Shown here in pieces: positions 1 through 64,000 of a stretch of 64,000 bases of DNA (positions within the stretch are counted from its first letter, which is position 1; each line of letters starts with the position of its first letter). The notes under the pieces were generated by a model. That model saw nothing but the letters and a program-made list of their open reading frames with translations. It made no database searches and had not been told where the DNA came from. A program made the position numbers and the translations under genes. The stretch comes from Squalus acanthias (lineage: Eukaryota), in contig CM059432.1 of the NCBI GenBank assembly GCA_030390025.1, forward strand, positions 6,448,001 through 6,512,000, in the 5' to 3' direction.

Positions 1-680
1 CCCTGGTTATTGACCCCTCTACTAAGGGGAAAAGTTCCTTTCTATCTACCCTATCTCTGCCCCTCATAATTTTGTACATCTCAATCAGGTTCCCCCTCAG
101 CCTTCTCTGCTCCAAGGAAAACAACCCCAGCCTGTCCAGTCTCTCTTCATAGCTGAAGCGCTCCAGCCCAGGTAACATGCTGGTGAATCTCCTCTGCACC
201 CTCTCCAATGCAATCACATCCCTCCTATAGTGTGGCGACCAGAACTGCACACAGTATTCCAGCTGTGGCCTAACTCGCGTTTTGTACAGCTCCATCATAA
301 CCTCCCTGCTCTTGCCTTCATTAGCCGAGGCATAGAATATAAGTATCCCATATGCCTTTTTAACCACCTTATCTACCTGTCCTGCTGCCTTCAGGGATCT
401 ATGTACATGCACACCAAGGTCCCTCTGATCCTCGGTCCTTCCTAGGGTCCTACCATTCATTGTGTATTCCCTTGCCTTGTTAGTCCTCCCAAAATGCATC
501 ACCTCACACTTTTCAGGGTTAAATTCCATTTGCCACTGTTCTGCCCATCTAACCATCCCGTCTATATCATCCTGTAGCCTGAGGCTTCCCTCCTCGCTAT
601 TTACTACTCCACCAATTTTCGTGTCATCTGCGAACTTACTGATCATACCTCCTACATTCATATCTAAATCATTAATATCA
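1..680 (-). mobile_element. CR1 LINE ORF2 fragment (degenerate, runs off window edge)
   Basis: Reverse complement reads CR1 RT C-terminal motifs (KFADD region at about 620-635, FNPEKCEVMHFG, YCVQFWSPHY). Confidence 0.9.
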
Positions 681-715
681 GGAGGTCATCGGTTCAAGCC
701 TCTCTCCAGGCCGAT

Positions 716-2287
716 AAATCCCCAGGGCCTGATAATCTACATTCTAGGGTACTTAAGGAAGTGGCCCTAGAAATAGTAGATGCATTGCTGGTCATCTTCC
801 AAAATTCTATAGACTCTGGGAACAGTTCCCATGGATTGGAGGGTAGCTAATGTAACCCCACTATTTAAAAAAGGTGGTAGAGAGAAAAGGGGGAATTATA
901 GACTGGAAAACCTGACATCGGTAGTGGGGAAAATGCTGGAGGCCATTATAAAAGATGTAATAGCAGAGCACTTGGAAAACAGTGACAGGATCGGACAAAG
1001 TCAACATGGATTTACAAAAGGGAAATCATGCCTGACTAATCTACTGGAATTTTTTGAGGATGCAACTGGTAAAATAGATAACGGAGAACCAGTGGATGTG
1101 GTGTACTTGGACTTTTAGAAGGCTTTCGATAAGGTCCCGCATAAGAGATTAGCGTGCAAAGTTAAAGCACATGGGATTGGGGGTCAGGTACTGACTTGGA
1201 TAGAAAACAGGTTGGCAGACAGGAAGCAAAGAGTTGGAATAAACGGGTCTTTTTCCGAGTGGCAGGCAGTGACTAGTGAAGTCCCGCAGGGATCGGTGCT
1301 AGGACGCGTTATTCACAATATATATTAATGATCTAGACGAGGGAACTAGATGTAATATCTCCAAGTTTGCAGACGACACAAAGCTGGGTGGGCGTGTGTG
1401 CTGTGAGGAGGATGCAGAGAAACTCCAGTATGATTTGGACAGGTTGGGTGATTGGGCAGATGCAGTATAATGTGGATAAATGTGAGGTTATCCACTTTGG
1501 TGGCAAAAACAGGAAGGCAGATTATTATCTGAACGGCAATAGATTGGAAAAAGGGGAAGTACAACGAGACCTGGGTGTCCTTGTGCACCAGTCACTGAAG
1601 GTAAGCATGCAGGTGCAGCAGGCGGTTAAGAAGGCAAATGGTATGTTGGCCTTCATAGCGAGAGGATTCGAGTACAGGAGCAAGGATGTCTTGCTGCAGT
1701 TGTACAGGGCCTTGGTGAGACCACACCTTGAGTATTGTGTGCAGTTTTGGTCGCCTTATCTGAGGAAGGATGTTCTTGCCATGGAGGGAGTGCAGCGAAG
1801 ATTCACCAGACTGATACCTGGGATGGCAGGAATGACGTATGAAGAGAGATTGGGTCGATTAGGCTTATATTCGCTAGAGGTTCGAAGAATGAGAGGGGAT
1901 CTCATTGAAACTTATAAAATTCTAACAGGACTAGACAGACTAGATGCAGGAAGGCTGTTCCCGATGGCGGGGGAGTCCAGAACCAGGGGTCACAGTCTAA
2001 GGATAAGGGGTAAGCCATTTAGGACTGAGATGAGGAGGAATTTCTTCACCCAGAGAGTGGTGAACCTGTGGCATTCTCTACCACAGAAGGCAGTTGAGGC
2101 CAATTCATTAAATATATTCAAGAAGGAGTTAGATATATTTCTTAAGGCTAAGGGGATCAAGGGATATGGGGAGAAAGCAGGGACAGGGTACTGAATTTGG
2201 ATGATCAGCCATGATCTCATTCAATGGCGGAGCAGGCTCGAGGGGCCGAATGGCCTACTCCTGCTCCTATCTTCTATGTTTCTATGT
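716..2287 (+). mobile_element. CR1 LINE, 5'-truncated, frameshifted ORF2 plus 3' tail
   Basis: ORFs 831-1118 (DWRVANVTPLFKKG...QHGFTKGKSCLTNLLEFFE...VDVVYLDF) and 1367-2194 (LVRPHLEYCVQFWSP...RRNFFTQRVVNLW). Ends in a stem-loop tail and (TCTATGTT)n. Confidence 0.95.
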
Positions 2288-3133
2288 CTAAGGTTGACCA
2301 TGTCTGTTCGCAACCTTGGTGTCACATTTAATCAAAAATTGAGCTTCCTACCTCGTCCATTTTATCAAGGATTGGTGTGTATGGAATTAGTGATGTAACA
2401 TTGTGCAAATCCTACAATATACGATTAATATGTTATCAAAGTCAAGCATGCGCAGCACACGATTTTCCAACCATTCATTTGCTGAGCACGTCCAAATTTC
2501 TGATGCGCACTCTCGGTGCGTGAGGCTGCTCACTGGGAGCACAAGGTCAGAATAATATCCCTGTTGTGCATTCCTTTCAATGATAAATTGTCAGGCTTGT
2601 TTTCTCATTTGCCTCTTTGGAGACTGCACTCTTTCAGCAAAAAATCTATTGACAACTCTCCATCACAGAGGTGGCAATGCCAGTATGAAGAAGATAAAAA
2701 TGGGACCGTATCATTTTAAAAGGGAATTGGAAAGGACGGATAATGGATTACTAACTCCTTGAGAAGCATGAAAAGATAATTTTTTTAGTTCATTGAGATA
2801 GCTACTGTTTCTTCAATACTGCTGGAAAAATCTAATTCTCTGGCATTGCACCTTTCAAAACTGTGTGCTTACTCGGTCGCAAATTTACAATTCAAAATAT
2901 TGCTATTTTATGTTGGGGAAGAAATTAAAATAAGTTGGAGGCAGATCTTAATTTTAAATGGGAACTAAATGTGTGGATTGTGGCATGGTTTGATTAAGAT
3001 GCTTAAACTTTCCCTCTGTTCCTAATTTTCCTACCATCTTGCCATCTTTCAAATATGAAAAATATTTTGTGCTGGTTGTGGGGATCTGGTTTTGTGTTAG
3101 TGTTTGTTCATTTGATTGTGTTCGTATACCACC

Positions 3134-3740
3134 AACAACAACAACTTGTATTTATATAGCGCCTTTAACGTAGTAAAACGTCCCAAGGCGCTGCACAGGA
3201 GTATTATAAGACAAAAAAGGCACGGCCACCAATGGTTGAGCGATTATAATCAGGGATGCTCAAGAGGGCAGAATTAGAGGAGCGCAGATATCTCGGGTGG
3301 GGTTGTGGGGCTGAAGGAGATTAGAGGTAGGGAGGGGCGAAGCCATGGATGGATTTGAAAACCAGGATGAGAATTTTGAAATCGAGGCGTTGCTTAACCA
3401 GGAACCAATGTAGGTCAGCGAGCACAGAGGTGATGGGCGAACGGGACTTAGTGCGAGTTAGGACACGGGCAGCCGAGTTTTGGATAACCTCAAGTTTATG
3501 TAGGGTAGAATGTGGGAGGCCAGGAGTGCGTTGGAATAGTCAAGTCTAGAGGTAACAAAGGCATGGATGAGGGTCTCAGCAGCAGATGAGCTGAGGCAAG
3601 GGCGGAGACGGGCAATGTTACAAAGGTGGAAATAGGCGGTCTTTGTTATGCTGTGGATATATGGTTGGAAGCTCATTTCTGGGCCAAATATGACACCAAG
3701 GTTGCAAACAGAGTGGTTCAGCCTCAGACAGATGTTAGTC
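3134..3740 (-). mobile_element. L2 LINE 3' fragment
   Basis: Minus ORF NLGVIF...AYFHLCNIARLRPCLS...LIHAFVTSRLDYSNALLA and 3' tail AAAGGCGCTATATAAATACAAG(TTG)n. Confidence 0.9.
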
Positions 3741-4458
3741 AAATGAAAACTAACTATTCACATTGTGAAACTGTGAAAGGCATATTTTTACATGTATTTT
3801 AAATGTTTTTGTAATTTGTGTTAATTTGGAAAATAATTAAGCCTTGTTTATAATATTAAATAGGTAATAATGGAGCCTGCTTTGGTTCTGTCACCTTGAG
3901 GACCCTCACTTAATGGGCGTTCACTTTGGCCTGTGGATATTGTGTGTATATCTGCCAAGTACAGGCTAACTGGAAATCCAGGAATCAACGATTATTCTCT
4001 CAACTATTATCCTGGGAACAAAATCCTTGGATAGAATCTCACATGGTTCAGAACAGTAGTTAGACCTATTTTATAAAATATGGTTCCCATTGTTGCTTTT
4101 CTGGCAATTGTGTATGTGGTCTCTGTTGGAGGAATGATTTAACGTAGCTTTTTTGGGCAGTTGCTCAAATATATCTTGGCGATTGGCAATCTAAATGGAG
4201 ACAGGAGAATTGTAGGTGAGCTAGGGAAAAATGGAAAGGTTGACATCAGATTTTTTTTCTCTTGAATTCGGACGTGTATGCCATAAAAATGAAATCCAAT
4301 ACTGGCAACATTGAGTTGTGGAACAATACTGGATAGTTCAGTCACTTTTTGTTGACCGAGACGGACTCCTCTCCAAATCTGTTTGGTTTCATAAATAATT
4401 ACCTGTAAATTATTAAAAGTCTTGCAATATGGTGTGCACTTCTTGTCCAAACTCATTT

Positions 4459-5137
4459 GGCCCGGATTTTGCCGTCAGCGGTGCAGGAATGGTACTCTCC
4501 GTTCATTACGCTTACTGCTGCCCACAGACTTTGAGGGCTTTTGCGCAGCAACTTATGGTCATCGGGAGTCTGAAACAGCACAACGCCCTCTGCAGGGGAT
4601 CTGGGACCTGTGTGAACAGGATAAGCAACAGCAAGTCTCTTAACCAATCAGATTGAAGAATCCTTAATGAGACACGCAGAGTCTAAACCAGGAAGTGTAA
4701 ATTAGAATATTTAATTCAATGTAAAATCATATACAGAAAATAAAATAGAGAGGGAAAGAAAGATGGGATTGAGAGAGAGAGAGAGAGAGGGAGATAAGAG
4801 ATAGAAAGAAAAAGTAAAAAAAATTCCAACAATAATTAAAATGTGAAGAAATGAGATTCCACACTTGTAAAAGTAAAGTTTCAGTGCCAGAAAAGTTGTT
4901 TGGTAGTTTGACTTGCACACTGTTAAAAATTCACTTACACTTGAATGGACAAGCCCAAGCTTTTTTGGTGTGTTTAGTGGGTAACTGATGGGGACGTACC
5001 GCAACTTCACACCCTTCATGTGTTTGAATGCCGAATATCTTGGCGAGGTACTGGTGTAGCGAAGCTTGTGGAAGAGCAGGGCAACTTGGACAGTAAGCTG
5101 ATAGCCGCACCGTTATTCCTATCACAAAATGCAGGCC
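4459..5137. mobile_element. Non-autonomous TIR element (PIF/Harbinger-like MITE), family A; contains a (GA)n tract at about 4770-4788
   Basis: Imperfect TIRs GGCCCGGATTTTGC / ACAAAATGCAGGCC. Internal blocks (GATCTGGGACCT...CTTAACCAAT) recur at 33654-34320. Confidence 0.6.
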
Positions 5138-5337
5138 ATTATTTTCGGCAACACTTTTCATGTAAACATCTATGATGGGAAAACTGTATGTAAAGATTTT
5201 GCCATCACTTTGTTGATGAAGCACTCAAATCATTTAAAGCTTTTTTTTAAAAAAAGGGCCACAATTTTTTCCCTTCGTGACTGAAATTTCTCACTTCCAA
5301 GATAAGGTTTCAAACAAAACAAACAATTCTAAATATT

Positions 5338-6645
5338 GGGCCGTAATTTGCAGCCCCTACAGGTGCGTACGAGGTGCGCACATGCCTGTAGGGGCCGCGC
5401 AAGTTCCGGGTTTATGGATGCGAAACGCATGCGTGAAAACCCGGAACTTGCGATCGGTCAAGAATTCGCTTTTAGGCCTGCTTTTACCAGCGTAAGAGTT
5501 TAAAAAAATAGAAAAATAAAATGTTATCGCTCATTTATACATTAAAAACCCTGTCCAATAAGGTAAGTTTACTTTTAGCCCTGTTAAAACATATAGGGGG
5601 AAAGTAACTTCGCCGGGGTGCTACTTTTAAAAGTTAGCGCCCCTGCGTCGTAAATTCAGTGGTTGCGCCCCAAGCAGGAGGCGGGGCACGACTGGAAGCG
5701 CTCTCCCCCTCCTTCCTGGAGTGCTACAAGTGAATATCGTGGCGCTGCGTGCAACAGCGCTACATGCGTCGGCACTTAGCGCCGCGGTATTACAGGGCTC
5801 CCTCCCCTGATTAAAGGGGAGGGGCCTAGTGCTGTGCGCACCGGGGCCCTGCTGGACCACTGGGGAGCAGGGTGCCGGGAAAGCAGCCAGGCACTCGGAG
5901 TGCTGGGCTGTGCGATCGCGGCCGGCACCCCGAATAAAAATGGGGAAGGGGGCAGGTGCTGGCAAGCCGCCAAAAAAAAATGGCCACCCGACACCTGCCC
6001 TTTAAATTGTGGCGCCATGGTTGCAAATATGCCAGCCTGACCCTGTCGGGCATATCATCCGGCGATAGGTCGGGAGGGGGGCACATCTGATGTTTGCGGC
6101 TGGGTCGCTGCGCACGGCGATGAGATCATTGTTGGAGGCGCAGCGCCGCAGGGCGCTACCGTCTACCGCTGCCACTAACCTCCCGCTGAATTTCATGGGA
6201 GGTGTTAGGGGCACTAACGGGAGGCGCAAAGCATCCCAATTTTTCCCCCAATAATTTTTTTTCAAAAACTTTAATTTTTGTTTAAAGTATTTAATTAAAT
6301 GGCATTTTAATTAATTTTAAATATGTAATTTTTTTAACGTATTTCATGTGTTCGTGTATTTTTTAACTGATCCCCATTCATACTTATGGGAGTTCCGTAC
6401 ATACGGCATCCCCATAAGGATGAATGGGGATTCCCCTTCTTTCATTGGTTGGGCCGGCCCACGTGATCCCACGGGCGCATGCGAACCGCCAGCGCCCCGG
6501 GAAACGTGGGCCTCTACCTGCAGGTATCCGGAGAGGCCCAGGAGCGCGAATCTACGAACCTCCCGGACCACCAGGTAAATTCGTAGATTTTTTGCAGGTC
6601 GGAGGCCTCCGCCTGTGGTAAGCCTCCGACCGCAAATTTTGGGCC
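5338..6645. mobile_element. Harbinger-like MITE, family B, with ATT target-site duplication and a nested insertion
   Basis: TIRs GGGCCGTAATTTGC / GCAAATTTTGGGCC; ATT at 5335-5337 and 6646-6648. An inverted relative lies at 23663-24336. Confidence 0.75.
5596..6249. mobile_element. GC/CpG-rich TIR element, family C, nested in the family B element
   Basis: Ends GGGGGAAA / TTTTCCCCC; abrupt GC jump; shares internal blocks with the reverse complement of 57770-58469. Confidence 0.65.
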
Positions 6646-6772
6646 ATTATATATTTCACAATGACATGATTAAATTTACCTATTGAATTCACTTTTGTGT
6701 CTTTTAATACCTTCAAGTTTCAAGTCCGCAATCTGTCTCAAAGGCTTGACTTCAACTGAATATTTTTATCTT

Positions 6773-7430
6773 AACAGCAACAGCCACAACTTAGATTTAT
6801 ATAGCGCCTTTAACGTAGTAAAACGTCCCAAGGCACTTTACGGGGCGCTATCAAAAACAAAATTTGACATTGAGCCATATAAGGAGATGTTAGGGCAGAT
6901 GAGCAGAAACTTGGTCAGGGAGGTAGGTTTTAAGGCGCATCTTAAAGGAGGAAAGAGAAGTAGAGAGGTGGAGTGGTTAAGGGTGGGAATTCCAGAGCTT
7001 AGGGCCTTGGCAGCTGAAGGCATGGCCGCCAATGGTGGAGCGATTAAAATCGGGGATGTTCAAGAGGCCAGAATTGGTGGAGCGCAAATATCTCGAGGTG
7101 TGGGGGTGCGGTTTGTAGGGCTGGAGGAGATTAGAGATAGGGCGGGGCGAGGCCATGGATTGATTTGAAAACGAGGATGAAAAGTTTGAAATCGAGGCGT
7201 TGCTTAACTGGGAGCCAACGTAGGTCAGTGAGCGGGACTTGGTACGAGTTAGGACACGGGCGGCAGAGTTTTGGATGAGCTCAAGTTTATGGAAGGTAGA
7301 ACGTTGGAGTCAGGCCAGGAATGTGTTGCAATAATCAAGTCTAGAGGTAACGAAGGCCTGGATGAGGGTTTAGGCAGAAGATATGCTGAGGCAAGGGCAG
7401 AGACGGGCGATGTTACGAAAGTGGAAATCG
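6773..7430 (-). mobile_element. L2 LINE 3' fragment
   Basis: Same tail and RT C-terminal sequence as 3134-3740. Confidence 0.88.
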
Positions 7431-8759
7431 CACAAGTGGATGGGGCGTTCTCTGCAGCTGTACATTCTGAGGATGTGCAGTAATTTGCAGAATCTCCCAG
7501 CGTACAATCTGTGTATCCATATCCTGTGAGTATGAGAGTTTCTCTGCTTGATGTGAAAGACTTTGAAAGAAACTGGAGTTTGAATTCCCAAAGCTTTTAT
7601 TTCAGGCAAATTATGACTTTTATTGAACAAAAACTGTTTTCTACTATAAGCTGCTCAGACTGCACCTGTGATTGTTCACACTTTGTGGTTGTGCTTTCTT
7701 TGTTGACAACCAAGAGATTGTTACGAGGAATGGATTTCTTTTTCAGTCAATCACCTCTTTATTTTGATTTACATTCTGTTAAAAAATCTCTCTTCTAAGC
7801 CATTTCTGAAGCTAAAGGAATTTTTATTAATGTAAAACTTTGGAAACTGTGTTGATGATACACTCCTTAGCGTTTTATGAAGTAATTTTCCTTTGCTTAT
7901 GGAAATTTATGTTAATTCCAGACTCTCTAAATTGGCAGTTTCACTTGCAGTACACTGAAGGATAAACTTTAATCTTGCACAGTCCTAGCACACACCAGGA
8001 ACACACACAGCGGAACTGTACACCATGGTTTTCAGTCCATTAATTTGCAGAAGTAGAAGATTTACTGTTTAATGCCAAGAAAAAATGTGAAGCCAGAAAC
8101 AGTTGATAGGAAAAGTGGTGCTGGGGAAGGGCACAAATAGGACTGCAGAGGAGTAGGGGGAAGAGGCCACTTGGTGGTAATGCAGTAGGAGGGTGGTGCC
8201 ATTCTCCTGAGGGTGCTCCACCTCCATGAGGTGACTCGACCCTGCCAAGCTCGAATACTGCCAGAATCCTGCAATAATACTGTGCTCCCGAAAGCTCCAA
8301 AACCCACCTGCCCAGTCGTGCTGGATCCCAGGACCTCTTTGCTCAGACTTCCACCTTCGCTCCTCCCTACCCTGCAACTAATCTTGATGGCTGGGGAGCA
8401 TTCTTTCAGTACCGGCCTGCAGTCTCCTGCTTCCCGACATTCTGCTTCTACCAGCCAGCCAGTTGCCGCTTTCCTCCAGATGCTTTGAAGGAAAATAAGA
8501 AAGCATATAAGAAATGTCAATTTGACGCATTAAGTTCACTTGTCCCACAGAACACGTGAAATCTACCCCTTTGTGGATCAAATCCAACTCTTGAAGGCTG
8601 CACTTACACTAACGATCATTGCCTCGAAGTTGCTTCGCTTCGTTCAGGCACTAAAGTTGTAGTGTAAATCCAAACTCAGGACGCAACCCAGGTTTATTGA
8701 AGGAAAATCCTTTGCAAATGCGCTCTGGTTACATCACAGATCGTCCTCAGAGTGCATCC

Positions 8760-9013
8760 CCTTCCCACGCCCATTGGAAAGCGAAGAGACTCTTCAGTAT
8801 CCCATTGGATGATTGGTGACTGTCAGTCAAACGGCCTGTTTCCCCATCACCAATATTTTTACGGATAATAAATGAAAGTGATTTAAAAAAATAAATAAAC
8901 ACAAAACACAATGCCCCTATGGTTTTTCTCCCAAGTTGCTTGCAGCAGGGTCCAGGAGATTAGTCTTTAATTCCTGAAGACTCCAGGACAATACTGGAGG
9001 GTTGGCAACCCTA
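8760..9013. mobile_element. hAT-like non-autonomous element, one end (TAGGGTTGCCAAC terminus)
   Basis: GGAGGGTTGGCAACCCTA terminus at 9013; subterminal sequence similar to 55930-56034. The left boundary is uncertain. Confidence 0.55.
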
Positions 9014-9199
9014 ACATGGTTTGGCTGTGTCCCTGGTGCAGGCGCACCTCTGGCGCAGGGCCTTGTGCCTGGAAACCGGGAGAGAAACACAGATGCAGGA
9101 GTGACCCCTGGCCTCGGGGCCTTCTGGCTGCTACTGGCCTGAAGATCATGGGGGAGACTGTAAAAGAAAATGCCGCTTACTTTCTCGGGCCTCAATCAG

Positions 9200-9522
9200 C
9201 CCGACAACCCTCCAAGATCTCTGCGCTCCTCCAATTCTGGCCTCTTGACCATCACTGATTTTCATCACTCCACCATTGGCGGCCATGCTTTCAGCTGCCT
9301 AGGCTGTGAGCTCTGGAATTCCCTCCCTAAACTTCTTCGATTCTCTACCTCTTTTTTTGAGATGCGCCTTAAAACCGACTGCTTTGACCAAGTTTTTGGT
9401 CACCTGTCCTAATGTCTCCTTATGTGGCTCAGTGTCAAATTCTGTTTGATAATCGCTCCTGTGAAGCGCCTTGGGACATTTTACAACATTAAAGGCGCTA
9501 TGTAAATGCAAGTTGTTGTTTG
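9200..9522 (+). mobile_element. L2 LINE 3' end
   Basis: GGHAFSCLG..LWNSLP motif and tail GTGAAGCGCCTTGGGAC...AAAGGCGCTATGTAAATGCAAG(TTG)n. Confidence 0.88.
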
Positions 9523-10063
9523 ATTGACCTGCTCTAATGCCAGCTTCTCCTGGCACTCCTTAAAATAACACCCTCTGTCACAAATAGAAGAAACTGAGCC
9601 TTGCAAATGGATTTACTTTAAAGTTGCTATGTGGGATAATTGATTTGGGAATGTTGTTGTGAGATTTATAGCAACTGCAGATATGTTCATTATACCAATC
9701 TTTCTGCAATGTGGAGTTAATGTAACAATGTGGAGAATTTAACAATGTTCATTCGGTCTGCTCTTTTAAAACTTGCAGCTGAATGGGAGAAGGTCAGGCT
9801 GATATTAGTGCTTCACAAGCCGCCTAATAATCCAGCTTGCGACAGTCTGCTTAACTTTTCAGTTGGATTAGCAGTCACGTGATTTTTAATATTTAACAGT
9901 ACAAATAACTCATGCGCAGGAGCTATAGTTACTGCATTGAGGTTTAGTCTACTCAAAGGAAAAAAAACTTTCTGCAACCTGTTAGAAAGTGTGATTGACA
10001 CTGAGATACACGCTTCACTGTGTTCACCCAAAGCAGAACTGTGCTGTGATATTTTGATCACGT

Positions 10064-10445
10064 CAGCAGGTTGTGGGTTCAGGTCCCACTCCAGGGACTT
10101 GAGCACAAAAATCTCGGCTGACACTCCTAGTGCAGTACTGAGGGAGCGCTGCACTGTCGTAGGTGCCGTCTTTCGGATGAAAAGTTAAACTGAGGCCCTC
10201 TCAGGTGGATGTAAAAGTTCCCATGGTAATATATCGAAGAAGAGCAGGGGAGTTAACCCCTCAATCAACATCACTAAGACAGATTATCTGGTCATTATCA
10301 CAATGGTGTTTATAGGGAGCTTGCTGTGCACAAATTGACTGTCAGGTTTCCTACCTTACAACAGTGACTACACTTCAAAAAGTACTTCATTGGCTGTAAA
10401 GCTCTTTGGTCATGAAAGGCGCTATATAAATGCAAGTCTTTTTTT
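10064..10445 (+). mobile_element. SacSINE1/DeuSINE-like tRNA-derived SINE (5' end clipped)
   Basis: B-box-like GGTTCAGGTCC, central domain shared with five other copies, L2-type tail AAGGCGCTATATAAATGCAAG. Confidence 0.8.
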
Positions 10446-10561
10446 ATGTGCTTTGTGACGTGCCTTGTGATAGTGCAGAGGTTTTGTGACCGGAAGCGGG
10501 TAGGAAAAAGATAACAATGCTCTGACTAAAAATTCCTCCTATTGGCTAATAATGTAGTCGT

Positions 10562-11035
10562 AAAAACAAAAAATGCTAGAAATACTCAGCATCTGCAGCA
10601 TCTGCGGCGAGAGAAACAGAGTTAACGTTTCAGGTCGATGACCTTTCATCAGAACTGGAAAAGCTTAGAAATGTAACCGGTTTTAAGCAAGTACAGAGGT
10701 AGGGAAAAGGGGGAGGGAGGAAAAAACGAAAAGGAAGGCCTGTGATGGGGTGGAATGCAGGAAAGATTAAATGACAAAGGGATTGATGGTGCAAGGTGAA
10801 AAAATGGGGGCAGAGGTTATGATCTGAAATTGTTGAACTCTGTGTTGAGTCCGGAAGATTGTAAAGTGCCTAATGGAAAGATGAGGTCCTGTTCCTCGTG
10901 CTTACGTTGAGCTTCATTGGAACAGTGTAGGAGGCCGAGGTCAGAGAGGGAGTGGTCCGGAGAATTAAAATGACGGGACCGGAAACTCGGGGTCACGCTT
11001 GTGGACTGAACAGAGGTGTTCCACAAAGTGGTCAC
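10562..11035 (-). mobile_element. Penelope-like element 3' end (GIY-YIG C-terminus plus terminal repeat)
   Basis: Minus ORF HFNSPDHSLSDLGLLHCSNEAQRKHEEQDLIFPLGTLQSSGLNTEFNNFRS followed by the hammerhead-bearing terminal repeat. Confidence 0.85.
10620..10656 (-). ncRNA. Minimal hammerhead ribozyme motif (Penelope type), GUU site
   Basis: Reverse complement agtt-CTGATGA-aaggtcatcgacct-GAA-ACGT-T-aact: intact core, stem I agtt/aact, stem II aggtc/gacct. Confidence 0.75.
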
Positions 11036-11211
11036 CTCCTACAATAATGTAGTAACGTTGGCCGTGGTCAGCTTTGCCGTACCCAGGATTGATCTGGATT
11101 TGTAGCTGATGCGAGCCGCTAGTTGGGAGATTTCTCTCTGAACGGGGAGGTGGGATAATCCAGTTCAAGTGTTTAGTTACAGCATTAAATTTCATTGCGT
11201 TTGTTGTTCAG

Positions 11212-11492
11212 GTGGTGAATCTGAAGCAGGGATACAAGGACAACATGCGATGCAATACCAGAGTGTGGACGGCCAACAGCAGCTCCAGCAGCAGGATGGC
11301 GAAGATGACCAAGGATGGGTCTCTTGGGCATGGTCCCTCGTTCCTGCACTGGTCAGTTATTCTGAAGAGGGAGATGAGAGCTACGAAGTCGATGAAAATG
11401 GCGTCAGAATAAATCGTCTGAGATCAACGCCTCCCAAGGATCCAGTGGTTTCTGTGGGATTCTACTGCACCAAAGCAACTGTCACTTTTAAG
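11212..11492 (+). CDS. VPS13B: VPS13B internal coding exon (approx. human exon 8), 281 bp, phase 1 in / phase 0 out
   Basis: Acceptor ttgttgttcAG at 11210-11211, donor AAG|GTTTGT at 11493. Encodes (G)GESEAGIQ...QGWVSWAWSLVPALVSY...KDPVVSVGFYCTKATVTFK, which matches VPS13B as I recall it and joins in frame to the next exon. Confidence 0.95.
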
Positions 11493-11773
11493 GTTTGTAA
11501 GAAACAGAACATGGGCTGACAACTATCTTACTCAGCTGTTCTTTGATAGTTTTGTACGCCAATATAGATAGGTGTGTTTGTTTTGGTCAGCATTGATTAG
11601 GATCTAAAAATATGTTGCTTCGGCAGCATGATGCTGCAGTATGTTGTACTCTAAGTAAACCTATCTCCACCTGTCCTAATGTCTCCTTCTTTGGCTCAGT
11701 ATCACTACTTTAAAGGTGTTATATACTTTGTTGTTGTTGCACATTCAGTTTCTTCACAACACTAACTTTCTCA

Positions 11774-11924
11774 AAATAAAAAAAAATTGCAGATGCTGAA
11801 ACTCTGAAAACAAAGAGAAAAAGCTGGAAATACTCAGCAGGTCAGGACAGTCCTGAAGAAACGTCTTAAGGCCTGAAACGCCGACTGACCTGCTGCGTAT
11901 TTCCATCTCTTTCTATTTTTGTTT
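11774..11924. mobile_element. Fold-back Penelope-derived mini-element with central degenerate hammerhead and 14-bp TSD
   Basis: Arms ggaaatactcagcaggtcag / ctgacctgctgcgtatttcc. Centre cagtc-CTGAAGA...GAAACGCC-gactg (11848-11887). Direct repeats cactaactttctca (11760-11773) and cacttactttctca (11925-11938). Confidence 0.75.
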
Positions 11925-13098
11925 CACTTACTTTCTCACCTAAGTTGTATCCTCTTGTGGAAAGATGCTGGCTGAAACCCAGATACTTTTGATTGGTTGG
12001 AGAGAAGAGCTGTCCTTGGATCCTCAGAGTGGTATTGACAGTAAGTCAGCAGACACCCTCTCAACTGCAGATGGTGTATAGCCCAGGAAACATAGGTCTT
12101 GGAGTTTGTTGTGGGATTTCTCTCTGCCCCAAAGCAGATGGAGACGAGCGTGTACTGGTTCCAAGCGATCTTTATTCAAGCACCTGCAGGGAGAGGCCCT
12201 CTCAGTCTGAGCTGAGACGGGAGTCTAATTTTTAGAGCAGTTGGCTTATATGCAATCTTGCATCTTGTTTCTTTCACATCTTCAGGACTTGGCCAATTAA
12301 TTGTCCAAGTCTAGTACACTTAATCACATCTCCACAAAACACATCTTGTTTATCTCATTTGCCTTGTTTCCACATCTGCCATTGTTCTACTCTTTAGCTC
12401 TTATCCAATTTCGTACACTTAACCACATCTTCGCAAATCACATTGGCGGCCCATTGTTCAATGTATGGCCTCCTTGCCTTCTTTCACTCCCCCAATGATC
12501 GTGTAATATGCTTTTTCCAACTATCTTTGTTCTGCCCGACTTCTCCTTTATTACATCAGCCAGCTAGTCAGTTAAGCCGCTAATCTAACTTTTAACCCCT
12601 TCAGAGTTCATGCATTTTTCAACCGCTAAAATTATGCGATGAACATTTATGTTTGTATTTACTGTAAGACCGTCTGCACCTTTTGAGACGAGCTCTTCCA
12701 AAATAGATTTCTCATCATTTTTCGTGCTGGAAAGCTAACTTTTTGTGCCACTGTGCTTCCTTCACTAATCAAATAGTTGCAGCTTGAGCAGAAGCTGTAG
12801 GGTGGAGAGGAAGAGAGTGGCGGGAAAGGAATGTATTGGCCAGTGTGCTCACTAAGCAATTTGCAGCCAACAATCAGTCAAAGGTCACTGTAAACCAGCA
12901 GCAGAATTATATGAATTTTTTGCACAATATTTATTTTTTGATGGAATGTAATCCAATCCTAAAAGTATTCGTTGTAAACATGAATGACGGTTTGTTGGAG
13001 ATAACGGGTAGACATATCTCTGGACAGGAATATTAATAATTTGTTGTCATCCTAAACAAGTGACCATGTGTTTATTATAAAAATGAAGATGGAAATAA

Positions 13099-13840
13099 AG
13101 GCGTAGAGTTTCCTCTTTGGGCGCAATCGGCGATTCTTGCGCAAATTGCGCCCGTTTTGAAAATTGTTTTATTTCCCCCCCCCGAGTTTCTGCTCAAACT
13201 CATTTGCATATCGGCGAATGCAAAATCTGCCAAGAAGCAGCCCAAACTGGCAGCGTTTCAAAATATAATTTAAAAAAAAAGTTTGCTTTACAATATTCCT
13301 TGATATATTTAACAGTGGTAACTTGGTAAAGTTTGATTAATACAGCTGAAAATGGTTTTATCATTAAAAACTAAGCATTTTAAATCAGTGTCAATCCACC
13401 ATCTGTGAGTAGCCCAATTTTAAATGACTTGAAAATGGCTTTTAAAAAATATACAGCACTATTTTCAAGTTGGATTGAGGTACAGTATAGTCAGTTCCTT
13501 CGTAAATTAAAAAAAAAAAAATTCATTCAAAACCTTTCAAGACATAGCTATTGGTGTCCTTGTGCGCAAAAGATCCAGCTTAAGTTTTGGAGCCTCCTCA
13601 AAGGCCCGCAAACGAGCACAATTAGTGGAAACGCCAGTGGTGATTAATTCACTCTGGGGGGCGTGGGCGGGGAATGCTTCTAGTGCGATGTTTTTAAAAC
13701 TAGCGCAAAAGATCGCCGAAACTCGAGTTACGCTGAACGCAATTCGCGCTTAAAATTTCGCGATCTTTTGTGCTTGTTGTGCCGAAATCGGGCGAATTGC
13801 AGCGAAAAAACCAGCGCATTCGAGAGGAAACTCCAGACCT
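13099..13840. mobile_element. Non-autonomous TIR element, family D
   Basis: TIRs AGGCGTAGAGTTTCCTCT / AGAGGAAACTCCAGACCT; a truncated relative lies at 38384-38790. Confidence 0.7.
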
Positions 13841-14042
13841 AAGTATATCCTCTGTTGAGATAATTAGAACATTACTATTGAAATACAATTTATGAAACTG
13901 TATGGTTAGCTTGGAATATCCATCGAAAGTATGAATTATACAAAAGATTAACTAATTCCCAAGAATGCTTCACGTGGTTCCTTTGACAGCTGTAGGTTTA
14001 TATTTTTGAAGCACGAATGCCTCTGTTTTAAAAAAAAAAACC

Positions 14043-14320
14043 GAAAGACTTGCATTTATATAGCACCTTTCATGATCTCCAGGTGTCTCGAAGCACTTTA
14101 CAGCCAATAAAGTGTAGTCAGCACTGTAATGTAGGAAATGCGGCAACCAAAATTGCACACAGCAAGCTGCCGTAAACAGCAATGAGATAAATGACCAGAT
14201 GATCTGTTTTTAGTGATGCGGGTTAAGGTTTAAATATTGGTCAGGACATCGGGGAGAACTCCCCTGCTCTTCAAAATAGTGCCCATGGGATCTTTTACAT
14301 CCACCCGAGAGGGCAGATGT
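14043..14320 (-). mobile_element. SacSINE1/DeuSINE-like SINE, 3' half
   Basis: Matches the tail and central domain of the full copies at 45412 and 47412. Confidence 0.8.
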
Positions 14321-14774
14321 GCAAAGATAGTATTCTATTTTTGCCACTCCTCCTCTTCTGAAGACATTGTCTCCTGTTGGGGTGCAGTTGCATGGGAGTT
14401 AGTTACCCTTGTACTTTGCAGAAGTGGTCAGTGTCAGTGTGAGAGCCTAGATAGTGAGTGTTGGCAGGGTATTTGACTTTGGTGACATCACTGCCAATGC
14501 CTATCTTGTTCTCATCCGATATATGTACACTTTCTGGAGGTGGGAGGGGGGGGGTGGCGGATAGTGGTCAGAAGCAGGAAGCCTGGATCCGCCCCCCCCC
14601 CCCGGCTGCCAACACCCCCCCCCTCCTCTCTCTAGCCCACATGCCTCTGCTGCTCAGCACTGGTTGAGAATTTCTGGCCTGAATGGCCCATTTGCACTTC
14701 TACCAACTGGTGGTTTTTCTTCATGGTAAAGAGTGAAAATAAGGACATTTGAAAATTTTCAGAATTATAGAGAA

Positions 14775-15062
14775 GCAGGATATTGGAAATCGGAAATAAA
14801 AACAGAAAATGCTGGAAATACTCAGCCGGTCAGGCAGCATCTGTGGAGAGAGAGAAACAGAGTTGACGTTTCAGGTCGATGACCCTTCATCAGAACTGAA
14901 AAAGTTAGAGATTTAACTGATTTTAAGCAAGTGCAGAGGCAAGGAAAGTGGGGTGGGGAGGATTGAACAAAAGGGAGGAAGGTCTGTGATGGGGTGGAAG
15001 GCAGGAGAGATTAAATGACAAAAGGTATGATAGTACAAAGCAAAAGTAGATAGTAATGGGAC
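14775..15062 (-). mobile_element. Penelope-like terminal repeat fragment
   Basis: Same sequence family as 10562-10800. Confidence 0.8.
14861..14897 (-). ncRNA. Minimal hammerhead ribozyme motif with canonical GUC site
   Basis: Reverse complement agtt-CTGATGA-agggtcatcgacct-GAA-ACGT-C-aact. Confidence 0.78.
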
Positions 15063-15574
15063 CAGAATTATAGACTCCAGTTTGATCCCGATTGAAGACG
15101 AGTTGTGGCCAAAGAACTGATCCTTTTATCATTTTGGAAATAAAAGGACTGCAATTGCAGTCCAAAAAATCATGCTGTACTATTTTTAGTGGATTAATAT
15201 CCTGGGTAGTTTTTTGCTGTATTTGTGGAGTCTGAAATGATTAATGTTTGGCCTCAGGTGAGCTATTTGTCTGGAATTAATGTGCAGTAATGCAGCAAAT
15301 ATTTCATGTTTTACATATGGTAGTGATAAATAAAAGTATTATTTTCATAATATAGTCCACCTGTAATGTCGAACCTTATACATACTTAATTTCTCTGCAT
15401 TGTGTACGTTCATGTGTGCGAGTGCATGCACATATCTCTAGTGAGTTTATGTTAATGAACTGTCTGTGAACACTGATGACAGCTTTGTAATTTAAATATT
15501 TCAACGGTTCTAACCTAGATTTCTTCAGCCACTATTTACAGAGTGAATCCTATTCGTAACCTGGGCTTTTTTTT

Positions 15575-16085
15575 ATGATCTCCATATTACAAAAAGGATA
15601 TAGAGACACAGGCTTTAAAGGATGATGCCAGAACGAAGAGGTTTATAACTATCAGGAAAGATTGAACAGGCTGGGGCTCTTTTCTCTAGAACAGGGAAGG
15701 CTGAGGGGTGACCGAATAGAGGTCTTTAAAATTATGAAGTGGTTTGATAGGGTAGACGTAGAGAAGAAGTTTCCACTTGTGGGGGAGTCCAAAACTAAAA
15801 TGTAAGATGGTCACTAATAAATCCAATAGGGAATTCAGAAGAAACTTCTTTATCCAGAGAGTGGTTAGAATGTGGAACTCACTACCACACAGAGCAGTTG
15901 AGGGGAATAGCATAGATGCGTTTAAGGGGTAGCTGGATAAGTACATGAAGGAGAAAGGAATAGAAGGTTACGCTGATAGGGTGAGATGAAGAAGGGTGGG
16001 AGGAGGCTCGTGTGGAGCATAAACACTGGCACAGACCAGTCGGGCTAAATGGCCTGTTTCTGTGCTGTAAATTCTATGTAATTTT
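15575..16085 (+). mobile_element. CR1 LINE 3' fragment
   Basis: RNFFIQRVVRMWNSLP-type coding remnant and CR1 tail GGCCTGTTTCTGTGCTGTAAATTCTATG. Confidence 0.88.
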
Positions 16086-16552
16086 ATGTCAATACCAATA
16101 TGAATAATTTCTGTGGAACTACTTGGTTCCATTTTTGGCATCTCTGAATACACAGAACTTTATAAATGAAAGCTGTTACCCTACTCACTTGCCCGCAAAA
16201 ATGTTTCCTTAGCAGCCAAAGCGGCAACCAATGAACTAAAAAATCACAGCAGGTCACCGAAGATGAGCGAGCAAATTCAATCAAAACAATTCATGTAATA
16301 AACATCACAGTGTTGCCAAGGAGCAGTGTGTAAATGAGAAAAGAGGAGGGGAGCCGAGCAATGTTCCCTCTAATTTTTTTTTGTACTGAACGGGCCACGA
16401 ACTCCTTTGAGTGTGACCTTTTTGTCCGTGGGCAAATTTTACTACTACTACAACAACAACGGCAGCAACCACTTAAATGCATGTATACAGTCATGCCATA
16501 TTGCCACCCCACTGTCTCATGATTTGAGACGATCAGACAAGGTTCGATACAA

Positions 16553-16725
16553 AAAGAAAATGCTGGAAATACTCAGCAGGTCAGGCAGCATCTGTGGAGA
16601 GAAACAGAGTTAACTTTTCAGGTCGATGACCCTTCGTCTCCACAGATGCTGCCTGACTTAGTATTTCCAGCACTTTTTGTTTTTATTTCAGATTTCCAGC
16701 ATCTGCAGTGTTTTGCTTTTGTATT
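16553..16725. mobile_element. Fold-back Penelope-derived mini-element with perfect 14-bp TSD
   Basis: Arms at about 16553-16600 and 16637-16685 are inverted; a truncated hammerhead lies in the loop; aaggttcgatacaa at 16539-16552 and 16726-16739. Confidence 0.8.
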
Positions 16726-16739
16726 AAGGTTCGATACAA

Positions 16740-17010
16740 GTTTAACATAACTTCTCTGCTTTTGAATTCCATTCCTCTAGAAATGAACCACAGTGCTTTA
16801 TTTGCACTTTTATGGCTTTTTAAACCTGCATTGCTACTTTTAATGATTTGTGAATCTATACCCCTAGATCCCTTTGCACCTCTACTCCATTTAGACTCTT
16901 ATTTTCCAAGGAGTAGGTAGCCTTCTTATTCATCTTACCAAAATGCACCACCTCACACTTATCTATATTGAAATTCATTTGTCATTTACATGCCCATTCT
17001 GCAAGTTTGT
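16740..17010 (-). mobile_element. Old CR1 LINE fragment
   Basis: Reverse complement resembles the CR1 ORF2 segment KCEVVHFG...FISRGMEFKSREVML. Confidence 0.75.
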
Positions 17011-17764
17011 TTACGGTAGAATTAATTAAAAGCTTTTGCAAACATGTACAAACTCGATTAAAAAAAAAAAAAAAATTACTTGTCAGAAATGACTGGGATA
17101 TAAAAGAACTGCATCATAATGATGCATTAACACTTCAGAAATGCCACTCAGTTACACGGTTGTGTATCGACAAACAATCCAAAGCCCAAGGCGAGCTGAA
17201 AGAGGCATATCTATTCGTGCAATTTGTATTAATTTTAAAGTTTTCAACGTATTAGCCCATCCCTCCTGTCACTATAGCAATGGCTGCACAAGCAGCAGGA
17301 GCAGCAGCTTTCCTATGGCGCTAATGTGCTGTACGTCCACATAAGTAATTAGAATATTAATCACAATGCAACCAGACAACCAGCAAATATAAAGTGCTGT
17401 AGCTCTGTAGTTCACAGTATTAAAAAGAATTGAACAAAAACAAGTATTTTCAACTTCAATCACTTCCATTAATAAACGTTGTCTCCTTGAACCAGCGCAC
17501 CCCCCATGTAACATGTCAGAAATGCAGCACTTATTCACAAGTGCAGAAAAACACATACACAATTTGCGTCACCGAATTAAAAACAAAAAGCAGGAAAAGG
17601 CTATGATTTAGCAGAAATAAACATTCATCTTTCTTCCTAGATAGAAGAACCAATCAGACTGACTTGGAAATGTTTACTTGGATGGTGACGTAAAGATGTT
17701 AATTTATGAATTTCGCTTCTAATTTGCTCTCAGACATTCTCTACAATATTAATCCCTGCTCTTA

Positions 17765-18082
17765 AGAGTAAGGAAGTCTTACTACGATTGTACAGGGCTT
17801 TGGTGAGACCACATCTCAAGTACTGTGCACAGTTTTGGCCTCCTTATCTGAGGAAGAACATACTTGCCTTGGAGGTGGTGCAACAAAGGTTCACTAGATT
17901 GATCCCTGGGATGAAAGGGTTGTCCTATGATGAGAGATTGTGTAGATTGGGCCTATACTCTCCGGAGTTTAGAAGAATGAGAGGTGATCTCATTTAACAT
18001 AAGATTCTGAGGGGGATTGACAGGGTAGATGCTGAGAGGTTGTTTTCCCTGGCTGGAGAGTCTAGAACTAGGGGGCATAGTA
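17765..18082 (+). mobile_element. CR1 LINE, first part (continues at 20480 after a nested insertion)
   Basis: ORF YRALVRPHLKYCAQFWPPY...RRMRGDLI; breaks at ESRTRGHS. Confidence 0.9.
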
Positions 18083-20479
18083 CATAAGAACATAAGAAAT
18101 AGGAGCAGGAGTAGGCCAATCGGCCCCTCGAGCCTGTTCCGCCATTCAATAAGATCATGGCTGATCTGATCCTAACCTCAAATCTAAAGAACACAAGAAG
18201 TAGGAGCAGGACCCGGCCACTCAGCCCCTGGGCCCGCTCCGCCACCCACAGGGCCTTGACCGATCCGAACTCCGCCTCATGTCCAATTTCCTGCCCGCTC
18301 CCCGTAACCCCTAATTCCCTTTACTTCTAGGAAACTGTCTATTTCTGTTTTAAATTTATTTAATGATGTAGCTTCCTGGGGCAGCAAATTCCACAGACCT
18401 ACTACCCTCTGAGTGAAGAAATTTCTCCTCATCTCAGTTTTGAAAGAGCAGCCCCTTATTCTAAGATTATGCCCCCTAGTTCTAGTTTCACCCATCCTTG
18501 GGAACATCCTTACCGCATCCACCCGATCAAGCCCCTTCACAATCTTATATGTTTCAATAAGATCGCCTCTCATTCTTCTGAACTCCAATGAGTAGAGTCC
18601 CAATCTACTCAACCTCTCCTCATATGTCCACCCCCTCATCCCCGAGATTAACCGAGTGAACCTTCTTTGTACTACCTCGAGAGCAAGTATGTCTTTTCTT
18701 AAGTATAGACACCAAAACTGTATGCAGTATTCCAGGTGCGGTCTTACCAATACCTTATATAACTGCAGCAATACCTCCCTGTTTTTATAATCTATCCCCC
18801 TAGCAATAAAAGCCAACATTCCGTTGGCCTTCTTGATCACCTGCTGCACCTGCATACTAACTTTTTGATTTTCTTGCACTAGGACCCCCAGATCCCTTTG
18901 TACTGCAGTACTTTCCAGTTTCTCGCCATTAAGATAATAACTTGCTCTCTGATTTTTCCTGCCAAAGTGCATAACCTCACATTTTCCAATATTGTATTGC
19001 ATCTGCCAAATCTCCGCCCACTCACCCAGCCTGTCTATATCCCCTTGTAGGTTTTTTATGTCGTCCTCACTTTCTACTTTCCCTCCCATCTTTGTATCAT
19101 CTGCAAACTTTGATATGTTACACTCGGTCCCCTCCTCCAAATCGTTAATATAGATTGTAAAGAGTTGGGGACCCAGCACCGACCCCTGCGGAACACCACT
19201 GGTTGCCAGTCCGAGAATTAACCATTTATCCCAACTCTCTGCTTCCTGTTAGATAACCAATCCTCCACCCATGCCAGAATATTACCCCAATCCAGTGATT
19301 TTTTATCTTGAGCAATAATCTTTTATGTGGCACCTTGTCGAATGCCTTCTGGAAGTCTAAATACACTACGTCCACTGGTTCCCCTTTATCCACCCTGTTA
19401 TGTCCTCAAAGAACTCAAGCAAATTTGTCAGACATGACTTCCCCTTCATAAAGCCATGCTGACTTTGTCCTATTAAATTATGTTTATCTAAATGTTCCGT
19501 TACTGTCTCCTTAATAATAGACTCCAAAATTTTACCCACCACAGATGTTAGGCTAACTGGTCTATAATTTCCAGCCTTCTGCCTACTACCCTTTTTTAAA
19601 TGAGGGTGTTACATTAGCAGTTTTCCAATCTGCCGGGACCTTTGCTGAGTCCAGGGAATTTTGGAAAATTATTACCAAAGCATCCACAATCCCTACTGCC
19701 ACTTCCCTCAAGACCCTAGGATGTAAGCCATCAGGTCAGGGGATTTATCCGCCTTGAGTCCCATTATTTTACTGAGTACCAATTCCTTAGTGATTTTAAT
19801 CGTATTTAGCTCCTCCCCCCCCCCAGAGCCCCCTGGTTGTCCAGTGTTGGGATATTCTTAGTGTCCTCTACCATAAAGATTGAAACAAAATATTTGTTCA
19901 GCATTTTTGCCATCTCCATGTTTCCCACCATTAATTTCCCAGTCTCATCCTCTAAGGGACCTACGTTTGCCTTAACCACCCTTTTTCTTTTTATATAACT
20001 AGAAACTCTTGCTATCTGTTTTTATATTTTTTGCTAATTTATTTTCATAATCTATTTTCCCTTTCTTAATCAATCCTTGAGTTACTTTTTGCTGTCTTTT
20101 GAAGACGTCCCAATCTTCTATCCTCCCACTAAGTTTGGCTACCTTATACGTCCTTGTTTTCAGTCGGATACTATCCTTAATTTCTTTACTTAGCCACGGA
20201 TGGCTGTCATTTCTTTTCCACCCTTTTTTCCTCAGTGGAATATATTTTTTTTGAAAGTTTTAAAATAACTCCTTAAATGAACACCACTGCTCATGTACCG
20301 TCTTACCCTTTAATCTATTTTCCCAGTCCACTTTAATCAATTCCGCTCTCATACCATCAGTCTCCTTTATTCAAGCTCAGTACGCTTGTTTGAGAACCAA
20401 CCTTCTCACCCTCTAATTGGATATGGAATTCAACCATGTTATGGTCACTCATTCCAAGGGGATCCTTAACTAGGACATT
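18083..20479 (-). mobile_element. CR1 LINE, about 2.4 kb, antisense, nested with 6-bp TSD ATAGTA
   Basis: 300-aa ORF 19179-18277 with LGPQLFTIYINDL...KFADDTK RT motifs; ATAGTA at 18077-18082 and 20480-20485; (CTTATGTT)n tail. Confidence 0.95.
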
Positions 20480-20770
20480 ATAGTATCAGGATAAGGGGTC
20501 GGCCATTTAGGACTGAGATGAGGAGGAATTTCTTCAGTCAGAGGGTTGTGAATCCTTGGAATTCTCTGCCCCAGAGGGCTGTGAATGCTGAGTCTTTGAG
20601 TATATTCAAGGCTGAGATAGATCGATTTTTGGATTCTGAGGGAATCGAGGGATATGGGATCGGGCGGGAAAGTGGAGTTGAGGTCAAAGATCAGCCATGA
20701 TCTTATTGAATGGCGGAGCAGGCTCGAAGGGCTGTATGGCCTACTCCTGCTCCTAATTCTTATGTTCTTA
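20480..20770 (+). mobile_element. CR1 LINE, second part and 3' tail of the 17765 copy
   Basis: Resumes the IRIRGRPFRTEMRRNFFSQRVVN reading exactly where 18082 broke off. Confidence 0.9.
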
Positions 20771-22134
20771 AGCAAAGTGTTTCATCCTTTGCATGTTAAA
20801 ATTAGGGACCAAAGTGAATGGCCCAAAAACTGGTGTCAAATCAAAGAGTTGATCCAAAAGCATTTGAGCCACAAAGGGTAGCTGTTATATTTGGGGTAAG
20901 TACTGCTGAATCAGTGACATCACTGGCACAACAGTTTTTTTAAAGGGCCAATCGGGTCCCTTGTAAAGGGGGACTGATTTTCTGGTAATGTTTGCATTTT
21001 TGGCTAACACCCATGTCTGGACCCTCTGGCTAGTGGCTTGTTTGGCTGGGTAATGCAGCCATACTGGCTGTTTTGCATAAACCAGGCTGAGAATGAGGAA
21101 ATTCCTGACATCGGGGGCCATTTTTGGGACAGATGGAAGTTCTGTCTCAAACACGTCCCCACAGAAACTACCAACAAAGGCTGAGGCCTGTTGGATTCAC
21201 GTCCTGGTACAGTTTCTGGCCTCTCCAAAGGACTTCCAGGGGACTTAACAGTGTGGCCAATAGCCCTGCAGATTAGTAAAATAATGTTTCTTTAACTTAA
21301 CACTACGCTTGTTACTGGCCAGGATTGCGTGCTGACAAGCACTCGGGTTGCTGAGGTACTTACTGACTTGCCTTTCTTTGACTGTCTAATAACCACCTCG
21401 AGCCACACTCGCGTTCGCGCCGGCGACGCTGACTGGAGGCGGCAGCTGCGCGGTAACTGCCCCTCACTGGCAGCTGTCTGATTGGCAGCCATCTGATTGG
21501 CAGGCCAGTCCAGCCACTGACGTGCGTCGGGAGGGTCCCACCGCCTTTTTACATTGATTGGCCGGGGAATCCTGGTTGCGACAGCCTCTCGACGCACGTC
21601 AGTGGCTGGACACTGCTGGAGTTGCCCTGGCTATAATAGGATCGGTTAGAATCCAACCAAATGAAGACCGTCCCGGAGGAGGATGGTGTGGTCGATTGAG
21701 TCGGCTGCATTCAGGGCAGCCCGATTTTGCATAGTGGGCCTCAAACCAGTGTTGGACCTTCTATTTGCATATGAAAAAGACATAATGCCTGTTTCAGGTG
21801 CAGGCCCTGGACGCCTCTATTTGTGCCTTCACCAATATGGTGAGCGGTGCACCTCCGGTGTGTAATGAGCGTGTGGCCACCCGCCCGCCGTATTGGAAGC
21901 TTGGCCGCCTGATTCGCACCTGACAAATGGTCGCGGTGCCATTGAATTACCAGGCCTTTTGCACGTGCCCTCAAGTGCGCTTCTCCAATCTTTCCAAAGG
22001 TATAACGCTTTATTTTACAGACAGCAATTGAATGTACAGAATAAGAGATGCAATCAAATCTCACCTTGATTGAACGAAGTACAGAACCCTCCTGGAGAAC
22101 AAGAAAAACAATTTAAAAAAAATATGCTACACTC

Positions 22135-22440
22135 AGCGCATGCGCGGTTTTTCCTATTTATTAGCTGGTGAGCCGGCCGCGCGGGAGCTGCAGAGCAGCC
22201 ACGCAGCTTAAAGGGAACATTGGCTACACTATCAGTATTAGTGGGCTTTCTTCAATTTTCCATGGTCAACCTTCTGTTGCTGACTGGGCCTGGGCTTGAG
22301 ATCTGTGCTCCCTGTAAGCTGCGTGGCTGTGCTGTGCTCCAGGGAACCCGCGCAACCGGCCTGCCGGCTTTTCAATACAAAAACCGTGCATGTGCGGTAT
22401 TTTGAATGGCCTAGGCCAAACAAAATTAGAGGGTACATTG
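22135..22440. mobile_element. Two pieces of a hAT-like MITE family (CAATGTTCCCT termini)
   Basis: GCAGCTTAAAGGGAACATTG end at 22222 and an inverted copy ending AAATTAGAGGGTACATTG at 22440; same family as 46533 and 55628. Confidence 0.65.
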
Positions 22441-22579
22441 CTTGAAATCAGTCGAATTTCACTCGCTATGGCAGGCTTCTTTGCTAGACCTCGCCGGCTG
22501 GCAGACTGGCCATGCGTCCCTTTGTCCTTTTCTTGCATTGTTCCCAGCTGAAGGGAGAGCCGTCCTAATGACTTCTTTG

Positions 22580-22888
22580 CCGTTCAGTGATTCGCCAGTC
22601 TGCCTATAGTCCGTTCAGTAATTCGCCAGTCTGCCTATAGCCCGTTCAGTGATTCGCTGGTCTGCCTATAGCCCGTTCAGTGATTCGCCAGTCTGCCTAT
22701 AGTCCGTTCAGTGATTCGCCGGTCTGCCAAAAGCCCGTTCAGTGATTCGCTGGTCTGCCTATAGCCCGTTCAGTGATTCGCCAGTCTGCCTATAGCCCGT
22801 TCAGTGATTCGCCGGTCTGCCAAAAGCCCGTTCAGTGATTCGCCAGTCTGCCTATAGTCCGTTCAGTGATTCGCCAGTCTGCCTATAA
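22580..22888. repeat. Minisatellite, 10 x 31 bp (CGTTCAGTGATTCGCCAGTCTGCCTATAGYC)
   Basis: Unit starts at 22581, 22612, 22643, 22674, 22705, 22736, 22767, 22798, 22829 and 22860; no spacers. Confidence 0.97.
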
Positions 22889-23662
22889 GTTAAACCCTGC
22901 TGTCTATCCTTTGCCCTTTGGGGTACAGGCTTAAGGAAAAGATCCCCTGCTCCGCTCAAAACGAAGACGGGCCATTCTGGTTTAATGCACCTGGAATCAG
23001 ACAATTGATCCTCATTATCTGAGTTTGAGATAAACTGTGAGCCACAACATTCCACACACTGGTACATCTGGCTTTAATACGCATCAATAATACCTGACCC
23101 TACCAAATAAACCCTTATCTAGGAAGATTCAGCCGTTGTTATTTTCTTAAGCACATTTTGTTTTCAAAACACAACAATTAAACATAACTCATTCGCAGAT
23201 CTTTTCTGTGACGACCAAAAAAAAATTATTGAAAAATCCCGTAACATGTTGAGGCCAAAAACCTGGGGCTGGATTTTAAATGTTACCAGTATTCTGGTGC
23301 TGTCACTTAGTTACATCTTTGATGGATGGACCATAGAATCATACAGCACAGAAGAAGGCCATTCGGCCCATCCTGCCTGTGCCAGCTCTTTGTACGAGAT
23401 AACATTGGAAAAGACCATTGGTGCAGTATAGAAAACCGTTTAGAAATAATTTTCCAGTAATGCTGAACAAATAATTTGTTTTCAAAAAAAATGAAAAAAT
23501 GCAAGTTTTAATGTAGAAAGGTAGACTTTTTAAATAAATCTTGGAGAACAAGAGGTGAAAGTGGAGCAAAAAAAGCTCCCTAATCTAGCAACAGGAAGGA
23601 TAGAAAGTTGACTACAAAACAGAAATCCGAGTTCTGAAGAAAGGTCATCGACCTAAAACATT

Positions 23663-24336
23663 GGGCCGTATTTTCTGATCTGGAAAAAAATTACGCACTT
23701 AGCTGAGGGCTCCTGGGACGCGCACACTTCCGATCCTGGGCCTCTCGAACTCCAAGTGTGCAGGGCCTACGTATCCCAGGGGCGCATGCGGTTCGCAAGC
23801 GTCCCTGGGATCACGTGGGCCATGGGGAGCCAATCAAAGAAGGGAATCTTTCTTCATACACTTGACCGAAAGACCTGTCAAATATATGAATGGAGATCAC
23901 CCCAAAAACATAGTAAAACTTTAAATAAATTTAAAAAAAAAAATCACATTTTTAAAATGCCTTGAAATTACAATAAATTAAATATTTTAAACAAAACTTT
24001 AATTTTTTGAAAAAAAAGTAAAGCTTTTTACGGGGCTAAAAATAAACTTACCTTTTAAAAAAAAAAAGTATTTTTAAATGATAAATCAGTGAAATTTTTT
24101 TTGGTTTTTACCAGACGTAAGAATTGTTAGGGTTTTCTGCGGGCGGAGGGTCTCCAAAAAGCGGAACTCTTCACCCGCAGAGGCCCTTCTCCAGGGCAGG
24201 TGGAGGATCTGTCAAGAGCATTCTTGACCGATCGGAAATGCCGGTTTTCAGCGCATGCGCTTGGCATGCCTGAAACCGGCATTTCCAATGTCCTTACGGG
24301 TGGGTACATACCCGTAGGGATCGGAATATCTGGGCC
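23663..24336. mobile_element. Harbinger-like MITE, family B, ATT TSD, inserted into a Penelope hammerhead
   Basis: TIRs GGGCCGTATTTTCTGATC / GATCGGAATATCTGGGCC; ATT at 23660-23662 and 24337-24339; Penelope sequence on both sides (23629-23662 and 24337-24445). Confidence 0.8.
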
Positions 24337-25348
24337 ATTAATTCTGTTTCCCTCTCCACAGATGTTATCTGACCTGCTGAGTGTTACCAGCATTTTCTGG
24401 TTTTTTTCAGATTTACGGCATCTGCATTATATTGCTTTTGTATTTAAAATCAATCTTTGCTCAACAACTCAGAAAACACTTTATATTATGTGCGTCAATT
24501 TTTTTGAATAAAATAAAGCTGTATTAATATACTACCACGTAAATGAAGGCACTCTAATAAATGTGACTGAGTTGATTGAATCAGTTCAGAAAGCATTAGG
24601 TAATTTCCCCCTCCTTTTTTGTTTGCATGATGGTGCATGACTTGTTGGTGCAGTTTCAATGTCGGAGACTGAAATGCCAGGATGCAGGCATAACATAACG
24701 ATTAGAAATGGATGCTTCAAAATCTACTTGGCTGTTTGATAAAATGATCTTCGTGAAAACACAAAAAAAAAGTTTGATGTTGGCTGTTGTATTTGATATA
24801 CACGTAAGGTAGATAATTGAAGCGGTTACTTGTAGAAGTCAGGAAGTGCTGGGACATTCCGCACAGATCTTCTGTTCAGTTAAGAGGCAGAGAAACCTTT
24901 TTGGTGCCAAGCCACTTTTTAGGTTTTGTTCGCGGAGCTGTGGAGAGATTATCAAATGATAAGGCAGAAACTATTTAAATCGTTTTGTGGAACTTGCCAC
25001 TTAAGTCATCAAATTCTGTGAAAAGATTTAAGAATTTAATTCTGTACAGTAGAAGCCTCTGCCAATTCTTTCTTTTGCTTCCTGTTAATGCAGCACATCA
25101 ATTGTATATTGCCCTGTATGTAAATGGTCAAACATTCAAATTGCCAGTGTAAAGGTGACACATCTACCTTGCTAAATGCAGTGTGTAGTAATGTATTATA
25201 TGCAATGTGTTAAAAGTACATTTTTTTAATGCACTACTGAAGACAAAAAATGGAGTACTATTTTTGTCATTTCAGCAGTCCAAATAGTGTGTGTTTATAA
25301 AAAAAAAGTCAAAAGTATACAGAACACTACTATATCCATAGTAAATCG

Positions 25349-25540
25349 TAGAATCATACATCACAGAAGGAGGCCATTCGGCCTATCGTGTCTGTGCCAG
25401 CTCCATGAAAGAGCTCTCCAATTAGTCCCATTCCCCTGCTCTTTCCCCATAGCCCTGCAATTTTTTCCTTTTTAAGTATTTATCCAGTTCCCGATTGAAA
25501 GTTACTATTGAATCTGCTTCTGCCACCCTTTCAAGCAGTA
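25349..25540 (-). mobile_element. CR1 3' tail fragment
   Basis: AGAAGGAGGCCATTCGGCC tail and TTGAAAGTTACTATTGAATCTGC coding remnant. Similar short tails occur at about 23332, 27805, 37340, 37730-37890, 50822 and 53180. Confidence 0.8.
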
Positions 25541-27168
25541 TTTTTGAAACAACTGTTCCATTCTATAGTTTTCAACTGGTCAAGGCACAATGTGCTCTAA
25601 TTCTCTGCCTGGGTTCGAACCCACATCTCACACCGAGATTTCTAGTCACTAACCTCACTAACCCTTTCAGCCACTCGGCCTTTCATGAAGAATTGGATCA
25701 ATGTTTAATTTGTAAATCAAATTTATATACAGTTTTAATGAGCAGTGTTAGCTATTATCAGGTGTTTAACAGTGAGGCTAAGTAGCAGCAGTCTTTCCTG
25801 AAGAAAGTAGCAGAGAATTACAGTGTGAATCGTTTAATTTGCAAAAATGACCATATGGAGAAAACAGACCTAAAACAGTAGCTTCAGTAGTCACTGTTTA
25901 AAAAGAACGCATTAATACAAACTGCAACTATTTGGAACGGATTAAGTTTTTAACCTAATTTAGCTAAATTGAAATATAATATTTTATTGAGAACAAATTT
26001 CAGGACTTCTCAAATACATTTTTAAATTTATCTTGGCGTTTTGCTCTGTTTTCATTTAGCATGTTAAAGGATTCCAGCTGTAATTGCATAATAGTCACAA
26101 TGTATGATTACCAAGTCTCATATAATCACGCCAATTTTCAGAAGTATTACTTACAATTGTTCTATTTGCTGAGTAAAAATGTTCGCAATTCATTTACACT
26201 TAACTTGGGTCAGAAATCGAGTCAAGCTGCTGCGTTATTGTTGTATGTTGTTGGGACCATTCCAGTATAAGATGATGCCAAATTAATCCTTCTGTTGATT
26301 TAATAATGCTTAAAATTGTTCTTCTAGATTTTGAGTTCCTTTAATCAATTAATTGCTTTTCCTCTGAAATAATTGATGACAGATGAAGCTGGTTAGGTAA
26401 TAAAGACTACAGGTTATGCATAACTCTTTACCTTATGGCATATTAACATAGCTACGAAAAGCCAACATGTGTAACATGAGTTACACAACATGAGTAGTGG
26501 AAATGGATTTCTAATGAGAGCTGTGGGTATTTCCATACTGTAGGAATGAATATTGCTTCCAATCATGACAGTATAATTGAGATAATTGTCATGGGTAAGT
26601 TAACCATTGATAATCGTTTGGAATCTGAATTCAATCTGACAATTTCTAAAACTTCTTACTGATTGATTATGATGGTATTTTGTAGCTGGATGCCATTGGT
26701 TCTGTGATTTGATTTTTGAAATATTTTTTTTAAAAAGCTCCTATTTGGACATCGTTCCCAAGAAGATTTTGCAGTTGATTTGCTGGACGACAAGTTTTTT
26801 TAAATTTTCACATCCAGTTGCATAATTATTCAGTTAGATAAAGATACAGGTTTGACAGTGATGAAGGTATTTGACTAGCAGATGTAAAGAAATTGTTAAC
26901 ATGAGAAGTTTAACATTAACCTTATGTTCAAAATACATGTCATTATCTAGATGTGATTAAATCATAGTCAACAGCGAGCCGTATATCCTGATGTGGATAA
27001 TAAGTTGCAGCTGTTTTTCTGCACCTGTTTCCTGTGTAATAACAGAATTTGCTTGAAACGAAAAGATTAATTTGTCTGCAGCAATTTTGCGTATTGAGAT
27101 GACAGATTACGACTATTTATTGCTAATATGCAACGTATTTGAAATGAGGTATTGTCATTTTGTTACAG

Positions 27169-27264
27169 TTGACAGAGATGCAAACGGAGAGCAGCTATTA
27201 TAGCCCTCAGAAAGTGAAATCCAAAGAGGTGCTTTGCTGGGAGCAAGAAGGGACGACTGTTGAG
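27169..27264 (+). CDS. VPS13B: VPS13B coding exon (approx. human exon 9), 96 bp
   Basis: tttgttacAG acceptor, GAG|GTATTT donor. Encodes LTEMQTESSYYSPQKVKSKEVLCWEQEGTTVE (32 codons, phase 0/0). Confidence 0.96.
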
Positions 27265-27895
27265 GTATTTTTCAATTCTTTGCCCAAAGTAGGGGTAAAG
27301 CTTCTTGTGATAGCACCTTCTCATCGATTTGTTAATTTACCATTATTAATATACACGCTGGAAAAATGTTTTTCTATTAAAAATGTCTGTACTTGCATCA
27401 CTTTTATATTCTGTAATTTCATAAAGTAAAACACATATATAAGAGTGCAAATCAACTTCACTTGATACCATTGTCTTGATATTTTGTGGAAGCGCTTCCA
27501 TTTTATGAACTGACAAATATGCAGAAATCTCTTCATGAAAACAAGCATGTGCCAAGTAAAATCCATTGTTTCCATTAAAAGTATGTGTACTGACCTCAGT
27601 TGGCAGTAATATGTGTGAGAAATGGCCAAGACTGAAGTCATTATCCTATCTAACAGCAGATTTCCATTAGAAGTTGAGATAAGAAGGTAGAAAATTGGCT
27701 TTAAAACTAGGTCTGCATTTATATTTATCATCGTTATGCAAGAGTTCAAAATCATAATGGAGAAGAGTTTGAAAAAGAAACCTAGTCATTCTCAGTATAT
27801 TTTGGCCAGCACAGACACGATGGGCCGAATGGCCTCCTTCTGTGCCATAAATTTCTATGCTTCTATTTATTTCTTGGTATTATGGTAAACATAAT

Positions 27896-28732
27896 GGGCT
27901 CGATTTTGTCAATGGGGACGTGATGGAGGCGGGACTCCCACTTTTTGGGTTGTAGTCCCGCCTCCATCGATTTGTGGCCAACCCACGCTACTTTCCCTTG
28001 ATTGACCTTGTTAAGCCCACCCAGCGGGCTCAGCAGGCCAATTAAGGGACACCTGGATACTGGTGACGTCAGCGATTGACATTTCATCTGTCAAGAGCTT
28101 TTGACAGATGAAATATCCGCGTTTGACAGCTCTGTGAAGCTGTCAAACACTGACAATCTGTCTTCTAACTTGAGTCCTTCTACTCAGACTCAGTTAGAGA
28201 GCTCTCCAGACCAGAAAGCAGAGGCTGCAGCTTTTGACAGTTCAGCGGCCATTCTGCTTTCTGTGCAGGTGAGCTGAGGGACTCCCGAGAACTGAAGGGA
28301 GGAAGCCTGGAGGAGAAAGTAAAAGTAAGTAAAACTTATTAAAATACTTTAGACACACACCAAACACACTTACCTCTGCACTCATGCACCCATCACTCAC
28401 CTGTACACTGGACATCTCGACCCCTCCAAGCCCTGCAGACCGACGGTCCGCCTCGCTAACTTGGCGTGGTTTGGAGCCGTCGGGCAGCCCACACCTCAGG
28501 GCTAAAAATAGGGATTAGCCAAAAAACTGCCTGTTAACTACCTGTTAACAGGCAGTTAATTGGCACTAATCCCCTTCCCGCCTCTGGGAGGCGGCTCCCA
28601 GCACAGGTCAGGTACCCGCCTCCTGGGACATTGGCATGGAGGCGGGTTGGGGGCGGGATGGGTACGTGACCCCCGAATCTGCAATTTTCCCGCCTCCAAA
28701 CCCGCCTCCACGGGGCTTGGCAAATCAAGCCC
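27896..28732. mobile_element. Harbinger-like MITE, family E, AAT TSD
   Basis: TIRs GGGCTCGATTTTG / GCAAATCAAGCCC; AAT at 27893-27895 and 28733-28735. Confidence 0.8.
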
Positions 28733-29703
28733 AATGAGTTCCCATCACATTGAGTTACTGCACATAAATGAGTCTTTGACTGTTGCTTTTGTTTAAAATT
28801 CATACAGCGTTTAATTTAATAATTGATTTGTTTAAACATTGGGTCAGGAGTAACCAATAAAACGAATCCGATTGTCAAAATTTAGTACTGAAACAAAATT
28901 TCAGCAAAAACTAAAAAAAAAGTGAGAAACCACAGACTTGACCACTTGTGTGTATAAAAAGTATTTTTTTTCTCTTCCTTTGAAAGATTTGTGCTGAAAC
29001 AAATATTTCCAATTTATCTGTACTAACTGGGATCGTACCTAACCTTTCGCTCGGTGCCAGAAAGTGAGAAAACTATAGAATTGTTTCCATGGTCATTGCT
29101 GGTTTGAGAGTAGATCTGGCCATAAATTTCCTTCTGTGGCGTTGATTTGAAGACGTGCCAGCTGTTCCCATTATAGTACAGTCTTCCCAGAAACTTTTTT
29201 TCAAAAGAGATAGAGATTAGTGCTGTCTGTTCACAACTTCCCACAACACTTGGCAACTTGGAGGAGTCTGATGCTGAAACTTCTCATGGCTATCATTCTT
29301 AAAGCAGCATTTTGGTAGTAATTTAATTTTTATATTCCTAATCTTCTTCAGTAAAAGGGAGCTTAATAGAAACGATGATGGATAGCATTATGAATTGTTT
29401 GTAAAATGTACATGGATTTGTTACTGAGTTGAGAAGTAATTACTTTGAGAGCAATTGCTAATTTTTATTGAGAAATGCATAATTTATAATTTGCTTATTT
29501 AAGTTGCACAGTGAACTATTTTGATTTCTATTAACTTTTTTGTTTTTATGTTTCACTTCCACTTCTGTCAACCACATAAAAATAGCTTTTTTGTATCTAC
29601 GCTAATTCATTTGCTAATAGGTTTTAGAAAAGGAAAGTAAGAATTTTTTGTATATGTAGCATAACTTGCTTTAACCATAATAATTCATACTGTTTTTGTC
29701 AAG

Positions 29704-29826
29704 GTGCTGATGATGGGAGAGCTTTTCTTTGATTGCCAAATGGGTTTTGTGAGCTGCAAGGCTTTATGCCTTAAGGGAATAATGGGTGTGAAAGACTTTG
29801 AAGAAACTACGAACAGAAGTGAAACT
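29704..29826 (+). CDS. VPS13B: VPS13B coding exon (approx. human exon 10), 123 bp
   Basis: tttttgtcaAG acceptor, ACT|GTAAGT donor. Encodes VLMMGELFFDCQMGFVSCKALCLKGIMGVKDFEETTNRSET (41 codons). Not in the ORF track; read by hand. Confidence 0.95.
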
Positions 29827-29861
29827 GTAAGTAATTGACCCAAACTTTTTCGTTAAAGTAA

Positions 29862-31540
29862 CAACGATTGCGTTTATGTAGTGTCGTTGACATGATTAAC
29901 CAAAACTAGTTTTATGTTTTAAGGAGGGTCTTGAGGAGGAGAGAGGTGGAGAGGTTTAGGGAGGAAATTTCAGAGCTTAGGGCCAAGATGGCTGATGGCT
30001 GACAATGATAGGGCGAAAGAGCGGGGCATGCAGATGAGGCCATTTGGAGAAATAAGAGTTTTCGGAGAGTTGTAGGGTTGGAGGAGATTACATAGATAAG
30101 GAGGGGTGAGGCAATGAAGTGATAAAGGGAACAGAGTTCAGGATGAGTTTAAGTTTATGGAGGATGGGACCAGGAGAGCATTGGAATAATAGTCTGGAGG
30201 TGACAAAGGCTTGAAGGAGGGTTTCGGCAGCTGATAGGCTGAGGCTGGGGTGGAGACAGGAGATGTTACCGAGGTGGAAATACGTAGTCTTTGTGATGAG
30301 AAGATATGGGATCAGAAGCTCAACTCTGGGTCAAATTGCAAATCAAGGTTTTGAACAGTGGGCTTCAACCTCAGACTGTGGTGGGGAGGGAGCTAGCATC
30401 GGTGGCGAGGGTGCAGAGCTTGTGGCGGAGCTGAAGGCATTGGCTTTGGCCTTCCCACTGTTTAACTGGAAGAAATTGCGGCTCATCCAAGTCCGGATGT
30501 CACACAAGCAGAGCAGTGGAGGGGTTGAGAGGTAGTGAAGTAGAGCTAGGTGTCATCAGTGTACATTTAGAATCTGACACCGTGTCTTCAGAATATGTCA
30601 CTGAGGGGCAGGATGTAGATGAAGATGAGGAGGGGGCCAATGATAGACACTTGGACTCCAGAGGTAACGGTGTGAGGGTGATAAGAGATGCCAGTGCTAG
30701 AGAAGCTCTGGTTATGATTAGATAGCTAAGAGTAGAACCAAAAGAGGTAAGTCCCACTCAGTTGGAAAACGGAGGGTGAGGGGTTTGATCTGGTCGACCG
30801 AGTCAGCGGCTGCCGTGTGGTGAAGAAGGATGAGGAGGGATAGTTCACCATGGTCGCAGTTTCAGTGCAGTGACAGGGCCGGCACTTGATTGGAGAGATT
30901 CAAACACGGACTTGTGGGAAAGATGAGCACGAATTTGGAAGGCAACAACTTTTTGGAAGAACTTTGGAGAGGAAAGGGAGGTTGGAGATGGGGCAGCAGT
31001 TTTACATGGACAGAGGGTCAAAGCTGTTTTTTTTTGAGGAGGGAGGTGGTGACGGTGGTTTTGAAAGGGAAGCGATCAGTACCTGAGGAGAGGGAGCCAC
31101 TTCAAGTGTCAGCTGGCATGGTGGCCAGCAATTTAGTGGGAATGGGGTCAAGAGAGCAGGAGGTGGGCCTCATGGACAGGATGAGCTCACAGAGGGCATG
31201 AGGGGAGATGGGAGAGAAGCTAGAGAAAGATGTAGGTTCAGCGCTAGGGTAGGGAGAATCTTGGAGGAAGTTTGGCTTGATGGGCTAGGGGTTGGAGGAG
31301 GATGCGACGGAGGCAGCTGAATGGATGGTCTCAATCTTCGTGACAACGATTTCCATGAGCTCCTGGCACTTGTTGGAGGTGAGGGCGTGAGAGAAAAGGC
31401 GAAAGGGGTTTAAGGAGACAATTGGCAGTGGAGAAAAGAAGCCAGGGGTTATCTTTGCTTTCCCGAATAATCCTGGAACTGTGTGGTTTTGGCAGAGGAG
31501 AGCAAGATCTGCTAGCGTTTTGATGTGATGGTAGAATTTT
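29862..31540 (-). mobile_element. Old L2 LINE, about 1.7 kb, degenerate
   Basis: L2 tail remnant at about 29862. Minus-strand frames show L2 ORF2 remnants (LAPSSSSSTSCP, i.e. frameshifted LGPLLFIY; LTSNKCQELMEIVVTKIETIHSA). Confidence 0.8.
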
Positions 31541-33653
31541 GTGGGTGGGCATTTTATAACTTGCATACATTTCTATATCATTTTAAATGTGCTATTATGT
31601 GTGCTAATAGGGATTTTATTTTCATCAAGCTAGATTCTTATCTGATTTAAAGATGTTTTGGAGAAATTTCAAGGGAGTTCAGTATTTCATTTTTCTTGAG
31701 TTTTGTGGCAGCCAGAAGCTGTTCACTGAAAGATACAGAAAATTAAACAGATGTTCTGCCCGATTTATAAATGAATTTGCTGACTATCCTGAGCCACTTG
31801 GTGTTGTGTTATGGAGAATCCAGTTTGCAACTTCTCTGCATCAGGGAAGTTATATTTTTCCTTCTTCCTGCAGTGCCCTTTGACTCAATGTGACTAACTT
31901 CGCCATCAGTAGTTATATCGTGCAAATAATTCAGTGCAGAGCAGTGCAAAATACTGAGGCCATTTTTGGAAGGAGGGATCTTGGGGAATCTGTTTGCTAT
32001 TCAGTTAAACGTCTCCGGCAGGAAATTGAAGGTTTGGCTCTAAATTTAACTAGGTATAGCTGGATATTAAATAACAACATGCCATTGACTTTTATTCATA
32101 GATCTGCGAACAGACTACAAAACCATTGTCTTTTTCAAAGTGCTGTTGACTTAACTTAATATTTAGATAGCTCAAGTTTTCTGATGGCAAAACCACATTC
32201 ATACTGAGGGTAGATGGACAGGATGATCACTGAAATGTACTCCCCCAGCCCACCCTCCTTGTGTATCCCACAGCAGATTTGGTTGATCAGTTGCTTTCAG
32301 TAGAAGCACTGGCTTGAAGAGCTTAGGAGATTTTACACCAAGTTTAAAAAAAAAAAATAAACATGAATGAAATCTGCTAAAAATTTGATCCTTTCTTCCA
32401 CTATTAATGACCTGAATCAGTTCTGACTGAGTGAAACTTGCCAAAAGAGATGGCTTCAGACCAGAACAATTGGTAACCAGTTTGATTGGGCAGGTAGGCA
32501 TCGCCACTGAATTTCCAGTGCCTTGTCCTTCTACCTAGTTTGTTTCTCGCTCCAAGTTTTGCTGGTTATACTTCAGGCACAGTAAAATGAAAGATTAAGC
32601 CTCAAAGCCAAAAAAAAAGCACTTTCACTAATTTAAATAAAAAAAATTCTTTTATTTTTGTTTTACAGTGGGGTCAGGACCAGTGCAACTGGTCTTGTTT
32701 AGGGTTGGGAGGAGAGAAGGAGGCACTTTGGATGCTGGAGGCCCTGCATATTTTTGTGTCCCCTGGTTCATGAGATCGTTTGAACTATAAATGGAGTCGT
32801 TTTATAAACCAGCAAGTGATAATCTCGTGGCTCCAGTTCTCAGCATAAGCAGTACATTATTGAACCTGAAATAAGCAAACACAGTTTGCTGGTGGAGAGC
32901 TTCCCTTAAGGATTGGCTCGTCTGAAGTCCGGGAACACTCTTCAATTAATGCTTATTCTGTGATGTTAGAAATTGATAAAATGTGAGACATGAGCCATTG
33001 ACAATACTCCCTCTCATAATCTTCCCAGTCTGACAGTAATATTTGCTTTTAATATGTTTGTCTAACCTTGTTGGGGTGGGGGAGGAGGTAAGTCGGGGCT
33101 CTTTGGTGATCAAGCAAGGTGTTTGCAAAGAGGTGTGGGTGGCAATGAAAGTTCGGAACTAAGCCAGTTCTTTTGGGAAGACTAAATAATCTTATACCTG
33201 AACCAAGCAGGTTCAAAAAAGGTCAGGGCGCAGTTGATGATTGACCAGCCAGCCTGGTTCACTAATGGAATCAGAGGAGTAGATCGGTTGCTGGCGGCTG
33301 AGATTCTAATCATTCTGTTCCAGATAATCCTGTAAACCAACACCCTAATGGTTCGGGTGGTTTATGCTAGGCTAGCAGTAGGGCGCTTGCCAGTACTTTG
33401 TGCTGGTCGGGTGCATGGTTTTAACTGGTAGAACTCCCATCAGTACAGATGCGCACACTTGGGCATGTCTGAGCCTTAACTCTGCCATCCCGCACCCAAG
33501 ATCTTTGGTCTTTAGTAATTGAGGTTTGCCCCAGGGTGGGTGGTGGGGGTTGGGGGTGGGGGGCGGGGTGGCGAGTGTATGCGAGTATTGGGGAAAAAGG
33601 AAACTCTACCTGGGTAAATTTTTCAGCTGCTTTTTTTTGATTTCTAAAGAACA

Positions 33654-34320
33654 TGGGCCAGATCTTGCTGGAACGGGGCATCTCGCAGTGTACGCCGTTA
33701 GTTCGACTATTTCCTGCACCCTTCAGCTCAAAAATTTTTTGTGCCCTGACATGCTGGAAGTGCAAGCTGATAACGGCATGGTCAGGGCATCTGGGACCTC
33801 AGTGAACGATGGGACCAACAGTCCATCTCCTTAACCAATGAGAGTTAAGGATTGAGAAATAAATAGAGGAATGACTGAGAAGGAGAGTGAATTAGAGTCA
33901 AATCGGTTACAAAAAGAGAAATAGAGAGGGAAAGAAAATTAAAAAAAAAAATCAAAATTTGATCTTTTTAAAATCTCCAGCAACAATTCACTACCTGAAG
34001 GAACGAGACTTTATGGTTTAAATTATTCACTTTCTGGGCCAGGAGGTTGATCGGCAGTCATTAACAATTATCACATCGTTAAAAAGGTACTTGCGCTATT
34101 GATTACTAGCCCTAACTTTCTGTGGCAAGTTTAATGGGCAATTAATGTGTAAATCCAGCACGTTCTTAAAAATAATGGGGAGGCTCAGGAAGAGATTTGT
34201 GCAAAGCTAATGGCGGAGCGGCCCAAATCGTCCAGCAACTTGTGGCAATTCACGAGATATCTCTTCCTCGCCACAAGTTGCTGGACAATTTGCACATTAA
34301 TAACAGCAACATTAACAGGT
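33654..34320. mobile_element. Family A TIR element (relative of 4459-5137)
   Basis: Begins GGGCCAGATCTTGC; shares CATCTGGGACCT, CCTTAACCAAT and the AGAGAAATAGAGAGGGAAAGAAA block. Confidence 0.6.
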
Positions 34321-34353
34321 ATCATGTGAGAAAACGAGAGGAAAAAAAAAACC

Positions 34354-34925
34354 CACCTCCGTTCAGTCCGCAAGCGTGACCCCGAGCTTCCGGTCGCCTG
34401 TCACTTTAATTCTCCCCTCCACTCCCACTCTGATCTCTCCGTCCTCGGCCTCTTACATTGTTCCAACGAAGCTCAATGTAAGCTCGAGGAACAGCACCTC
34501 GTCTTTTGATTAGGCACTTTACAGCCTTCTGGACTCAACATTGAGTTCAACAATTTCAGACTATAAATTGGCCCCTGTAGTGTTTTTTTTTCTCTCTCGT
34601 TTCCTCACGATAGCTGTTAATGTTGCTGCCATCGTCATCCACACATCATCTAGAGCCATCTTTTGTTACTTAATTTGTCCCATTACCTTTTGCCTTTTGC
34701 CTTAAACTATCATCCCTTTTGTCATTCAATCTCTCCTGCCTTCCATCCCATCACAAACCTTCCCTTTGTTCTTTCCTCCCCTCCTCCCTGCCCCTGCTTA
34801 AAGATCTTTCCTCTCTAACCTTTTCCAGTTCTGACGAAGGGTTCGACCCGAAACGTTGACTATGTTTCTCCTCTCGTCGATGCTGCCTGACCTGCTGAGT
34901 GTTTCCAGCACTTTCTGTTATTTTT
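34354..34925 (+). mobile_element. Penelope-like element 3' end (GIY-YIG C-terminus with a premature stop, plus terminal repeat)
   Basis: Translates as HLRSVRKRDPELPVACHFNSPLHSHSDLSVLGLLHCSNEAQCKLEEQHLVF*LGTLQPSGLNIEFNNFRL*. Confidence 0.85.
34827..34861 (+). ncRNA. Minimal hammerhead ribozyme motif, sense to VPS13B
   Basis: agtt-CTGACGA-agggttcgaccc-GAA-ACGT-T-gact; stem I has one G-U pair, stem II gggt/accc. Confidence 0.72.
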
Positions 34926-35229
34926 AATTATGTGTGTATAGTATTGATTTAACTTCACCTTTATTCATACATGACGCAAACTGTACTTCAGCAGCAAAAT
35001 GGCTTCTATTGGTTGGTTCAATTGAGCCTGAAAAAGGAACATTTATAATGTGGCCTTTTGGTGAATGGAGGCAAAGGTTAAAACCGTTAAAATTAAAAGC
35101 TTATTTCTTTAGGTAATTAATTAAAATGGACTCTCGCACTTGTGTACTTACTAGATACATGCACAGAAAATTATTTTTGATTGCAGTTTTAAATTAAAAC
35201 TTAACAATTGTATTACTTTTTTTTAAAAG

Positions 35230-35367
35230 GAAGCCTGTTTCTTCAGTTGTGGTGAAAGTCTGGACAGCAAAGGGTTAACATACCGCACCAATTCTCTGTT
35301 CGATTACCGAAGTCCAGAAAATAATGGTGTCCGGGCCGAGTTTATTTTGGATGCAGCCCAACACAAG
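35230..35367 (+). CDS. VPS13B: VPS13B coding exon (approx. human exon 11), 138 bp
   Basis: ttttttttaaaAG acceptor, AAG|GTCAGA donor. Encodes EACFFSCGESLDSKGLTYRTNSLFDYRSPENNGVRAEFILDAAQHK (46 codons). Confidence 0.95.
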
Positions 35368-35927
35368 GTCAGATCATTACTAAAACTAATTAGTACACTG
35401 GGAGAATGTATTTTCCCAAGGTTCTACTTTACAATATATCGTGCAATATTTTTGTAAACTTTTAAAAACAAATCTTCAGGAAAAAAATGCTTTCAATATT
35501 TGCTGCATGGAGTTGCACAATAAGTTAGGTGAAATTACTTCCCTGCATGAATCTACTGTGGAAATAGTGGAGGCAAGCAATGTAGTCACTTGGTTCTGAC
35601 TGTTAATTCAAATTTAATTTGATTTACCAGCTTGATCTAGGCTTGATGATGATGTTCCTCAGACTATAATGCTGATGGAAGAACACCAAGGATGCCGAGA
35701 GAAGTAACATACTGTTGGCTTAATTTACATTGGGTGTGCATACAGGGACAACTGATGACATCTTAAATCCCAAACCAAACCGTCAGTCGAACAGAAAATC
35801 CTTTGCTTACAATGGTTGCTAATGCCAATTAAATCAGGTAGTTCGCGTCTTGTGTAAGCATTTGGTTTGGTATTCAAGAATTTGTTCAAGATTCTTCAAG
35901 ATTTTGGGCACTGAAAGAAGGAAAAAC

Positions 35928-36345
35928 AGAAAGACCTGCTTTATATAGTGCCTTTCATGACTTCAGGACGTCCCAGACAATGATGTACCTTCTGAAGTGT
36001 AGTCACTGTTGTAATGTAGGAAATGCGGCAGCCAATTTGCTCCCACAAACTGCAATGTGATAATGAGCAGATAATCTGTCGATTGAGGGATAAATATTGG
36101 CCAGGACACCGGGGATAGTTCCCCTGCTCCTCTTCGAAATAGTGTCATGGGATTTTTTGCGTCCACCTGAGAGCAGACGGGGCCTCAGTTTAACGTCTCA
36201 TCCGAAAGACGGCACCTCCGACAGTGCAGCAGGCTCCCTCAGTATTGCACAGGGAGTGTCAGCCTAGATTTTTGTGCTCAAGTCCCTGGAGTGGGACTTG
36301 AACCCACAACCTTCTGACTCAGGCGAGGGTGCTACTAACTGATGT
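35928..36345 (-). mobile_element. SacSINE1/DeuSINE-like SINE, near full length
   Basis: B box GGTTCAAGTCC on the minus strand, central domain and L2-type tail. Confidence 0.85.
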
Positions 36346-36581
36346 CAGGAGGCGTGCAGCCATGCTACAGTGTGAACATAGGGGAACATCAGTCATTAGC
36401 AATGTCACATCAACGTGCAACTTAGAGGAACAACAGCTTAGAGAAACATATGCTGGCAGTGTCAGCAGTAGCTATAGGATGACTGCGCCATACTCAAGCT
36501 GATTCTGACCTTCAAGTGAGGGACAACTCTGTGAAAGAATACGTAGGAACAGGAGTAGGCCATTCAGCCCTTTGACCCTGT

Positions 36582-36934
36582 TATGAAAGGTTTTAATAGA
36601 GTGGATACAGAGAAAATGTTTCCACTTGTGGGGAAGAGCATAACTAGAGGCCATCAATATAAGATAGTCACCAAGAAATCCAATAGGGAATTCAGAAGCT
36701 TCTTTACCCAAAGAGTGGTGAGAATGTGGAACTTGCTACCACAGGGAGTGGTTGAAGCAAAAAGTATAGATGCATTTAAGGGGCGGTTAGATAAGCATAT
36801 GAGGGAGAAGTGAATAGAGGGTTATGCTGATAGATTTAGATGAGGAAAGACAGGAGGAGGCTCGAGTGGAGCATAAACGCCGGCATGGACTGGTTGGGCC
36901 GAATGACCTGTTTCTATGCCGTATATCCTATGTT
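36582..36934 (+). mobile_element. CR1 3' fragment inserted into an antisense CR1 tail (36535-36970)
   Basis: ORF MKGFNRVDTEKMFPLVG...FFTQRVVRMWNLLP; the host tail is split with TGTT on both sides. Confidence 0.85.
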
Positions 36935-37993
36935 TCGCCATTCAGTTGGATCACGGCTGATCTGTATCAGACAGCTGGTCATACGAGGAAAAAAAAAATG
37001 GTCAGTTGTAAGTGGCTTACATTGTGTTTTAAAGACACATGGCTCTTACTTAGAAAATATACTCACATTTTCTGATAAAAACAAAAACTGTGACATAACA
37101 GATTTAAACAATTCGAAAGAAGGTCAGCCCAAGACTTTTACAGAGCTAGACTGCAAAGCTAATTTATTAGTATGGAAACGAAGAGTAGGCTTTGCTCATT
37201 ATAACTTTTTATATCTACTACACACTGCGTATATAATGCATTTACTGAGGATGGAGGGGGAGTTACTGGTACATGTGCGATTTATACTCTTCTATGAAAC
37301 GCAGAATACATCCCAGCAATATTATTCCTGAACGCATATCATAGACTCATACAGCACAGAAGGAGGCCATTCGGCCCATTGCGCCTGTGCACTTTCCTCC
37401 CCTAAGTTTGCACCATTTCACCTGCAGGTTACCTTAGGGTGTTGTAATATGTTAATCTTTGGATTCATGAGAGCTCCAGGGAATTCTGTATCCTTGGCCA
37501 ATCTTTATTAAGATTTCCGCTTGTACACAGTGGGACTGAAGAGCCACTACTATTACAGTAGTAATTATACTACTGAGGTGCCAGAAGTACCTTTATTACT
37601 TTAGAATAATACCGTAACATGCATTTAAAAAAAAACATCAAAAATATATATTTTTTTAAATTTGCTTCTGCTCAGCCTAACACACTCTTTTTCCTCTATT
37701 GTGTCTACAATTTCTAGTTCATAGAATAGAGGGTCATAGAATCTTATAGCACAGAAAGAGGCCATTTGACCTGCCATGTCTTTGAAAGAGCTATCCAATT
37801 AACCCCACTCCCCTGCTCTTTCCCCATAGCCCTGCACACTTTTACTTTTTAAGTATTTATCCAATTCCTTTTTGAAAGTTACTATTGACAGCCTCAGCTG
37901 ATTTTTTTTTTTCCCCCCCCCCTCTTTTCCCTAATTCGGGCTAATTCCAGCCCATACTGCAATCAGCCAACTTCGCACAGACCAGGAGTTGAA

Positions 37994-38103
37994 ATAAAAA
38001 CCGAAAATGCTGGAAATACTAAGCAGGTCAGGCAGCATCTGTACGAGAGAGAGCGAGAGAGAGAGAGAAACAGAGTTAACGTTTCAGGTCGATGACCCTT
38101 CAT
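37994..38103 (-). mobile_element. Penelope-derived mini-insertion ending in the hammerhead core, 11-bp TSD
   Basis: caggagttgaa at 37983-37993 and 38104-38114; reverse complement contains CTGATGA-agggtcatcgacct-GAAACGTT-aact. Confidence 0.78.
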
Positions 38104-38383
38104 CAGGAGTTGAAGGTTGATTAAGACCAATCCCAGCGGAAAGTTACCTTGATTTCCACAATCTTTTTCTCATCATCTTCACAAACTTAACCATTTAGTC
38201 CCGGTGACATTTCAGGACATCGTTCAGCTGTTTCTGAAATATATCGATGAGGGAGAAGTTCAGTATAGAACATTCCGGCCCAACCCAACCCAATCAGGCA
38301 AAGAGATCCATAGGATTATAAAACAATTTTTGTGCTCAGAAGTTCAAGTGCTGGGGATTGGAACGATCTAATTTGGACACGGT

Positions 38384-38790
38384 GAGGTAGAGTTTCTGCT
38401 TTGGGAGCAATCGGTGATCTGGTTGCGTCCAAGATGGCGCCCGTTTTGAGAAGTGTGTTTTTCCCCCTCAAGTTTCTGCTCAAACTCACTTGCATATCAC
38501 CGAACACAAAACATCTGCCATGAACCAGCGCAATCGGGTGGCGTTTAAGAATGCATTTTAATAAAAATGCTTCAAAAAATATTCCTTGATATATTTAAGA
38601 GTGTTAACTTGGTGCAGTTTGATTAATACAGCTGAAAATGGGTTGATCACAAAAAAAATAAGCATTTTTATTCAGAGTGTCCAGTCCACCACCTGTGAGT
38701 AACCCGATTCTAAATAACTGAAAATGACTTTAAAAAGCTATACAGAACCATTTGCGAGTTATATTGGTGTACAATAGTCAGTTACTTTTA
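38384..38790. mobile_element. Family D TIR element, truncated
   Basis: AGGTAGAGTTTCTGCTTTGGGAGCAATCGG start, colinear with 13099-13500. Confidence 0.7.
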
Positions 38791-38811
38791 TAAAGTATTA
38801 CCAAGTATTTC

Positions 38812-39215
38812 CAGCATGGAGACAGGCCATTCGGCCCAACAGGTCTATGCCGGTGTTTATGCTCCACACCAGCCTCCTCCCACCCTCCTTCTTCTAACCC
38901 CATCAACATAACCTTCTATTCCTTTCTCCCTCTTGTGTTAATCTAGCTTTCCCTTATGCTATTCGCCTCAACTGTTCCTTGTGGTCTCGAGTTCCACATT
39001 CTCGCCGCTCTCTGGGTAAAGAAGTTTCTTCTGAATTCCCTATTGTGTTTATTAGTGACTATCTTACATTTATGGCCCCTAGTTCTGAACTTCCCCATTA
39101 GTGGAAATAGCTTCTCTAAGTCTACCCTATCAGACCCTTTCATAATCTTAAAGACCTCTGTTAGATCACCCTTCAGCCTTCTCTTTGCTGGAGAAAAGAG
39201 CCCCAGCCTGTTTAA
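38812..39215 (-). mobile_element. CR1 3' fragment
   Basis: Minus ORF LNRLGLFSPAKRRLKGDL...RRNFFTQRAARMWNS plus tail. Confidence 0.88.
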
Positions 39216-39568
39216 TCCTGTTTTTATATTCACTATTTGAATTGTTTTAAAAAATGCTATTTCTTTCTTATTATCACAATTGAAACTTTTTTGTTTTATT
39301 CTTTCACTGATCTACCGTTTATTCTGGAGCTGGGACTGTATCTGTCACTGGAACTGTGCCCATGTTTCCATTGTTGTGGATACTGGCCACGATCCTTTGA
39401 ACAAAAGCCTGAAATCTGGGTACTTTAGCTGGATACGAAATGCAGGAATGCGGGTAAAATAATTGTACATTCTGTTCCAGCATATAGATGCAGCGTTAGC
39501 AATATTTTAGTCTCAAAAGAGTCCTCTTCTCGTGTTAACTGATGAAGGAAAACTGATGCATCTGGCAC

Positions 39569-39791
39569 AAAGCAAAATACTGCAGATGTTGGAAATCTGA
39601 AATGATAACAAGAAATGCTGGAAACACGCAGCAGGTCCGGCAGCATCTGTGGAGAGAGGGTTAACATGTTGGGTTCGATGACCTCCCGTCAGAATTGGGC
39701 GCACGGTCATCTACCTGAAACGTTAACCCTACTTTCCTCTCTCCGCAGATGCTGCCCGACCTGCTGAGTGCTTCAGCAATTTCTGTTTTAA
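39569..39791. mobile_element. Fold-back Penelope-derived mini-element with two opposed hammerhead remnants, about 15-bp TSD
   Basis: Inverted arms gcagcaggtccggcagcatctgtggagagagg / cctctctccgcagatgctgcccgacctgctgag. Flanks tgatgcatctggcac (39554-39568) and tgacgcatctgccac (39792-39806). Confidence 0.75.
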
Positions 39792-40174
39792 TGACGCATC
39801 TGCCACGTGAATATGCGAGGTACCACTGCAGATGCGGAGGCAGGAAATTTGGTATCTTGAATTTTTCTGGGAAGACCACAAAATGCACAATAAACCTCTT
39901 TTATTTTAAAAGTTAACATAGCAGGGAGCTTGACATATACACCAAATGTTCATTTTTTTTATTGCAGTGTACATTGCTTTCACTGCACAGCATTATACCT
40001 GCAGTTCTGATTATTTATATCTGATGTGTCCAAATATCTGGATTTTATGGTAAATCGTTAAATACCCTATCCAGTCACCCTAAAATGAATCCAGACTGAA
40101 CGCTGAAGTTTCAGTTCGAGAATGACTTAAGAATTGAAAACATACGACATTTTTTCCTTTTTAAATAAGCATTC

Positions 40175-41490
40175 TTTGCCCTCTCGTTACTGACTCACCC
40201 AGTGGAAGTAGCTTTTTTCTGATTTACTTTATCAAAACTAAATTTCAACCCCTGTATCGGATCTACTCTTAACCTTTCTTGTTGTATTGAAAAGAGCCCC
40301 AGTTTCTTCAGTCTCTCTTCATAACGAACGCTTCTCATTGTTGGGATTGTTTTAGTGAATTTCTTCTGCGCCCGCTCCATGGCCTTAATATCCTTCCTAA
40401 AGTAAGGTGCCCAAAATTGTACACTATGTTCTAACTGTGGCCTAACCAATCATTTCTACAAGTTTATTATTAAATCCTCGGGTTCCACATTTTATTTTAC
40501 ACCTGTATCCGCTTGTCCTCCTACTTTTAAAGATTTGTGTATCAGAACCCTGAGCAGTTTCTCTGCTCCTCTACTCCTTTGGCAGTTTTACCATTCAGTG
40601 TATATGTACTCCGCTTATTCTTCCTCCCAGAATGTGTCACCTCATATTTCTTTGCATCAAATTTTATCTGTCATCTACCTGCCTGATCATCATAGTACTC
40701 TTCACTGTTACAATCCTCTTTATAGTTAACCACGCTCCCTTTTATAGTTTTATCCAGATCATTCATATTTATTATGTTATAAATTATATTCAATGGTCCC
40801 AGCACTGACACCTGGGGCGGGGGGGGTGGGGGGAATACCACTTTTACATCCCTTCAGTCTGGAAAAACAACCATTAACCACTATTCTGTTTTTATCCGTT
40901 ATCAATTTCCTATTTATGCTGCTAACCTCTTGCAATACCATGTCCTACAATTTTATCAACAAACCTTATCAAAGGCATTTATAAAATTCGTATGCACATT
41001 TATTGCATTTCCTTTTTCAATACACTCTGTTATTTCTTCAAAAACCTTTATTAAACCTGACAGGCATGACTAGCCTTGTACAATCCATGCTTGCTGTCGT
41101 ATGTCTTAGTAGGTGAATATTAATTTGATCCTATATTATGATTTCTAAATGCTTACCCAATGTTAGGCTGACTGGTCTATAGTTATCTGTTTTATCTCTC
41201 TCCTTGGACAGCTTGGCAACCCTTCAGTCCCCTGGTACAACTTCCATGTCCAAGGATGTTTGAAAGATTGTGGTCAGAGCCTCTGTTGTTTCCTCTCTGA
41301 CTTGCCTCAGCATTCCATAATGCAAGCGATCAGCGCCTCGTGCCTTTTCCACTTGGAGTTCCCCACTAATTTTTCCTTATCTATATTTATCCTATCTAAT
41401 TGCTGCACCTCCTCCTCTTGCACCCTTTCATTGCTACTGTCACACCATTCTGTGAAAACAGTGGCAAAGTACTCTTAACATCTTTGCCGT
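40175..41490 (-). mobile_element. Old CR1 LINE, heavily degenerate
   Basis: Minus ORF MVRPQLEHSVQFWAPYFRKDI...LKKLGLFS and NYRPVSLT remnant near 41160-41185. Confidence 0.8.
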
Positions 41491-42779
41491 TCACCCTTTA
41501 TAAAGTTAAACTTTCTCAAACTGCATGCACTGAATAATTATTTTTTGAAACGTGTCTCCCTGATCTCTCGCACCACTTGGCTTGAAGTATGATTCCTGTC
41601 CAATGTCTGGTTGTGGTCAAAAAATGGTTCAGGTGGCCAGTTAGATCTCCTGGGTACTTAACAGACGATTTGCAGATTATTATTAATGTTTTGGAAAGAA
41701 AATGGATGCTGCTGCCTCTGCTATTTAAAAAAAAAAAAATTACCTGCTGGAAGTGGGGCTTCATGCGGGCATGCAAACACAGATTCACAGAGCTTTCTCC
41801 TGGCAGCCACAGTGTAATGTGCGGCATAACTGGTGTTACTAACTGTGATCTGCATTTGTGCAGTACCAGTGTCGGACCAGTATTGCAGTACGACTGTAGT
41901 GTTGGTCTCTGTTTACTAATTCTCTTCCATTCACTGTATGCTTATGTTGCACATTTTTTCATCCAATGTGCAATTGTTGGTATTTTAAGTTTAATTTGCC
42001 ACTTGTTTGCCCAATCGCAAAACTGATCTAAGTCCTTCTGCCAATCACTGACTGCAACCTCTACTTTGCTGTCTTCAAATTTAACCCGCCTATATTTCAT
42101 TTATACATCCAGTTCATGTATATGAACAGCAGGGCTCTAATAACTACCCTGTGTGATTAGACCTATAATTAGAAGTCTCCCATGTGGAACCTTATCAAAG
42201 GCCTTCTGAAAATTAATATTTACAGTCAATATTATAGTGGTATGGGAACAGTTAGTTTTTAAAAACAAAAAACATGTTATTTAGAGCTTAGCAAAGTAAT
42301 CTGGTTATTTTCTATTGTTTGGTTAAAAAGAATTTAAATCCCGTGTTGGAATTTTTTTAAGCTCAAGACAACCATCTTAAAACACCATCTGTTGAGTGGT
42401 AGGGCATAGATTTGTGCATAATGTGAGTTACTAATTTCTGCCATGTCATTGTGGTGACACTCAACAGAGACCAGATGTTCCCCTCTTACTCCCCGCGCCC
42501 CCCCCCGCCCCACCCCCGGTCCACTGGGAGGATAAACTGGAAGGCAAGTCACCACCAGGTCACCCTTGTTTGAGTGGTAGAGGCCTGGCAGCAAGTCGTT
42601 TACCTTCTCTTCTACATTGGGTGATCAACTTCTGCCGAATCCAAAATGGAACGGGGTGGGGCTTGAAGTCAGAGTGTTGGTTCGTCATGAAAATTGTGTG
42701 GTGATTTGTTTTGTTCAAGAAAAAAAATTGCACTGTACATGCTCGGGCAGTGTGTAAAAGAGGATTGGGCACTTGAGCC

Positions 42780-43155
42780 ACGAGGAGAGAATAAGGAAAC
42801 TGGGAGTGTTCCTATGAATGCTTACACTGCAGACGAGAAGGCTTAGACCTTAAAGTGTTCACAATTCTAGAGGCTACAGATAAACTGAAACATAATAAAC
42901 TGTTTGACACAAGTGTAAACTCTATAACCAGTGGGCATGGAAAAGCTTTGAAGCGCTGAGGTAAGAAAGAAGGATAGATTGGTGAACATGTGGAATGGAT
43001 TGCCCAGTGAGGCAGATCATGTCAGCAAATTCTAGAGACGGCTGGATAGTTTTTTTTGACAGAAGAAGTAACTGAGATGCATTATTGTATTTTTGTAACT
43101 TCAGGACCGGCTAGATGGACTGCAATGGAGTCTTTAATCCATGTACATTCCTATG
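42780..43155 (+). mobile_element. Very old CR1 3' fragment
   Basis: RRRLR-, RLVNMWNGLPSE-like remnants and a CATTCCTATG tail. Confidence 0.55.
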
Positions 43156-43957
43156 TTTTTAAAGTTTAAGTCCATTCATTATATTACATTCTGCTGTTAG
43201 ATTGACAAACTTTTTCGACTGCATGTGCATGAAACCTTGTGAATGCTTTTTAAAAATACAATTATCGCCAGCCTCTAAAACACAGTTTTAAAATGAGCTG
43301 AGCAACAGGCAGTTTGCCTCCAAAAGCCACACTGTAAAGTTAAAAGGAGATAAATGGGTGTGGATTTTACCTTGGAGTAGTCTATGGTATGTACAAGTGA
43401 GAGAGGAAGAGGAGATAATGAATTTCACTCAAGTATTGATTATGAATATGAACTAGCTGGAAAAACCTGCTTTTTTTTTTAAGATTCTACCAGCACAATT
43501 TTGCTAACTAGAACACATGAATCATAAAGTGGTGTTCAAATTTTGTGCAGCATTTGCACGTTAAAGTGGGTACTTTGGAGTAAATTTGAAGACAATGTTT
43601 GAATTTGTTTTGAATTCTGGAATATATATTTCACAAAAAAATGCCATCCTTCAACAAATTGTATTACTGTTATTAACTTTTCAAGCTACATCAAACTTTA
43701 TTGACTATATAAGTAACTAAAATTAGACATTAACTGGTGAAATGGTGACTCAAATTGTATAGTTCTCTTGTGCAAAACCTGTATTATGTCACATTACTTG
43801 AATAGGAGAATGCTTTAGATAACCTCTGTTCTCTTTCCCTGATAAGCCTTTGTGTAAAAGGCTATGTAAATACAAATAGGCATTCACATATAGTGTTGTA
43901 ATCTCTGAATTCCATCCTTTTGGAACTTAAGTTTTATTTGTCTTCCTTTGTTGGCAG

Positions 43958-44045
43958 GAGACGTACACAGAGATAGCTGGTGTGCAGCGCTTTGGGGCCT
44001 TCTACATGGATTACCTGTATACAATGGAGTGCAGTAGTGGCAAAG
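43958..44045 (+). CDS. VPS13B: VPS13B coding exon (approx. human exon 12), 88 bp, phase 0 in / phase 1 out
   Basis: tcttcctttgttggcAG acceptor, AAAG|GTATTG donor. Encodes ETYTEIAGVQRFGAFYMDYLYTMECSSGK plus one G. Confidence 0.95.
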
Positions 44046-45411
44046 GTATTGCTCTATTTTCTCTTTGATGTTTGCTTCCCTCCCCTTGAACTACACAAAC
44101 AAAAGTTTCTTCATAGCCATCTGGTCCTTGACCTGGCTGTTGACCTCTCTTTTACCTCAATCTGACCAGGGTAGTCTGATGAGATTATATCTTCAAAATA
44201 TATGTACAGGATAAGCATTGCAGAACCATTGAATATGAATTAAATTGCAAAGAAATGGGCTTTTGGCCAGCTCGCATGGTCAGTGCTTTTTATAATCACT
44301 GGTTCCCTGGTGTGTATTCTCTTTAACTACAAAAGTGATGCTTCTACAGATACAATAAAACTTACCACTGCAGTGTTAAACCATACAGTGCTCAGTATTT
44401 CATAAGAATTGGTACTTTTTCTGTGGTACCAAAGTTTGTTACATTAACTGAAGATTTGTTATTTAGTAGTCCCAAGAGCAGTTTTGTGACATTAATATTC
44501 ACAAAAAAAAATAACTTGAGCATATTCTCCTTGTACTATATGCAACAGGGTAAATTTTAGTCACTAGCTGTGGCCTGGCTAGCCAAAAGAAAAGAAAGGT
44601 TACACAGCCTCCAATTAAATCAGTTCGTACTTGCATCTGAAATGTCTTGATATTTTTTATTTTACTGAGGCATGTTCTGCTGGTTTTTTTTGTTTTAGGT
44701 AAATTGGAAGGACTCCATAATTACAGTAGACCCACTGGGAAATGGATCTGAGCTGAATTTGGAGCTATTCCAAAAGTATTATAGGCATGATAATTTTTAT
44801 AGTGCTTCAACAACAAATAAAGTAGCGTGCTTGTTAGTCAAATGTAAATCTTCAGTTGCAGCAACACAAAATCAATGAACACAGAAAAGTTAAAAACATT
44901 CCATGTGCTAATAAAATTAGACTGTTGTGAAGATGAAACAGTTAACATACTACTGTATAATGTGCGACCCAGCACAACACATCAAATTCAAGTGATGGAC
45001 TGCTGGGCTCTTGAGAGGAACCTACTTCTCTCTCCACACCACCCCCCCACCCCCCCCAAATCCCCTGAAGATGTCAACATGCTAAGTATGGTTCAGTGGA
45101 TGTTGACAGCGCTTTGGTACCTTGCCTAAAAACTTACCTTCTAGGTTGAGCCCATTTTGGGAAAGTTAGCAGGTTGTGCATTACAGCTGAGTGTCGTCTT
45201 ATTCTCACCCAGTGCTGCATGTGCACAGTTTTTTCAGCAGGGGATTACTTTTTAGCAATCAGGTGTGATGATGTTGGCTAATTGATTTTTTTTCCCCCCT
45301 CTTTCTGTAGCTTGGGGACACTATCAGTTATAGCACCTCAACATTACACTAGTTATGTTTATCTAACTTAGCACAGACCAGGGTCAAACTGGGACCTTGT
45401 TGGTATAAAAG

Positions 45412-45859
45412 AAAGAACAAACTTGCATTTATATAGCGCCTTTCACGACCACCGGACGTCCCAAAGTGCTTTACAGTCAATTAAGTACTTTTTGAAGTGT
45501 AGTCACTGTAATGTAGGAAACGCGGCAGCCAATTTGCACACAGCAAGCTCCCACAAACAGCAATGTGATAATGATCAGATAATCTGTTTTAGTGATGTTG
45601 ATTGAGGGATAAATATTGGCCAGGACACCGGAGATAACTTCCCTGCTCCTCTTCGAATAGTGCCATGGGATCTTTTATGTCCTCTTGAGAGATCAGACGG
45701 GGCCTCGGTTTAATGTCTCTTCCAAAAGACAGCACCTCCAACAGTGCAGCACTGGAGTGTCAACCTAGATTTTTGTGCTCAAGACCCTGGAGTGGGACTT
45801 GAACCCACAACCTTCTGACTCAGAGGCGAGGGTGCTACCCACTGAGCCACAGCTGACAC
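45412..45859 (-). mobile_element. SacSINE1/DeuSINE-like SINE, full length
   Basis: Minus strand begins GTGTCAGCTGTGGCTCAGTGG (A box), then GGTTCAAGTCC (B box), central domain and L2-type tail. Confidence 0.9.
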
Positions 45860-46532
45860 TATATAGATGCCTCAGTACTAATGTGGTGTTTTTACACATT
45901 TTCAGAACACAGCAAGATCAGTGCTGGCGATAGTGGGCTGCTTGGGTCACGCGAACCCACAGTGCACTGAAATGACAGCCCAATTTTGTGGGATTTAGCA
46001 ACATTTGAATAATTCGTATTGGCTCCCAGCATAGTTTTGGCTTTGTGCGACAGCTAACCTAATGGGACGGTGGGGGTTGTTCAAAATCTGACCAGCAGCT
46101 CAAAAAATAGAAATATACACACACAAAGGTAAGTGGCTGCATATAGGGGCAAATATTGTATCAGCCATATAGAACTTCAAAATGGAGAGCCATTTGAACC
46201 CCTGAAGGAATTCCTATGCTGGCCACTTTGGCTACTGCAGCTGAAATAGAACCTGAAAGCAAAATAAATGTTGTACTGCAAAAATCAGATTTAAATAGCA
46301 ACATCATTTAATTTAAAAAAAAAGGGGATGCTCCCCTTTAAGAAGCCATCCACATGTTGCTACACCTGTTTCCAGTGGGTGGTGGCATTGTCGGCAAGGA
46401 GATGGTGAGAAAGCTGCAAGGTCTAGCAAAGAAACTTCAATGAAATTTGAAGCCTTAAGGAGGATTGTGCTGGCTGTTAGTGCAACCTGTAAAATTCCAG
46501 CCTTTTTCTCTGCTGAAAAATGTGGTCCATCG

Positions 46533-46696
46533 CTCCGTTCCCTGTAATTTTTTTTGGCCCTGTGCGGCCCCTTTAAGGGGCTGTGCGGGCCAATCAAAGT
46601 ACCGCGCATGCGCGGTTTTTACATTGAAATGCCGACAAGCCCACTGTGCGGGTTCCCTGGAGCAGTGCGCCGCCACACACCTTACAGGGAACACTG
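46533..46696. mobile_element. hAT-like MITE with degenerate 8-bp TSD
   Basis: Ends GTTCCCTGTAA / TTACAGGGAAC; flanks gtccatcg / gtccactg. Confidence 0.7.
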
Positions 46697-46802
46697 GTCC
46701 ACTGTGAATTGGGCACGAGAGCCTGTGCAATTGATTTTGCCACCTGCATTCGCCAGTAATCAAGCTTCCTGCTCCCAGTGGGAACATCAGACGATGTGTT
46801 TA

Positions 46803-47195
46803 ACATACGAGCAATGACGGACAGGAAAAGACCCTCTGGCCCATCCAGTCTGTCTCACACAGTTGCAATTCCGAGTGCAATCGCAATATATAGACTCCGC
46901 ACCTCACCCGAAACCATGTGATCTGCTGGAAGAGGCGAGAAACCAGATTGAAAAACAACCTCAGGCCAATTTGGGGAAACCAAATTCTGGGAAATTCCTC
47001 TCCTTCCTCCTTAGGCAATCGAAACTAGTCCAGGAGATCACTCTGGCCCCGATAATGCTATGCAGTACCTAGCTCTTGCATGAGGTGATCTCCGCCCCCC
47101 CAAGCCAGAAACAGGTCCAGCTCTCTCGAAGGAATTCAGCGAATCGGCGTGCACCCCACTTGACGGCAGCCCGTTCCAGACCAGGAGTCCACTGT
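46803..47195 (-). mobile_element. CR1 3' end of a different subfamily (long 3' UTR)
   Basis: Minus frame LLVWNGLPSSGVHADSLNSFER and tail GGATGGGCCAGAGGGTCTTTTCCTGTCCGTC. Confidence 0.65.
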
Positions 47196-47411
47196 TCCCT
47201 TTTAGGGATGTAAACAAAGCAGCTGCACGAAGATAATCTGATATTAAATAAATATTTTCTTTGCTAGATTCTGCTAGCAGACAAAAGACTATCAGACCTT
47301 TCCACGTTAACAAGTTTAAGATATTTGGATTCCCGAGACTTCATGCTTTCATATGTGCAAATTGCAGGGTTTTCAAAAACACCCTGTTAACATTCAACGT
47401 GAGCTTTTAAA

Positions 47412-47880
47412 AAGAAAGAAAGACTTACATTTCTATAGCGCCTTTTACGACCACAGGATGCCTCAAAGCGCTTTATAGCCAATGAAGTACTTTTGGAGTA
47501 TAGTCACTGTTGTAATGTGGAAAATGCGGCAGCCAATTTGCACACAGCAAGCTCCCACAAACAGCAATGTGATAATGACCAGATAATCTGTTTTAGTGAT
47601 GTTGATTGAGGGATAAATATTGGTCAGGACACCGGGGATAACTCCCCTGCTCTTCTTCGAAATAGTGCCATGGGATCTTTTACATCCACCTGGGAGAGCA
47701 GATGTGGCCTCAGTTTAACGTCTCATCTGAAAGACGGCACCTCCGACAGTACAGCGCTCCCTCAGCACAGCACTGGAGCATCAGCCTAGATTTACGTGCT
47801 CAAGTCCCTGGTGTGGGACTTGAACCCACAACCTTCTGACTCAGAGGCGAGTGTGCTGCCCACTGAACCACAGCTGACAC
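47412..47880 (-). mobile_element. SacSINE1/DeuSINE-like SINE, full length
   Basis: Colinear with 45412-45859; A box variant TGGTTCAGTGG and B box GGTTCAAGTCC. Confidence 0.9.
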
Positions 47881-48851
47881 TATAATTAAATAGAAATTGT
47901 ACAGAAATTTGTCTCAATTTATTTACCAGTATTCGAATATATCTGTATGCATGTTCTTGGAAAATTATTAGAAGCATTGCTTCAAATCCTTCACTTTTTC
48001 TCTGTTGCGGGGTATGGGGAAGAGGGGAAGAAAGAGTGCTGTGTTACATTGAGATGTCTTGCAGTTAGTGTGGGTGCATATTCGGTTGCCTTAGCTGCAT
48101 TTGATTTTAAAAATACATGATTCATCCACCGCCCACCATTCACAGGGTTTGAAATATGGAGAGAGCTGATTTTGGTCCATTTGTTTGTTTTGAGGAACAG
48201 CAGTAAGGTAATACTGAGATCATATACTCCAAGAAGGTTATGTCAATATGAACTGAGGTGATAATAGTTTCCTGTTTGAAAGTTTGTTTAGCTAGATAGT
48301 CATCTCTTGTAAATTATTTTTATCTTTTTAAGGGCCTTGCAGACTTCCCAAGGTTAATTTTTTCAGAGTGCTAATAGGTTTGAGTATGATAAAAATAGGA
48401 ATAATCAATTCGAGATAACTGTTTCTGTTTCAATTATCCTCGCTACCAGGCCTGTTACTAACAGTTCAATTTTGTTTACATATGAAGCTGGAATGAAACT
48501 GCTACAGTGCACTCTGGCCCAAGGAAGAAACATGTGAGCAGGACTCTTTTAAAATCTTCATTGCAACAGCTTCACTGTTTGATGCTCGATTCTAGGCCTG
48601 AAGATCCATGTACACTTTTAAAGGGGAGGACTTCTGTCGACCGCTTTGCCAGTCCAGTAACATGTCCCAAACTGGGCCATGTGCATATGCACGGGTGGAC
48701 AGCATTCATTGGGGCTTAACATTTCTGGGACCTTTGAGGTCCACAACTGAACCCATCTCAGCTGACGCGAGATCTGTAGGTCCGGACAGGGTGCACTGGG
48801 CAGAATTTGCCAGAGTAGCCCAGGAGTGACCCCAAACTGCTGCTGTGATTC

Positions 48852-49050
48852 CACAGAACTTTACAGCACAGAAACAGACCATTCGACCCAACAGGTCTAT
48901 GCCGGTGTTTATGCTTCACACGAGCCTCCTCGCACCGTACTTCATCTCAGCCTATCAACGTACCCTTCTATTCCTTTCTCCCTCATGTACTTATCCAGCT
49001 TCCCCTTAAATGCATCTATGCTATTAGCCTCAACCACTCCCTGTGGTAGC
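48852..49050 (-). mobile_element. CR1 3' fragment
   Basis: SLPQGVVEANSIDAFKGKLDKYMREKG plus tail. Confidence 0.85.
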
Positions 49051-49949
49051 GATGTTCTGGTGCGATGGAAGATGTGCCTCCTCTCTTGGACTGGGATTTT
49101 TGGTGTTTCTGGGCTCCCCTCCAAATTGTGCTCTCCCTGCTGTGATAGTGACGCAATGTATTTCCTCTCTCTTAAGCCCCTTGGAACTTCAGGTCCACTA
49201 GGTTTAGAGGTAGGATTGCTGACTTCTGTATAAAATCTTTCGAATGAAATGACTTCCACTTTATTTTTTAAAATAAATTATTGAGAACATTATTGATTAT
49301 AATCACTGAGAACATGAATAATAATCACTTACGTTTGTATTAAATCCAGTTTAAAATGGCTGAAATATGGTGTCCCATGTTGTGAGCTCCTAATCTAGCA
49401 GATCTGTTAATGGAGTACTGTTAGGAGTGACGTTTTCAGTTAAGTGTCATGCTATCGCACTCTAGTTTTAGTCTATGGGCCAATGGGGAGGTACCTTGAG
49501 CCAATAATTTAGTTTTTTTATGGTGTAGCAGGGGAGGCTGGGATAACCCTCCTTCCAAGTATTCACTGTCACTGACTCAGATCAGAAGCCGTCAATAATT
49601 TATTGAGGGAGAGCCGAGTGGGCGATGGCAAGGAAGGCAGCCAGATTCTATACCCACTGCTGCTGGGTGATGTTTAACTGCTGGCTGTAAACATTGTCAC
49701 TCAGGCATTATATGGTGAGGAGGTAGGGGTTGGGAGAAGAGGGACTGAAGGCAGGTGAGAATTTCCATTGCAAAATAGATAGAAAGTCGGGGAGAGGGGC
49801 AGCCAATCTGTGTTTTCCTTGTGCACCTCCTGATTATTTGGTAACCAGCAGTAGCAGGGAGGCGTTGACTTTCCCTCTCGGTTTGGAAAAGGTTGCATGC
49901 TGTCTGTCACCTGAAAGAGACCAGCGAAATGAAACGTGAAATGTTTAAA

Positions 49950-50328
49950 AAAAAACTTGCATTTCTATAGCACCTTTCACAACCTCAGGACGTCCCAAAG
50001 CGCTTTACAGCCAATGAAGTACTTTTTGAAGTGCAGTCACTGTTGTAATGTAGGAAACACGGCAGCCAATATGTGCACAGCAAGCTCCCACAAACAGCAA
50101 TGTGATAACAACCAGACAATCTGTTTTTGTGATGTTCGTTGAGGGATAAATATTGGCCAGGACACTGGGGAGAACTTCCCTGTTTTTCTACGAAATAGTG
50201 CCATGGGTTCTTTTACATCCACCTGAGAGAGCAGTGGGGGCCCGGTTTAACGTCTCATCTGAAAGACGGCACCTCTGACACTGCAGCACTCCCTCGGCAC
50301 TGCACTGGAGTGTCAGCCTAGATTTTTG
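49950..50328 (-). mobile_element. SacSINE1/DeuSINE-like SINE lacking the tRNA head
   Basis: Colinear with the body and tail of the full copies. Confidence 0.85.
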
Positions 50329-51014
50329 TTAAATCCAAATTAAGCTTGAAAAATATTTATTAATAGTTTTGAAAGTATAAATAATGCAGAAACACGACTG
50401 ATCAAATGTATTTAGCCATGTATTTTTTGCATTTTATTATCTGATGTCACAAGGACAGCTGATGCCTGCTGTTCAAAGTAAACTGAAGGGCTTGCCAGAA
50501 ATTTTTGAGATGTAGAACATAAAGGCTACAGTTGCTCTGCAGTAAAAACTTTTGGCGTGCTGTCAGTTTTTGCACTCCGCTGGGAAGAAAGATATTAGCA
50601 ACAAACGAGTGAAGAATGGCTGATGTACTTTTGTTTTCAGAGGAGAAGAGAAACCCTGTGCACACACAAGGTTGTTAATGTAATATTACCTGCCGCTTAA
50701 ATCGACAGATGGCACCAATTAAATGCGAACGTGTGGAGATTGCAGTTGTGAGGTGAATTCGGAACAACCCTTTTAAATTAAAAATACAAATGCAGCCAGT
50801 AGTGCCAAGTGAAAAATCATTCGAGAAGGGTGGGAAGAGGCTCGTGTGGAGCGTAAACACCGGCGTGGACCTGTTGGGCCGAATGGCCTGTTTCTGTGCT
50901 GGAAATACTTTGTAATACTTTGTAATTGAAGTGTCAGTGTGACTCAGTGGGAGCCTCTATGAATCATGGGTTCAAGCCTCATGTCACGGTTGATTCTTCA
51001 GCGCAGCACTGAGT

Positions 51015-52674
51015 CAGTCATGCCAACCCTACCATCTCATAAATCATGAGACGAACTCTTAAAAATCATGAGTTTGGTATAGAAATCATGAGTTGCCATT
51101 TTTTTCAAACACAAACCAATATAGATTGACAGTTCGTTTATGAACCTCATCAGAGGCTTTATTTAATCTCTAACAGGTCACCGCTCTTTACAAAAACTAT
51201 ATATTGCTGCATCTGAAAATGCTTTTCAAAAAACTTTTGGAAAAAAACCTACCCTTTATCACCACCAATTCACCTGGTGCCCAACTCGACCACCATGCAA
51301 TGCAGTCGCTGCCGCTGCCAACCAAAGGGAAGTTTTGGGGGGGGAACAAATTCAAAAACCACCTTCCCGTGGAGACAGGAGGCACGACCAGTGTTGGCAG
51401 CTCGCCCCAAGTATGCACGCGGCCCGAATACCGATTTCTATCGATCCTTGGGTCTCGGGCTTCTGAGGCTCCCTTCCCATGGTATAAAAAAAATTCAGGG
51501 ACCCCACCCTGCAACACGATGTATTTTTTCTGTGTAAAAATTAGTTATAAAATTAAGCATTTATATTCATATTTTTATTTTACTTAATGTGAAAACTTGC
51601 TGGTGCTGAGCAACACTTCTCAATTCCAATGCTGGAAACACTCAGCAGGTCAGGTAGCATCTGTGGAGCGAGGAACAGATTTAACGTTTCGGGTCGATGA
51701 GCTTTCATCAGAACTGGTCATCGACCTGAAATGTTAACTCTGTTTTTCTCTCTCCACCTGCTGAGTGTTTTCCAACATTTTCTGTTTTTAACTTCACGTT
51801 TCCAGCATCCGCTGTATGTTGTTTGCTTGTACGTGGGATCGTAAAAGCACAATAATCCCTCCACTCCCCCTCCCCAAGAAAGGTTACACAATGGAAATTT
51901 ACGGATAGAAATCAAAAAAGCAACATCTGGATCGTGGAAGGGTGATAAAGTTATAAAATGATGAGACTAAGAGACATGTGAATCTCATGCATTCGGAGTT
52001 GGTTTAAATATGTGGCTTACTGTGGACGCCACTGCTGATTAAACACCGCCTCATGTACTGAGAAGGGCTGCAATTCGCCTCACTCTTTGATGATAAACCC
52101 GACACCCACCATTGCCCCGAATCCTTCTAACCTTTCAGTTCCTGCTGCGAGCGTGGCCCAATTGCCTGCAGTTCAAAGCGCCAGATACCGGGGCACCTAG
52201 GATCACGGCGTCCTCCCGTCTCAAACTTGAGCTTAGCGCCGAATCATTTCGCTTAAGCCCTGCCGAGGCCCCGCATCTCACTTGCCTTACCTGCTCCTTC
52301 AAGGGCCGCTAACATGCCACCACACGGTGCGCACAGGCCGAGAAAGCGGGCAAACATCAGCGGCGCTGCTGCGTTTGCGCGGCTGGGTCGAGGAGATGGC
52401 GGCCGAAAGAAGGGAGGGGGGGAAAAAAATCAGATGAACAGTTGGATTTTACCAGCGGCGGCGCCAGAGGTGGAGGAGAAATTGCTGTTTGGATGGTGAA
52501 AGTGGCAGTGTGCAGGTATAAAGACAGTGTATTTTTGGTTGTTTTTGGCGGACCTCTGAAATCGGAAACAAAATCATGACTTTTCTGAGTTGAATTGCGA
52601 GATCGCGAGTTGGGGTATATTTTCATTAAAAAATTGCATGTCTCACGATTAAATCAAGAGAGTTGGCAACTCTG
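51015..52674. mobile_element. hAT-like TIR element inserted into a + strand SINE (50931-51014 and 52675-52736); carries nested repeats
   Basis: Ends CAGTCATGCCAACCC / GAGTTGGCAACTCTG; CTGAGT at 51009-51014 and 52675-52680; repeated subterminal AATCATGAG. Confidence 0.65.
51627..51830. mobile_element. Fold-back Penelope-derived element with a minus-strand hammerhead (51679-51715) abutting a partial plus-strand one
   Basis: Reverse complement agtt-CTGATGA-aagctcatcgaccc-GAAACGTT-aaat, followed directly by ggtcatcgacctgaaatgttaac; inverted arms. Confidence 0.75.
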
Positions 52675-52941
52675 CTGAGTGTTGGAGGTGAGATGTTAAA
52701 CTGACGCCTCCGTCTGTTCGGGTGGATGTAAAAGAGTATCTACTATACTATTAAAAACATTAACCATAAGTCCTTTTCTGTCCCTCTGATTTGCTCACTT
52801 AATCCACCACATTACCTTGTGGCTAGCTCATGCAAATCACATGATTCGTGCCTTATTTTTCTTCCAGCAATTTGACTGGTTCATGGAAACCATGTGGTCC
52901 ACGCTAGTAGTGATCTCTTTAGTTTATAGGAACCATATACC

Positions 52942-53180
52942 CTGCCTTCCACCCTATCATAGACCTTCCCTTTTGATCTTTCCTCCCTGCCCCCCTTTCT
53001 CTGCCTCTGTACTTGCTTAAAACAGGTTACATCTTTACCATTTTCTAGTTCTGATGAAAGGTCATTGATCTGAAACGTTAACTCTCTTTCTCTCCACAGA
53101 TGCTGCCTGACCTGCTGAGTATTTTTGGTGTTTTCTGTTTTTATTTCAGACTTCCAGCATCCAGAGTATTTTGCTTTTGC
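52942..53180 (+). mobile_element. Penelope-like terminal repeat fragment
   Basis: Reverse-complement match to 14775-15010. Confidence 0.8.
53047..53083 (+). ncRNA. Minimal hammerhead ribozyme motif, sense to VPS13B
   Basis: agtt-CTGATGA-aaggtcattgatct-GAA-ACGT-T-aact; stem II retained with a G-U pair. Confidence 0.72.
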
Positions 53181-53289
53181 AGAAGGATCTGCTGATGCGG
53201 TTAGATCAAGTAGGGTGGAAGGAGGCTCGTGTGGGACACAGACCAGTTGGGCCGAATGGCCTGTTACTGTGCTGTACATTCTACAGAAA

Positions 53290-53955
53290 GCCACCTCTGG
53301 CCCTAGGTCAGTGAGGGCACACAGGCAGAACACTTTGCAACAGTGGCCCGAGTCTACTCTGCGACAGAATACTGCTCTGCCTCATGGTCCTGCAACCGCC
53401 ACACAGAAGATCGTGGACGTACAGCTAATCGCCGCCATGAGAACGGTGTCCGGGACGCTCAAGTCTACTCCCAACTGAGTGGCTTCCGTTGCTGTCCCAC
53501 ATTGCCCGCTTGCCATTCGTCGCGAAAGCGCTTAAAATTGCGCCGGCCATTCTGGGAAACAGCAGCCCTTATTCATGCAGCTGTTATCGACCCACTATCC
53601 AGATGGAGGGAATCGTGGGACGCATGCAACAAAAAGAAGCAACACCTCATCACTGAGCCAACAGCAGAGGTCCCTGGCTTCGACCTCCCTCGAAGACAGT
53701 GGACGGCGCGCAACCCAATCCGCACAAGGCGTGGCCGATGTGGGCACCTGCCCCACAAGTGGAAGATGGGGGATGATATGAAGTGCAACTGTGACCATGA
53801 GTCCCAGACCATGGAACACATCACACCAACCTGCCCACTTCAGATCTGTTGCGGGAGGCACCTCATTTCTCCACTCGGCATCTCAGGAGGCCGTCGAATG
53901 GAGAGCCAAACTCAATATCCCATTGTAAGCTTTTCCCGTCATATGAAACAACAAG
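53290..53955 (+). mobile_element. I-group (Ingi/Vingi-like) LINE 3' fragment
   Basis: Frameshifted VYSATEYCSASW, VDVQLIAAMRTVSGTLKSTP, PGFDLPRRQW and the C-terminal zinc-knuckle KCNCDHESQTMEHITPTCP; ends CATATGAAACAACAA. Confidence 0.65.
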
Positions 53956-55357
53956 TGAGGTTGCAGCAAACTGGGTTTGGGAAGAATTGAGGCCCAAGAG
54001 CAGCTGTTGCAACAAAATACATTTGCTGAGCTCTATCCTTGGCATGGTGTATGGTTCCGATAAACTAAACAGATCACTATTGGTAATGGGAGCTTGGATC
54101 ACATGGTATCCATGAACCAGTCAAATTGCTGGTAGACAAATAAGGCATGGATCACGTGATTTCCATGGATTAATGAGCTAACCACAAGGCAATGTGGTGG
54201 ATTAAGTGAGCAAATCAGAGGGACAGAAAGGATTTATGGTTAATGTTTTTAATCGTATAGTACATGTACAGTTAAGTGAGACTTTGAAACATTGACCACA
54301 CACTGAAAGGTAAACTGTGCTCAAAGTTAGTAATCCAGATATGTGTGCAACATTTTCACCGAATGATGTGACTGCGTAACAAAGAGAAAAAGATGGAGAA
54401 ATTAAAACCTATTTCTTATTTCTCCTTTCTTCTATTTTTAAAAATATTTTTCTTTCCCCACCTCTTCCACCCAAGGCACTTATGTGCCACACATTGTCTT
54501 GAAGCTAAGAGGATAGGCAAGTGACCTCCTCCCAGTCCTGTACCATTATTGCCAGACAAACAATTTTATTCTCCTTTCTCCTTGTACAGCAGCACCTCAC
54601 CACTTGCTAACATCTGTTTGGTTGCAATTGAGACCAAGGAACTGCGGTGTAGGAAGTCATGGTTTGAAAGCCATATTTTTAAACCACTTTATGAAGGGAT
54701 TATTTTTAAGTGGTTAAATGAAAATGATACACCATGCACTTTATTTCCGAGGTGAATTGAGAACCTTGTAGAGGCAATGCCTACCATAGTTATGAAAAAA
54801 AAAATCTTGTGGTTTGCCTAAGGCTAAGAGCAAAGTGAATATTGTACAAAAAAAAAGGCTTGGCTTAGCGAATAAATGTTCTCAACCTTATGATACATGC
54901 TGTATAGATGAGTACTGTCCCAGCTTCCGTGCCGATTGAGGTAGCTGATCTCATTGTTACGTGAATGTTGGGTGCAGAAAAATCGGACTCGGCCACTGTT
55001 CAGGCTTATACATTAAAGGTGCACTTAAACTGAAGCTGCCAGTCTGGGCAGTTTAATTGCAGTTTGGGTTTTTAGGCTAGGCGAAACCCTGTCTGCATTG
55101 CTTGGCTGCTGCGTGGTTGTAACCACAACTATCCTAATGAGGTTTGAGCTCTGCTCCTGCCTGGATAGATGTGTGCACAGAGCTCTCATCTGATAGTTAG
55201 AAATTTAAATGTTCAGAGACTGCTGGGAGGAAAAGACGAGGGGGAGACAATTCTTGCTATCTAAACATGTAAACTGAGAAAAGTGCCCGGGAAGTCCAAA
55301 CCCTTGAGTAATTTCTGAGATAGGTTTGACCCGGCACTGGATTTACTCTTCATTTAA

Positions 55358-55462
55358 TGTAGTCCCGACTCTTCCAATACGCTCCGGGCCGGCCTCCCAT
55401 CCTCCACCTTCCATAAACTTGAGGTCATCCAAAACTCTGCTGCTTGTATCCTAACCCGCACA
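55358..55462 (+). mobile_element. L2 LINE internal fragment
   Basis: GGCCTCCCATCCTCCACCTTCCATAAACTTGAGGTCATCCAAAACTCTGCTGC is the reverse complement of about 7250-7320. Confidence 0.75.
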
Positions 55463-55483
55463 TGGTACCGCTGCTGTCGTGCT

Positions 55484-56034
55484 TGGGGTTGTCGGCTCTG
55501 GTTGGGTGTATTCCTGGAGGGTTCATCACATGATCTCCTGCTTTGAACCACCCCGCCCCCACACTCCCGCCATTGGTCCATTCTCCAGACGCACGGCCTT
55601 CCCATGGCAGTTGGAAAGGGAACAGACCAATGTACCCTCTAATTTTTTTTTGGGTGGCGTGGCCCCTTTAACGGGCTGCGCGGCCCATTCATAATTATGC
55701 ACACGCGTGGTTTTTCCATTTCGAAGCCAGTGAGCCGGCTGCGCGACACCTCCAGAGCGCTGCGCGGCCGTGCAGCTAAAAGGGAACATTGGAACACATC
55801 CTTTGTTGCCCAATTGTATTAATCTTAACTGTTGGAGAAACAACTTTTTGGTCCCCCATCTCGAATATTTTTCAAACTAATAAATTGAATTATTCAAAGA
55901 AAATAAAAATAAAAACGCACAATTTTGTTTAATGCCCCTATGATTTTTCTCCTGGTTTGCTTGCAGTTGTGTCCTGGAGATTAATCTTCAATTCCTGGAG
56001 ATTCCATGACAATCCTGGAGGATTGGCACCCCTA
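55484..56034. mobile_element. hAT-like element (TAGGGTTGCCA-type ends) with nested hAT MITE at 55628-55791
   Basis: Degenerate ends TTGGGGTTGTCGGCTCTGG / GGATTGGCACCCCTA. Nested MITE CAATGTACCCTCTAA...AGGGAACATTG with flanks gaacagac / gaacacat. Confidence 0.6.
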
Positions 56035-56470
56035 GTTGTGTTGCAGGTGCCAGTGCGTCTGCATACCTTCAGGAGGGACAGGAAAGAATGGGGAGAAGTT
56101 TGCAAGAGTGGGAGGAAGGCACACTCTTGTACTGACATAGCTCCACTTACAGATGTGGATCAGTTTTCAATGTGAATAATCTTACTCTGAAGTTTTATCC
56201 ATAACAGACTATCTGTACTATTAATTATGCAATACTGGCTTTATTTATAGTCAGGAAATGTATATGTTTAATTATATCTATAAGTTTTCACAACCACTTT
56301 CATTCTACTTATGGTCTTTTTCATATTTTAACAGTGAAGTTTTTCTCTTTTTTAGTAGCTGGTTCTATTTATAACTACGGTTCTTTTTTTCCCTCCCAAG
56401 TATTCGAGCAAACTGCCTTTCCTCAAGGAAAATGTGTGCTTATGCTGTGTTGCTGTCATTGTGTTCTCAG

Positions 56471-56665
56471 GTTCCGTTAGTCAACAACAAGATGCTTCCA
56501 CGAACAAAAGCGAGGATCTGAGCAGCGTCCAAGAGATGTCCACGAAACGCCTCGTCGTGGGTCCAATGGAGCTTCGGCTGGACAGTAGCTCTGTTCACAG
56601 AATACTAAAGATGGCGGCATGTGGACTGGAACATGAGTATGAACCGTACAGCAAGCCGAACTCAG
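56471..56665 (+). CDS. VPS13B: VPS13B coding exon (approx. human exon 13), 195 bp, phase 1/1
   Basis: gtgttctcAG acceptor, TCAG|GTTAAA donor. Encodes (G)SVSQQQDASTNKSEDLSSVQEMSTKRLVVGPMELRLDSSSVHRILKMAACGLEHEYEPYSKPNS. Confidence 0.94.
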
Positions 56666-56802
56666 GTTAAAACAAAATTTGTAATGTGTCACCTAAAAGT
56701 AACGACCTGAGATTTTTCAATTGAAAGATTTTTAACAATAGGTTTAAACGCTACAGTTGTATCTGCTGATGTTTGTTATGAGTGTAGTTTATTTCACAGT
56801 AT

Positions 56803-57690
56803 AGAATCATAGAATAGAATTATAGAAAGTTACAGCCGGAAGGAGGCCATTTTGGCCCATCGTGTCCACGCCGGCCAACATAGCTATCCAGCCTAATCCC
56901 ACTTCCCAGCTCTTGGTCCGTAGCCCTGCAGGTTAGAGCATCCCAAGTGCGCATCCCAAGTGCACATCCCAGTACTTTTTAAATGTGGTTAGGGTTCCTG
57001 CCTCTACTACCGTTTCAGGCAGTGAGTTCCAGACCCCCACAACTCTCTGGGTGAAGAAATTTCCCCTCAAATCCCCTCTAAACCTTCCCCCATTACTTTA
57101 AATCTGTGCCCCCTGGTTTTTGACCCCTCTGCTAAGGGAAGTAGGTCCTTTCTATCCACTTTATCTATGCCCCTCATAATTTTATACACCTCAATAAGGT
57201 CTCCCCTCAGCCACCTCTGTTCCAAGGAAAACAGACCCAGCCTATCCAGTCTTTCCTCATAGCTAAGATTCTCTACTCCCAGCAATATCCTTGTAAATCT
57301 CCTCTGTACCCTCTCTAGTGCAATCACATCTTTCCTGTAATGTGGTGACCAGAACTGCACGCCGTACTCGAGCTGAGACCTAACTAGTGTTTTATACAGT
57401 TGAAGCATAACCCCCCCCTGCTCTTGTATTCTATGCCACGGCTAATAAAGGCAAGCATTCCGTATGCCTTCTTAACTACCTTATCTACCTGGCCTGCTAC
57501 CTTCAGGGATCTGTGGACATGCACTCCGAGGTCCCTTTGTTCCTCTACACTACTCAGTGTCCTACCATTTAATGTGTATTCCCTTTCCTTGTTAGCCCTC
57601 CCCAAATGCGTTACCTCACACTTCTCCGGATTGAATTCCATTTGCCACTGTTCTACCCACCTGACCAATTTATTGATATCTTCCTGCAAT
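56803..57690 (-). mobile_element. CR1 LINE 3' portion
   Basis: Minus ORFs WQMEFNPEKCEVTHLG and LVRSQLEYGVQFWSPHY...; (ATTCT)n tail. Confidence 0.93.
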
Positions 57691-57769
57691 ATAATGAAGT
57701 ATAAACCTGAAAGGTTTGTTTAATTTACATAATTTAATCTTTACTTTCAGAATTCAGGCAAAATCCTTT

Positions 57770-58469
57770 GGGCTAGAAATTCGGCTCCTTTGCGCCTGCT
57801 GTTAGCGTCTCCGGGGGGCTGCTAACGGAGCGCAAAGGGCTTATCACCTGGTGGGGGGGGGGACGACAAAATAGCCTCCTGAGAAATTCGGCAGGGCTTT
57901 GCTGAGGCGCTACCCAATAGTGCCGCGCCCCTGCCGGTAGCGCCCCGGGCCCCTTACCGCCCTGCGGCAGAAATTCAACTGTGCCCCGCGAGACTGCTGC
58001 GGCAGGTGTCAGCGCCAGCCTCGTGGGTCGCGAACAGGGCCGACCTCCGCTCACGGGGCGATATTTGAAGGGGAGGTGCGGCCGCGACCTGTGCCGCCAT
58101 TTTCTTTTTTTGGCCGACCTCTAGGTCGGCCCTCCGTGGTGGACCGTGGCGCGGGCCTGGCCACCATCGCGCAGCCCTGGTGGCCTAGTGTGGGCCATCG
58201 GAGGCCCCGCAGAGTGTGCAGCGGCCCTTTAGCTGAAGGGGAGGGGAGTTGAAATGCGGCAGCGCTCCCCAGAGCCCTGCCGATCGCGCCCCGACATCGC
58301 CTCGGTTACTGCATCACCAGGAAGTAGAGCGCTCGCGATTGCGTTCCACTTGTCTGCGGGGCAGTAAGCCGAATTTAGCGGCCGGGGCGGTACATCCGCG
58401 CCGGGCGCTAAATGTCCGGCCTTAACTCGGTTACCGCCCCGAAATGGGGCGTAACCGAATTTCGCGCCC
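57770..58469. mobile_element. GC/CpG-rich TIR element, family C
   Basis: TIRs GGGCTAGAAATTCGG / CCGAATTTCGCGCCC; related to 5596-6249 in opposite orientation. Confidence 0.75.
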
Positions 58470-59239
58470 CAAATTTTTAATATAGCAGTCGATCTCCTTT
58501 ATACAGTTAGTTGCACAGAGGGGAGTCAAGACCAAGTGCAGCTTAATGTCAAGCAGGGTTGGAGGGTGGGATCGAAGATGGGCGACGGGCAAGAAGGCAG
58601 CTGTGAGGTGCAAAACTGGCACGGGAGGAGCGCGGGGATGGGGGTAGAGAGTTGCTGAGTGTGACGGGGAAAAGGGGAGGAGAGGAAGGGAGGGGACAGA
58701 AGGAGGAGGGAAGAGAATGGAGTGACGGGGAGGAGGAGGATGGGGCAATTGGCTCCAATTTGCTATGATGCTCAATGGGGGAGGGGGAGAAGATGACATG
58801 CTGAGGTGAGGAGGCTGGGTTCTGGTTACTGAAGTGCTGCTTGGTGAAGGGAGGCATTTTCAGCTGAGGGGTGTGGGCTCTGATCAATTAAGTGATCGGT
58901 ATGGGGGTGTGGTGCTGTGGATCTATGCTCTGGTGAGGTGTGTGGGATGGTTGCTTGACCAAGGGGTTGGGTTCCAAACAACTTGATACTTAGTGGGAGT
59001 GGTAGGGTGTTGGCACCAAACACCTAGGTGCTGCTTAGCGTGAGAGAGGGCACTTTACTAGCTCCGATTCTGTTCCATTGGGTTTTCCGACATTTAATAC
59101 TTGGTCCAGCGAGAAGTTCAACCATTGGCTGTTGCATTTTATGTGTTTACATTCTTACACTTCTGTTGGCTTCTTCCGACCTGTTTTTTTCGAATCCTGT
59201 TCGTCAAGACCCATTAAACTTGCAGGTTTTTTTTTGATT

Positions 59240-59642
59240 GGCTTGTTCTTCCTAGAGCAGAGAAGGTTGAGAGGAGATTTAATAGAGATGTTGAAAATTA
59301 TGAAGAGTTTTGATAGAGTAAAGAAGGAGAAACTGTCGCCACTGGCAGGAGGGTCGGTAAGCAGAGGACACCGATTTAAGATAATTGGCAAAAGAACCAG
59401 AGGGGAAATGAGGAGACATTTTTTTATGCACCGGGTTGTTAGGAACTGGAATGCGCTGCCTGAAAGGGCGGTGGAAGCAGATTCAATCGTAACTTTCAAA
59501 AGGAAATTGGATAAATACTTGAAAAGAAAATATTTGCAGGGCTATGGGGAAAGAGCAAAGGGAGTGGGTCATATTTGATAGCTCTTTTAAAGAGCTGGCA
59601 TAGATGGGCCGAAAGGCCGCCTTCTGTGCTGTATGAATCCTA
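59240..59642 (+). mobile_element. CR1 3' fragment
   Basis: GLFFLEQRRLRGDLIEMLKI...RHFFMHRVVRNWNALP plus tail. Confidence 0.9.
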
Positions 59643-59664
59643 TTTGTAACATGGCCTTTTTTTA

Positions 59665-60077
59665 TTTTGGTCCCCATATTACAAAAAGGATATAAGTCAC
59701 TGGAGAAGGTGCAAAAATGATTTACAAGGATGATGCCAGAACTGAGAGGTTATAATTATCGAAAAAGATTGAGCAGGCTGGGGCTCTTTTCTCTAGAACA
59801 GAGAAGGCTGAGGAGTGACCTGTTAGAGGTCTTTTAAAATTATGAAGTGGTTCGATAGGGTAGACGTAGAGAAGATGTTTCCATTTGTGGGGAGTCCAAA
59901 ACTAGGGATCATAAATAAAAGGTAGTTACGAATAAATTGAATAGGTAATTCAGGAGAAACTTCTTTATCCAGAGAGTGGTTAGAATGTGGAATTCTCTAC
60001 CACATGGAGTAGTTGAGGCGAATAGCAAAGATGCATTTACGGGGAAGCTAGATAAACACATTAGGGAGAAAGGAATA
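59665..60077 (+). mobile_element. CR1 3' fragment, interrupted; tail resumes at 62131-62256
   Basis: Near-colinear with 15575-16085; breaks at GGAGAAAGGAATA and resumes GAATAGAAGGTTATGCTG. Confidence 0.85.
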
Positions 60078-60087
60078 TGGGCATATA

Positions 60088-61287
60088 ATCTGCTCCCGAC
60101 CTCATTACAGCCTTGGTCCAAACATGGACAAAAGAGCTGAATTCCAGAGGTGAGGTGAGAGTGACTGCCCTTGACATCAAGGCAGCATTATTGAAGTCAA
60201 TGGGATCGGGGGGGGGGGGGGGGGGGGAAACTCTAGCACAAAGGAAGATGGTTGTGGTGATTGAAGGTCAATCATCACAGCCCCAGGACATCGCTGCAGG
60301 AGTTCCTCAGGGCAGTGTTCTAGGCCCAACCATCTTCAGCTGCTTCATCAATGACCTTCCCTCCAACGTAAGGTCAGAAATGGGGATGTTCGCTGATGAC
60401 TGTTCAGTGCCATTCACAACTCCTCAGATAATGAAGCAGTCCATGTCTGCATGCAACAAGACCTGGATGACGTTCAGGCTTGGGCTGATAAGTGGCAGGT
60501 AACATTCGTGCCACAGAAGTGCCAGGCAATGACTATCTCCAACAAGCGATAGTCTAACCACCTCCCCTTGACATTCAGTGGCATCACCATCGCCAAATCC
60601 CCCACCCTCAACATCCTGGGGGTCACCATTGACCAGAAACTTAACTGGACCAGCCACATAAATACTGTGGCTACAAGAGCAGGTCAGAGGCTAGGTATTC
60701 TGTGGCGAGTGTCTCACCTCCTATCTCCCCAAAGCCTTTCTACCATCTACAAGGCACAAGTAAGGAGTGTAATGGGATACTCTCCACTTGCCTGGATGAG
60801 TGCAGCTCCAACAACACTCAAGAAGCTCGACACCATCCAGGGCAAAGCAGCCCGCTTGATTGGCACCCCATCTACCACCTTAAACATTCACTCCCTCCAC
60901 CCCCGGTGTACTGTGGCTGCAGTGTGTACCATCTACAAGATGCACTGCAGCAACTTGCCAAGGCTTCTTCAGCAGCACCTCCCAAACCCGCGACCTCTTC
61001 CACCTAGAAGGACAAAGGAAGCAGGTGCATGGGAGCACCACCACCTCCAAGTTTCCCTCCAAGTCACACATCATCCTGACTTAGAAGTATATCGCAGATC
61101 CTTCATCGTCGCTGGGTCAAAATCCTGGAACTCCCTCCCTAACAGCACTGTGGGAGTACCTTCACCACACGGACTGCCGCGGTTCAAGAAGACGGCTCAC
61201 CACCACCTTCTCGAGGGCAATTAGGGATGGGCAATAAATACTGGCCTTGCCAGCGACGCCCAGATCCCATAAACTAATTTAAAAAAA
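60088..61287 (+). mobile_element. Second CR1-group LINE family (CR1-Zenon-like), RT and 3' end
   Basis: ALDIK, GVPQGSVLGPTIFSCFINDL, MFADD, LGVTIDQKLNWTSHI...YKAQVRSVMGYSPLAW; 3' end GGGCAATAAATACTGGCCTTGCCAGCGACGCCCAGATCCC. The clade label is from memory. Confidence 0.75.
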
Positions 61288-61302
61288 TGTTTTTTTAAAT
61301 AT

Positions 61303-62130
61303 AATTGGCAAATGAATTTCAACACAGGTAAATGTGAGGTATTACATTTTGGTAAGAAAAATAGGGAGGTCACATATTACTTGGAAAAAACAAATCTAAA
61401 TGGGGTAGAGGAGTAAAGGGTTCTCGGAGTACAAATACACAAATCACTAAAAGTAGCGACACAGGTTAACGAGGCCATAAAAAAAAAAAGTAAACCAACC
61501 ACTCGGGTTTATTTCTAGAGGGATAGAATTGAAAAGTAGTGAAGTTATGCTAAACTTATATCGAACCTTGGTTAGACCACACTTGGAGTACTGTGTGCAA
61601 TTCTGATCGCCATATTATAAAAAGGATATAGAGGCACTGGCGATGGCGCAAAAAAGATTTAGAAGGATGATACCAGAAATGCGAGGGTATACCTATCAGG
61701 AAAGGATGAACAGGCTGGTGGTCTCTTCTCTTGAGAAGAGAAGGCTGAGGGGTGACCTAATAGAAGTCTTTAAAAATTTTGAAAGGTTTAAACAGAGTAG
61801 ATACAGAGAGAGTGTTTCCACTTGTGGGGAAGAGCAAAACTAGAGGCCATCAATATAAGAAAGTCACCAAGAAATCAAATAGGGAATTCAAAAGAAACTT
61901 CTTTACCCAGAGAGTGGTGAGAATGTGGAACTCGCTACCACAGGGAGTGGTTGAAGCAAATAGTGTAGATGCATTTAAGGGGAGGCTAGATAAGCATGTG
62001 AGGGAGAAGGGACTAGAGGTCTATGCTGATAGAGTTAGATGAGGAAAGACTGGAGGAGGCTCGAGTGGAGCATAAATGCCAGCATGGACTGTTTGGGCCG
62101 AACGGCCTGTTTCGGTGCTGTGTATCCTAT
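61303..62130 (+). mobile_element. CR1 3' portion
   Basis: WQMNFNTGKCEV, LVRPHLEYCVQF and RNFFTQRVVRMWNSLP remnants plus tail ending TATCCTAT. Confidence 0.92.
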
Positions 62131-62763
62131 GAATAGAAGGTTATGCTGAAAGGGTTAGACGTAGTTGGTGTGAGAGGAGGCTCTTGTGGAGCATAAACAC
62201 CAGCATAGACCCGTTGGGCTGCATGGCCTGTTCCTGTGCTGTAAATTCAATGTAAATGCAAATGAAAATATGACCTTTCTTAAAATCATGTCAGTTGCAT
62301 TTTCGCATTCCGGCTTCTGTCATTGCTCAGCAGCGAGCCCACCTTGACAAAGTTCAGGGGCAGACTCTGACAGACCCGCACTTACTTTTGCAGATTTCCT
62401 TCTGTTCCAAGATGAAAGCTATCAGTTTCAAACTGCAGAGTTTGTTTCACAGTACTGTCTGATTTGCTGGTTCCTGGAAGGTCACAATCGCAAATTTCTT
62501 TGTAGAAAGGCGTACCTGAGTATTATTAAGGCTTATGTTTGGGTGTGTCATGTGATGTTGGATGCTGATCAATTATAGTCCCATTAGTCGTGTAATGTTA
62601 CGTTCACCGCGCCACCTTACTAATGCAGCACCTTACTGTTTTTAATATATAATTGATTGAATAATCATCCTGTCAGTATTGTGTTTGCTTTCCAAAAAGC
62701 CTCCAATTATTCTAATAACAGCGATGATGTTTATGCTAATATTGTCCCTTTGAAACCTTTCAG

Positions 62764-62933
62764 AAACTGTGGATGAGAACAGAACATTGCCAAGCCAAGA
62801 AGAGGTGGCTGCTTTAGAGGAGTATATTCCAACAAGATTAACATGTATAACTGTTTTAAAAACCACAATTACAATTACTCTGGCTGAGTTCAACCTACTA
62901 GACAATTTACTTCCTATAATTTTAGGTCAAAAG
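62764..62933 (+). CDS. VPS13B: VPS13B coding exon (approx. human exon 14), 170 bp, phase 1 in / phase 0 out
   Basis: aacctttcAG acceptor, AAG|GTAATG donor. Encodes (E)TVDENRTLPSQEEVAALEEYIPTRLTCITVLKTTITITLAEFNLLDNLLPIILGQK. Confidence 0.95.
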
Positions 62934-63405
62934 GTAATGAGCCTCTACCCAAAAACAATCTTATAAATGTATGTAAGAGAGGAAGTGGTTTTTTTTTAGG
63001 GCATAATATTTCTTCAAATAGTTTGACAAATTGGAGAACAGAATATCAATTATTCTTTAACAATTTTTAACTATGCTTTTTGCCACATTGTGGTTTAAAA
63101 TAAAAATACATGTAAATTTGAAACATCGGATGCACAAAAGACCTGTGTTGAGGTCACAGCCTTCTGTGGTCAAGAGGCCTGATTATTTCACTGCTCTGCT
63201 GCTGCCTGGGAGGCACTCAGCCGGTGCTTAAAGTGGAATTTGATCATGAAGGGATATTCCGTCTTTCCACCTGGCAAATGCTTTGAAACTTCTGTGGTGT
63301 GATGCTCCTGCTGCCTTGTCTTGTCTCTACTGAGAGTCCCGAGCTTCTCTCCCTGCCTTCCTTCCTCCAGCATTTAATTAGAAAAAAAACCCTGAAACGT
63401 TAGAG

Positions 63406-63765
63406 TATAAAATTATGAGGGGCCTAGATAGAGTGGCTAGGAAGGACCTATTTCTCGTAGCAGAGAGGTCAATAACCAGGGGGCAGAGATTTAAAGTAAT
63501 TGGTAGAAAGATTAGAGGGGAGTTGAGCACCTTTTTCACCCAGAGGGTGTTGGGGTCTGGGACTCACTGCCTGAAAGGATGGTAGAGGCAGAAATGCTCA
63601 TTGCATTTGAAAAGTACTTGGATATTCACTTGAAGTGCCGTAACCTACAGGGCTACGGACCAAGAGCTGGAAAGTGGGATTAGGCTGGATAGCTCTTTTT
63701 CGGCTGGCACAGACACGATGGGCCGAATGGCTTCCATCTGTGCTGTAAATTTCTATGATTCTATG
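63406..63765 (+). mobile_element. CR1 3' fragment
   Basis: YKIMRGLDRV...FFTQRV remnant; (TTCTATGA)n tail; same subfamily as 56803-57190. Confidence 0.9.
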
Positions 63766-64000
63766 AAGCTATAATGTTGAACTAGGTACTGGTTGAAGTC
63801 TTCATAACAATGTTTGAATTCCCTATCAACTGGTAGAAGACTGACAAAATAGATCAGTTGGGAAGGGAAGAGTCAACTACACTCGGAAGGGTGGGAGCAG
63901 GGAAAACAAAAGCAATCAGAAAAAGTAAGTAATAAGATAGAAATGTATGGGGGAATGAGAAGCAGTTATGATAGAGGAAGATGTGGATTTAATAGCACGA

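Follow-up and report, generated by a model that had tools for sequence, protein, structure and literature searches.

The window, the whole 64,000-nucleotide stretch of Squalus acanthias DNA analysed here, lies within a VPS13-family gene. VPS13_N exons of the host gene occur on both sides of the window, at C8:6.34-6.42 Mb and at 6.93 Mb, which places the gene on the plus strand. A first-pass annotation had described about ten minimal hammerhead ribozyme motifs in the introns of VPS13B. The VPS13-family host gene was supported by the VPS13_N exons and by profile matches; the paralogue is presumably "B", and a PDB search found nothing.

All ten motif sites were confirmed, at the positions and on the strands first given. 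The window has six occurrences of the core pattern CTGA.GA-(11-18)-GAAACGT, whereas 200 dinucleotide-matched random sequences contain 0.005 on average and at most 1. The hammerhead core ascribed to the motif is intact at six sites (10620, 14861, 34827, 38074, 51679 and 53047), and core plus both helices are present at four of the ten. At 38074 the 5' strand of helix I is missing, and at 51679 both helix I and helix II contain mismatches. Of the four complete sites, two lie on the transcribed strand at a distance of 18 kb from each other. The site at 23630 is disrupted, as had been noted, but is not a separate ruin: it joins 24336-24444 as one copy, with an element of about 670 bp in between. 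Sites 11848, 16608, 39660 and 51679 belong to head-to-head inverted pairs, and target duplications are present at four sites in the window. The window copies are 3-17% diverged from a reference copy. None of the 16 weak matches in an Rfam scan of the window was a hammerhead, which is expected because this form is without helix III.

Table 1. Hammerhead motifs, their surrounding elements and the host gene exon in the window.
Feature	Position	Strand	Remarks
Element around 10620 hammerhead	about 10560-11036		includes end of endonuclease coding region
Complete minimal hammerhead	10620..10656	-	GUU triplet, helix II closed by A-U; antisense to host gene
Head-to-head inverted pair	11765..11938	.	9-bp target duplication (11765, 11930)
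Degenerate hammerhead, old AGTC/GACT subfamily	11849-11886	+	U16.1 lost
Element around 14861 hammerhead	about 14772-15062		12-bp target duplication (14760, 15063)
Complete minimal hammerhead	14861..14897	-	GUC triplet, G-U closing helix II; antisense
Inverted pair	16539..16739	.	14-bp target duplication (16539, 16726); core incomplete; minus arm from +2
Split single copy	23626..24444 (23626-23662 + 24336-24444)	+	G12 and ACGT mutated
Splitter of 23626..24444 copy	about 670 bp		non-coding; GGCC ends, TT duplication
Element around 34827 hammerhead	about 34354-34925		
Complete minimal hammerhead	34827..34861	+	G10.1-C11.1, U-G in helix I; sense to host gene
Short insertion	37983..38114	-	11-bp target duplication (37983, 38104); 5' junction at core start; core intact, helix I 5' strand absent
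Inverted pair	39571..39799	.	both cores degenerate
Inverted pair	51628..51821	.	minus arm 51679-51715: core intact, helices mismatched
Element around 53047 hammerhead	about 52941-53175		long tail
Complete minimal hammerhead	53047..53083	+	sense to host gene
Open frame with VPS13-family host gene exon	56359..56667	+	profile positions 500-563, E 7e-4

The parent element and its copies

The ten sites derive from the 3' terminus of a Penelope-like retroelement, made up of the pseudo-LTR and the tail. The original assignment as a Penelope-type minimal hammerhead was borne out by finding the same motif within intact elements elsewhere in the genome. These consist of head-to-tail units of 3.2 kb (period 3,199-3,204 bp), and tandem units with the motif in each repeat were found at all 11 loci fetched for long frames. 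The element has a single 1004-aa frame with matches to RVT_1 at 527-654 (E 2.6e-5) and to a C-terminal GIY-YIG endonuclease at 906-942 (E 6.6e-4), both scoring below the curated Pfam cut-offs. The motif has the same orientation as this reverse transcriptase (RT) plus GIY-YIG frame and is located about 280 nt past its stop, and the hammerhead overlaps the reading-frame start of the element. The frame, the tandem pseudo-LTR units and the optional 30-40 bp tail, inversion and target duplication are the features of an endonuclease-bearing (EN+) Penelope-like element (PLE). The translated RT-EN linker reads C-x4-C-xx-C, and a CX2-5CxxC linker is a mark of Neptune elements common to Nematis (PMC8557442), so the linker suggests that the element is likely of Neptune type. 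The family is very young, because many loci give identical protein scores.

Solo copies carry 6-15 bp target duplications and often have an inverted partner; 29 of 141 copies were flagged as inverted. Their 3' ends fall into two classes, at about +95 and at +127 to +135 (junction coordinates are relative to the motif, with C3 as 0), which fit the optional tail and the pair of RT start sites described in the cited part of PMC11167929.

Genome-wide, 63,060 core motifs were found against 1,089 in the control, an excess of about 62,000 or one per 59 kb. The load is large, but the proposed density of one copy per 6 kb was ten times too high. The window contains 15 element ends, compared with 55 in 890 kb of randomly placed sequence, and is about four times denser. 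The hammerhead copies have no special link to the host gene.

Variation, decay and predicted fold

Copies of the motif fall into subfamilies whose variation respects the predicted hammerhead structure. Subfamily columns lie at N7, 10.1, loop II and the flanks, with none in the ten non-CpG core columns. Helix II and helix I change between A-U and G-U and between U-A and C-G, loop II is variable, a bulge follows A9, and H17 varies only between U and C, as a subfamily state. Every catalytic position is the same in all subfamilies, even in an old one with a compensatory change in helix I. This old subfamily, with AGTC/GACT, confirms that the stem I covariation reported at 11848 is real; it carries G at N7, and its CTGAGGA core was counted by eye in 20 of 53 matches. 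Of the variants first noted at N7, C and T each characterise subfamilies; the A of 11848 and 23630 appears to have arisen by point mutation. Mere CpG decay was ruled out as the source of N7 variation (T7 in 24 of 102 copies versus A8 in 4). Protein-coding constraint on the motif is unlikely, because the differences between subfamilies at N7, loop II and H17 change which amino acid is encoded in frame.

Single copies lose the core as fast as the surrounding sequence. Private mutations are equal per column, with 7 in 10 core columns and 26 in 35 others, and recurrent variants number 4 in the core versus 54 outside. The catalytic G8 decays like other CpG sites (4, 3 and 3 of 102). There may be weak sparing of the core at the copy level: 25 profile-found copies have 1 core mutation versus 11.7 expected, with a search profile that included the core, and 77 tail-selected copies have 10 versus 14.5 expected (P 0.15). 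A core-against-flank difference of 1.1% versus 2.7% (P 0.008) was rejected as a sign of copy-level selection, since it mixes subfamily variants and the profile-ascertained set. The core was found in 80 of 102 long copies, and core plus both helices in 68.

Helix II has a predicted pairing probability of 0.97-0.99. In the minimum-energy prediction a competing hairpin is favoured over the hammerhead fold by 3-5 kcal/mol, which would question activity even in the master elements. Dimers modelled in ViennaRNA gave -9 to -10 kcal/mol for the strand-swapped form, and an alternative duplex reached -19 to -24 kcal/mol, a weak comparison that omits tertiary contacts. Contigs from RNA runs, whose RNA status is a guess, show no start, end or GT-AG joint over the motif, and their depth there follows copy number.

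Insertion junctions and competing readings

The 5' junctions of short copies flanked by target duplications cluster at the first helix I bases (22-fold over background), and many inserts begin at -4 to -2. Among 25 short non-inverted copies, 13 have target duplications of at least 6 nt, versus 0.47 in shuffled pairs, and in 9 the sequences on the two sides adjoin within a single target repeat. Splicing into the CAG before helix I was rejected as the source of the -4 to -2 junctions, given that target duplications abut the junction in the copies tested. At the cleavage site there is no excess of junctions (2 of 133 copies, P 0.10); an apparent pile-up there among 235 genome-wide matches proved, by eye, to be largely deletions and inversion microhomologies. 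Since junctions fall at helix I and not at the cleavage site, uncleaved RNA is likely the copying template, and copying likely halts at the 5' edge of the ribozyme.

Altogether we hold with considerable confidence that the sites are separate 5'-truncated Penelope-like insertions, likely of Neptune type, and that the predicted ribozyme likely matters only in tandem masters and is likely inert in these introns. Transcription of the masters would give tandem RNA, where pairing of two hammerheads via ACGU could make helix III, probably aided by the element's protein. RT would begin at the tail of uncleaved RNA and often halt at the hammerhead 5' edge, giving inserts of 100-135 nt; selection on masters would preserve the core while inserted copies decay neutrally. 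More tentatively, and with somewhat less than even confidence, the hammerhead 5' edge may be a built-in stop of Penelope-like retrotransposition, where RT that began at the tail on uncleaved RNA ends at helix I. Either the transcript would begin there (at an initiator-like CCAGTTC), or a hairpin plus U-tract would free the cDNA. If true, this stop mass-produces hammerhead-plus-tail inserts of 100-135 nt and fold-back pairs, and the junctions are a genome-scale footprint indicating that cleaved RNA rarely serves as template.

The solo copies could instead form an active ribozyme load, in which sense copies pair via ACGU, in trans or within long pre-mRNAs, cut introns, and affect splicing or RNA turnover. 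We regard this as very improbable. The roughly 62,000 core-intact motifs over control, the 68 long copies with core and both helices, the two complete sense copies in the host gene, and the transcript-like contigs over the motif (their RNA status again a guess) speak for it. However, 464 kb of the gene hold 7 sense and 8 antisense core-intact motifs, and 19 versus 25 termini, so sense copies are neither depleted nor in excess in this low-power comparison; the nearest same-strand neighbour among those 15 motifs is at least 4.2 kb away, and 18 kb separate the two sense copies in the window. Published minimal hammerheads (min-HHRs) are described, in the parts of the papers cited, as lacking activity in monomeric form and having weak activity as dimers (PMC4209133), or as needing the element's protein (PMC11167929). 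With solitary copies, private decay that does not spare the core and no strand bias in the gene, the term "ribozyme load" used in the first-pass annotation overstates function.

The motif might also no longer cleave even in masters, and persist as a structured element that serves as a promoter, in translation or in RT binding and retains an ancestral core. This is unlikely, though less so than an active load. It would suit the inactive hairpin predicted to win, the origin of inserted copies from uncleaved RNA, and Naiad elements, which spread without hammerheads (PMC8557442). The closing pair of helix II points the same way: it is A-U or G-U in 97 of 102 long copies, and G10.1-C11.1, which is typical although the published descriptor does not include it, occurs in 1 of 102 and in just 661 motifs with the common helix length. 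Yet G-U closure also occurs in published PLE rows (supplement rows as printed), the catalytic positions are fixed even in the old subfamily, H17 is restricted to U or C, and the anole PLE motif cleaves once protein is added, according to the cited part of PMC11167929. A separate non-autonomous family, SINE-like or retrozyme, whose own master starts at helix I would be another source of the short copies, but this too seems very improbable. Many inserts do share the 5' end at -4 to -2 and have target duplications, but short copies show, by eye, sequence states of several subfamilies, both tail lengths occur among them (15 and 9 of 25 non-inverted copies), and the window and the next 400 kb showed no short tandem arrays. 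Truncated insertions of the Penelope-like element thus remain the preferred reading.

Comparison with known systems

Both the motif and its carrier element are already known, and the catch is ordinary. A very young family with tens of thousands of insertions is nevertheless good material for learning what PLE hammerheads do. Its junction map, with starts rare at the cleavage site and frequent at helix I, agrees with in vitro insertion of unprocessed RNA and points to a start site or an RT stop.

Min-HHRs in the pseudo-LTRs of metazoan Penelope-like elements were described by Cervera and De la Pena 2014 (PMC4209133). As far as the cited passages go, the shark motif is alike in its type I core (CUGANGA and GAAA, with an NUH triplet), which has no helix III, in the palindromic 15.2-16.2, the base bulged out between positions 9 and 10.1 and the 4-5 bp helix I, and also in occurring mostly as solo truncated copies and inverted pairs with few full tandem elements. 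It differs in a 5-bp helix II whose closing pair is mostly A-U or G-U. The shark has about 62,000 core motifs versus 4,000 in coelacanth and 9,000 in Xenopus, counted there with a stricter descriptor; those passages and supplement file 2 name no cartilaginous fish.

The Poseidon PLE PAc of the green anole (Frangieh et al. 2024, PMC11167929) likewise has a hammerhead overlapping the reading-frame start, two 3' ends bounding a tail, and uncleaved RNA as insertion template, as given in the sections cited. The shark element has a Neptune-type linker, and its evidence is genomic whereas that for PAc is biochemical. The 5' junction pile-up at helix I is seen in the shark element and does not appear in those sections of the PAc account.

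Non-LTR retrozymes (PMC7229834; bioRxiv 10.64898/2026.07.22.740005) are, in the parts cited, also PLE-related, carry type I hammerheads and reach very high copy numbers, with 126,247 motifs in axolotl. They are short tandem repeats, each with a hammerhead, that yield circular RNAs, whereas the shark copies are dispersed, solitary or inverted, at the same-strand spacing given above for 464 kb. Domesticated intronic hammerheads of amniotes such as RECK (PMC6155905, in the part cited) are also type I, intronic and of proposed retroelement origin, but they are single, canonical and conserved across species, whereas the shark copies are young multicopy repeats.

Motif sites and the element that carries them

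All ten hammerhead sites listed by the first-pass annotation were located in the window, where the core pattern CTGA.GA-(11-18)-GAAACGT has 6 matches versus 0.005 expected. The core is kept at six of them, and core plus both helices at only four. Head-to-head inverted pairs account for four of the ten sites, 23630 and 24336 are a single Penelope copy interrupted by another element, and target duplications flank four sites. The host gene, of the VPS13 family (we take it to be paralogue B), is encoded on the + strand, with exons on both sides of a 464-kb region that comprises the window and the 400 kb after it. Because of this strand, the only complete motifs in its pre-mRNA are 34827 and 53047.

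An exact 33-base version of the motif has 7,060 matches in the 3.71-Gb genome and 0 in the control, and at the surrounding loci the end of an RT + GIY-YIG frame lies directly upstream in the same sense. A protein search of the genome gave 92,118 candidates (among the 101 scored, many share identical scores), and all 11 loci fetched for long frames have intact frames of 1002-1004 aa flanked by the motif, in full units with a tandem period of 3.2 kb. Pfam matched RVT_1 and GIY-YIG in the long frame, each under the curated cut-off, and the RT-endonuclease linker is C-x4-C-xx-C, a type described in PMC8557442 as a mark of Neptune and Nematis elements. The window sites are the 3' ends of this RT + GIY-YIG Penelope-like family, in line with the earlier Penelope-type minimal hammerhead assignment.

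The near-identical, very young tandem arrays at L051 (chromosome C4, 15.72 Mb), L052 (C7, 118.06 Mb) and L053 (C3, 178.31 Mb), with two to three full units or more, suggest that the family may still be active in S. acanthias. At L007 + L008 (C1, 5.81 Mb), L054, L055 and L061 two coding copies form a long head-to-head inversion, a large-scale version of what the window shows as short inverted pairs. One truncated element occurs six times within a segmental duplication at C1 6.99-7.14 Mb (L269-L274). The older, more diverged terminal repeats of L017, L030 and L150, with different helix II sequences, suggest further Penelope-like families.

Penelope copies are also interrupted by GGCC-ended non-coding elements of 670-780 bp with 2-bp target duplications. 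At L233 one is inserted at CT a few bases further on than the TT cases in the table, and L304 has the same 3' junction. These sites probably reflect where an abundant DNA-transposon derivative prefers to insert.

Features of the window and the host-gene region
Feature	Position	Remarks
Core and both helices intact	10620, 14861, 34827, 53047	
GGCC-ended element at TT adjoining cleavage site	23663-24334; C8 ~6.81 Mb and ~6.89 Mb	3 cases in 464-kb region
Numerous LINE reverse-transcriptase fragments	1337-2194 (+), 18277-19248 (-), 57067-57723, 59039-59578, 60089-61224	RVT_1 match at 18280-19248; presumably CR1 and L2 types
227-aa frame	53307-53990 (+)	No Pfam match; presumably resembles C-terminal part of RTE-type protein
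Minisatellite	22580-22887	31-bp unit, 9.9 copies, 91% matches

Junctions of the insertions

With C3 of the core as 0, helix I pairs -4 to -1 with +29 to +32, and the cleavage site follows +28. The sample was all 141 exact matches to the tail (an optional 3' end segment) in C1:1-9.49 Mb, with 8 removed for identical 3' flanks. In it 5' junctions, whose positions are blurred by 1-5 nt of microhomology, are enriched 22-fold over the interval from -4 to -2 and 8-fold over that from +11 to -1.

5' junctions per 100 nt at risk
Interval	Rate
+44 to +30	0.20
+29/+28	0.78 (2 copies)
+27 to +12	0.25
+11 to -1	1.62
-2 to -4	4.55
-5 to -17	0.85
Upstream of -17	0.10-0.26

Genome-wide patterns requiring three mismatches before the junction matched 857 times at -3 and 92 times at +21; a further 235 matches, at +29, are by eye mostly deletions and inversion microhomologies. 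In about one-fifth of the +29 matches an inverted arm ending at -4 is joined via helix I sequence to a sense arm, as if cDNA had folded back on helix I. Replication was partial: after an identity and length filter (40/55 ends from random stretches, 40/44 from the host-gene region), 13 ends of each set fall in the range -17 to +11 and hardly any in -18 to -36, but the peak at -4 to -2 does not stand out sharply and the +44 to +12 rate is higher, at ~1 per 100 nt. Target duplications of 6-14 nt abut 13 of 25 short non-inverted copies (0.47 by chance); the short copies are therefore whole insertions.

Decay of the motif and a proposed mechanism

Of 102 long copies, 77 were picked by tail alone and 25 by profile; the core is intact in 80 of the 102, and in 68 both helices are as well. 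Subfamilies vary at N7, 10.1, loop II and the flanks, and the helix II closing pair is A-U in 58, G-U in 39 and rarely G-C. The stem I variation noted earlier at 11848 proved a true compensated state, that of an old AGTC/GACT subfamily of which 11848 is a member. Private mutations per column are equal (7 in 10 core columns, 26 in 35 non-core columns), recurrent variants shun the core (4 versus 54 outside), and G8 decays like other CpG sites. Judged from these sequences, selection would act on the masters, the intact tandem units, and inserted copies would decay neutrally. Against this counts the base-matched test with both sets pooled, which gave 11 core mutations versus 26 expected; the deficit comes mainly from the profile-found copies (1 versus 11.7), and the tail-chosen copies show no significant one (10 versus 14.5, P 0.15).

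Beyond the observed anatomy, copy number and junction distribution, we infer the steps of a mechanism. Tandem masters would yield RNA in which two motifs could build helix III via ACGU; for related minimal hammerheads, PMC4209133 describes silent monomers and weak dimers, and PMC11167929 a Penelope-like hammerhead that needs protein for cleavage. Solo intron copies (5'-truncated, dispersed) have no partner motif, and they showed no strand bias in the host-gene region. RT would begin at the tail, read through the uncleaved motif and often end at helix I. Either the RNA itself starts there, where CCAGTTC presumably fits the initiator consensus, or a hairpin and the upstream U-tract release the cDNA; the present data fit either and cannot separate them. 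In 6/6 variants, folding predictions place a rival hairpin 3-5 kcal/mol lower in energy than the hammerhead.

Copy number and known hammerheads

Genome-wide, 63,060 sites match the core pattern, or one per 59 kb, versus 1,089 in the reversed control; 89 randomly placed 10-kb stretches hold 13. A profile search found 15 element ends in the window, another 29 over the following 400 kb and none in reversed sequence. The 55 that it found in the random 890 kb extrapolate to ~230,000 ends; the one copy per 6 kb of the first-pass annotation, implying ~600,000, was too high.

Searches on Penelope-like hammerheads, sharks and cartilaginous fish, and truncation, with most papers judged from listings, found no account of this family or of the helix I junction peak; Repbase, Lunse et al., one supplement file of PMC4209133 and the supplements of a preprint may bear on both. 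Published counts of minimal hammerheads, under a stricter descriptor than ours, are 4,000 for coelacanth and 9,000 for Xenopus (PMC4209133), and for canonical motifs the axolotl count is 126,247 (retrozyme literature: PMC7229834; bioRxiv 10.64898/2026.07.22.740005), so the S. acanthias load is high yet no numerical record. The 3' ends cluster near +95 or at +127 to +135, two positions that correspond to the tail of the Penelope-like element in PMC11167929. The minimal hammerhead of Penelope-like elements is a kind already known, and the S. acanthias family is another member, with the arrangement described for its metazoan relatives in PMC4209133.

What the first reader, a model, noticed from the sequence alone, without database searches (positions are those of the whole stretch)
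11760..39806. Tiny hammerhead-bearing, mostly fold-back mini-elements with their own 11-15 bp target-site duplications
Seen: four insertions of 110-220 bp consist only of Penelope terminal-repeat sequence, each bounded by a direct repeat: 11774-11924 (14 bp, 13/14 match), 16553-16725 (14 bp perfect), 37994-38103 (11 bp perfect) and 39569-39791 (15 bp, 13/15). Three of them, plus 51627-51830, are inverted repeats that turn around in or next to the hammerhead. Inference: these are either a non-autonomous hairpin retroelement family mobilised by Penelope RT, or a stereotyped product of very short Penelope insertions with inversion at the ribozyme. Inverted terminal-repeat segments are known for Penelope insertions, and the differing junctions favour repeated de novo formation. 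The long clean TSDs and clustering of breakpoints at the ribozyme are the unusual part.
Basis: partly seen in the sequence, partly recalled or inferred. Interest (0 to 1): 0.75.

Follow-up and report, generated by a model that had tools for sequence, protein, structure and literature searches.

The report
Tiny back-to-back Penelope retroelement insertions
These are very short, old leftovers of a common Penelope-like jumping gene in a shark-type genome, mostly two copies of its last 70-135 bases joined head to head between a short duplicated target, likely made anew each time when the element's enzyme copied its RNA from both cut DNA ends, and not a separate hairpin element family.

Summary
Real but ordinary. 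The four flanking direct repeats are at the stated places (13/14, 14/14, 11/11, 13/15; matched by 0-5 of 1500 random spacings). Two ordinary linear Penelope copies in the window have them too (11 and 12 bp). Four of the five elements are head-to-head pairs of the element's 3' end, and in 4 of 4 exactly one arm carries the ~35-nt tail. That is the published 'inverted pLTR with one-sided tail' layout, shrunk by extreme 5' truncation. All four junctions differ, arms are only 81-86% alike, and none of the five keeps an intact hammerhead, so a propagating ribozyme hairpin family is unlikely. Breakpoints do not cluster at the cleavage site (1 of 12 arm ends within 3 nt). They cluster 27-35 nt upstream, at the hammerhead's 5' edge (6 of 12). 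Contigs of three species show the same two 3' ends and varied head-to-head joints; one joint at about 100-fold depth is unexplained. Best mechanism (inferred): twin priming at the two reverse-transcription start sites, then end-joining. The scan noted such hairpins before on other DNA of this genome (e1-7790103, e1-9860681). Empty sites were not tested.

The parts
11760..11773 (+). e1 left target-site duplication (13/14 match to 11925-11938)
11774..11845 (-). e1 short-headed arm: element 3' end with tail, 5' end at about +3 from this subfamily's cleavage site
11848..11924 (+). e1 long-headed arm, no tail. Variant hammerhead of a second subfamily: core 11853-11859, predicted cut after 11882, triplet reads GCC rather than GUH, 5-bp helix I. 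2 extra letters at 11846-11847
11925..11938 (+). e1 right target-site duplication
16539..16552 (+). e2 left target-site duplication (14/14)
16553..16638 (-). e2 long-headed arm, -27 to about +60, no tail; hammerhead core cut off at its 5' end
16637..16725 (+). e2 short-headed arm, +12 to about +105, with tail; 2-nt overlap with the other arm
16726..16739 (+). e2 right target-site duplication
37983..37993 (+). e3 left target-site duplication (11/11)
37994..38103 (-). e3 single linear arm, about -29 to +65, no tail, expanded GA run. Core intact but the 5' strand of helix I is lost. 3-4 letters of the duplication match the element at each end
38104..38114 (+). e3 right target-site duplication
39554..39568 (+). 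e4 left target-site duplication (13/15)
39569..39698 (-). e4 long-headed arm, -35 to +100, with tail; hammerhead core mutated
39699..39704 (.). e4 6-nt linker at the junction, matching neither arm's continuation
39705..39791 (+). e4 short-headed arm, -20 to about +65, no tail
39792..39806 (+). e4 right target-site duplication
51628..51717 (-). e5 long-headed arm, -35 to about +55, no tail; core intact, helix I only 2 bp, helix II not formed
51716..51830 (+). e5 short-headed arm, -20 to +101, with tail; 2-nt overlap; no target-site duplication found
14772..15062 (-). comparison copy c14: linear 5'-truncated copy, intact minimal hammerhead (cut between 14865 and 14864), 12/12 duplication at 14760-14771 and 15063-15074
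10561..11040 (-). comparison copy c10: linear copy with endonuclease remnant, intact hammerhead, no tail, 11/11 duplication at 10548-10558 and 11043-11053
34354..34925 (+). comparison copy c34: GIY-YIG-type C-terminus (34354-34566), 3' UTR and hammerhead; fixes the sense strand
52941..53179 (+). comparison copy c53: linear copy with intact hammerhead and full tail; reference for numbering

Best explanation
These are independent, extremely 5'-truncated insertions of an abundant endonuclease-bearing Penelope-like element; four of the five are two copies of its 3' end joined head to head, likely made by twin priming, in which both nicked target strands would prime reverse transcription and the two short cDNAs would then be joined. 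Step 1 (inferred from the duplications): the GIY-YIG endonuclease makes staggered nicks 11-15 bp apart. Step 2 (ends shown, cause inferred): one DNA end primes at the outer start site (about +100 from the hammerhead cut, giving the tail) and the other at the inner one (about +65, no tail), likely on one RNA. Step 3 (positions shown, cause inferred): synthesis stops early, often at the 5' edge of the hammerhead (-27 to -35), not at the cleavage site, so uncleaved RNA is the likely template. Step 4 (inferred): the two cDNA ends join through 0-3 nt of microhomology or a few added bases, and fill-in yields the duplication. If only one strand is primed, a linear stub such as e3 results. The copies then decay; their hammerheads are predicted inactive. 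Confidence in 'de novo Penelope products, not a family' is about 0.9; in twin priming as the route, about 0.55-0.6.
For: Both outer ends of each fold-back lie at one of the family's two 3' ends, and 4 of 4 have exactly one tail (chance 0.05-0.06). The tail sits on the short-headed arm in 3 (e1, e2, e5) and the long-headed arm in 1 (e4). In the 3, a simple snap-back copy of the first cDNA cannot supply a tail that the cDNA lacks. The same two 3' ends head the listed loose ends in contigs of three species (tail-continuing at 14784 = 766/832/622; no tail at 14793-4 = 598+599/569+569/487+448). All 4 junctions differ. 7 of the 15 listed joints are head-to-head, at 7 coordinate pairs (two of them one junction shifted by 1 nt), each in 1-5 contigs. 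Linear copies share the duplications. In vitro, the anole Poseidon protein cleaves and extends both strands, starts at two adjacent internal sites that define the tail, is predicted dimeric and does not need hammerhead cleavage (PMC11167929). L1 twin priming is described with microcomplementary joining and internal duplications (10.1101/2024.08.27.596794, passages).
Against: Only four fold-backs, so one-tail-per-event is suggestive only. The arms overlap by 45-85 nt, which needs strand displacement or two RNAs (not shown). 196 of 211 joints were not displayed, so recurrence of these exact junctions elsewhere is not excluded. One joint (14834/14896) lies on a contig at depth 815.7 against about 7 for unique flank, so at least one fold-back junction has been amplified. 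Both arms of e4 share one letter found in no other aligned copy, which fits one RNA but also arm-copying. Junction microhomology is only slightly above background (mean 1.3 nt in 7 joints against 0.70). e5 has no duplication. No empty site was checked for e1-e5.
Confidence: 0.57

Rival explanations
1. Fold-back self-priming. A cDNA or an antisense RNA snaps back on itself near the hammerhead and is copied into a hairpin, which the endonuclease then resolves with a staggered cut, leaving a tail at one end. Still de novo, still ordinary Penelope biology.
For: PMC3846280 proposes self-priming on an antisense template for head-to-head junctions (passages). PMC8557442 attributes the one-sided tail to endonuclease resolution (passages). 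The spacers between heads are short (15-62 nt) and often span the hammerhead, whose helices bring the ends close. e1's junction is within 5 letters of a helix-I snap-back. Lead e1-9860681.
Against: Snap-back of a target-primed cDNA predicts the tail on the long-headed arm; 3 of 4 are the reverse. No exact helix-I junction among the 7 listed head-to-head joints. No antisense RNA was shown.
Confidence: 0.27
2. A non-autonomous hairpin family (retrozyme- or SINE-like) copied from one or a few fold-back masters by Penelope reverse transcriptase.
For: e4 and e5 have nearly the same heads (-35/-20). One junction elsewhere lies at about 100-fold single-copy depth in organism A and also in a probable RNA run; another is in 5 contigs. 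Non-LTR retrozymes are described as non-autonomous Penelope derivatives (10.64898/2026.07.22.740005, abstract and passages).
Against: e4 and e5 carry the tail on opposite arms and e4 has a 6-nt linker; e1 is a different subfamily; arms are no closer across elements than to linear copies. Hammerheads are broken. None of the four window junctions is among the 7 listed head-to-head joints (196 rows unseen). Retrozymes are head-to-tail tandem arrays, not inverted pairs.
Confidence: 0.07
3. Long head-to-head insertions that were later trimmed at their centre, because long palindromes are unstable, leaving short arms and the original duplication.
For: Explains intact duplications, varied asymmetric centres and short microhomologies. 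Long inverted pLTR structures are common in the family (PMC2377424, PMC8557442 passages). Palindrome instability is recalled, not from a call.
Against: Linear copies with no palindrome (e3 at -29, c23 at -33) stop at the same place as the long arms. 6 of 12 arm ends fall in one 9-nt window (p 5e-5 to 4e-3 against uniform nulls).
Confidence: 0.07

Closest known systems
Canonical endonuclease-positive Penelope-like insertions with an inverted pLTR and one-sided tail (Adineta Pen2a/Pen2, PMC3846280; scheme in PMC8557442 Fig. 2 legend; D. virilis Penelope, PMC2377424)
   Same: 5'-truncated inverted copy joined head to head; 30-40-nt tail at one end only; target-site duplication present in some copies and absent in others; hammerhead in the terminal repeat.
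   Different: Both arms are cut down to 70-135 nt, so no ORF lies between them. Duplications are 11-15 bp against 8-10 bp in the Adineta examples read. Long-arm ends cluster at the 5' edge of the hammerhead.
Poseidon of Anolis carolinensis (PAc), PMC11167929
   Same: Two adjacent internal start sites define the tail; both target strands extended in vitro; hammerhead cleavage not needed, and no reads end at the cut site, matching the lack of genomic 5' ends at the cut here.
   Different: The PAc start region is AC-rich, here both ends follow U-rich runs. PAc's ORF starts in the hammerhead; here the frame could not be tested (GA run varies). Clade not determined.
Minimal hammerheads of metazoan Penelope elements (PMC4209133)
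   Same: Type I minimal motif, extra nucleotide before helix II, palindromic 15.2-16.2, short helix I. That paper already notes pairs on opposite strands 100-700 bp apart and widespread single motifs from truncated elements.
   Different: In these five copies the motif is truncated or mutated; position 10.1-11.1 is not always G-C.
L1 twin priming (10.1101/2024.08.27.596794, passages)
   Same: Works like it: two cDNAs primed from both nicks, inverted 5' segment, microcomplementary join, target-site duplication.
   Different: No poly(A); the second priming site is fixed, about 35 nt from the first, so the arms overlap almost wholly and form a hairpin.
Metazoan non-LTR retrozymes (PMC7229834; 10.64898/2026.07.22.740005)
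   Same: Small, non-coding, hammerhead-related, Penelope-derived; duplications longer than 4 bp when present.
   Different: Retrozymes are head-to-tail tandem repeats with complete hammerheads and circular RNAs; these are single inverted pairs with broken hammerheads.

Membership tests
Endonuclease-positive Penelope-like element (fragments) | Continuity with a C-terminal GIY-YIG endonuclease ORF | tested here: met
   34354-34566 translates to an endonuclease-type C-terminus; 2 of 8 candidates hit, at 78% and 67%, skate proteins whose adjoining part scores GIY-YIG weakly (E 0.008 and 0.0013, below Pfam's cut-off). The 51-aa piece alone gave no Pfam hit.
Endonuclease-positive Penelope-like element (fragments) | Telomerase-like reverse transcriptase | not tested
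   No copy in the window reaches the RT; no genome held.
Endonuclease-positive Penelope-like element (fragments) | Minimal type I hammerhead in the terminal repeat | tested here: met
   Exact core with 4-bp helix I in 4 linear copies; the two cofolded (c10, c14) pair as dimers. Motif scan only; Rfam has no hit; cleavage untested.
Endonuclease-positive Penelope-like element (fragments) | Optional 30-40-nt tail, at one end only | tested here: met
   4 of 4 fold-backs; two 3' ends in contigs of three species.
Endonuclease-positive Penelope-like element (fragments) | Inverted 5'-truncated copy, head to head | tested here: met
   7 of 15 listed joints
Poseidon versus Neptune clade | RT phylogeny; extra Zn-finger-like linker in Neptune | not tested
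   Region absent from the window.
Non-LTR retrozyme | Head-to-tail tandem units | tested here: not met
   Single or inverted arms only.
Non-LTR retrozyme | Complete hammerhead in each unit | tested here: not met
   0 of 5 elements has an exact core with a 4-bp helix I.
Non-LTR retrozyme | Small circular or linear RNA | not testable with these tools
   Only contigs were offered; no run on record as RNA.
Propagating non-autonomous hairpin family | One junction and one pair of ends repeated at many loci | tested here: inconclusive
   Not met among the 4 window elements or the 7 listed joints, but 196 joints were unseen and one other junction is at high depth.

The most novel reading that the evidence does not exclude
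Some Penelope fold-backs become masters: a hairpin with a start site at each end is copied onward by Penelope reverse transcriptase as a non-autonomous inverted-repeat retroelement, distinct from tandem retrozymes. The junction seen at about 100-fold depth in organism A (not listed for species B or F) and in a probable RNA run would be its youngest family, and the window's elements older relics of the same route.
Probability: 0.1. Interest if true: 0.65.

Novelty: new member of a known kind. Interest (0 to 1): 0.24.

Why it matters
As a kind of element it is not new. Its use is as a natural test set: how Penelope elements make inverted terminal repeats and a one-sided tail is called unresolved in PMC8557442 and PMC11167929. 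This genome holds about one copy per 6 kb in this window (10 insertions in 64 kb, 4 of them short fold-backs), each with both ends, junction and duplication inside 250 bp. Counting tails per event and arm-to-arm private changes across the genome would separate twin priming from fold-back self-priming. The stop at the hammerhead's 5' edge hints that the folded ribozyme, a transcript start or a splice site limits cDNA length.

Tried and rejected
No whole genome is held, so the genome-wide table could not be made. Rfam at E up to 1: 3 matches, all sub-threshold miRNA models, no hammerhead. Pattern scans for the repeat: 0 matches in metagenome contigs, 0 in prokaryote genome contigs. Look-up of earlier notes by sequence gave one irrelevant hit; by words and by nearby place, none. 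Sequencing runs: no RNA holder listed; this says nothing on expression. Depth drops about ninefold upstream of -37, but c14's private changes and contig summing make it unusable. In organism F the left-flank contig stops at 14761 and a right-flank contig is laid from 15060 with 24 letters unplaced; this fits an empty c14 site but is no listed joint, and three element letters align, so it is only a hint. Rejected: breakpoints at the cleavage site (1 of 12 arm ends within 3 nt; 0 of 7 listed joints). Rejected: duplications special to mini-elements. Considered, unsupported: the -32 position reads like a 3' splice site (pyrimidines then CAG), as for the D. virilis intron end at helix I (PMC4209133), but no splice joint is among the 15 listed. 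e3 alone folds no better than shuffles (131 of 200 as good). Paper search 'Penelope' + 'twin priming' gave 3 papers on L1 or telomerase (listing only); the four-term search gave 9. [quoted passage not shown]
Full report
Observation. A search for the best direct repeat within 6 nt of each boundary gave 13/14 (e1, 11774-11924), 14/14 (e2, 16553-16725), 11/11 (e3, 37994-38103) and 13/15 (e4, 39569-39791); 2, 0, 2 and 5 of 1500 random position pairs scored as well. e5 (51627-51830) has none. The boundaries agree within a few letters with independent alignment ends. Of five other copies tested in the same call, two linear ones also have perfect duplications (c14, 12 bp; c10, 11 bp) and three have none (c34, c53, c23/24). 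So the duplications are real and normal for the family.

Identity and strand. Self-comparison finds the repeat at 11 places, which are 10 insertions because 23630-23662 and 24338-24444 are one copy split by another element. Copy c34 continues upstream into a frame ending like a Penelope GIY-YIG endonuclease. That piece matches two skate proteins at 78% and 67% (2 of 8 candidates), whose adjoining part scores GIY-YIG weakly, below Pfam's cut-off; the 51-aa piece alone gave no Pfam hit. This fixes the sense strand: ORF end, pyrimidine-rich 3' UTR, hammerhead, then about 65 or 100 more bases. The reverse transcriptase and the clade were not tested, since no genome is held.

Hammerhead. Rfam reports none. 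An exact-core scan finds 8 motifs in the window, 6 of them in this repeat. The four with a 4-bp helix I are the linear copies c10, c14, c34 and c53; c10 and c14 cofold as dimers through the palindromic helix III, e5's does not. This matches the minimal hammerheads described in PMC4209133 (results and discussion read), including the extra base before helix II.

Anatomy. Numbered from the predicted cut: e1 arms run -35 to about +65 and +3 to +100 (its own subfamily numbering); e2 -27 to about +60 and +12 to about +105; e4 -35 to +100 and -20 to about +65; e5 -35 to about +55 and -20 to +101; e3 is one arm, -29 to +65. All four pairs are head to head. In 4 of 4 exactly one arm carries the 35-nt tail, which independent draws would give with probability 0.05-0.06. 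The tail is on the short-headed arm in three and on the long-headed arm in one. Junctions show a 2-nt overlap (e2, e5), 2 extra letters (e1) or a 6-nt linker (e4). Over up to 49 shared columns the two arms of an element are 86% (e2), 81% (e4) and 85% (e5) alike, no closer than arms from different loci (72-95%), so these are old insertions.

Breakpoints. Of 12 arm 5' ends within 200 nt of the cut (c10 and c34 begin much further upstream and were left out), 1 lies within 3 nt of it and 6 lie between -27 and -35; a 9-nt window this full arises with p 5e-5 to 4e-3 under uniform nulls of three widths. The nulls are crude and positions were read by hand to within a few letters. Two of the six are linear copies (e3, c23), so the stop is not a feature of inversion.

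Other loci and species. Runs holding the region came from several related organisms. I laid contigs of four runs (organisms A, B, F and a probable RNA run of A) on c14 at 80% likeness; 46,000-51,000 contigs per large run were laid. Of 24 loose-end rows shown (1293 unseen), the largest mark the same two 3' ends in all three species. Of 15 joints shown (196 unseen), 7 change strand, all head to head, with long heads at -32, -34, -15, -14, -33, -24, -32 and short heads at +12 to +31; c14's own changes near -35 may pull ends towards -34. Each is in 1-5 contigs. None equals a window junction, and none is at the cut. Shared letters at these joints average 1.3 against 0.70 at random. Against my reading: the joint 14834/14896 is on a contig of depth 815.7 where unique flank is about 7, and appears in the probable RNA run; it is not listed for B or F. 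Whether this is a dispersed family, a tandem array or cargo of another repeat cannot be told.

Mechanism. The best fit is twin priming. PMC11167929 (abstract, main text and part of the methods read) shows that a Poseidon protein cleaves and extends both target strands, starts at two adjacent internal RNA sites whose interval is the tail, is predicted dimeric, and does not need hammerhead cleavage. If each nicked strand takes one site, the product has one tail, two outer ends at start sites, a variable head-to-head joint and a target duplication, as seen. The same logic is described for L1 (10.1101/2024.08.27.596794, passages). Ends, junctions and duplications are shown; nicking, use of one RNA, displacement and joining are inferred. 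The main rival is self-priming into a hairpin followed by endonuclease resolution, as proposed in PMC3846280 and PMC8557442 (passages). A propagating family and later trimming of long palindromes are less likely.

Comparison and novelty. An inverted 5'-truncated copy, a 30-40-bp tail at only one end and target duplications of 8-10 bp are described for Penelope insertions (PMC3846280, PMC8557442, PMC2377424, PMC8969392; passages). PMC4209133 notes paired minimal hammerheads on opposite strands 100-700 bp apart. These elements are the shortest form of that layout. They fail two defining tests for non-LTR retrozymes (PMC7229834 passages; 10.64898/2026.07.22.740005 first part and passages). PMC12910113 passages added nothing. 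Searches listed no paper applying twin priming to Penelope elements, but key subscription reviews are not held and no supplements were opened. The scan has noted such hairpins before on other pieces of this genome.

Verdict. Real, old, ordinary Penelope insertion products; new member of a known kind; interest 0.24. The one-tail-per-event pattern and the stop at the hammerhead's 5' edge are worth a genome-wide count, and the one amplified junction keeps a 10% chance of a hairpin family open.

Noticed in passing
window 23663-24337: An insertion of about 675 bp with imperfect inverted ends splits one Penelope copy exactly at the hammerhead cleavage triplet, with an apparent 3-bp duplication of that triplet; it looks like the Harbinger-type hot spot of note e1-7805368.
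   Followed up: partly
window 34304-34352: Copy c34 has a 49-bp inverted piece at its 5' end taken from its 3' UTR (34582-34628), far from the hammerhead and from the two usual 3' ends; no duplication found.
   Followed up: partly
joints 14834/14896 and 14839/14898: One head-to-head junction at about 100-fold single-copy depth in organism A; both joints show depth 76.8 in the probable RNA run, perhaps one contig with two inversions.
   Followed up: no
window 11848-11887: e1 belongs to a second subfamily with a different helix I and II and no GA-run segment after the cut; a similar variant appears among the letters between joints.
   Followed up: partly
window 14896-14910 (- strand) and equivalents in c10, c34, c53: The sequence just upstream of helix I reads like a 3' splice site (pyrimidine run, then AG); in D. 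virilis the intron ends at helix I. No splice joint was listed.
   Followed up: partly
window 14760-15074: Contig layout in organism F fits an empty site for c14, but this is not shown by a listed joint.
   Followed up: partly
window 23615-23625: Ten letters just upstream of c23's 5' end match the reverse of the element's inner 3' end; possibly a vestigial second arm, or chance in A-rich sequence.
   Followed up: no
window 22518-22945: 31-bp tandem repeat.
   Followed up: no
window 34224-34292: 69-bp imperfect palindrome next to c34.
   Followed up: no
window 1337-2194, 18277-19248, 60089-61224 and others: Long frames that read like CR1/L2-type LINE reverse transcriptase C-termini (label from recall, not searched).
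   Followed up: no
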